33,523 bases of DNA, from contig JABANN010000387.1 in assembly GCA_013115125.1 (NCBI GenBank), forward strand, positions 1-33,523, in the 5' to 3' direction. The translations under genes and the position numbers were made by a program. Each line of letters begins with the position of its first letter. The stretch's first letter is position 1. This document shows, in pieces, positions 1-33,523 of this stretch. This DNA is from Perkinsus olseni. Lineage: Eukaryota. Below the pieces are notes generated by a model. The model was not told where the DNA came from. It ran no database searches and was given only the letters and a program-made list of their open reading frames with translations.

Positions 1-1026
1 CGGTTGTGGTTACACCATCCACAACTTCTATTCCTTCGGGTAATAGTGCCGTCCCTACTCGCCCACGCGCTCAGGGCATCCCTTGATGACGAGCACAACC
101 TCGACTAAGGGTTCGCGAAGGTTCAGACTTCTCTACAGCAAGCCCTGGTTGATAAACTTGATATGGACAACCCTGAACTTGACGCCGGTGAGGTCCCTCC
201 CTTGTAGGACGACGACCTATTCCAGGTGCCATCAGGGTCTTCGAAATCGCCTCTGGCCAGCCGCCATGGTCAGGCGACAAGCTGAGCCAGTAGGTGTACC
301 GCAAAGGCTAGCTTTGAAGTACCTTTGGTCAGCGGAGAATGATTCTCCTGGTCAGATCTAATCCGGACTATTTCCGAGTGCTACGAAATAGAGGTTCGGC
401 TTAGCTCACTTGTTTTGAGGAAGTCCTCAAAGAGTAAGGTATACTCGACTGTTTGTACCGTTCCCTATCAAGGATAGTATGGCTTGTTTCCAAGACTGGA
501 ATCTGAACTATTCTAGCGCTGGTTATTCATCAACTGCTGCTGCTTAGCAGCCCCCTGTGCACCAGGTCTCTTTCATGGCGAGCCCTGGATGAGCACAGAC
601 GCGATGGAAGATTCAGCATGGACCCAACATTGCCTCCAAGGAGAACGGAACTGAGACTTCCGGAACTCCAGGCCAGACGCTATGCAGCCCAAGTTCAAGT
701 CGGTCTCCTCTTATTTCTACCATGGAATCCGAACGACTCCTTTGACAATAAGGTCTTCCCTGATACGTCATTTATCGGGACTCCACACTGAAGCTCAACA
801 CTTCAAGTGCTGCTCATAATTCGATGGTGTAGCATCATTGCTGTTGATGCACTGGTATCTTGAAGCTCAAGAATGAGGCCAGTCAACAGGCCATCTTAGA
901 GCCTCTAAGATAGAATAGAATGATGCCATCGTATATCATACTTTTTGTAGATTCAATAGTGAGTTACTCTATTAAGGATTTCTAGAGTCTCGAGTAATAC
1001 CGATCCTCAGTCTTGCGAGGGAGGTA
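1..1026 (+). mobile_element. Degenerate Ty1/copia-like retrotransposon pol 3' end (RT/RNase H remnants) ending in a polypurine tract
   Basis: Broken frames contain YRSLSRIVWLVSKT (~456-497; cf. copia YRSLVGSLLWL..TRPD) and ISTMESE (~713-733; cf. copia RNase H ALSTxEAE). There are many stops and frameshifts. A purine tract GAGGGAGG at ~1017-1024 lies just before a TG start. Confidence 0.5.
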
Positions 1027-1279
1027 TGTGATGGTACTAGCTTCCCTTGGCGAATGCGCTTGCCCTATATCAGACTGAGTCTCGTATGTACCTCTCGATT
1101 ACCATTGTTCTCTCATGTTTCTCTAAGGGACAGTCTTCCCCTTTGCTCTCTGTGCGCTCGCCTACTTATACGCACGCGCATAGCTTATCGCCCCTCAGCT
1201 TAGGCCAGAAGAGGCTTAGGAAAGCTTCCTAAGGCAGCGATCCTAAGAGACTCTGTGCTATTGTCTCTGTATTCCATCA
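1027..1279 (+). repeat. Candidate 3' LTR (~250 bp)
   Basis: Follows the purine tract. Starts (TG)TGATGG (1027/1029) and ends CCATCA (1274-1279), a 6-bp inverted terminus with TG...CA. The partner LTR is not in the window. Confidence 0.45.
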
Positions 1280-2179
1280 GCAGTGGCTGGTTGGAAGGTT
1301 TACTTCGGCATGGACCGAGGGTTAGCATAAGCGAGAGATATCCAAACCCAATATCACTGTTGTGTTCTGATTCACGTTGACCCGTGAGACCGTCGGCGAG
1401 GATCCCCTCAAGGTGGGGAGAATCCTCACGTAAGGGCACTGGTTTTGCTCGAGGACACTCTCCCTCCCTCACATACGCACGAAGCGAGGTAAGAAATTCC
1501 TTCCCCGTGTGTTTTTACGCGCGTTAAAACGGTCGCATTCTTTCGACTCCGCCTTGCGTGAGTGACGCCAGTCTTCCAAATCGTCTAAGTGCTGAGAGGG
1601 ATCATGAGCAGTTCTCGGAAGGACCTGATCATCGGTAGTAGGAAGCGGGCAAGAGCTCGGTGGGGGCGCTGCGAGGGGTTCATTTCGAAATTACTAATTG
1701 CCCAAGGCCAGGGGAATCTTGACGGCGGTGGACTTGGTCTTCCTCGATCCTGTGCCGAGGCTTGGTGTTCCCGAGCACACTACAGTGGCCTGTTGGGCTC
1801 GAGAGGGCCCCAGCTGCTTTATTGTCGCGAAATATTTCATAATTTTAGGAATCGGCGGAATTTTCGTTCAAAAATTTTGTGCGGGTTGGTTGTGGGAGAC
1901 GGGAGCGCGAAGATGCGCCGATCGGCCAGGGGGTGGGCCTGAGGTGCCTCTGAAGGAGAGATCAGTCCGGGCTTCACATTAGTGCTCCGAGGGGCGCTAA
2001 TAGCTTATCCGTGCTGGATTATTTCAGCGTTAGGGCCTCGGAAACAGGGGTGTGACGCGGTGACGCTGTGGGGCTTCCGACCGTCCAGGCCGGAATCTCG
2101 CCGGACTGCCGGCGCACAGCGCACAACCTCGGCTCGAAGTCAGGAGTCGTTTGATGGGTTTGGATGGAGTTGATGGTGT

Positions 2180-3787
2180 GCAGGTCTGAGTTCTCCGGCA
2201 TCTGCGGTGGCCATTTGCTCATACTTTGAGACCTTTGGAGACATCGAGGCTGTGGATCTGTCGGGGATGTTCAACTCGGAATCGTCGAAGCTCAGCGCTG
2301 TATATATTAAGTGAGTTTATACGAGCTCCGCGGATCGAACCGGGGTCGTTTCGAGGACAGCCGTGGCTTGTGCCGTTAGGACATTTGTCCGCAGATATTT
2401 CGACAGCCGGGCGCCTTTCCTGGCGATGAACCATTTGAAGGGCGTAAGCAGCTTTGCCCCGAAGGTAGTCGCCCTGCCACACATCATCCTGACTCCCTGC
2501 CATCTCCGCTCCAGGTGGTCGAGGTGGACCCGCTGGGAACAGGCAAGCCTGAGACAATCGACATCATTAATGTATCCTTACGAGCTAGCCCTCTCTCTTG
2601 CGAGTCGAGGGGCGAAGTTCACATTACTAATTTACGCTGGAAGGTTGGCGAGACTCTGAGTTGTTGCGAGAAGTTCGGTGACATGTAAGTGTCGCAACTT
2701 CCTCGCTGACCCCCCCCCTCGTTCGAGTTCGATCTCCCGCTCAGTGAATTGATCAACGATCATTCCCCGTCATCCTCCTCGGCCTCAGCGTACGCATTGG
2801 ACTTGGACAGCGTGGCAACAACAGTCACTTTCTACGACAGCCGGGCTGCGGACAATTTTCTAAGGGTACGCGGAGCAACCGGCAGATCTCCCGAGGGTGG
2901 TGGGAATCGCGCGTCTTTAAGGTGCTCCAATCGGTGAAGGACATGCGCCGCGCGTCGTGCAGTTTGGGCGAGGAGAAACCCTCGATAGAATCTACGGTAA
3001 GTGGGAGGGGCCGAGGCTCGAACCTGGGCCTTTCGATTATGGAATACGTATCATATCCGCTAGGACATAGTCGTTCTTATGTTTAGGAGAGGAGAGCTAC
3101 GGTACCCGTGCTGACTTCGGGGATGGTGAAGAGACCTTCAGGTGGGCGGCGACAAGTTGATGACCCAGCGTATTATGCAAATCCGCAGCCTTTTTAGATC
3201 TTGTTGCGAGCATGTCGAGCATTCAGTCAGCAGCATTGCGAGATACTCTCCCGCTGCTGCACCACCCTTCAGAGCTGCAATCCCCGACTACCGAAGGCTT
3301 TACTGTGCAGCAAAGACTAGCAGACCTTTTCCGTCAGTACGACAGTTCGGTACACGCTCCCGCCAGCGACAGCGACTTGGCCGAGTATTCGGGAACTCCG
3401 CGAGACGCTAATAGAGTAACTCCAGCCAATGCCGCTGAGACTCTGGCCGTCATCATCGGTAGTCATCATCAGCGGGCTGCAGCGGGGAGCAGCAACAGTG
3501 CAGCCGCGAAGGAGGCGCGGGGCAAACTGGAAATTTCCCTGGCCGAGAAGGCGGCGTTGATGTGCGACACGGTTAGGGAGTGGGGCAAGCCCTTCAGCCC
3601 GCCCCAACCACCGCAAACGACGGTGGGGGAAGGAGGCCAACGGAGTGAAGATGGGGGCGTTGAGGAAATGCAAGATGTGCAAGTGGAGAAAGTTGGGATC
3701 TCCGCCGAACAAGAGGCTGCAACTGTATCGGATACTCCCGCAGTTGTTTCAGGTCGAACTGAGGAGACTCTCACGAGTGACAAGTGA
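2180..3787 (+). CDS. Mei2-like RRM protein paralog with RRM1 and RRM2 only (multi-exon; 5' end unresolved, probably ~1900-2100)
   Basis: Spliced peptides SYFETFGDIEAVDLSG...AVYIK|YFDSRAPFLAMNHLKG and CCEKFGDI|E...VTFYDSRAADNFLR match Mei2 RRM1/RRM2 patterns (FxxFGDI; FYDxRAA). GT-AG introns include 2311-2394. The last long ORF is 3212-3787. Confidence 0.7.
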
Positions 3788-4117
3788 GTCGACGTGCTTC
3801 GAACTCAAAGATACGTCTCGCACGCGAAAGATTCCGTGGTGTCCCTCAGGTCGCGACGAAGAGGTTCTTTCTGAGAGGATTGGCGCTCAGAGATGGTCAT
3901 CTGTCGATTACCCCATGGTTGCCGGATTGCTTTCGCTTTCGACGCCTTCGCCACGGGGGGTACTTTTCCTTAATGCCGTTAATCCCTCTGGAGGCTTGTA
4001 ATGGCGCGTGTCCTCGTTTTCACAAGCTCGTCGTAGCTTCATCTTTGTCTCACAAGTTGGCGAAATTCAGAGTTGCCGAATGGTGGATTCGAACCGGGCT
4101 CTCCTTAGTGTTACTGC

Positions 4118-6787
4118 ATGGCGTCATCCCCTCGGCCTACAAGCACGTCCGCAGATCGCCAGCAGCAGCAGCAGCAGCAGCAGCGTCCGTCGATTACCTC
4201 TGAGATCAGCGAAAGAGGCGGTGGAACTGAAAATCCCGGCCCAATTCCGCACCGGACTGGCGGTGGAAGCGAGGAAGCGTCTATGGAGGCCCCAAGTCTC
4301 GTCTTCCCGCCATACCTCGCACTAGGTACTGCTACCTCGGAATCTTCGACCCCCCCCCCCCGCAGTGATGACCGATGCTCTCCACAGGTATCGGACGACC
4401 AGTCCCATTAAGCATTCTGGCTATGTACTTCGAATCATTCGGTGAGGCGGATTTTTTGGACTGCACCCGAATGCTCACGGAGTCGTCCGACCCCTACGCT
4501 ATCCGACTAAGGTGACGAAAACAACAACAACAACGCCTGGTTCTACTTCTAACACGGATGTTTGCCAGTTTCTTCGACCGCCGAGTGACCGAGCAAGTTT
4601 ATCAACGTCTGCGAGGGGCCTCAAGTGATGACCCACGGGTAAGAAGATCTTAGCCTTCGATGGAAGGGGTTATCTCCCCCTCGCTTCAGTGCGCCGCAAT
4701 CTCGCGCGCTGGGCGGTCATCACAGCTGGCCGCCGAGTCGGGCGGTGGAGCCCCTATGGAGATTATCGCAATTACTTCCTGTCTAATGGTCGATGCGAGG
4801 TGGGCCCTCCGGCGCTGGATGCACACGGCTCACATGCTTGTCAGGTCGTCAAGACTCCGCGCAGCTGCTGACCCGAGAGTCGTCGATGTAGAACTGCTTT
4901 GCTGGTCTCTGCCGGAAGCAGTTGATTGCTGTTCAGAATTCGGAGCGTTGTAAGTAGAATTGTTGGTCGTGGGATTTGAACTCGGGACCTTCGTCGTCGT
5001 CAGGGCATCGGCCAACGGTAGACCCGTGAGTAGACTAATTATGGAAGCTTCTGAACTTTGCCGAGAGGTTGAATTTCACGACAGTCGTGCGGCTGAGGCG
5101 TTCCGCAACGCAGTGAAAGTTCTTGAAGGAGGAGGAGGAGGAGGAGGAGGAACAGCAGAAAGCTCGAGTTTTCCCGGGAGCCGGGAGGAAGCGCCCCAGC
5201 CGCCGCCGCCACCACCACGACCACCACTAAGAACAGCAGCAGGACCTGCAGGTAGGTCCACTGAGACGATTGTAGCTGTTGGACTGTTGCTTTCAACAGC
5301 GGTTCGAGCTGAGCAGCAACCTCCTGCGACACCCCTTCCTACTATCCCGACGGAACCTTTAATTAGTGCACGTACGGAGCCAGGTGGTGGTGGTGGTGAT
5401 GATCTGCTAACGACGACGGCGGGTGTGTTGCAACAGCAACAGCAACAGCCACCGTCACCTCGTCCAACAACAACGACGCCGTGGGGTGAGTTCACTGAAA
5501 AATGGAGCTTCCTGGGTTTGAACTTGATACCTTCAGGTGAACGGTCGGCGACCACTCCTCCGGCACCAAGATATCTGACCAGCCAGGTTGCGAGATCCCT
5601 GGCCCGGTTTTATCGCGCAGTTGGTGTTAGCGATTACAGAGGAGCTGGTGAGGCCTCTTCAAGAGCTCTTGGGCGATTTCTATCGTCGTCTTACCGGTCT
5701 AGGAGTGCCTTCGTCTGCATCTTCGACTGCGATCCAAGCCGCTGCCCCCTCACCGCGAGCAGCAGCGGCATCCACGTCCCCAGTGGTAACCATCCCGGGA
5801 ATGGAAGAATCTCTGCACATTACGGAAGTTGAAGGCGGGCTTGCAGTAACAACAGTAGCTGACGATTTGTGAAAAGTGTGGTATGGAACATTCCTTTCAG
5901 AACCGTACCACAGTGATGGTTAGGAACATACCGCCAGCGTACACTAGTTCGAGGTTGTTGCAAGAGATTCTAGAGACCCTGTAAGAGTACCATCCGTCGC
6001 CCAACTCATAGCGGAAGTATACCAGTGGTGATACTTTGGTAGGTTGGAGCAAGCGGGCGAGGATGAACTGGCGGCAGTAAACGCTGCCGTCGGAGCGCCC
6101 TTCGGAATAGACTTCGTCTATCTGCCCTTTAATCTTAAGAATAGAGCCGGAGTAAGCAGGCCTCGTCGCAGCAGTCCTTCTCCTCACGTTCTTATCATCA
6201 TCATCAGGTAAGTTACGGTTTCGTAAATTTAACGACTCCTGAAGAATTGCTGATCTTCCACGAGAGATTCAACCAGCATGTTTGGAGATCGGGGACGAGC
6301 AGGGCTCACAATGGTGGAGAGCGAAGACCGTGCGAGATGTCAGCGGCCAGGTTGCAAGGACAACAGGCACTGGTAAGGTCCAACGTGCTAAGTTGATGAC
6401 CGATCGTAATTGTCGCTCGTGCATCAGATTGAAGCATTCGTGAATCGTCTCCATGCTAAGTCGGAGCATATTCCTCTGCAAGCTCGTCCTCTGATTTACG
6501 ATCCTCGGGTGGTCCTATCGGCAGCGTCATCATCGTCATCATCCGCAGCTGCGTTGCCACTACCCACAATACCCCGATCGTTCCATGGGCAACAGCAGCA
6601 GCAGCAACGCTCGCCCACAAGTTATCCCGGATTCTCCCCAGTACCACCTCCTTCTGCGGGGTCGTCCCCTACACGATCAACACCGTCACACCACCATCAC
6701 CATCGTTCTCCGACGCGGCTGTATGGTAGTGGCAGGTCGGCTAGAGGCGCCCCCCCTTCCCAACAGTCGCCACGACCACGCGAATAA
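4118..6787 (+). CDS. mei2: Mei2-like RNA-binding protein (RRM1, RRM2 and C-terminal Mei2 RRM3), multi-exon
   Basis: Spliced product includes MYFESFGE...FFDRR and CCSEFGAL|...VEFHDSRAAEAF. It also has the RRM3 signature NRTTVMVRNIPPAYTSSRLLQEI...IDFVYLPFNLKNRAG|VSYGFVNL...SAARLQGQQAL|IEAF...RPLIY (from 5901). The stop is at 6787. Confidence 0.92.
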
Positions 6788-6924
6788 CGCGAAGTGGAGC
6801 TGGTTCTGTTATCTGTTACCCACTATGATGGCTAGAATCAGATTCCGCAACAGCAAAGACCTCTGCCTCATTCTCGTATCATATGGTCGTTGTTGTTCAA
6901 CTTCATCATCTGCCAACATTCTAT

Positions 6925-7132
6925 GCAGATGATGATGATGATGACAGTTTAATTGTACTATGTTAATGATAATAATTAGGCTATTCCATTCTTATATCCA
7001 AGTGTAGGTTTTTACCCATTGGCCGTCAGTAGGAAGTCACCACACAACAGCAGGTGGCACAAGCTTCTCATCATCATGGGTAGAACGCACCGAGTGTAGA
7101 GGCAGCTGCTGCCAGCTGACGAGGTGGCACCT

Positions 7133-7168
<36 letters not shown>

Positions 7169-7630
7169 GCAGCCTGTATGTCGATGATTATCATTGCCAC
7201 TTCACCGGTCTAGACCCCTTGAGCTGGTGTTGTTGATGGATAATGATGATGACGATGATGATGATGATTTTGTATTGCGAGGTCTTGGTCGCTCATGATG
7301 ATAGAGAGAAAGTTTATCTAATGTTGGGTCGTCGTCGTACTACCCCTACTACTACTACTACTACCATCGGTGCTCATCCTGGTCATGGAAACGACTGCTG
7401 TTTCTGCGGTTATGATTCGGAACTCGCCACCACCACCACCACCATCACTACTACTAATCTGTTGACTGTTGACTGTTGACTGTAGGATGAATACGCAAAT
7501 TTGTAAAAAGTTCATCATTATTATTATTTGTAATACCGCAAGAGTCACCGTGTTGTCTCTTATCAGTGGTCGAACCCACCGCTGCCGCTACCATCACTGC
7601 TACTACTACTATTACTACCATCATCACCAC
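6925..7630. repeat. Microsatellite-rich low-complexity region: (GAT)n, (GCAACA)n, (ACT)n, (ACC)n, (CTGTTGA)3
   Basis: Directly visible tandem repeats. No convincing conserved protein in any frame. Confidence 0.7.
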
Positions 7631-7973
7631 AGTCTGTCCCTTCTTGGACATGCCGCAGTGTTGCTGGTTGTTCTCATAATCCTTGCTTTTCCACTACTTT
7701 TTGTGATACTGGTGAGTCTATCACCACATATCCTCCCTTACCATACACTCCCTTACGCGGTCTGTCTTACGACGTCTGACCTGTTAAAGAAGAGGAGAAA
7801 AGATCATCAACGAGGTTTTGGGTTGTCAATCAATCCACGGCTCCCTCTTGCCTCGAGTGTTAGTGCAGTAGGGGTGTATTCGTAGCAGTTTGTCGATTGT
7901 TAAAGCGTGAGGCATTCTCGTATGCGATTCAGCATGCTCCTCTCAGTTTTCGCCTCTTCCCCCTTTTCAGGGT

Positions 7974-9850
7974 ATGGCTCATTATCAACATCACCGCTCA
8001 TCGTCGTTGTTCTATATAGTAGCCTCTCAGGCTCTCACGGGCTTTGACACGCTCGCTATCGCGAGGAGTTGGCCTCCCGGCGTCCTGGCGCCTGACCTGC
8101 TCAACGCCCAAGCAGCACAGATGGCCGCCGTAACGGGTTCCCCGAACTCAGAGAAGTCAGTACGGGCACCGTCCGAGCCAGCACGCTCGCCTGAGCAACA
8201 GCTGCAACAACAGCAACAGCCGCAGCCATTACAGCGGTCAGAGCCGCCACTACAACAGCTGCAGGAATCAAACTTGCCGCTACAACAGGACCCGTCATTA
8301 TCGCTGCAGTGGGACCCGTCACAGCAACATCCTCAGCAACGACAACAGCAACAGCAGCAACAGGAGCCGTCGCTACAACAACAGCCTCAACATCAGCTGC
8401 AAGATCCGCCAGTAAAACAACCATCACAGCAACCGCTGGAGCCGTTCCTACAACAACCGTACCCACCACAGCCACAACAGCAATGGCTACCACAACGACA
8501 GCAGTTACAACAAGAAGGAGGACAGGCGGGAGAACGATATCCCACCACTGGCGGGATGGGCCCCCCACCCGCTGTAGCACCATCAGTACCGCCCCAGCCA
8601 CTTCAACAGCAGCCCATCCCAACGGCACCTAGTCCCCAGCAGCCTGCTCAGCTACAGCCACTGCTTAGTGCACAGCCATTAGTCAATCCAGCGAATTTTA
8701 ATAATGTAGCGTTACAGCGGAGCGAAGCGGAGGATACGCCGAAACCCGCGGCTGAGAATGATACTCGAGGTGGTGAGTTGTTGTTGTTGACATCGGAAAC
8801 GGATCGAACGGGGTTCTGATTTCAGGTGATAATGAGAAAGCGAAGCTAGCCGGTGCTGGCCGTGGTACCTTCTCTTGGTGGTCTTGGCTGCTGATAGTGA
8901 TACTGATCGCCCTTGCCCTCGGGGGCCTTCTCTATTACACTGACTATATGTATCATAACCAACACTACGGCGGTATGCCGAACAAGGTCCTGGGCCTTGT
9001 TGTCTCCGTCGACCTGCGGACTAAGCTAGACCGCTCCTACTATGTGACGGTGCAGTGCGGCAAAGACGAGGAGACGGTGCTTGAAACCTCAGCACGCGGT
9101 GCCTCTGGGGCCATTCATTGGAACGCTCCCTTCCGCTACAGCCTGAGGCCCGAGAAAGCTCGCGATTTGCCCCTGCGAAAAAGCGTTGTGAAAGTTACTC
9201 TTTACCAGAGCAGCGATGAGGGGGCGAAATCCCTGGGCAGCGGGGAGATCTCCTGCAACAACCTCAAGGACGTCCGAATGACCGGCGGAGCGATGGAGAC
9301 TTTCAACGTGAACATCTCGCGTTTCGGCATGGTGACCGTGAAAGCCGGCCTTGGCTTCAGTGGCTGGTCCGAGCAGAAACTCGACAGACTTCATGCGAGC
9401 TGGCGAAAGAAACGATCGGAAGTGTCCTTCTGGACCAGACTGCTTCTAGCACCAGCAGAGGCAGTGCTGTTGATACTGAAGGGCGTCGAGGGTATCACTC
9501 ACCTTCACAACGTCATTCTCTCCACCTACGACCTCTTCTGCGCTGCCACTATCGCCATGCTCACTCTACCGTTCCTACTCAACTATGTCGGACTGAGCAT
9601 GTTCGACAAGTTGAAGTTCAAGGAACTGCGATGGACGTGGGCTACTTACAGCAGCCTTTCCGGGACGGGTGTCCTGCTCTGGCGAGTCCTAGGCACCTTT
9701 CCTGCCTTCTCCCATCTCGCCCTCTACGGTGGCCTTGGCCTGCTTGCCCTCCTCTTCATGTTGGCTGATTTCCGCGGAGAGTCCGGTTCCGGTGTCGTAT
9801 CTCGGGCAGTTGGTAAGGTCGCTGGCTGGTTCGGTGGGCTGCGTTCTTGA
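7974..9850 (+). CDS. Gln/Pro-rich N-terminus, TM helix, C2-like domain and C-terminal multi-pass membrane region (2 exons; intron 8773-8825; start may be ATG 8121)
   Basis: ORFs 7974-8819 and 8897-9850 join in frame through a GT-AG intron (TRG|GDNEKAK...WWSWLLIVILIALALGG). YYVTVQCG...ETS...IHWNAPF...VKVTLY...LGSGEI resembles a C2 beta-sandwich. Several hydrophobic helices follow. Confidence 0.75.
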
Positions 9851-10169
9851 GAAGCCCCTTTGCTGCACATTATGTCGTACCATGATTCGCGCTGTGCTGT
9901 CCGACGGAAATCGACTTGAGCTCCCTGGGGGTCTTCCGTAGACTGCTGCCTCCTCGAGATTTCAGTAAAGCTTTCACGATTCAATTTAACCTGTAGAAGC
10001 TTGACGAGTCTGAGAGCGCTTAACTTAGAAGAGATCTGCTGCACACCCGGACTTTGTGTGTGTCTTAGTCCAACCTCAATTCCCCAGGCTCTTGCTGATA
10101 TGCACAGTTAGGGACCCGGACTGATTCCGCGCCGCCGCCGCCGCCGACGTCTTCGCCTCAGCCATTACT

Positions 10170-11250
10170 ATGTTTGTTATAATACCCGTATTTGCCCTAT
10201 CGCTCTTGCCAGCCCCTGCCGCCCTTGAAAGAAAGCCTGCCGGTCTGAGCTTTGCTGAACCAGTGGTGACAGAAGTGAAGGCGAAGACCTCACTGTTGCA
10301 GTACGAAGGGTTGTTATCTACTCATTCATTCGCTTGCAACTAAGGTTACAGCCAGTGGCTATGCGCGGGTCTCCTTCTCGCCCCTTTCTGCGCTCAGTCT
10401 AGCTGATAGAACAGTGATGCTTGTGATACATCACCGATCGCCACACAGTTGCAGACGTCGTCAAGTGACTGAAATAGTTTGACTATTCTCGCTTCCCCAT
10501 CTCTCGGGCAGTGACGGCAGTCCTGCGCTTCATCATAGCCGAAACTCTTCCCTTCAGGCACTTCCTCCAGCGCGCCCCGCCACCACCGGACGACGGCACC
10601 TTCGACCCGCGATCGGGTCTGCCCGTTGTCACCACTTCAGAAAAATCAAGCAGGTAAGATTTCCTACTGCACTCGGCCCTCTGTGAGGTGCCTCCTCAGA
10701 GAAAGCCAACCCTCTTTTGTGGCGACGAACGAAGATTCCGATCCAAGGGACGATAGCGTAGGCACCCCCGGGCGTGCGGTTTCCGCCAAGTCCGGATGAC
10801 CTTCAGTTTCCTCATCCACCCTCGGAAATATTTAACTCACCTGATTTGAAGGAGAAGCAGGAGGACGTCGACGCCGATGCAGGAAGGCTGGATGATGAGA
10901 GCACAGTGTTCGCCAAGTACGTCTCCTACCGTTGTTCCTACCTATACTTTTTTCCGATGGTTCACTGGAAAGCTTCTCCTACGTGCCGAATCGATTTTTC
11001 TGTCCTCAGTGACTCGCGCGGTGTCGCCTGGGCCCTCCGGCACTCCGAGATGGATAACGATAGGAAGCAGATGAACAGTATAATAAACCGCAGGATGTAC
11101 CGCGACCCGAAGAGAGCTGCTGAGGGGTGAGCGTCCCCTGCGCTTAAGCTCGTGTAATTACGTTTTGTCGCAGACCGTCATGGGAATAACACCGACGTGT
11201 TGGCTGCTGTCCTATCGCGCCCTTGCCCTTGTGTTGCAATCTCTCAATGG
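10170..11250 (+). CDS. Hypothetical multi-exon protein with a predicted signal peptide (3' end approximate)
   Basis: MFVIIPVFALSLLPAPAA starts at 10170. Several GT-AG introns and the acidic ORF 10774-11130 follow. The exon chain is not fully resolved. Confidence 0.4.
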
Positions 11251-11332
11251 TCGACGAATATTGCACCGATGGTGACTGCTTCGCTATCACAGCAAACCGA
11301 TATATCAGCCGTGAGTGATTGATGGTGAATCA

Positions 11333-11818
11333 TAATAAATTCTTTCATTCTAGTCGACAACTCGTACTAGCTCGACGGCACAGTCCTCGCAGTACTGGCA
11401 ATCTCATCACGAGCCGATCTGTCTTCCTGAGGATGGGGTCCTCCGTGCCACCGCTCCGCCACCTCCGCCGGAGTATTTCGACAGAGCTTTCTTCAACCGT
11501 GCTCCTGATGGGAGCATCGAGTCAGATCTCCAGCTCGTCAGTGGTCTCATCATCGAGCGTAAATAGGAGAATAGACGATTCAGATCAGAACCGATCTTCT
11601 AAACCACCCCTTTTCATAAGATGGCTCCCAAGCCGGAATTCTGCCAACCACTCGGCGATCAGCAACAACTTTGCAATATGGTGATGCCCTCGACTCATAA
11701 TTACTCGGCAGATAACGCTTCCAAATGCCCTCTGGACAATCTTATTTGACAGGGCCGTATCAACGCTAGAAAGCGTCCCCAACTTTGCACGTCGGCGTTG
11801 GACTATAAACTCACGCAT
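11333..11818 (-). pseudogene. Interrupted ORF of unknown function with two in-frame TGA codons
   Basis: ORF 11585-11818 continues in the same frame past TGA (DRF*SESSILLFTLDDETTDELEI*LDAPIRSTVEESSVEILRRRW...) for about 80 more codons. Confidence 0.3.
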
Positions 11819-12251
11819 ACCACTTCAAGGCGAACACTTCCTTCTCTCGGGATACAGTGTGGTGATCGAGCCAACTACTTTCGGTGGATAGCACGGCGAT
11901 GAGAACCTTGGCATCAACACAGATTTCTGGAAATCTGCGAGATCATTAAAACGGTCCAAGGATCCCAGCATTTCTTTGGAGCGGTAACCGAGTCGTCTGG
12001 GATTTTCCTCCGACCTGATGGACGAAATTATTGTTTGAGTCGGTCGAATGTATCACACAGGTGGCCGGTGGCACCGGTGCGTAGCTAAGGAGCAAAACTA
12101 CGACCTTTCCGCGATAAATTCTCGGAGTTTACATTCGCGAGCGTTTGAGTCTGTGAAGGCGGTCCGTACCGAACGACCACTATCTCGGCTAGGTCACAAG
12201 CATGGTGAATCACCATGAATCACCAGGTCACACCATGGCCTCTGAGCTAGA

Positions 12252-13775
12252 TCACCAATGGCCGGCTTGAATCACCTCCGATAGAAGCTTTCCTTGTACA
12301 TCGTACTGTACAATCGCCACGTCTCTCAGCACAGAGGGCTCCGCCAGTCCAATTTTCTCGATGGCCCGAGGTTGAGAGAGGAAATAGTTAGTCATGTTCC
12401 ACGCGGAAAATGAGCCATTACCTGCGGGGTCTACACCTTCCTCAACTACTGCATAAGAGTAACCGACGCCAGCCGGGACAAAGCAATCATTGGACGCGAT
12501 TAAATCGAGTATGAGTGGCATCTGAAAAGAACAACCGCGTCGAAATGCCAAAGTCGAGCACGAGCGCTCTGGCCGATCAGCGTAGAGAGAAGTCAGGGAT
12601 GGTAGAAGGTCTACAGTGAGAAGGGCAATTATGAGGATCGTCAGTGCGAGTTCCAGTCCAGCGTCGAATTCCGGCTTAGTCAGACTAGCACCGATGTACC
12701 ATGCTTCGAGAGGGAGTATCGTACAAGTGACAGTGACTCACCGTTATAACGAGTGCTTTGGGGTCCACACCAGCTCTAGTAGAGTTCTTATGATTTCTTC
12801 GGCGTTGGCATTTGTGTTGAACGCGGGCTTTGATGGGTCACAAGACGGCCATAGGGGAGCGAAGTACATATCCGCGATTTTCCCTAGTCTTTGTTGCAGC
12901 ATCCGTGGCCAGTCCCCAGGCCAAAACCTGGCAAAAAAGACATACCACTCCGCAAGAGTTTCTCGAGGGAGGAATTCTCTCAGAAAATAGCGGCATCCAT
13001 TGTTACCAAAATCCGCAGCCTCGATAGTCTTAGGACTGACCGTCACCGGATCTTCGATTCGCCCTACCCTCTGCCTGAGCGCTACGGTAGCGCCGCTACC
13101 TTCTGTGCTCAATAAAGTAGTTCAAACTCATCCCTCTTGAAACAAGTTACATGGGTGCTAGTCTGACTAAGCCTGATCTGGGCGTTGGAGCTGAAACTCT
13201 CTCACAAAGAACTCACCGCAATGCAGTATCCAGCCCCAGACACTTGAGTATCTCCATCATTTCCCTGATAATTCTCGTCGCCTCATCAAGGGTGGCCCAG
13301 TTTGGCACGGTGGCCGGTAACACATGCAGAATGCCGTGGATAGGAAATTTACTGAGGACTTTAGTCAGGGACTCGACGAGAAGTGTTTCGTTGAAGTTTC
13401 TATAGACATACCCATCCAACTTCAGTAAGATCTTTCCACCTCCCTCTTCAAGGCTATAAACTTTCCCTCATTCCACGTGGAATTCTTCCTTGGCGGCCAG
13501 ATAAGTTTCTCCACAATTTCACTCGTGTGGATAACCTCATATCCACCAAAGACGAAGTGTCTAGTATCCAAAGCAAGAAGGTAACCGAAGTACTCATCCC
13601 AGGTGTACTCCGGTGAAGGCTGTGTTCCGCCCAAGTAGTATGGCCATTCTTTGATGACCCAGGGTCTTCCTAGCTCCTTGTAAAAGTTAAGACTGGTCTT
13701 GCTGGTTACCTTCCCAGATGAACCAAGGGCGTGAAGGCAAAAGAACTGCTGCACGCCAGTCCACATGTAGGGCAA
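12252..13775 (-). pseudogene. Divergent GH18 chitinase-like gene with two frameshifts
   Basis: Motifs include HFVFGGY, GGKILLKLDG (cf. GH18 KvllsiGG), DTALR|FWPGDW, AFNTNA, AGVDPKALVIT|MPL, GYSY..GVDPAGNGSF and YFLSQPRAIEKI. Introns are 13216-12928 and 12741-12522. Frameshifts lie at ~13435 and ~12775. Confidence 0.6.
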
Positions 13776-14709
13776 GGAAAGCTCCTGAATACAATTCCGG
13801 CCGTTAACTGTTGCACAAGGCTTCGACCCACTATGAATAAGATCGACTACTGTAAGTCGTAGGAGTACGATGACGTACTCAATGACGGCACTTCAGCATG
13901 TGTCGAATTTTGGACCAAGATTCTGCTTCTTGCAATTCCAATCGGTAGTGACCTTGAAGTTGTTCAATTATGAGCGTAGCTTCAGCCTCGTACGCATGCA
14001 CGAGCACACCCTCGATCAGCTCTGACTATCAGATTGAACTTATCCGTACCTTCTTGGGGACCAAGTGTAACCCATACCAGTGACCACTCAATATGAGTTG
14101 AGGAGCCAAGGTCCTGTTCTCATTGGTATATGAGAATGATGTTCATGCACTACCGATCAACACTTGCGACCGAGATTATCAACGAGCGGTCCGCGTGTCC
14201 CCGCAGCTGGTCAGAGTACGCGAGTACATAGCTGATCTCTCTCGAACGGCCATGCGTGCCGACCGGGGTATTCCTTCCCACGGGCGAGTATTGAGGCTTA
14301 TCTTCCGAACTGTGTAGACTCATGTATCCAGAATAGAATCCAATGCGACATCTTCCTTAAAGATGATGTTGTGGCTGCTCTGTGTCACACACTTCAGACT
14401 AGATTGTGACTAGGATGACTGAAACGCACACAGTGTGTGCGGGTTTAAAGTCCAACGCCTACGACAGTACGGCTTAGTTAGACTAGCACCACCGACGGAC
14501 CTTTCTGAGGGGAATTGGTACAGACTGTTGAATAGGCTCTGTTCGTCAAGCCGAAGAATGTTGCTCTCAGAGCCAGGTTATCGTCGGCCGGGAACGTCCT
14601 TTCCTCCCGGCAGAATCCGCTTCCACAGCTGCGGGGGCTGTGCACGACCACAAACCCGAGTGGGTTTGGTGGAGACAGGCCTTCAGTCCGAGGAAAAATA
14701 AGCTCGGAT

Positions 14710-15240
14710 TAGGGTATGTCAATCAAACTGCTCATCATTGATGGTGGGCGTACATCCTCTCGGTTGTATTCCCTCCTCGCAGCGGCGCTCATGAGTGATG
14801 ATGATGATGATGATGATGGTTCAGACCTCTCGAAGAGCTTAGGCTCGGTGGGGAAGCTTGCATCTAAGCCGAGCAGAAGTCCAGCGTCGTGGCAGGCTTA
14901 GTTACACTTGATACCGGTGTGCTAGCACCTTAACTATGGACTCTTGTGTTGTGTGATTCAGTTGGCCCTAATACCGCATATAGATAATACACAACATACG
15001 CCGCACAGACCACGGGCTGAGGCATACCCCGACTAGGTGCTTCAAGCTGGTACCCGGGCTTACACGGGGTACTGCGCTCGGAGGCGAAGCTTCGGATCTG
15101 TAGCCGTTGTAGCGATCAAGGACTGAATTTTGAGCTTCTTTCACGGCTGTTTAGTCGACCTAGAAACTCTAGCTTTCCCCGAAGTTTGGTGTGAGGTGTA
15201 GTGCAGTTTTTTTCGGCGAGTAACTCCGCTTCTCATTTCT
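14710..15240 (-). CDS. Possible small hypothetical multi-exon gene (boundaries approximate)
   Basis: Exon-like open segments (VKEAQNSVLDRYNGYRSEASPPSAVPR followed by a GTAAG donor; ...LFERSEPSSSSSSSLMSAAARREYNRE...). Confidence 0.25.
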
Positions 15241-15531
15241 ACCCACCCAGAGGCTCTGAGCCTCGACTACTTGACTGAATACAACACCGAGGGCAATTCT
15301 AAGATACCAATTCGGGTTTCACTGCAGCAGCAAGGTGTCACGATCGACGATAGTAGTAATAATAATAGCTCTTCTTTTGTACATCACTATACACTACGCA
15401 TCATCATCATCATAATAGGCAACCCCTACAGAGAGTGCGTGCTTGGTTTCGCGAAGGTAAAGCAGAGTCCAAGCAGTTTAATGATGCAAATAACAAGTAT
15501 GAGCGTGCAATTTCGCCTCCACCAGCGAGCG

Positions 15532-17870
15532 TCAGTTGTTGCCAAGCCAACCGCCGAACCACGACCCGCCGTAGTAGTGCTTCGAGTCGGGCGCATTCTC
15601 CTCTCCTTTCGACGAGCTCTCCGATTCCGCTGCTGTGGCTGATGGTTGCTCTTCACCAGTGTGAAGCGTAACAACGCCCGCGAATTTCTCATGCATACCG
15701 AGAGCCTGCGGGAAAACTCTCTGGGCAAGGGAATCAAAAACTGCTGCTTACTCGAGTGTAGCCGAAGCTCATTGCCGCCTGGTTGAAGAACTGCATCTGA
15801 GCGTTGCTGTTCTGTTTGGTCGGGTCACCGTACTCGTCCAAGTACGCTCCGTCGTCATCCTCATCATCATCAGACAAGGAACTGTCGAACGACCCTCGTC
15901 GATGTGTGATTGACTTGTCTCCGTCGCTGCAGCGATCAGGACTGTCGCTCTGGAAAAGCAAACTAGATAGAAAGTCCGCAACTCAGATAGGCTACCATAC
16001 CAGCCACCGTCCGACCGCGTCCTTCGCCCGATCTTCGTTATCAATATACGCCGGGCTGCTCGGTGATGCATCTAATTTCGGCGTAAAGTACACGGCTCTA
16101 CCGCAGCTCCCACCTCCGCTCCCCTTCCTCCGACGCCCCGATGACCCCAGCCGGTCTCTGAGGGGCAGATCCGCCAGAGGGACCCATTGGCAGTCATATG
16201 ACGGTAACGTGGGCGAGGGCTCGACCTTCGCTCGGTCAATCTCGGGAATCGCGCTCGAGTTGCCACTGAACGGGAAAGTTATAGTCCCCTTCGATATCAG
16301 CAGCATCACCTGACGTCATTCTCCTTATCGCTGCGGCTCGAGAGAGATCGGGACTTGTCCGAATCGTGGTCGATAGAAGTGACCGTCGGGGCCGAGCTTC
16401 CACTTTGCAAATGGGGGAGCTCGAGCTGAAGGGCCTGCGTCCACTTGCAATCTTGCTCATTTCCTCAACGGGAACTCCCCCAACACTTACCTCTTTAGCT
16501 CGTTCTACGCCGCCTTCCGGGGACTCCTGTCCGAGCACTGACACTCGGAGAAAATTACCCATTATTAAAACGGCCATCTCCGACTTACGTGCATGGCTCT
16601 CAGCGAGACTCCGCCGCCGTGTGCCCGAAACCACAGAGTCCGTCGACACACCTACCGAAGACTAACTAATTTTGTGGCGCGCGACAAGTTACTGAGCACC
16701 TCTCTCACTGTATTCCCTCATGGCTGCCTGCCGACTGGCCACTGCCGCTGATACCGTCCCTTCCGGAATCGTCGCGGCTGCCTCGATAACAGTAACTGCC
16801 TCGTGGTGGTCGTCTGGCACGAGGACTTCAGAGAGCCGCCAGGAGTCGCTTTGCCCTTACCTTCTCCTTGCTGTTGATCTTGATTCCGAGATGATGAGGA
16901 ACCGTCATTCGCAGACGAAATAATTAGCTCCTTCAGAGTATCCTCGGCGATCACCAACCCCTGGCAACCGTGTTAGATTGGCTCACTTGCTATCTTGCAA
17001 TTCCTCAACGGTCTCACCTGAATGCCTGCCTCTTCTAGTGTTCTCAGTAGGGCGTTCTGCATGGCAGAGTTCAACCCCCTCACTAGAGAGACTGTCGCGT
17101 AGGCTTTCTGTTTACGTGCCCACGTAACCTGCCATTCAAGACATAACTGTCACTTGCAATCTTGCAATTCCTCAACGCACCTGTTGAGTGGTTACAGCAA
17201 GCACACCTGGCACCATGAGTATCGCTTGCTTAGCGCTGAGACAAAGCTCCTCACTATAGGTGCCCATAAGCAGTATAACAGCCGTACTTCCTAATGAAAA
17301 AAGTGACATACACCGGGATCGAACCCGGGACCTTCGGCTTACGCATCGCCCCTGTCGTTGCCTTGAATGCCGTCTGGCTTGTGTACGTGTAGGAGTTGCC
17401 ACTGAGAAAAGGGCTCGTCAAATCCAAGGCCAGCCGAAAGAATCAGTCCAGAATCCTCGTGCGCAGCAGAAAGATTCCTCAAGATACCCGACCACCTTAG
17501 TAAAGTGGTCCGGTATCTCATCTCGAGGTAGTGAGGTGACCTTACCTGCTCCCATCGTACTGACGGTAGGCGCCGTAGACGGCCGATACGGGCTCGTGTA
17601 ACCGTACATTCGCCGTGGCTTGCACCGAGGAGGAACATGACGAAGAGCCCGCGGCACTGCCAGTGGGGCATCGACGAACACGAGCGGCTACCTGGGGAAT
17701 TTGGGGAAAATTTGGTACGACTTAAGCACGCATGCACACTCGAATCCTACACCTCCTCTTGGGGTTGGGTAATGTCCTCCCTCTGCTGGATAAGTATTAT
17801 GAACGCTGCTGTGGGGGTTTTCGGGGAGGCCGTAAAAATGAGGAGGTACAACAACGCGGTCGACACCCTA
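15532..17870 (-). CDS. Hypothetical multi-exon protein (~11-12 exons); N-terminal segment weakly START/SRPBCC-like; start not resolved
   Basis: A continuous frame is recovered across short GT-AG introns: ...VQATANVRLHEPVSAVYGAYRQYDGSR|WSGILRNL...RGDA|EELCLSAKQ...TTQQ|VTWARKQ...AGIQ|GLVIAED...GRWL|SDSPDR...GYTR|ALGMHEKF...GSWFGGWLGNN*. The stop is at 15532-15534. Confidence 0.65.
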
Positions 17871-18049
17871 AGGGGATCATTCGGAATAACAAGTTACTGA
17901 TCCGTGGCACGATCGATCTTAAACGCATAAAAGATCAGAGCACGGCGAAATGACGAGTGATGAGCTTCTTTCTGATGGAGGTTACTGTGGCTGTAGCCGA
18001 CAAATGGTGACGCTGCTAATTTGACGTAAAAGACGCAGTTGGCAATATT

Positions 18050-18725
18050 CTATTGGCGACCGCCCTGATGCTAGGTTGGGAGTGATGAGCACTTTACAGT
18101 CGAGTGGGAACCATTCGGGTGAAATGGGATGCTTCGAGTTGAAGATCGTGGGAAAGAAAAAGCAACAGTTATCGATGAGAATTTACCGTGCAGGGTATAG
18201 AACCCGATACCTCTGGAATGTAAGTCTTACCTCCGGACCACGTGGACCATATCCATTTGGATGATACTGATGTAGTGGCTGCGACACAGCCCCGCCACCC
18301 AAAGCCGGATTGGGAGGAGGCATCATCCCTTCACTCTGAATCCCGTACACCGGTTGCTGCTGGTGATGACCCGACTGCCCTACAGGAGCGCTGTGGTACC
18401 TTAAATTACACAAAAATCTAGCGGAGCGACGCACAGAAAATCTTACCCGTATTGTGATGATGAGGACCGTATATATGTCACTTTTGAAGGGGCCTGCACC
18501 TACAATCTATTGTGATAAGCGCGCGCCCCGGCGATCGATTAGGCCGGCAACAACCATTTCCCAGCATTGAATAAGCTGCCAAGCGGCTATGCGAGGCCTT
18601 ACTTCAGGTGTGTGAGTTTCTTGGCGCGCGGGAAAATATTGCCACTGAGGGGCCGGACGACCTCGCCCCTCGTTCCCATTTCGTCCTCTGGCGAACCCCA
18701 TCGGATTCAAGCCGGAGGGATTCAT
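18050..18725 (-). CDS. Small G/P/Q/Y-rich low-complexity protein (4 exons)
   Basis: MNPSGLNPMGFARG...THTPE|VQAPSKVTYIRSSSSQYG|YHSAPVGQSGHHQQQ...GPRGPE|HQGGRQ* joined by GTAAG...AG introns. Confidence 0.55.
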
Positions 18726-19047
18726 CAGACCGAACTGGGGCGGCCGAAAAAGGGAGGATGGTGATCAAACTGAAGGCCAATCGAAAGGTCCCTGGTTCGA
18801 TCCAACCATCATGCTTCCATTTATGGATTCCATATCGCAAAATATCGAAGGATGCCGATAAAATCAGTGATCGCAGACGTGAAAGGAACTGCCTCATTGG
18901 CCGTCTAATGCTGGTTATCCATCATCGCCGGAATCGGGCAAAACCTCCTCCTCCCTCCCCGCATCCTCAAGGTCGTAGGTTCGATTCCTGGCCGAGGCAA
19001 TTTTATGCACTCAACTCTACACCCCTCACAAGAACACCGTCCATGAA

Positions 19048-20690
19048 TCAACGCCAAGGCGGGAAATACTCCCGTCGCTTTCGTGATGGTAATGCATGAC
19101 ACCAAGGACCCCCTTCACGCGTCACTGCGCCACGAAATTCCTGCCGGGAATCGTGATATTTAGTAGGCACTTGCGGAGTCAGACATGTACGAAGCGGCAA
19201 ATCTTGCAATCTTGCTCGTCCTTTCCGTTCCTCAACTCCCCACGGCTTCAAAAATATGCTGCTACTGCACAGCTCATCCTCAGTAATTTCGTGGCGCGCG
19301 AGAACTTCTGACCGAGTCGCCAACAATCGTTCGATAACGTCAACTTGGTTTTCGATTCTTCTTACACTGTCCTCCAACCACCTCGAGGATATCCTCTCGG
19401 CCCTTCGGAGGAGCCCTGCGACACCGTGACGCCTCCCCGACCCACCCCTCCACTCTGCTGGTGATTTGGGCGGTAATAGCATTTCTACTCGAGAAAAACT
19501 GACGACTCGAATGACTTTTCTCGCGCGCCACAAAATTGGGAAGCCCCAACACCACCTTAATCGCCACAGAAATGTACACCTGTTTTTCAAAGAAAGCATT
19601 CAATTCGCTCAGAGCTGCAGTCCCGGGGAGCCAGCAGGCCCGCAACGGCGGCCGTGGCGAGCATGGCCGAGGAAGAGGACGCCCAGAGAGGTGGAAGGGA
19701 TGGGGGCATGCCGACCGCGAAGTCGAACTCAGGATGGATCTGTCGAAGAGAACGGCAAGGAGTTCTCCCGGAGATAGGTGAGAGAGGTCCCCGGTTCGAT
19801 CCCTGGCGAAGGCATCTCACCCTAGGACCAACATATGGATACTTCGGGCTCCCACCAGGGAGCGCCTGCATGATGCTCGGATCGTCAAAGGGCGAGCTCG
19901 GGCCGGTCAGAGGGTTCGGATACCTGCATACTGAGGATCCAAAGATTCCTGAACCGTCACTGCGCCACGAAATTACCACCCACCGCCTGGCAGCCCCAGT
20001 AGCATCACTCGCTTCGCTGCCTGACACCGATCGAGGTTCGTTTTCACGCGCCATAAAATTATTAGACGAGCGAATTTCGTGGCGCAGTGACTCTATAAAC
20101 CTTCCAGCGGCAAGAACTTCGCGCACAGCCAAGATTCGAAAAGATACGCCTCACCTCTGCTTCCGCTAGATGAGCATACCTCGCCATTCTCTCAGCCATA
20201 CCTGCCAGTTCCAGAGGGGAGGTCGTATGGCGGAGCCTTACAACAGCATAATCCAACCCATTCCGTATCTTGCACGGATCGACCAAAGATGCGTTCCCTA
20301 CTTCTGATGGTCCCATCTTCCCTCGGGCTCGTGATGCCTGAATCGATGCAGCCTGTAGTATCTGCATCCAATAAGTGCATACCACATCATCACCAACTAT
20401 CTTGAGCAAGACGAGCCTCGCCCTAAGAATCTCCCTACGCTCAACCCTCCACATCGAGCTTGCTCTAGGCCCTCCCCACTACCTGTCCCTCGTACTGTGA
20501 TGGTCATGATGATGACGGTGATGGTGATGATGGTGGTGGTGGTGAAGATGATGGGGGTGATGATGATGAAGATGATGGGGGTGATGATGGTGGTGATTCA
20601 GCATCCTCCACAGACGTTCATAGGAGAGAAGGCATTGATGCGGGAGAGAAGCCCTATGAAGTACGCCAAGGGGACAGCATCATGACAAGG
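19048..20690 (-). CDS. Hypothetical multi-exon gene(s); exon chain unresolved
   Basis: Overlapping minus ORFs are separated by GT-AG intron-like gaps. They include a coiled-coil-like segment (RWLEDSVRRIENQVDVIERLLATR) and a His- or Ser/Pro-rich CAT/CAC repeat at 20497-20600. Confidence 0.4.
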
Positions 20691-20780
20691 CTCCGATGAG
20701 CTCACAGAACGACTGGAAAAGTATCTTACAATCCCATAAAATGCAGGCCCAACCTCCAAACTCGAATCAAAAACTGTAAG

Positions 20781-23700
20781 TCAAACGCTCCGTTTTCTCT
20801 TAGGCGATGGACTGGAAGCGTTCTTGGTAATCTTGCAATCTTGCTCTTTCCTAATGCATGCCCTATATCTATGACAACTAACCAAGTGGTCGTTCACGAC
20901 TCCCACTGCCTGCAGCAAGGAGTATACCGTCGTCGGCCCCACCATCCTGCAGTAGACATATATATTTACTACATACTACGAAACGGCTGATCGATTTAAC
21001 TATCTATATCAGTTCACACTCTCCCTCTCCTTGCCCCCAGACACGCCCAACTACAGGAGTGGTAAAGTGAATGCTCAGCAGCCATCCTAATAAGACTGCA
21101 TTCACGACAGAGCAGGGGATGGCAGGGAGCCACTCGGTGATGACTCACGTCAAGACGTGGTCGGCTCAGCCGACTGGCGCCGGTCAGACAATCTCACCCG
21201 AATCGCAGCAGGTCGCTCGAGGCTGGCCCGGGACGAATAAAAAACCACTCGTATCGCTATAGAAGTTACTCCCGTCTCCCTATATCGCTAATTACTCAAT
21301 TTTTGTGAAGAGTAAGTCCCTAAGACCAGCGGAAAGTCTCCTTAAGGTGCGCTACATTTCCACCTTGAGCGGCCCTCGTTCGAACCAAACTCCGGACCCC
21401 TCTATCCTCAGCGCTCAATCGTTGACAGCCTTTATTGCGCTAAGATTCAATTACTTTGCAATAACCGGCAGCAGTACTACCAACGTCAATCACCGGCATT
21501 CCCTCGACGATCATTTTATGCTACCATTACTACCGAAATCCCCTCGCTTTCATATCCTTAGCAACCCTCTCTGACAACTCCGTGTGGGAGGGGATATCAT
21601 CGACGCTCTTCCAAGTGTTGACTATCTGCAACAGCAACCCTTTCCTGCACCGCTCCGCCGCTCCCAAGACATTTCCAAGCCCCCATGTCCACGCATGAAC
21701 CAGCGGTGGTAGAAAATTTATAATACTAATCGAAGTCCTCATCGAAATCATTGTTACCATAATACGCCTCGGGTGGCCGGGTTTGGTGATATATTGTCTC
21801 AAGCAGATGACGGAGGAAACAGAAATACGTATCTAGGCACGCATGCTCCAGTGATTACACCTACCCAGCATAACGTGTTGTACAGTTCACAAAGGCCTAC
21901 GTCATTGCATGCCAACGAAGGCTTCACAAAACATGATCGATCCTCGCAGGAGACCCTCACGCCCTCAATCCGCAGACAGGGAGAAGGTGGACGCTCAGGG
22001 ACGGTCCAAGAATTTCGGGGTTCAGACAGGGTATTGTTTTCGCTGCCATTTTCCTCGTCGTCCAACCCGCCAACAGTGACCACTATTCGAGCGAGATGCC
22101 CTCCAAAAGGCATAATAGCTACCTGCCTTCCCTCTGTGAAGTGCCATATGTACTCACACAAACTGCCGTACCTACCAGTACACCAGCAAGCTGAGGGAAG
22201 AGATCTATTTTAATATCGAGTAGAGCTGGGCAACCGTACTGGGGAACGGGTCGAGGAAAGCACGGTACGGATTGCGTTTCAAAGTGTCAACCTAGTACGG
22301 GTGCGGAGAACTAGTACGTATCAAATATATAAAACAACGCGGTACGCGTATCAAATTACGCCGTACTTCAAGTACGGCGTACTAGTACGGTACTTGGGAA
22401 CCGCTGCGACGGGTAGTATGGCTACGGAGCCGTACTCGTAACCGTACCGTTTTCCGTACTAGACCGTACCCGTTCTGTCGCCCACCTCTACTATTGAGGC
22501 ATAACTAGCCAACCCAGAGATCCACCAGATACTCGGCCATTGGCCCCCCTGTTAGAACAAAATAATCGCCTCCCCACGACGGCATCCAAAGAGAACCGCC
22601 GTGTATACATTCACTTTGGCCGTATCTTTTTGCGCATAACACCTACTACTCTGTTTTATGACACGAGGTACTAAACACGACCCGCACTCAAAGCTCTCAT
22701 TCCCAGTCCTCAGCGTTCTATCCCAGAAATAACAAGATGAAATTTTTTAATATCTGCCCTCCCCCTTCTCGCCATTACTACTCGCCCTGCACCGTCCTCG
22801 CGGCCGCAGCGTTCCTGTACACGCTTTCGATCTTCCTCCTACTCCTCACTACGTCAAAGTCGCCCTCCACGACAGCATCTACAAGCTCATCGATCGAGGT
22901 TGCCTTCGACGCTTGCCGGACCAATGTATCCACGTCGAAGTCATTGAACGCCCTGAACCACACAACCACTTCCCTCTGGACGATATCGCTCGACCGAGAC
23001 ACTCCCCAGTTCCGATGCTATACTACAAAAGAAGCTCGACCAAAGCAAACTTCCATTCGTCACCTCAGTGCGGCGAGGAATGAATATCAGTGATGAGCCA
23101 TCTCTCATGTTCCTCACGAAGTTCTGTGGCGCGCGGTCTCTTTCCGCGCTGTGGTAATTGCGAGAGCTGTAGTGGCTCATGAGGAGTGGCAGCCTGTCCT
23201 GAGTCCGCTATATCGCGACAAACAGCATATTCGTTGAGTTCCCCCATCATACTCATCAACGTGACCGCAATCTGTACCATAAGTTGTTAAGATAAGTCCT
23301 CAAGTTGTTATAATTCGTTCTGATATGAAGTCCTCCAACGGTTCAGACGACCATCTTTTTACTGCTATCATCTATACCCCCCGTCCCCAAACCCCAAGTC
23401 CCCGTGGACACTTCCATACCTTTCCGCATGATGCGAAACGCATCAGACCAGGCATGATTCCACCGACGAAAAATCCGGGGAGGGTCTACAGTTCGACAGC
23501 AGCAGGTGGGTAATCCAGAAGGGTAATTTTACTACTATTCTACCCGCTGAAAGATTCGTTCCCCCAGCAGCCCACCCCCTCCTGGCTACTACTGTTTATA
23601 TCCGCTTCGCTTCGCCAAAATTGTCGCCCAACTCAACCCGGCCTGTGCTCCTTCCAAGCATATCATCTCAAACATATGACGATCATCCGACAGGACGGGA

Positions 23701-24506
23701 AGGCCCCATTCCTCATCATGGTACCTCAAGAAGAAGATTTGGGGGAAATGTTCCACACAACTGACTGTCTGGCTGTATGATTCCACTTGCTAGTCTAGCT
23801 CACGTATTGAAATTACTACTGTAGTTCCAACTCAAGACCCACTGTGGATGACTCCCGCTGAGTCATCCCATCTAACTAAGATTATTATCATGCTCATAGA
23901 AAAGCCGACTTGCCCATTCATCGTGACATTATGAATGGGTGCCAGAGTTCGAGCCATCATCTCCAGTAGAAACCGCAAACCTGTGTTTTTCCAGTTTGGG
24001 GAAGCTCACTCTCTTGCGGATGAAACTAAGATTCCTGAGCTGTTAAGCTCCGAGTATGACAACAAAGATCGTGCATATAACTCCTATCCAGTTGGATTCC
24101 CCATTCGTATTATTTCCTCTGGGTAGGGTAATGCTAGTACTATCAACAACGAGGGGAGGGGCGTTGAATTTAACGACGGTCAAGATGCTTCTACTACAAC
24201 TTACACGATCACTACGATGCGCCCAAGGCGGTTCGACTACCCAACCTAGCTTGGCCGAGGTTCACGTCGAGAATAACTCATTTCATGACAGACAACACTG
24301 TTTTCCAACACAAGCCGGCGGTCAACGACATACATTACTGATCAACGGGGGTTGACCCAACAACCTTCCGATCCGCAGCGCAACGCTCTACCACTACGCC
24401 GCCGTCGCCACGACATCCTGCCCCAATACTACCGCACGTAGTCCTCCTTATTCGCTCCTGTATACCTCCCAGCCCATCCACATCTAGCTACTTCCGAATC
24501 CGACAT
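20781..24506 (-). CDS. tag: DNA-3-methyladenine glycosylase I (TAG family); exons 24506-24433, 23724-23593, 22952-22782, 22171-22123, 21625-21534, 20946-20781
   Basis: The spliced protein has RCGWA...YVRYHDEEWGLP...MFEMICLEGAQAGLSWATILAKR..Y.QAFNDFD...VVRSRRKIESVYRNA...YGSLCEYIWHF...SERVAKDMKARGFRMVGPTTVYSLLQAVGVVNDHLVSC. All Zn ligands (C, H, H, C) are present, and it ends with a basic PKRKR motif. Confidence 0.95.
22221..22490. mobile_element. hAT-like MITE (270 bp) in tag intron 3
   Basis: Imperfect TIRs TAGAGCTGGGCAAC / GTCGCCCACCTCTA. The 8-bp flanks ATATCGAG and CTATTGAG match at 6/8. There are many subterminal CCGTAC/GTACGG repeats. Confidence 0.75.
24346..24410 (-). other. Degenerate tRNA-like sequence (Cys-like) at the start of tag intron 1
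   Basis: The minus strand reads GGCGGCGTAGTGGTAGAGCGTTGCGCTGCGGATCGGAAGGTTGTTGGGTCAACCCCC: an A-box/D-arm, an anticodon-like loop and a decayed T-arm. The paralogous copy at ~27941-28000 reads ...AGTGGTAGAACACTGTGCTGCAGAT. Confidence 0.45.
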
Positions 24507-24855
24507 CCTTCTACCGCTGCGCCCAAGCAACAGGAAGAAGATCTCAAAGCAAACGGGGAAAAAACTGAAAGTGTATCTTCCATGCTTACGACCTTCCCGC
24601 AGAACGACGTCAACGAGCAGGTATGATCCGGAAAACACACTCCCCTCACACTGACCACCGTTACGCTGCTATTGTACAAGCCACGACCAGTAGCGTTCTA
24701 CCAAGCACTTATCAAAAGATGCCCTCAGTCGTCGACCTCACTTGGGAATAGGCAACTAGAGAACAGGTTAGATCGCAAGACACAAACATCATTAACATGT
24801 GGAGAAGGGCATCAACAGAACACGGCGGAAGGCGCAACCAACGGGAGACATCAGA

Positions 24856-25947
24856 CTAACCTGAACCATCGAATGAGCGGCAGTCAATCCGAACCAAAAT
24901 ATTACCTATTTTCTGTATCTTTGCATCAGCCCTCTCATCTATCGACGAGCGTTTCGTCCTGACCAGCTCAGCGGGATTGTGACTTTCCCTTCCTGTAGGT
25001 GCTTCCACCCTGACCACCTCAATCTTCCTCACCTCGTCCGTACCCCAACTGTCCTTATTCAGAACAATCGACAAGGTGTCTTCCGAAGAGGTGGGGCAGA
25101 TCGCAATACGCGAATGATATCCCCCGAGCATCCCAAGCACCTCGTCAACAGTCACGCCTTCGTAATCTCTCCCATCAGACTTGACGCGCAATTGACAACA
25201 ATCCGCTGCATTCAATGCGCGATACATCCGAGAATCCGACCGATACGCGAAGACTTCGAACTTTACATAACTTGAAGAGACCGCCTCTCCATTGTGAGTG
25301 ACTGTGAACTTCACCTCGCCGTGTCTACCGCCGCGCGAGCCTTCAGTTCGGATCACAACTCGAAGCTTGCTCACGCCATTCCCTTGGGAAGAGTCGTTGA
25401 CATAAAGTCCCGGGTAAATCAGCAGTCTCGGAGGAGCCAAATAGTGAGAAGCATCGTTTCTGCGATGGACCTCTACCACCGTCGGCAGCTGCGTACCATA
25501 ATCCTGTTTGTGGAGAACGACCCGCAGCACCGACGCGAAATCCTCCTTTCTCGTTGGCGGGCAAACAGCGATCGTATCCGAGGTCACTTTCCTGAGTTGC
25601 AGCGGCGCTGACTGCCACGCCCATGGCCTGTATCTCAGCTCCCTGCAATTACGACGACTTAGTAAACCGCCTTCTATCACTCTTACGAGTAGGTTGGGTG
25701 GTGTCGTCGTCATATCCCCATCAGCCGACAGGAAACCAAAGCTAGCCAGAAGAATCCTGTTGCTCTTGGAGATCTCCATTGAGACCTCCACCAGGCCATC
25801 AATACCCGTTACATTGCTCCAATAATACCCAACAGGTGGTTTCCAATTGAGGTATGCTCGGTCTGGGCCGACATACCTATGGCTGGACAAGGTGGATGGT
25901 ACGATCAAGAGAAACGGTGACAAGATCTTGGATTGAAGAGCTCCCAT
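24856..25947 (-). CDS. Orphan two-repeat protein, copy A (MGALQSK...); probable 45-nt intron 24861-24905 just before the stop
   Basis: Long ORF and clear paralog of 28603-29661, with similarity starting at this ATG. Internal repeat: TIAVCP..RVVLHKQDYGTQ..VEV / RIAICP..SIVLNKDSWGTD..IEV. Confidence 0.8.
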   Translation of the reverse strand: MGALQSKILSPFLLIVPSTLSSHRYVGPDRAYLNWKPPVGYYWSNVTGIDGLVEVSMEISKSNRILLASFGFLSADGDMTTTPPNLLVRVIEGGLLSRRNCRELRYRPWAWQSAPLQLRKVTSDTIAVCPPTRKEDFASVLRVVLHKQDYGTQLPTVVEVHRRNDASHYLAPPRLLIYPGLYVNDSSQGNGVSKLRVVIRTEGSRGGRHGEVKFTVTHNGEAVSSSYVKFEVFAYRSDSRMYRALNAADCCQLRVKSDGRDYEGVTVDEVLGMLGGYHSRIAICPTSSEDTLSIVLNKDSWGTDEVRKIEVVRVEAPTGRESHNPAELVRTKRSSIDERADAKIQKIGNILVRIDCRSFDGSG

Positions 25948-26679
25948 TTCGTTATTCAAGGAGAGGCTAACAGCGGAGGAAGCACAGTAAGGAAGGAACA
26001 GCAGGAGCAGCAATCGGAGAGGTAAGAATAGGACCAGCGAGGTTCTTCGGAGAAAATGCGTGCAATAAGTGAGATTGTGAATAGACTGTGACAAGATTGA
26101 CACGAAAGATACGCATGAAGCAAGTTAACCTACGGTGTCCACTGGTACGCGTAAGATTCTCTTCTCAACCCTAGTGGTATTCCCAATAAAAGAAACCCTA
26201 TCTTCGCTCGAGCACAGACAGAAAGGTTCGCAGCGCTCCTTCGGGTAGAGCAAGAGCAGCCAGCCGAGAAGACTTCATTTATCATCCGCACCGCAGTTTG
26301 TGACAAATTACAAACACCAAATGACAGTTCAAGATTCACCACAACTTGTATGCCGTTTATAGTACCACATCACCACCAATCACCATCCACGTCTTGTCTG
26401 ATGGAAGGGGAATGGCGGCTTTCTGTCGTATACCAATATTGGGCTGCTCTCCCGCTTCGACTACTCGACGAGGATAGCCCGACGCTCACCTCGAGGAGAT
26501 CTTCATTACTCCACAGTAGACAAGGCCGAATCTAATCGTCGAATGGCGTTCATTCACGACAGTGTCATCACACTGGACAACGGTACACTACGAATTGTAC
26601 CATGAAACATCTTCTGTGTGAAAGGAAGACTCTCCCGCTAAGCTGTGCTAGACTCCTTTGCATACAAAAGAGGGTGAGT

Positions 26680-27785
26680 GACAACTGGTACGCGCTCGAG
26701 TTCGTACAGACTCTATTTGGTACCCCTTTCATCCATACAACAGTATCCCGTACAATTCCAAGTTGAGACTCCCAACCCGTACAGTGGACACTGTCTAACG
26801 ACAGGGTTGGCAAAAACCGGACTAACCGTCGGTGACTACAATGGTCAATGCGACCTGTGGTCGGCTGGACTAACAGCCCTGGTACTGATCGGATGATCAC
26901 ACCTGGCCGGGAGAAAAGAAACCCGTACAGTGATAAGTTGTACATTGACAGTTCGTACAGTTTCCAGTGATACCAGGGTGGCTGAAGGCTGAGGAAGAAT
27001 CATTCTTCCCCTCCCCAATAACTCCCGTTTTAGCTGCCGGGAATAATGGCCGGCGTGGAAGGGCCCCTTCCGAAGGGGACGAATGGACCTCATTTGGGGA
27101 ACTATCATAAAAATCGCCCTTCGCCCACGAAAACCCAAAATCGGACCCGGAAAAGTTTTCCGGGAAAACGCTTAGGAACCCTTCTGGCAGCCCTCTTGTC
27201 CGCTAGACCAGAGAAAATTAGTGTATTCACCTTCGGCCCTGTCATTTTTCATGATTCATCCGTTCGGGGGTGCGCTCATCGAAGAGCGCAAGTACGGGGG
27301 CCCCTAGTATGCCACTCCGCTATCTAGCCTCTTATCATCATCGACACAACCGGTCGGACCGGTGAGGCACGTTTTCATCGTAGCGGAGGCGTTTTATATG
27401 AACATGATAGCAACAAAGGCAGGAGTCGCTCAGAAATGAAGGTTCGTCGATATTTCATACATAATTTGTATAATTCCCGAAAAGGCAGATATTATTCCCC
27501 GAAATAGCTCCTTTCTTCCCTTCCCCGGGCATATTCCCGGGAACAATGGGAATAATTCCTCATTTTCAGCCACCCTGAGTGATACAGTGTTGCTCAGTAC
27601 AGTATTCCCAGATACAGTTTCAAGCCGTACTGTGATAAGTCGTACAGTATCCAGCCGTACAAGCGGCGGTACTCTATTCGGTACCCCTTTGAGCCATACA
27701 AGAGTAGCTCGTGCAGTTTCAAGCCGTACAGTGATAAGTCGTACAGTATCCGGCCGTACACTGACAACCCGTACACGATCCAGTG
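26680..27785. repeat. CGTACAG-rich repetitive element with internal direct repeats, interrupted by a hAT MITE
   Basis: GTTTCAAGCCGTACWGTGATAAGTCGTACAGTATCCRGCCGTACA at 27617-27661 and 27716-27760. CTCTATTYGGTACCCCTTT..CCATACAA at ~26711 and ~27672. Confidence 0.7.
26974..27577. mobile_element. hAT-like MITE (604 bp) with perfect TIRs and TSD
   Basis: 13-bp perfect TIR CAGGGTGGCTGAA / TTCAGCCACCCTG. Perfect 8-bp TSD AGTGATAC at 26966-26973 and 27578-27585. Subterminal TTCCC/GGGAA repeats and no transposase. Confidence 0.92.
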
Positions 27786-28024
27786 GTAAACGCTTTACCT
27801 GTATGACACATTCTGTACAGCCGCCTCCTCGCGCGTATCGCGGTAATTTTCTACAGGAGTTATTTCGAAGGCAATGACGCCTTAGAAGCCACTCGAGAAT
27901 AAATTCGCTGCCCAAACCAACTCACCTGCCGAGCTTACAGGACCGATTCGACGAATCGCCAATCTGCAGCACAGTGTTCTACCACTACGCCGTAGTAGCC
28001 ACAATTTTCACCCCGTATTACTAC

Positions 28025-28108
28025 CGAACACATTGCCCCTTCTTCGCTTCCATATGATATGGTTGTATCATATAAGCGCAGTCCATCCACATGTAGCCGC
28101 TTTCCGAA
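28025..28108 (-). pseudogene. Dead duplicate of tag exon 1
   Basis: The minus strand reads AATCGWTALI* and then ...GQCVR|GTAGTA. It aligns to tag exon 1 (VARCGWAG...EDYVR|GTAGTA) but has lost the ATG and gained an insertion and a stop. Confidence 0.7.
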
Positions 28109-28602
28109 AGTCAAAAGTCACTTTCGCATTAAACATTCCGCTGCTGTTGAAAATTCAAGGGAGATCTCAAAGCAAATAGCAATCCTGCAAGTGGATCGAT
28201 CTCAACTCAATCACCAGTGAGACCGTCTTCTTGGACAGTTTGTTCTCAGTTGAACAGAACACATGCCCTTCCGCCACAGTGTGGGGTGAGGACGTAAGTG
28301 CTCGAGTTCTGGGGCCCACACCCGCCGGACCAAGGGCTTCGACAGTGGCGCCGTAGAAGCCGCTGCACGCGGCGTCACGCTGCCAGCGTTCTTCCAAGCA
28401 CTTATCACGAGAGGCTCTCAAGTTGAAAGCCTCAACCTTCCAAGCAGGAAGTTCCGACCCACTTGGGGTTAGGCAACTATAGAGCAGGTTTGGTTCTAAG
28501 ACACGTACATCATCAACATGAGGGCACAGGATAAAACACAGCGAGAGGCTACACCGACGCTCCTATGACGTTTAACAAGCAGCCCCCTCCCAAGACATCA
28601 GA

Positions 28603-29661
28603 CTAACCTGAACCATCGAATGAGAGGCAGTCAACCCGAACCAAAATATTACCTATCTTCTGTATCTTTGCATCAGCCCTCTCATCTATCGACGAGCGTT
28701 TCGTCCTGACCAGCTCAGCGGGATTGTGACTTTCCCTTCCTGTTGGTGCTTCCACCCTGACCACCTCAATCGTCCTTACCTCGTCCGTACCCCAACTGTC
28801 CTTATTCAGAACAATCGACAAGGTGTCTTCCGAAGAGGTGGGGCAGATGGCAATACTCGGACGATATCCCCCGAGCATCCCAAGCACCTCATCAACAGTC
28901 GCGAAGTCGACACCATTATCACCACCTGGTTCGGCATGCACTTTGCAGCAATCTGCTACATTCAGTGCGCGAAATAGCGCGTAATTTTTCCGATACGGGA
29001 AAACCTCAAACTTAACAAAGCTGGAAGATCTCACTTCTCCATTCTGAATAACAGTGAGTTTCACTTTGCCTTGTCTCCTGCCGCGGGAACCCTCAGTTCG
29101 GACATCAACTTGAAGCCCGCTCACGCCACCCAGTCGGAGAGAGTCGTTGACGTAAGTTCCCGGGTAGATTAACCGTCGCAAAGGAGCCAAGCCTTTGGGA
29201 ACATCATTCTCCCGACGAACTTCTACTACCGTTGGCAGCTGCGTACCATAATCTTGTTTGTGAAGAACGATCCGGTAAGGCGGTCTGTCCACTTTCCTTC
29301 TTGACGGGCAAACAGCGATCGTATTAGAAGTTACTTTCCCGAGTACCACCAACGGGGACTTCCAGACCCACGGTCTGTGTCTCAGCTCCCAGCAAGTATC
29401 CCTACTTAGTGGACCATCTACTCTCACTCGTACCAGCTCGTTAAGCGGAGTCGTCATCGTCCTCCCATCTCCCGATAGGAAGCCAAAGCTAACCTGAGTA
29501 CAGTTGTTGCTGTCCTGCACAACATCCATCGACAGCTCCGCAAGGCCTTGGACGCCCGTCATATTGCTCCTATAAAACCCAACGGCTGGTTTCAAGCCGC
29601 CACTATAGACCGGTACGATCAGGTGGGCGAGTGGTAACACCTTGGACGGAAGGGTCCCCAT
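28603..29661 (-). CDS. Orphan two-repeat protein, copy B (MGTLPSK...); probable 45-nt intron 28608-28652
   Basis: Long ORF and paralog of copy A, with a nearly identical C-terminal ~85 codons. Confidence 0.8.
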   Translation of the reverse strand: MGTLPSKVLPLAHLIVPVYSGGLKPAVGFYRSNMTGVQGLAELSMDVVQDSNNCTQVSFGFLSGDGRTMTTPLNELVRVRVDGPLSRDTCWELRHRPWVWKSPLVVLGKVTSNTIAVCPSRRKVDRPPYRIVLHKQDYGTQLPTVVEVRRENDVPKGLAPLRRLIYPGTYVNDSLRLGGVSGLQVDVRTEGSRGRRQGKVKLTVIQNGEVRSSSFVKFEVFPYRKNYALFRALNVADCCKVHAEPGGDNGVDFATVDEVLGMLGGYRPSIAICPTSSEDTLSIVLNKDSWGTDEVRTIEVVRVEAPTGRESHNPAELVRTKRSSIDERADAKIQKIGNILVRVDCLSFDGSG

Positions 29662-30220
29662 CTTAGTATTCTCGGGCGAAAACCCAGGAGAAGGAAGCAA
29701 ACACTGTAGAAGTGAGGGAACTGCGAACAACTCCGCGAAAATTATCCAAAGTATGTTGGCGAGAAAACGGAAGGGGAAAATACTGCTAAGTGAGCAGAGA
29801 AGGATTGATAATGCTGCCGCTATTTTGAGGCCTCGACCTTCTCTTTGACAATCAGCTGAAGACGAACCCGCAAGCGAATATTTCGGCATGGAGTGGTATG
29901 ACTGCCGAGAAAGTGTCACGGCAAATTCAACCGCCCAACCAAGTATTGGGTTCGTAAGGAAGATTTTAATCATGGATTGACTAAGACAAGGGCGACTAGA
30001 AGATACGCACAGGTCAACCTACAATGTCCCCTGATAGACGAAAGATTCTCTCCCCAACCACCCACACAAGATTTCCAACAACACAAAACAACCACTGTCT
30101 CCATCACTAGCACACGCAGAAAGAAACGGAGCGCTCCTTCCGGCGGCGAGCACAGTCGACCTGGTACATACTACAAATCTTGCAATCTTGCATTTTCTCA
30201 ACGTTCCTCTGTACCTTCTA

Positions 30221-32742
30221 TCAGCTCTCCTGCGCTGCTGGCTGTGGTTGGCGTTTCTCCGAACGCAGCTTGACGTTGAAGTTGTGCACCCTGGCAATAT
30301 TCACCTGACCGACCAGATTCTCCTCGCACACAGGCCGCTCGCGCGAAGAATAACTCAAGAAGTAACGACGAGAACGATCGAAGTCCTCGAGGAAAATAGC
30401 GGAAAGGAAAAGGAAAAAACAAGGAAACCCAGATAGAATATGTAGCGAGCACTTGCAATGACCGATAAAATTCATTGTAATCGAATAAAAATGAACTCAA
30501 CAACGGTTCGTTCTGCCAGCCATTTCATCAAGACCAGATCCAGATCCCAGGGTCGATTCGACCGACCCGTCACCATCGCCCTCCCCCCAGCTACTACCTC
30601 GGTTGTAGTAATCTGATCTCTAACGACAGCGATCCCCTGTTCCAAGTCCGCCAAACTTTTCCGCGCACTCGAGTCGTTCTCATTCAGGAGGTCCGCTGAG
30701 AATGGTGTCCATATTTTCCTGTTTGGATATTTCCGGAAACCCGAGGCGCTGGGCCACAGTGATGAGTGCTGCTCGACGAGCCATGCTAATAATTTAGAAC
30801 CCCCGATTTTGGACACTGATGGCTTCACGATGCTCAGCCTTTTGCTCGCAATCGTGGAAGCAAGGGAGCCAATTTAAATGAAGAGAAAAACGACCTCCGA
30901 CATATTCGAACGGGGCTCGCACGGTTATCAAGCATGCGCACTACCACTAGAGTAACCCTCTACACACTTACTTGCTTCATCCAGTTTGTACTCCAACAGT
31001 ATGTTGGCTCCCAACCAAAGACAGACCGAATCAATCTCCTACAAAATGAGCCAGACTATCCACCCAGTACCAATCTCGCCATGATCTCGATCTTCATGAA
31101 ACAGAGTGCCCACTACTAAAGACAGTGAATCAACCCCCCCAAAAAAAGACAGGAGCATTGATAACGCTACTCTCCCGCAACCGCCCGCTCGACTTCAGGA
31201 ATCCGATCTCGATCCATCTGACCACCACTTTCTACTCACCCAAGGCGACCCCCCAGCCAATCCGTAGAAGACTGCTTGCGGATAAAACCAAGAAAATTTG
31301 AAATTAAAAAAGCGCACGGATATCGAGGTTCCAAACTGGTTGTCGATTTACCTGTGGATTCACTTTGGCATTGGCGTGAGCGTTGTCAGTGAGAGGGAAG
31401 CGACACCGGTACCTAAACTTGCCCATGAGTAACAAGCCATACCACATTTCCCCCAAATCATTACTCGCCGACCCCCTCCTCTTTCTGTTTCTTCAAATAC
31501 GTAACCGTCTCCTTGGCCTGCTGAATATCCGGCAGCTTCCTCTTAATCGAGCGACGCTGCGACATGAGCTGCTCATTCATATACTGATACCTGCGCGCGC
31601 CACGAAATTACTCTACTACCGAGAAGCCTTGCCCCAGTATAGAGCCGGCTAATTTCGTGGCGCGTGACGATCTTTCCACACTCTTCCTATAATCATCCGG
31701 TTACTCTATCCCCACATACTTGCTGAGAAGCTCCCTGAGCCCGCCAAGGATGGCCATCGGATCTCGCTTAGCGGTGAAGACTTCCACATTCTCCTGACCA
31801 TACAAACAGATATTCTCGCATATCTTAGGTTCACCCACGTCCTCCACAGATTCGACCCAAGGCACAAGCTTCTCTCGCACCATCAGCATCTTAGTTTAGT
31901 CCACCCTCCGGGAATTCGAGCCGCGCAGATTTTCACGAAACCATTTGGTTTTTCTCAGGAAACACGACGACTGTCAAGTTCATTTCTGCAGATATTTTTA
32001 ACATATTTTTATAATTTTATATTGATAATTTTTATATTTTCTGATTTTTGATATTTTTTCCTTGGGACGGCCTATACATCGATCTGGGCCAGCCGCTATC
32101 TTCTCCTGTACTACACCCACTCCACCTAGCAATCGAACTTGCTCGATCGATTGCTCGCGTAATTTTTCCACTTTTAAAATTATTTGTCCACTTCACAATT
32201 TTATGGCTCTTTTGTCGCCAAAGCTTCATCACATTCTGTAGTAAAAGTAACCTCCACCAGGCGAGAATTAACAGAAAAATTTTAATCAAGAAAAGAAGAG
32301 GATGGAGACAGTCGCCCTGCATTCCTTCTCAAACCTGGTCAGGAGACACTCGTATCCTTGAGAGTGCGATGATGAGACGTATCACTATCATGACTGCCTT
32401 CGACGGAACGACTGTGATTTTTTCGTAAGAGAAAGATATCGCCAGATGGGAGGGTGACGGTTATTTCTCTTCATCAGAATTTTTAGACCAGCGGGATAAA
32501 AATATTTCATGCGCGAAAAAAATAGAAAATAAATGGTTTATGAGCTGAAAAATAGTGGAGGTTGAGAAGGGACTTCGCAAAGTGAAAAGATACGCTGACT
32601 TTATTACAATGAATTTGGCTCGTGGGATGTTGCTGTTTGCCTTTCCTTCCTCTGCGGCGCCGTCGGTATCAGCCGAAAGGACCAGCTCGGCAGGGTCGAA
32701 GGGCTCGTACTCGACCTTTTTTGTATCTTGCACGCTGGACAT
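30221..32742 (-). CDS. PFDN3: Prefoldin subunit 3 (VBP1/Gim2); exons 32742-32608, 31793-31720, 31590-31465, 31412-31352, 31038-30972, 30695-30598, 30304-30221
   Basis: The spliced protein IPRAKFI|ENVE...LRELLSK|YQYMNEQL..KRKLPDIQQA...RFPLTDNAHANAKV...VCLWLGANILLEYKLDEA|TDLL..N...RDQITTTE|VNIARVHNFNVK matches the PFDN3 signature. Confidence 0.95.
30893..30958 (-). other. Degenerate tRNA-like sequence (Ala-like) near the start of PFDN3 intron 5
   Basis: The minus strand reads CTAGTGGTAGTGCGCATGCTTGATAACCGTGCGAGCCCCGTTCGAAT (cf. tRNA-Ala TGGTAGAGCGCATGCTT...GTTCGA), followed by a T-run. Confidence 0.45.
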
Positions 32743-32955
32743 TGAGATTCTCTCCCGAAAAGGAACAACGCTGAGCTGTTTAGAGGCGGAATATGCTTAC
32801 CGGCGCCCGGAAAATGCTTCCGGCGCCCGAAAATTTCTTCGCGCGCCCCAAAATTAATACTTCTATGCCCATAAACTACTTTCGAATACCCATGGCGCCT
32901 AAGGCGCCGCTGAGGAGGTTTAATCTCTCTAAATTACGTCCCTTTCCTCTGCAGA
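32743..32955. promoter_or_regulatory. Candidate bidirectional promoter with clustered GGCGCC / GCGCSCSAAAATT (E2F-like) motifs
   Basis: Lies between the PFDN3 start (minus) and a plus-strand pyrimidine-AG acceptor followed by ATG at 32958. Contains CCGGCGCCCG twice, GCGCGCCCCAAAATT and GGCGCC twice more. Confidence 0.45.
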
Positions 32956-32957
32956 AC

Positions 32958-33523
32958 AATGGCAGATGAATTATTGGCCGTCAATGGGAATGGCATCTAT
33001 ATAGTGTAGTCACCCTGTCGTTCGTGTACAAGTTGCCCGGGCGGCGATGGCATTTCCTCGTGCGCGCTCCTGAATCAATCATGCTTGCCTCTAGCCTTTT
33101 TCTTCGGCGTACAACCATTATACACCTCGCGCCCCAAAATCTGACTCACTTTTGTCCCGAAAGATCTCGCCCCAACGGTAGGGGCCCTACCCCAGCTCCT
33201 CAAGGTGGCGCGGGGGTATCTGGTCGTCGCTTCAGTGTCAAGCTCAGCATCGTCCTACTTCCTCCATCCCCTACGAGGAGACGGACTACGCTAAGGTCGT
33301 GGGAAGTCGTACTCGGTAGTAGCGCGATTCTGGTATCCGGACTGTTAATGCAGTAGTCAGAGTGAATGAGAAATACCTTAACCAGGGATCGATGCGCGGT
33401 AGCGCGGGTTCGATACTATATTACTGTGACGCCGGGCGTGCGCGATCCGCAACGGTTGTCCCTTTTTTGTTGTTGAAGTTGTCCTTCCGAGACTCCTTGT
33501 GAGTTCTATTCCGATAGTTGTGA
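32958..33523 (+). CDS. 5' part of a possible divergent multi-exon gene, product unknown
   Basis: CCTTTCCTCTGCAG then ATG GCA GAT GAA (MADELLAV...). Further exon-like segments follow, and it runs off the window. Confidence 0.3.

Follow-up and report, generated by a model that had tools for sequence, protein, structure and literature searches.

The question raised by this locus is why one two-part sequence recurs along a single stretch of nuclear DNA of Perkinsus olseni, a shellfish parasite, and whether it acts in RNA, acts in DNA or is the trace of small insertions that make introns. The window, that is, the whole stretch of DNA that was analysed, is 33.5 kb long and holds seven copies of the sequence.

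The two-part motif and its copies

The motif consists of a first half-site, (C/A)GTTGAGGAA, a spacer of 2-12 nt and a second half-site, GCAAGAT(T/A)GCAAG, in which two GCAAG units are placed 8 nt apart. The total length is ∼26 nt. Five of the copies are free of indels, and two (3658 and 20832) are looser. They were located as follows:

3658..3683, plus strand: imperfect copy CGTTGAGGAA-at-GCAAGATGTGCAAG, with a 1-nt insertion in the second half, within a Mei2-like gene
16444..16470, minus strand: CGTTGAGGAA-atga-GCAAGATTGCAAG, in intron 16435-16490; position-weight score 41.6
16986..17010, minus strand: CGTTGAGGAA-tt-GCAAGATAGCAAG, one mismatch; half-site and position-weight scans
17153..17177, minus strand: CGTTGAGGAA-tt-GCAAGATTGCAAG; half-site and position-weight scans
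19203..19237, minus strand: AGTTGAGGAA-cggaaaggacga-GCAAGATTGCAAG, with a 12-nt spacer; half-site scans
20832..20856, minus strand: partial copy, degenerate first half CATTAGGAAA and exact second half; position-weight score 25.7
30179..30203, minus strand: CGTTGAGAAA-at-GCAAGATTGCAAG; half-site and position-weight scans

A first-pass annotation had listed these seven copies, and all seven were recovered; its description is amended in that the second half of the 3658 copy carries an inserted nucleotide, the 19203 copy ends at 19237 and the first half of the 20832 copy is degenerate. It had also described the flanks as unrelated and the spacer as variable, which agrees with a column alignment of the seven copies and their flanks. 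Fifteen columns were invariant, every one of them within the half-sites, and the likeness was confined to the ∼26-nt core (mean column identity 49%), while the spacers (tt, at, atga, aga and one of 12 nt) were unrelated among copies. A G-run block (GGGGG/GGGGAGTT) was common to three copies further upstream, and two full GCAAGATT units, an 8-nt repeat, terminated three copies.

The motif is real and non-random. The indel-free bipartite pattern occurred five times in the window and not once in any of 200 first-order Markov simulations. With up to two mismatches, the second half-site GCAAGATTGCAAG gave seven matches against 0.96 expected, and the first half-site CGTTGAGGAA, with up to one mismatch, gave eight against 2.22 expected; neither number was reached in 100 shuffles. 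Six of the second-half matches were on the minus strand, at 16444, 16986 (one mismatch), 17153, 19203, 20832 and 30179. The remaining one, at 6346 on the plus strand with two mismatches, has no first half and was set aside as unrelated. Six of the eight first-half matches sit 2-12 nt upstream of a second half on the same strand, and those at 5101 and 12438, both minus, were solitary. The position-weight scan recovered the seven copies and three weak extras (22824, 24005 and 28176), each of them a minus-strand match within the block of minus genes, and ten simulated windows yielded one such match altogether. A metagenome scan with the full motif returned three loci, all judged to be chance matches: two are near-identical AT-rich DNA, bacterial coding sequence by reading of the translation, and the third has unrelated flanks.

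By contig joints and gene models, all seven copies read in the sense direction of the gene that encloses them or lies nearest, as the first-pass annotation had claimed, but the window comprises one plus and one minus gene block, so the seven copies are not seven independent trials. The plus-strand copy at 3658 lies in the plus-strand Mei2-like gene, and the three weak extras were likewise sense. The direction of the motif follows gene block and GC-skew sign alike and, with one block of each direction, is inseparable from gene-block or replication direction.

A rule that concerns the DNA strand therefore fits just as well as one that concerns RNA. The motif might be recognized as oriented double-stranded DNA by a multi-domain DNA-binding protein, such as one with tandem AP2 domains, with the direction of the motif coupled to transcription or replication; it would then occupy non-coding DNA, which in this compact genome is mostly introns. 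The second half-site contains the palindrome TTGCAA within two 8-bp-phased repeats, a layout common for tandem DNA-binding domains, and ∼100-450 nt separate the 19203 and 30179 copies from the next gene downstream, counted to its first RNA-supported exon. A second motif family in the window, TTTCGTGGCGC, is found in both orientations and clearly behaves as a DNA element. Three copies of the present motif, however, lie deep in a gene (1.6-2.3 kb) in internal introns, its strict sense orientation is atypical of transcription-factor sites, and a spacer range of 2-12 nt breaks the helical phasing between the halves. We consider a DNA site unlikely.

Motif copies in spliced and candidate introns

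RNA support was taken from the contig runs X7, X8, X10 and X19, of which X19 is recorded as RNA and the RNA label of X7 is a guess. The splice evidence was drawn from the 15 of 39 contig joints that were listed, and all of these 15 are minus-strand GT..AG joints between 15.7 and 30.2 kb. According to the RNA contigs, four motif-bearing introns, each of 52-57 nt, are spliced out:

16435..16490, minus strand: 56-nt GT-AG intron, joint 16433>16490 in X7 and X8
16961..17017, minus strand: 57-nt GT-AG intron, joint 16959>17017 in four of four runs, X19 included
17129..17180, minus strand: 52-nt GT-AG intron, joint 17126>17179 in four of four runs
30161..30214, minus strand: 54-nt GT-AG intron, joint 30158>30213 in X7 only, whose RNA label is guessed

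Two further introns were proposed from the sequence:

19170-19243, minus strand: candidate 74-nt GT..AG intron, containing the 19203 copy
20774-20882, minus strand: candidate 109-nt GT..AG intron, downstream of Tag-like glycosylase exons and holding the 20832 copy

The joints bear out the earlier claim that the organism has short GT-AG introns, with the four motif hosts removed from RNA. The accompanying claim that five copies fill much of 50-75 nt GT-AG introns holds for these four, at 52-57 nt; the fifth host, 19170-19243, is a candidate.

The position of the motif varies among the spliced introns. The 16444 copy begins 20 nt past the 5′ splice site and stops 9 nt ahead of the AG, the 16986 copy lies 7 nt past the 5′ splice site and 25 nt ahead of the AG, and the 17153 copy lies 3 and 24 nt from the respective sites. 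X10 and X19 lack the joint 16433>16490; their pieces stop at 16425, and both runs probably use an alternative AG 9 nt downstream. With that downstream AG, the distance from the motif end to the 3′ splice site in use is 18-25 nt, and the motif end presumably falls just upstream of the expected position of the branch site.

The intron at 30161-30214 is the final one of a minus-strand transcript, ∼60 nt ahead of a poly(A)-like end at 30100, where a loose contig end of 25 T was found. It probably lies in the 3′ UTR, given an inferred TGA just upstream in the sole frame that closes. Loose contig ends were also seen at 18540, 19974/5, 20090, 20980 and 30306. A tandem paralogue duplication (24.4-26.2 kb and 28.0-30.1 kb) stops before this intron and is therefore uninformative on its gain or loss.

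The other three copies may lie in candidate or annotated introns. None of the 15 joints listed, of 39, falls at 19203 or 20832, which does not speak against splicing there. The gene at 15.3-18.8 kb has its first RNA-supported exon downstream of the 19203 copy, and this copy lies between two mutually inverted members of the second motif family (19127/19287). Public gene models skip 3623-3849, and they conflict downstream of 3625; the reading frame 3164-3784 nonetheless stays open across the 3658 copy, which may therefore be coding. The public models of the contig also treat two introns with RNA support as exon, including one that bears the motif, and recognition of the motif would thus improve annotation of the parasite. 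A protein search with the ORF 21802-22209 (minus) gave no match, and an exon/intron predictor gave no counts, as a mild intron penalty produced one window-wide gene and a strict one lost the known introns.

Make-up of the motif introns and the readings weighed

The motif makes up about half of each of its four confirmed host introns. It was carried by 4 of the 15 confirmed introns listed (from 15 of 39 joints), and as the other 11 lack it, it is not generally required. The purine fraction was 0.60-0.66 in the motif introns and 0.39-0.57 in the 11 others (p = 0.005), a post hoc comparison with some circularity, as the purine-rich motif is part of these introns; their non-motif parts still reached 0.56-0.62. 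Fewer pyrimidines preceded the 3′ splice site in the motif introns than in the others (p = 0.025, also post hoc). No secondary structure was detected in the four introns (z = 0.05, 0.06, 0.48 and −0.51), for which 51-131 of 200 shuffles folded equally well, and the element would therefore be exposed as a single strand. An Rfam gathering scan of the window returned 0 matches, and an E-value scan of 16300-17400 returned one weak, unrelated match. A hairpin, a mirtron and a known RNA family were ruled out by these folds and scans.

Two arms joined by a free spacer are what would be expected of two adjacent helices, and the motif could in principle mimic a small RNA or be its target for base pairing, with the spacer looped out; spliced-leader RNA, an snRNA and a small regulatory RNA are the candidates. 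The first-pass annotation had proposed a test of complementarity to the snRNAs and the spliced-leader RNA. Against the 22-nt Perkinsus marinus leader PmaSL1, taken from PMC3101222, the reverse complement of the motif scored 8.0, above 97% of shuffles, a result (p ∼0.03) that is post hoc and marginal. The predicted motif-leader duplex, at −10.9 kcal/mol, was no better than shuffled sequence (−10.8 ± 2.8 kcal/mol, 5000 shuffles, 45% as good), and spliced-leader complementarity was rejected as unsupported. Rfam scans of the window also found no snRNA or other small RNA gene. Pairing with a small RNA is therefore regarded as very unlikely.

The borders and the size of the motif introns bear on their origin. 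An AG/G exon context (AG before the intron, G after it) was found in all four, compared with 1 of the 11 others (Fisher p = 0.0037), and border microhomology was 3-5 nt in the four and 0-5 nt (mean 2.2) in the others (p = 0.07). Only 27-32 nt remain outside the motif, and no confirmed intron has fewer than 42 nt, so that the motif can hardly have been inserted into a pre-existing working intron. These features would suit a motif that is the relic or core of a tiny mobile insertion creating or entering introns, with the likeness among copies due to descent or recent templated copying, either as a mini introner or as the 3′ terminal piece of a 5′-truncated retroposon with a tail of two GCAAGATT units. 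The three copies that finish with this pair fit the latter form, and the G-run block upstream of three copies looks as though 5′ truncation points differ. Some loose contig ends coincide exactly with a border of the motif (16986 in X7 and X8; 17147 in X19), which suggests that the motif and its 5′ side occur at other loci, and different dispersed motifs are present in further introns of the same host gene. A common origin of motif and intron is therefore possible.

The likeness nevertheless breaks off sharply after ∼26 nt, and neither the motif introns nor the seven copies in the window with their flanks are near-identical over their full length. The spacer differs in nearly every copy although the half-sites are intact, which speaks for selection rather than youth. 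Neither terminal inverted repeats nor a stable hairpin was found in the four motif introns, and the lack of both these repeats and lengthwise likeness leaves a classic introner unsupported. No reverse transcriptase or transposase was detected in a Pfam scan that covered 117 of 194 stop-to-stop ORFs (70 aa or longer) and gave two sub-threshold matches only, and mobile elements usually land in both directions, whereas all seven copies are sense. A mobile origin is accordingly held to be possible but doubtful.

Of the three readings first put forward (a role in RNA or splicing, a DNA site with a fixed orientation, the core of an introner), the evidence leans towards the first, as a selected, single-stranded RNA-level element, because the half-sites are conserved and the spacer and flanks are not, the introns are unstructured and every copy is sense. 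If two contact sites joined by a flexible linker are under constraint, invariant half-sites with a free spacer and free flanks are to be expected, and all seven copies are sense, four of them in introns that are spliced out of RNA. The best reading, which we favour tentatively, is that of a single-stranded binding platform in pre-mRNA that helps to define ultra-short introns. We infer that a protein binds it, that it influences splicing and that it acts at the level of RNA rather than DNA. The element would be Perkinsus-specific, strand-specific, linear and two-part, and would act in 52-57 nt GT-AG introns, downstream of the 5′ splice site and ahead of the presumed branch region. A sequence-specific RNA-binding (splicing) factor would bind the platform and might aid the spliceosome on short introns with a high purine content and no good pyrimidine tract. 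The element would thus serve as an intronic splicing enhancer and could also supply the minimum distance from 5′ splice site to branch.

Comparison with known systems

A search of the literature on Perkinsus introns, motifs and genomes found no description of the motif and no report that connects Perkinsus with introners or intron motifs; the supplements of introner surveys, which might list Perkinsus, were outside its scope. Introners, as known in Micromonas, Aureococcus, Amoebophrya and fungi, resemble the motif in being a lineage-specific sequence repeated in many spliced introns, and resemble its host introns in their AG/G-type sites and perhaps in short border repeats. According to PMC7789003, the fellow alveolate Amoebophrya has invasive intronic elements, and introners share their sequence from end to end, in many cases with terminal repeats, both inverted and direct, or with stable hairpins. 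The motif introns, unlike these, have ∼26 of 52-57 nt in common, with unrelated ends and no structure. Fungal introners differ from them in the same respects of whole-length likeness and of repeats or hairpins.

An undescribed class of minimal introns of ∼52-57 nt, built around a 26-nt cassette that is both a mobile or copied unit and a platform for an RNA-binding factor, is conceivable but improbable. If true, no smaller introner-like system would be known, and it would have a reader of its own acting in trans; if the window is typical (seven copies in 33.5 kb), thousands of copies would be expected genome-wide.

Relict leaders in dinoflagellates and Perkinsus are sense copies of the leader at gene 5′ ends. 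According to PMC3101222, the genomic DNA of Perkinsus contains dispersed short sequences derived from the leader, frequently arranged in tandem. The motif has a weak resemblance to the leader, in antisense only, and sits in internal introns. A further comparison is with intron-borne expression signals, such as the words of plant intron-mediated enhancement and the periodic A/T clusters in C. elegans introns. These are, like the motif, orientation-dependent, intronic, non-coding and not needed for splicing as such; they are, however, short, degenerate and near promoters or gene-wide, whereas the motif is long, exact and located in mid-gene or 3′-terminal introns.

The recognition of ultra-short introns and the origin of new introns are open questions, and the motif would offer a handle on both. 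It predicts a specific reader protein and can serve as a marker for tracing intron gain and loss among Perkinsus species. Intronic splicing enhancers, among them G-runs, GCAUG-type sites and purine-rich SR-protein sites, are bound by RNA-binding proteins and are degenerate words of 4-8 nt. Like the motif, they are short, unstructured, sense-only, present in some introns and often tandem, and the GAGGAA of the motif is purine-rich, as SR-protein sites are. Unlike any of these enhancers, the motif is a nearly invariant two-part word of 23 nt that occupies half of its intron.

Recurrence and anatomy of the two-part motif

The motif comprises a half-site 1, a spacer and a half-site 2, and it was scored across the window. 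With up to two mismatches, the 13-mer GCAAGATTGCAAG gave seven matches against 0.96 expected, and with up to one mismatch the 10-mer CGTTGAGGAA gave eight against 2.22 expected. When both halves were required on the same strand, 2-12 nt apart, five indel-free pairs were observed, compared with none in 200 Markov simulations. Two looser copies complete the set: 3658 (plus strand), which has one extra base in half-site 2, and 20832 (minus strand), whose first half is degenerate. The motif reported by the first-pass annotation is therefore real and recurrent, and its coordinates were right except for copy 19203, which extends to 19237. A weight-matrix scan returned three further weak matches (22824, 24005 and 28176), all on the minus strand within the minus-gene block, against one such match in total across ten simulated windows.

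Alignment of the seven copies with their flanks revealed 15 invariant columns, every one of them belonging to half-site 1 or half-site 2. Neither the spacers (tt, tt, at, at, atga, aga and one 12-mer) nor the flanks on either side were related between copies, as had been noted from the sequence. Half-site 2 contains two GCAAG units spaced 8 nt; it is followed 3' by TGR in four copies and by ATT in three, the ATT copies forming two full GCAAGATT units. A G-run a few bases upstream is common to three copies.

The earlier observation that the motif follows the sense strand of the genes is strictly kept. The plus-strand genes, from public gene models, are as follows:

about 2183-6784, plus strand: Mei2-like RNA-binding-protein gene
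after the Mei2-like gene, to about 11.6 kb, plus strand: C2-domain gene

A minus-strand gene block extends from about 12 kb onward, and minus-strand GT..AG borders were found in all 15 listed RNA joints (spliced-out gaps), out of 39. In this window the motif changes direction along with transcription and GC skew, which would also suit an oriented DNA site, an explanation we consider unlikely.

Host introns of the motif

Contigs of four runs from four studies (X7, X8, X10 and X19; one on record as RNA, two guessed to be RNA and one of unknown kind) were aligned to 10600-30500. The joint table lists 15 of the 39 joints, and a joint missing there carries no meaning. The proposal that the motif lies inside spliced introns held for four copies, in introns of 52-57 nt seen in RNA contigs, while the remaining three lie in candidate segments:

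16435-16490, minus strand: 56-nt intron, skipped in X7 and X8
16961-17017, minus strand: 57-nt intron, skipped in all four runs
17129-17180, minus strand: 52-nt intron, skipped in all four runs
30161-30214, minus strand: 54-nt intron, skipped in X7 only
copy 19203, minus strand: preceding the first RNA-supported exon, within a 74-nt candidate GT..AG segment
copy 20832, minus strand: inside a candidate 109-nt GT..AG segment, from sequence
copy 3658, plus strand: in a 227-nt segment skipped by public gene models

The reading frame is open throughout the copy 3658 segment, and the public models downstream of it conflict with each other. In X10 and X19, the piece neighbouring 16435-16490 stops at 16425, with another AG 9 nt downstream; these runs therefore probably use an in-frame alternative acceptor (16425-16434, minus strand) that X7 and X8 do not. 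Intron 30161-30214 directly follows the sole stop codon closing the exon's frame and is itself followed, about 60 nt on, by a poly(A)-like end at 30100; it thus probably lies in the 3' UTR.

The gene at 15.3-18.8 kb accounts for 13 introns among the 15 joints listed (twelve of 42-59 nt and one of 144 nt), three of which carry the motif. Since it is absent from 11 of the 15 confirmed introns, the motif is dispensable for splicing in general. In the four confirmed host introns it occupies 25-27 nt, starting 3-20 nt past the 5' splice site and ending 9-25 nt before the AG (18-25 nt when the downstream AG of 16435-16490 is counted). Folding of each of the four gave nothing better than shuffled sequence, and a hairpin or mirtron was rejected. 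Separately, the 51-nt spliced intron 16538-16588 (minus strand), which has no motif, forms a strong hairpin (-17.3 kcal/mol, z = -4.25, 0 of 200 shuffles as good) of a kind not seen in the other eight introns folded.

The four motif introns were set against the remaining 11 confirmed introns among the 15 of 39 joints listed; these comparisons are post hoc, based on small numbers and partly circular, as the motif itself is purine-rich. Motif introns were somewhat longer (mean 54.8 nt, vs 48.9 nt for the nine short introns lacking the motif, p=0.04), were richer in purines (p=0.005) and had fewer pyrimidines ahead of the acceptor (p=0.025). At 4/4 motif introns vs 1/11 others, the upstream exon ended in AG and the downstream exon began with G (p=0.0037). 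These AG|G contexts favour the main rival explanation, in which a tiny mobile or templated insertion that creates introns has left the motif core as its relic. Microhomology at the intron borders, an 8-nt tail repeat and a 5' extent that varies between copies point the same way, as does a non-motif remainder of 27-32 nt, which falls below the 42-nt minimum among confirmed introns. Contig loose ends exactly at motif borders (16986 and 17147) hint at other loci carrying the motif with its 5' side. We regard this origin as rather doubtful.

Other genes and recurrent words of the window

The window is nuclear DNA of Perkinsus olseni, which belongs to the Perkinsozoa, within the Alveolata. Among clean exon-like ORFs the longest, 8777-9847 (plus strand), shows 94% identity to a partial hypothetical protein of this species. 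A profile-free protein search gave ORF 3164-3784 four relatives, the three named being two P. olseni proteins and a P. chesapeaki orthologue. Public gene models of the contig look faulty (16435-16588, 2183-11563 and 15300-23732): one protein ignores two RNA-supported introns, 16538-16588 and 16435-16490, continues in a shifted frame and joins a Tag-like glycosylase gene to the next gene, and another model joins the Mei2-like and C2-domain genes. Two diverged paralogous genes lie in tandem at 24368-26170 and 27959-30059 (minus strand); their ORFs measure 422 and 471 aa, blocks of their DNA are 72-96% identical, and the pair has no Pfam family. Arrays with a 15-nt period (CGTACAG-type units) at 26710-26975 and 27585-27790, in the minus-gene block, probably encode a 5-residue protein repeat. 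Long CAG/CAA (polyglutamine) and GAT/GGT runs occur in coding regions at 4150-8510 and 20490-20600, some of them coinciding with cuts in RNA contigs.

A second recurrent motif, (A)ATTTCGTGGCGC(G), gave 20 matches with up to two mismatches against 8.9 expected, in both orientations (sites 16670, 18617, 19127/19287, 19525, 19962/20075, 20048 and 31597/31653). Three inverted pairs lie 56-160 nt apart with GCGC ends outward in each; one pair forms a 19-nt perfect inverted repeat and one flanks copy 19203. A single copy lies inside the spliced intron 16652-16699. At sites of this second motif, RNA contigs break off or turn back on themselves. The motif may represent a promoter palindrome, with a GGCGCG core that resembles E2F sites, or else the termini of a small foldback element. 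The tRNA T-arm or B-box-like word GGTTCGAWYC was matched six times against 0.28 expected, at 2332, 4086 and 17316 (minus) and 18794, 18978 and 19793 (plus), and tRNA gene prediction returned none in the window. One word lies inside the spliced intron 17291-17342, followed by a T-run, and three fall within 1 kb upstream of the 15.3-18.8 kb gene. Possible explanations for these words are repeat fragments derived from tRNAs or additional TFIIIC-type sites.

Candidate roles and comparison with known elements

Tentatively, we read the motif as a putative platform in single-stranded pre-mRNA to which a sequence-specific factor would bind. This is the simplest explanation because the half-sites are near-invariant, the spacer free and the flanks unrelated, and the motif is sense-only, unstructured and located past the 5' splice site but short of the presumed branch region. 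In these purine-rich, pyrimidine-poor mini-introns, the unstructured context would leave the motif single-stranded, both half-sites could be contacted by the factor, and the bound factor would assist intron definition. The binding platform and the insertion relic could both hold, with a cassette copied and then retained for its function.

Rfam scans of the window gave no family match for the motif region, and a known RNA family was rejected. The P. olseni genome is intron-rich and uses spliced-leader trans-splicing, according to PMC3101222. Complementarity to the spliced leader, raised by the first-pass annotation, did not exceed chance: the duplex energy with the 22-nt P. marinus leader published there equalled the shuffle mean, and an antisense resemblance was weak (p about 0.03, post hoc). 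Pairing with an snRNA or other small RNA would be a very improbable role.

A scan of 241 million metagenome records yielded three chance matches to the motif and nothing more. The papers searched on Perkinsus contained no account of the motif strings, of introners or of motifs conserved among introns. In P. olseni the motif is a real, non-random and strand-specific intronic element, apparently undescribed before; it would be an intronic cis-element or an introner-like core of putative function. It does not behave as a described introner. Introners, as described in PMC7789003, are alike end to end and in many cases have inverted and direct repeats at their termini, whereas the Perkinsus motif is conserved in its core only, with both flanks unrelated.

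Follow-up and report, generated by a model that had tools for sequence, protein, structure and literature searches.

tRNA-gene-like fragments in introns of three protein-coding genes of Perkinsus

tRNA-derived SINEs are tRNA-related sequences that carry Pol III boxes and lie scattered through a genome, and in the split tRNA genes of Nanoarchaeum and the permuted ones of Cyanidioschyzon, where 3′ halves are encoded away from 5′ halves, both kinds of half are intact and can be matched to a partner. CeRep3 of C. elegans consists of tRNA-gene-like relics with Pol III boxes that are enriched in introns of protein-coding genes and unused as tRNA genes; as an annotated class of repeats, it carries both boxes, and its TFIIIC occupancy has been measured. 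Within the genus studied here, a report on P. marinus (PMC3706591) describes five tRNA types with more than 500 near-identical copies, many disrupted tRNA genes, and Dada transposons, which use tRNA genes as insertion sites. In introners, as described in excerpts of two reports (PMC9860276, PMC7789003), a recurring sequence forms whole short introns of different genes in either orientation; the families are near-identical and often have terminal repeats and target duplications, and the excerpt of PMC9860276 contains no mention of tRNA, SINE or Perkinsus.

The stretch analyzed here (33,523 nucleotides; the window) is Perkinsus nuclear DNA close to P. olseni. Three of its ORF pieces were 96%, 79% and 95% identical to P. 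olseni proteins (the second alignment includes an unspliced 48-nt intron; the mapped exons reach 96–100%), and the protein of gene model P0005 was 93–100% identical to the window over mapped exons. Eight main tRNA-like pieces were found, spread over three protein-coding genes. The original prediction had placed most such pieces in introns, which held for all eight (by RNA contigs for two, by annotation only for six), and it had called the genes unrelated; there are three of them, two being neighbors. The genes, introns and relics are as follows.

2183–6784: conserved Mei2-like RRM gene (gene model P0005)
2311–2394, plus strand: 84-nt GT..AG intron of the Mei2-like gene, in the P0005 model and spliced in the RNA-run contigs X7, X8 and X11
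2996–3085, plus strand: also an intron of the Mei2-like gene (90 nt); contigs X7, X8 and X11 show it spliced (the cut possibly lies 1 nt further right)
4065–4140, minus strand: Val-tRNA-like relic, aligned end to end to a panel Val tRNA (score 29)
4950–5003, plus strand: annotated 54-nt intron of the Mei2-like gene; its junction restores P0005 (119/123 residues)
17.2–20.7 kb: two neighboring head-to-head orphan genes, P0003 and P0002
17291–17342, minus strand: annotated 52-nt last intron of P0003 (gene model; junction 56/57 residues)
18500–19365, minus strand: annotated 866-nt first intron of P0003
18769–18803, plus strand: Phe-like relic, antisense in the 866-nt intron (score 39, E=1.5e-5)
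18969–19006, plus strand: piece antisense to P0003 in the 866-nt intron (score 33, E=7e-4, 21 HSPs)
19778–19825, plus strand: annotated 48-nt first intron of P0002 (gene model; junction 81/81 residues)

Like CeRep3, the pieces are intron-enriched tRNA-gene-like relics with Pol III boxes; unlike CeRep3, they are heterogeneous, and most have no A-box. Typical introns in the window measure 42–66 nt, the shortest seen being 42 nt. The RNA table as listed comprises 15 of 104 joints; at other junctions, the annotated protein was restored (119/123, 56/57, 81/81 and 76/76 residues). Likeness was scored against a reference panel, distinct from Perkinsus's own tRNA set, of 50 tRNAs that ARAGORN called on three metagenome contigs; the shuffled maxima lay between 23 and 30, and the coding-exon maximum was 25. 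A score above 25 was reached by 5 of 23 short and three of five long introns versus 0 of 400 exon 55-mers, fractions that are not to be extrapolated since the window was chosen for the feature and the pieces themselves prompted the choice of gene models for two of the three genes. When the window was compared with the panel by blastn, eight clusters had E<=0.05 (lowest 4.5e-9), whereas the reversed-window control gave three HSPs (minimum E 0.039).

None of the pieces is a complete tRNA, as originally noted. ARAGORN with default settings detected no tRNA gene in the window, and Rfam gave no tRNA match at E<=10 for the window, two sub-regions and three stretches of 45–103 nt. Lowering the thresholds of ARAGORN yielded two unrelated calls and subsequently 75 spurious ones containing long "introns"; the sole related match in Rfam was a tmRNA T-loop (11 nt, 3.6 bits). 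Every T-arm is defective, 0 of 9 hairpin matches having a 5-bp T stem with a 7-nt loop. A search for a 5′ half located 5′ of the eight 3′ pieces gave 0 of 8 significant matches (best p=0.06, at the 4085 piece). The tRNA likeness has no fixed breakpoint; it begins at about tRNA position 3 (4085), 26 (18785), 34–35 (17305), 39 (19784) or 43 (18969).

In the Mei2-like gene, intron 2311–2394 is nearly filled by an antisense tRNA-like piece (panel score 29 versus the exon maximum of 25). The box at 2332–2341(−), originally described as a bare B-box, is indeed a B-box but is not bare: an A-box-like 12-mer lies at 2373–2384(−), with 31 nt between them. Intron 2996–3085 likewise holds an antisense piece (panel score 31), with a B-box at 3015–3024(−), an A-box-like 12-mer at 3057–3068(−) and 32 nt between them; its donor GTAAGT immediately adjoins the tRNA-like 3′ end. 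The two 12-mers are identical at 11 of 12 bases. The Val-like relic at 4065–4140, with a B-box at 4085–4095(−) and a D-arm-like stretch at 4120–4137, is antisense within an annotated 250-nt intron (3960–4209), a stretch that is coding, not intronic, in a second gene model (P0004). Positions 4961–4993 of intron 4950–5003 correspond to an antisense variable loop, T-arm and acceptor 3′ strand (score 31; blastn cluster 4969–4992(−), E=0.01, nine panel tRNAs); splicing of this intron was not seen among the RNA rows listed.

The 52-nt and the 48-nt intron of the orphan genes are both made up largely of sense pieces that, judged by sequence, are clearly Thr-tRNA 3′ halves, and in both the donor GT falls on anticodon positions 35–36. 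Piece 17305 (score 54 versus a shuffled maximum of 24; the best four panel matches all Thr) aligned to tRNA positions 34–67 with one deletion in the T loop (blastn E=4.5e-9) and, over 33 columns, departs from a foreign Thr tRNA at one mismatched and one deleted base. This piece does not lie 3′ of a GT donor on the plus strand and is not antisense, as had been assumed, but sense in the minus-strand intron 17291–17342; the T6 run was located at 17297–17302, followed by the acceptor CATTAG. Intron 19778–19825 corresponds to tRNA positions about 35–72, and piece 19784 (score 51, blastn E=6.5e-8) aligned to positions 39–72 of a Thr-GGT tRNA. A 7-bp inverted repeat lies near the ends of this intron, and a low-depth contig, probably of an RNA run (kind guessed) and carrying no strand information, is unspliced over 19567–19822 and covers all but the last 3 nt of the intron. 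The pieces at 18785 and 18969, previously left unassigned to introns, both fall in the 866-nt intron 18500–19365; one RNA-run contig (X7) is unspliced over 18601–19740, inside and past this intron. The Phe-like relic consists of an anticodon-loop-like stretch, variable loop and T-arm and ends after the T loop, and the piece at 18969–19006 consists of variable loop, T-arm, acceptor 3′ strand and discriminator, then ATTTTAT.

By likeness, two of the eight pieces are Thr-like, one Val-like and one Phe-like, the others being not assignable. Their 40-nt cores matched panel tRNAs at 28–35 bases over 35–39 aligned, whereas the best match between elements was 30/37 at comparable length (28/30 over a shorter alignment), and an alignment of seven pieces had about 25 columns around the T-arm in common and no more. 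Every piece resembles real tRNAs more closely than it resembles the rest of the set, so the eight are not one SINE. This agrees with the original view that different tRNA species are represented, and the collapse into a single SINE family that would speak against it was not observed. The pieces share with tRNA-derived SINEs the dispersed tRNA-related sequence and the Pol III boxes, but have no common tRNA-unrelated body, tail or consensus and mostly no A-box half; a tRNA-derived SINE family was rejected.

On balance, we consider it probable that the pieces are leftovers of the very large set of tRNA genes in Perkinsus, retained only where they are spliced out. The large and unstable tRNA gene population of the genus would throw off copies or fragments, and those within genes would survive only where the spliceosome takes them out of the mRNA. 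Amplified tRNA genes of the kind described for P. marinus (PMC3706591) are a plausible source. Because the T-arm is common to all tRNAs, it would outlast the rest and stay recognizable longest, which would give the 3′ bias; "3′ halves" would also arise because introns of 42–66 nt are too short for a whole 72-nt tRNA and because, in both sense cases, the intron begins inside the tRNA-like sequence. The Thr anticodon NGT followed by AAG would supply GTAAG, the local donor consensus, and at 17291–17342 the terminator-like T run may act as pyrimidine tract before the AG, so that a Thr 3′ half would behave as a ready-made intron of ∼50 nt. Against the relic reading, the likeness is skewed to the 3′ part of the tRNA (seven of eight significant clusters at tRNA position >=35, one in the D-arm), and since 5′ halves are undetectable (0/8), uniform decay of whole-gene copies does not fit. 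Three pieces were found beyond those originally listed: 4085–4095(−), 4961–4993(−) and a D-arm-like (5′ half) relic at 24382–24396(−). No gene model is known at the last of these sites; the relic is identical to positions 14–27 of a panel Thr tRNA at 14/14 bases (E=0.01, 7 HSPs) and has a paralogous copy at 27977–27987(−), the pair forming repeat family D14.

Dada insertion sites were considered and rejected: the likeness begins at positions 26–43, not 8–13, and Pfam scans of 15 ORFs of the window and of two proteins gave no matches, whereas Dada leaves an element of 4.7–11 kb. The tRNA genes split by Dada are those for Ile, Leu, Gly and Tyr, with a TAGCTC duplication in the A-box reported for the Ile and Tyr families (PMC3706591), whereas the clear cases in the window are Thr-like.

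Of the three explanations originally offered, the most interesting is that introns arose by capture of tRNA fragments; it is compatible with the data but rather unlikely. Pieces of tRNA genes would have been inserted into coding sequence and created short introns by an introner-like route; the Thr 3′ halves may have done so in sense by offering the GT of the anticodon as a donor, and whole or half copies in antisense. As in the introners of the excerpts (PMC9860276, PMC7789003), whole short introns of different genes would be formed in either orientation: 5 of 23 short introns consist largely of a tRNA-like piece (∼73/84, 73/90, 33/54, 38/52 and 36/48 nt) versus none of 400 exon 55-mers, and because the shortest intron here has 42 nt, the remainder is too short for an earlier working intron. 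With acceptor 3′ strands that differ, and with a panel Thr tRNA nearer to each than the other case is, the two sense introns look independent, yet both have the donor at anticodon positions 35–36. Unlike introners, they have only the tRNA core in common (within the window). No target-site duplication or terminal repeats were seen by eye at confirmed junctions, and the 5′ half is not detectable in upstream exons. Moreover, deletion pressure on an intron that took an insertion could look alike, and the five introns are a small, selected sample of which three (4950–5003, 17291–17342 and 19778–19825) are known from gene models only.

That the B-boxes, some with an A-box, are retained through binding of TFIIIC and organize or insulate chromatin as extra-TFIIIC sites would be distinctly unlikely. 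The B-box consensus of such a site was found at four exact GGTTCGANYCC sites, GGTTCGA is intact in seven of eight pieces (4972–4992 has GAGTTCAAATCC instead), the T-arm is kept better than the remainder, and the pieces in 2311–2394 and 2996–3085 have little in common beyond the A-box-like 12-mer and the B-box at tRNA spacing. TFIIIC binding to sequences of this kind would have a precedent in C. elegans. However, the pieces were found through the B-box, and its integrity thus reflects ascertainment; variable loop and acceptor strand, although outside the B-box, are also kept, and sites with only a B-box score as chance.

Chance matches to a short GC-rich motif are a very improbable account of the set, since motif counts exceed those in shuffled sequence. 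GGTTCGANYCC occurs four times (4085, 17315, 18978 and 19793) versus a mean of 0.14 and a maximum of 1 in 100 shuffles, GGTTCGA 12 times versus 5.18 (maximum 11), and RGGYCNNNGGTTCGA with up to one mismatch five times versus 0.63 (maximum 3), its four exact copies all lying within 17319–19799. T-arm-like hairpins numbered nine at eight places, versus 2.9 ± 1.8 (maximum 7) in 200 first-order Markov simulations. The five pieces of variable loop plus T-arm first reported were recovered at the coordinates given, with the motif above chance, and for the four strong pieces chance is ruled out (E 7e-4 to 4.5e-9 versus a control minimum of 0.039) and an origin from tRNA is shown, although none of the pieces can yield a tRNA. 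It does hold for ∼2726, 8801, 33407, 21380 and the exonic site 5301, and probably for 7570 and 24230. Three of these had been listed as bare B-boxes.

2685–2744, plus strand: 60-nt intron with the weak box ∼2726 (panel score 23)
8801–8810, minus strand: weak box in intron 8774–8825 (panel score 22)
33407, plus strand: weak box; best panel match 33385–33414 (E=0.55)

They are indistinguishable from chance, the first two lying below the exon maximum of 25. Split or permuted tRNA genes, whose 3′ halves would be expressed and joined to 5′ halves from elsewhere, are close to refuted: although 3′ halves prevail and 17305 and 18969 precede T runs like Pol III terminators, the window halves, unlike those of Nanoarchaeum and Cyanidioschyzon, have defective T-arms (no 5-bp stem with a 7-nt loop; 17305 lost one T-loop base), varying start points and no matching 5′ half adjoining any piece, neither Rfam nor ARAGORN calls a tRNA, and the folds, none of them a cloverleaf, are unremarkable against shuffles (z-scores from −0.15 to −2.0 for the tRNA-like strand, reaching −2.6 for the sense strand of a single intron).

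Piece 17305 speaks against the reading of the pieces as relics filtered by splicing. Its kept part being almost unchanged compared with a foreign Thr tRNA, it is either young or constrained; constraint would indicate a functional role, for instance in binding TFIIIC.

The five named pieces joining a variable loop to a T-arm lie exactly where the original prediction had placed them, and GGTTCGANYCC, for which a comparison with shuffled controls had been proposed, was found four times in the window (0.14 expected, control confined to the window). GGTTCGA occurred 12 times (5.2 expected from shuffles) and RGGYCNNNGGTTCGA, with at most one mismatch, five times (0.63 expected from shuffles); all four exact matches to RGGYCNNNGGTTCGA fall inside 17.3–19.8 kb. 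T-arm-like hairpins numbered nine versus 2.9 ± 1.8, none of the nine being canonical. The weak ones among the supposed bare B-boxes did not hold up, scoring only 20–23 against a panel of tRNAs, which is noise.

This panel came from metagenome contigs that were scanned for the donor-plus-T-arm motif; the three loci returned were all ordinary Thr tRNA genes, none of them from a perkinsid, and the three contigs carrying them supplied 50 ARAGORN-called tRNAs. One of these contigs (L001, 1–6263) holds an unusually dense array of 44 tRNA genes on both strands, a nearly full set. When the main pieces, named by coordinate, were aligned locally to the panel (maxima from shuffles, 23–30), the scores were as follows.

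Panel scores of the pieces and the tRNA each resembles
17305: 54; best four matches all Thr, positions 34–67, one base deleted in the T loop
19784: 51; Thr-GGT, positions 39–72, acceptor 3′ strand included
18785: 39; Phe-like
18969: 33; not assignable to one tRNA
2996: 31; not assignable to one tRNA
2311: 29; not assignable to one tRNA
4085: 29; Val-like, almost full length

When the panel was compared with the whole window by blastn, eight clusters reached E ≤ 0.05, of which seven corresponded to tRNA positions ≥35, including a new one at 4969–4992(−), and one to the D-arm, at 24382–24396(−). The reversed window, used as the control, gave three HSPs (lowest E, 0.039). Judged by sequence likeness, the tRNA origin of the four pieces in 17.3–19.8 kb (E from 7e-4 to 4.5e-9) can be taken as beyond doubt, and that of four clusters at E ∼0.01 and of the piece in 2996–3085 (E = 0.14) as probable rather than certain. 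The 40-nt cores shared 28–35 of 35–39 aligned bases with a panel tRNA, and the best pair of elements, over a comparable length, 30 of 37. Because the cores are closer to panel tRNAs than to each other, they do not form a single SINE family, as the original prediction had it. That none is a complete tRNA was likewise upheld: ARAGORN made no calls, and Rfam searches of the window and sub-stretches, three of them 45–103 nt long, were without a tRNA match at E ≤ 10. ARAGORN at lowered thresholds produced junk only (e.g., at 17305–17464 a "tRNA-Tyr" carrying an 89-nt intron). Folds of eight stretches contained no cloverleaf (z-scores −0.15 to −2.6).

Three ORF pieces of the window matched P. olseni proteins (named hypothetical by the source) at 96%, 79%, and 95% identity; the 79% alignment spans an unspliced 48-nt intron, and the exons alone are 96–100% identical once mapped. 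Three gene models resulted when the fetched proteins were mapped to the window.

Gene models in the window
2183–6784 (+): Mei2-like RRM gene (P0005, 974 aa, exons 93–100% identical)
19482 down to 17181 (−): orphan gene (mapped protein P0003)
from 19615 (+): orphan gene (mapped protein P0002), head-to-head neighbor of the former

The name Mei2-like derives from C-terminal residues read by eye, with no family scan behind it; P0007 is an orthologue of this gene (∼45% identity). Pfam searches of the orphan proteins gave nothing above cut-offs. The 17.0–20.2 kb stretch was present in full in DNA runs of one organism. Splice joints were taken from contigs of sequencing runs guessed to be RNA by the tool (X7 and X11) or unclassified (X8), which revealed at least 14 GT..AG introns of 42–549 nt among the 15 of 104 joints listed.

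Introns that contain pieces
2311–2394: 84 nt, RNA-confirmed
2996–3085: 90 nt, RNA-confirmed
3960–4209: 250 nt, annotation only, junction restores the protein; contains 4085
4950–5003: 54 nt, annotation only, junction restores the protein
17291–17342: 52 nt, annotation only, junction restores the protein
18500–19365: 866 nt, annotation only, junction restores the protein; contains 18785 and 18969
19778–19825: 48 nt, annotation only, junction restores the protein

All eight 3′-type pieces are thus intronic, as the original prediction had claimed for most of its own pieces, and the two that had been left unassigned, 18785 and 18969, sit in the annotated 866-nt intron. The placement of 17305 antisense, downstream of a plus-strand donor, was wrong: it lies in sense orientation in the last intron of a minus-strand gene. 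Among the 15 of 104 RNA-table joints listed, none corresponds to 4950–5003, 17291–17342, or 19778–19825. A contig from a probable RNA run crosses 18601–19740 without splicing, and a low-depth contig, also from a probable RNA run, extends over 19567–19822 with no splicing (strand unknown). The region of 4085 is coding in one model of the Mei2-like gene (P0004, 4042–4146) and intronic in the other (3960–4209); the translation in P0004 of the antisense strand of a Val-tRNA–like relic could reflect exonization or an annotation error.

A panel score above 25 was reached by none of 400 exon 55-mers, by 5 of 23 short introns (29, 31, 31, 54, and 51), and by three of five long introns; two of the three gene models were fetched because of the pieces, and these intron fractions are no genome estimate. 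One GGTTCGA, at 5301, is exonic. A depletion of pieces in exons is the outcome expected from selection against insertions of any kind.

The two Thr-like pieces coincide exactly with their annotated introns (48 and 52 nt), the donor GT being the second and third anticodon bases. In the Thr tRNA alignment, 17291–17342 starts with GTAAGC, i.e., anticodon bases 35–36 followed by positions 37–40, and then runs through T-arm, acceptor strand, and a T6 run to its end, CATTAG; 19778–19825 has the same layout, with the anticodon-like triplet GGT. GTAAG stands at the place of the donor in five of the six Thr tRNAs of the panel. Since the two pieces have unlike acceptor strands and each is nearer a real Thr tRNA than the other piece, they look like separate events with the same final arrangement, and by this comparison the two Thr 3′ halves were apparently independent. 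The three antisense pieces occupy most of their introns (54–90 nt). In 2311–2394 and 2996–3085, an A-box–like 12-mer (11 of 12 bases equal between the two) is separated from the B-box by 31 and 32 nt, respectively, which is tRNA spacing, and beyond the tRNA-like stretch there is only the donor hexamer and 4–12 nt at the acceptor end. In 4950–5003, an antisense 3′ half makes up 33 of 54 nt.

Other repeats were also observed. An ∼18-nt motif with the consensus TAATTTCGTGGCGCGCGA, which we take to resemble E2F-type sites, occurs 15 times on both strands (at most two mismatches to a 12-nt core), with copies at 16670, 18617, 19126–19137(−), 19287, 19524–19535(−), 19961–19972(−), 20047–20058(−), 20075, 23122, 31596–31607(−), 31653, and 32834, among others. 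The copies concentrate between the two head-to-head orphan genes; one lies within the intron 16649–16696, and three hold an 11-mer identical to positions 7–17 of a panel Met (CAT) tRNA. DNA-run contigs break at this motif, which is therefore multi-copy in the genome. At 19803, 19284, 19304, 17153, and 19955, several DNA-run contigs cease to match the window, which indicates multi-copy short motifs. A second motif, CTTGCAATCTTGCAAT, often followed by TCCTCAACG, has nine matches with at most three mismatches, two overlapping pairs among them, and every match lies on the plus strand irrespective of the direction of the adjacent gene (copies include 16444, 16986, 17153, 19203, 20832, and 30179); DNA and probable-RNA contigs break at its sites 16986 and 17153–17178. 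At 11790–14463, 31-nt inverted repeats (81% complementary) bound a 2.67-kb stretch. In a DNA-run contig, 11814 is joined to 14433 through 14 letters of other sequence, and the segment 14173–14839 shows raised DNA depth; the arrangement resembles a DNA transposon accompanied by short deletion derivatives. Pfam searches of its ORFs gave nothing above cut-offs. Tandem paralogous ORFs at 24856–26124(−) and 28603–30018(−) (stop-to-stop lengths 422 and 471 aa; DNA identity 71–96%, C-termini nearly identical, no Pfam family) share a D-arm–like tRNA relic in their downstream regions, and between them, at 26913–27790, lie arrays of a unit of ∼15 nt (D5; copies 62–96% identical to the reference).

The pieces can reasonably, if not securely, be read as relics of tRNA genes from a tRNA-rich genus, kept inside genes only where they are spliced out. 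PMC3706591 reports five tRNA types amplified to more than 500 near-identical copies in P. marinus, and transposons that target tRNA genes. Simple decay does not fit the undetected 5′ halves and the 7:1 ratio of 3′ to 5′ blastn clusters: in a statistical test, none of the eight had a detectable 5′ half upstream (best p = 0.06). Possible reasons are the foreign panel, local introns shorter than a tRNA, insertion of fragments only, or selection on the B-box region. The tRNA likeness begins at positions ∼3, 26, 34–35, 39, and 43, depending on the piece, which argues against a single processing event such as anticodon-loop cleavage. Candidate 5′ halves read by eye in 18785 and in the exons that precede 17305 and 19784 were unsupported by the test (p = 0.92 at 17305). 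An 8-bp acceptor-like pairing of 17305 with a stretch ∼75 nt upstream has an estimated chance probability of ∼0.01–0.04 for a single piece and is no longer significant once all eight are considered.

A bolder reading, which we consider rather unlikely, is that pieces of tRNA genes are recurrent raw material of new short spliceosomal introns in Perkinsus. A sense insertion of a Thr tRNA 3′ half would then be spliced out as an intron of ∼50 nt, its anticodon NGT with the following AAG providing the donor GTAAG and, at 17291–17342, a terminator-like T run the pyrimidine tract; antisense copies of whole or half tRNAs would fill introns of 54–90 nt. About one in five short introns of the window carries a tRNA piece, in a selected sample that is no genome estimate. 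To our knowledge, most other documented cases of intron origin concern transposon-like introners, from which tRNA-based intron gain would be a distinct route. No paper in the literature searched described tRNA pieces in Perkinsus introns or the use of an anticodon as a splice donor. By term search, tRNA, SINE, and Perkinsus go unmentioned in two introner papers (PMC9860276; bioRxiv 10.1101/2020.10.14.339549), and the passages of PMC7789003 examined contain no tRNA–intron link and no Perkinsus introns.

Binding of TFIIIC by the pieces, which has a precedent in C. elegans (PMC6950938) and would add a new case to it, seems improbable. Split tRNA genes, also put forward by the original prediction, are close to excluded, as no tool calls a tRNA and no 5′ half was detected upstream of any of the eight pieces.

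As relics, the pieces would be ordinary genome debris, and they would reveal traces of the very large Perkinsus tRNA gene population within genes as well as in tRNA arrays. The coincidence of Thr halves with introns and the filling of introns by antisense pieces, if true genome-wide, would point to a simple and testable way in which an intron-rich alveolate acquires introns.
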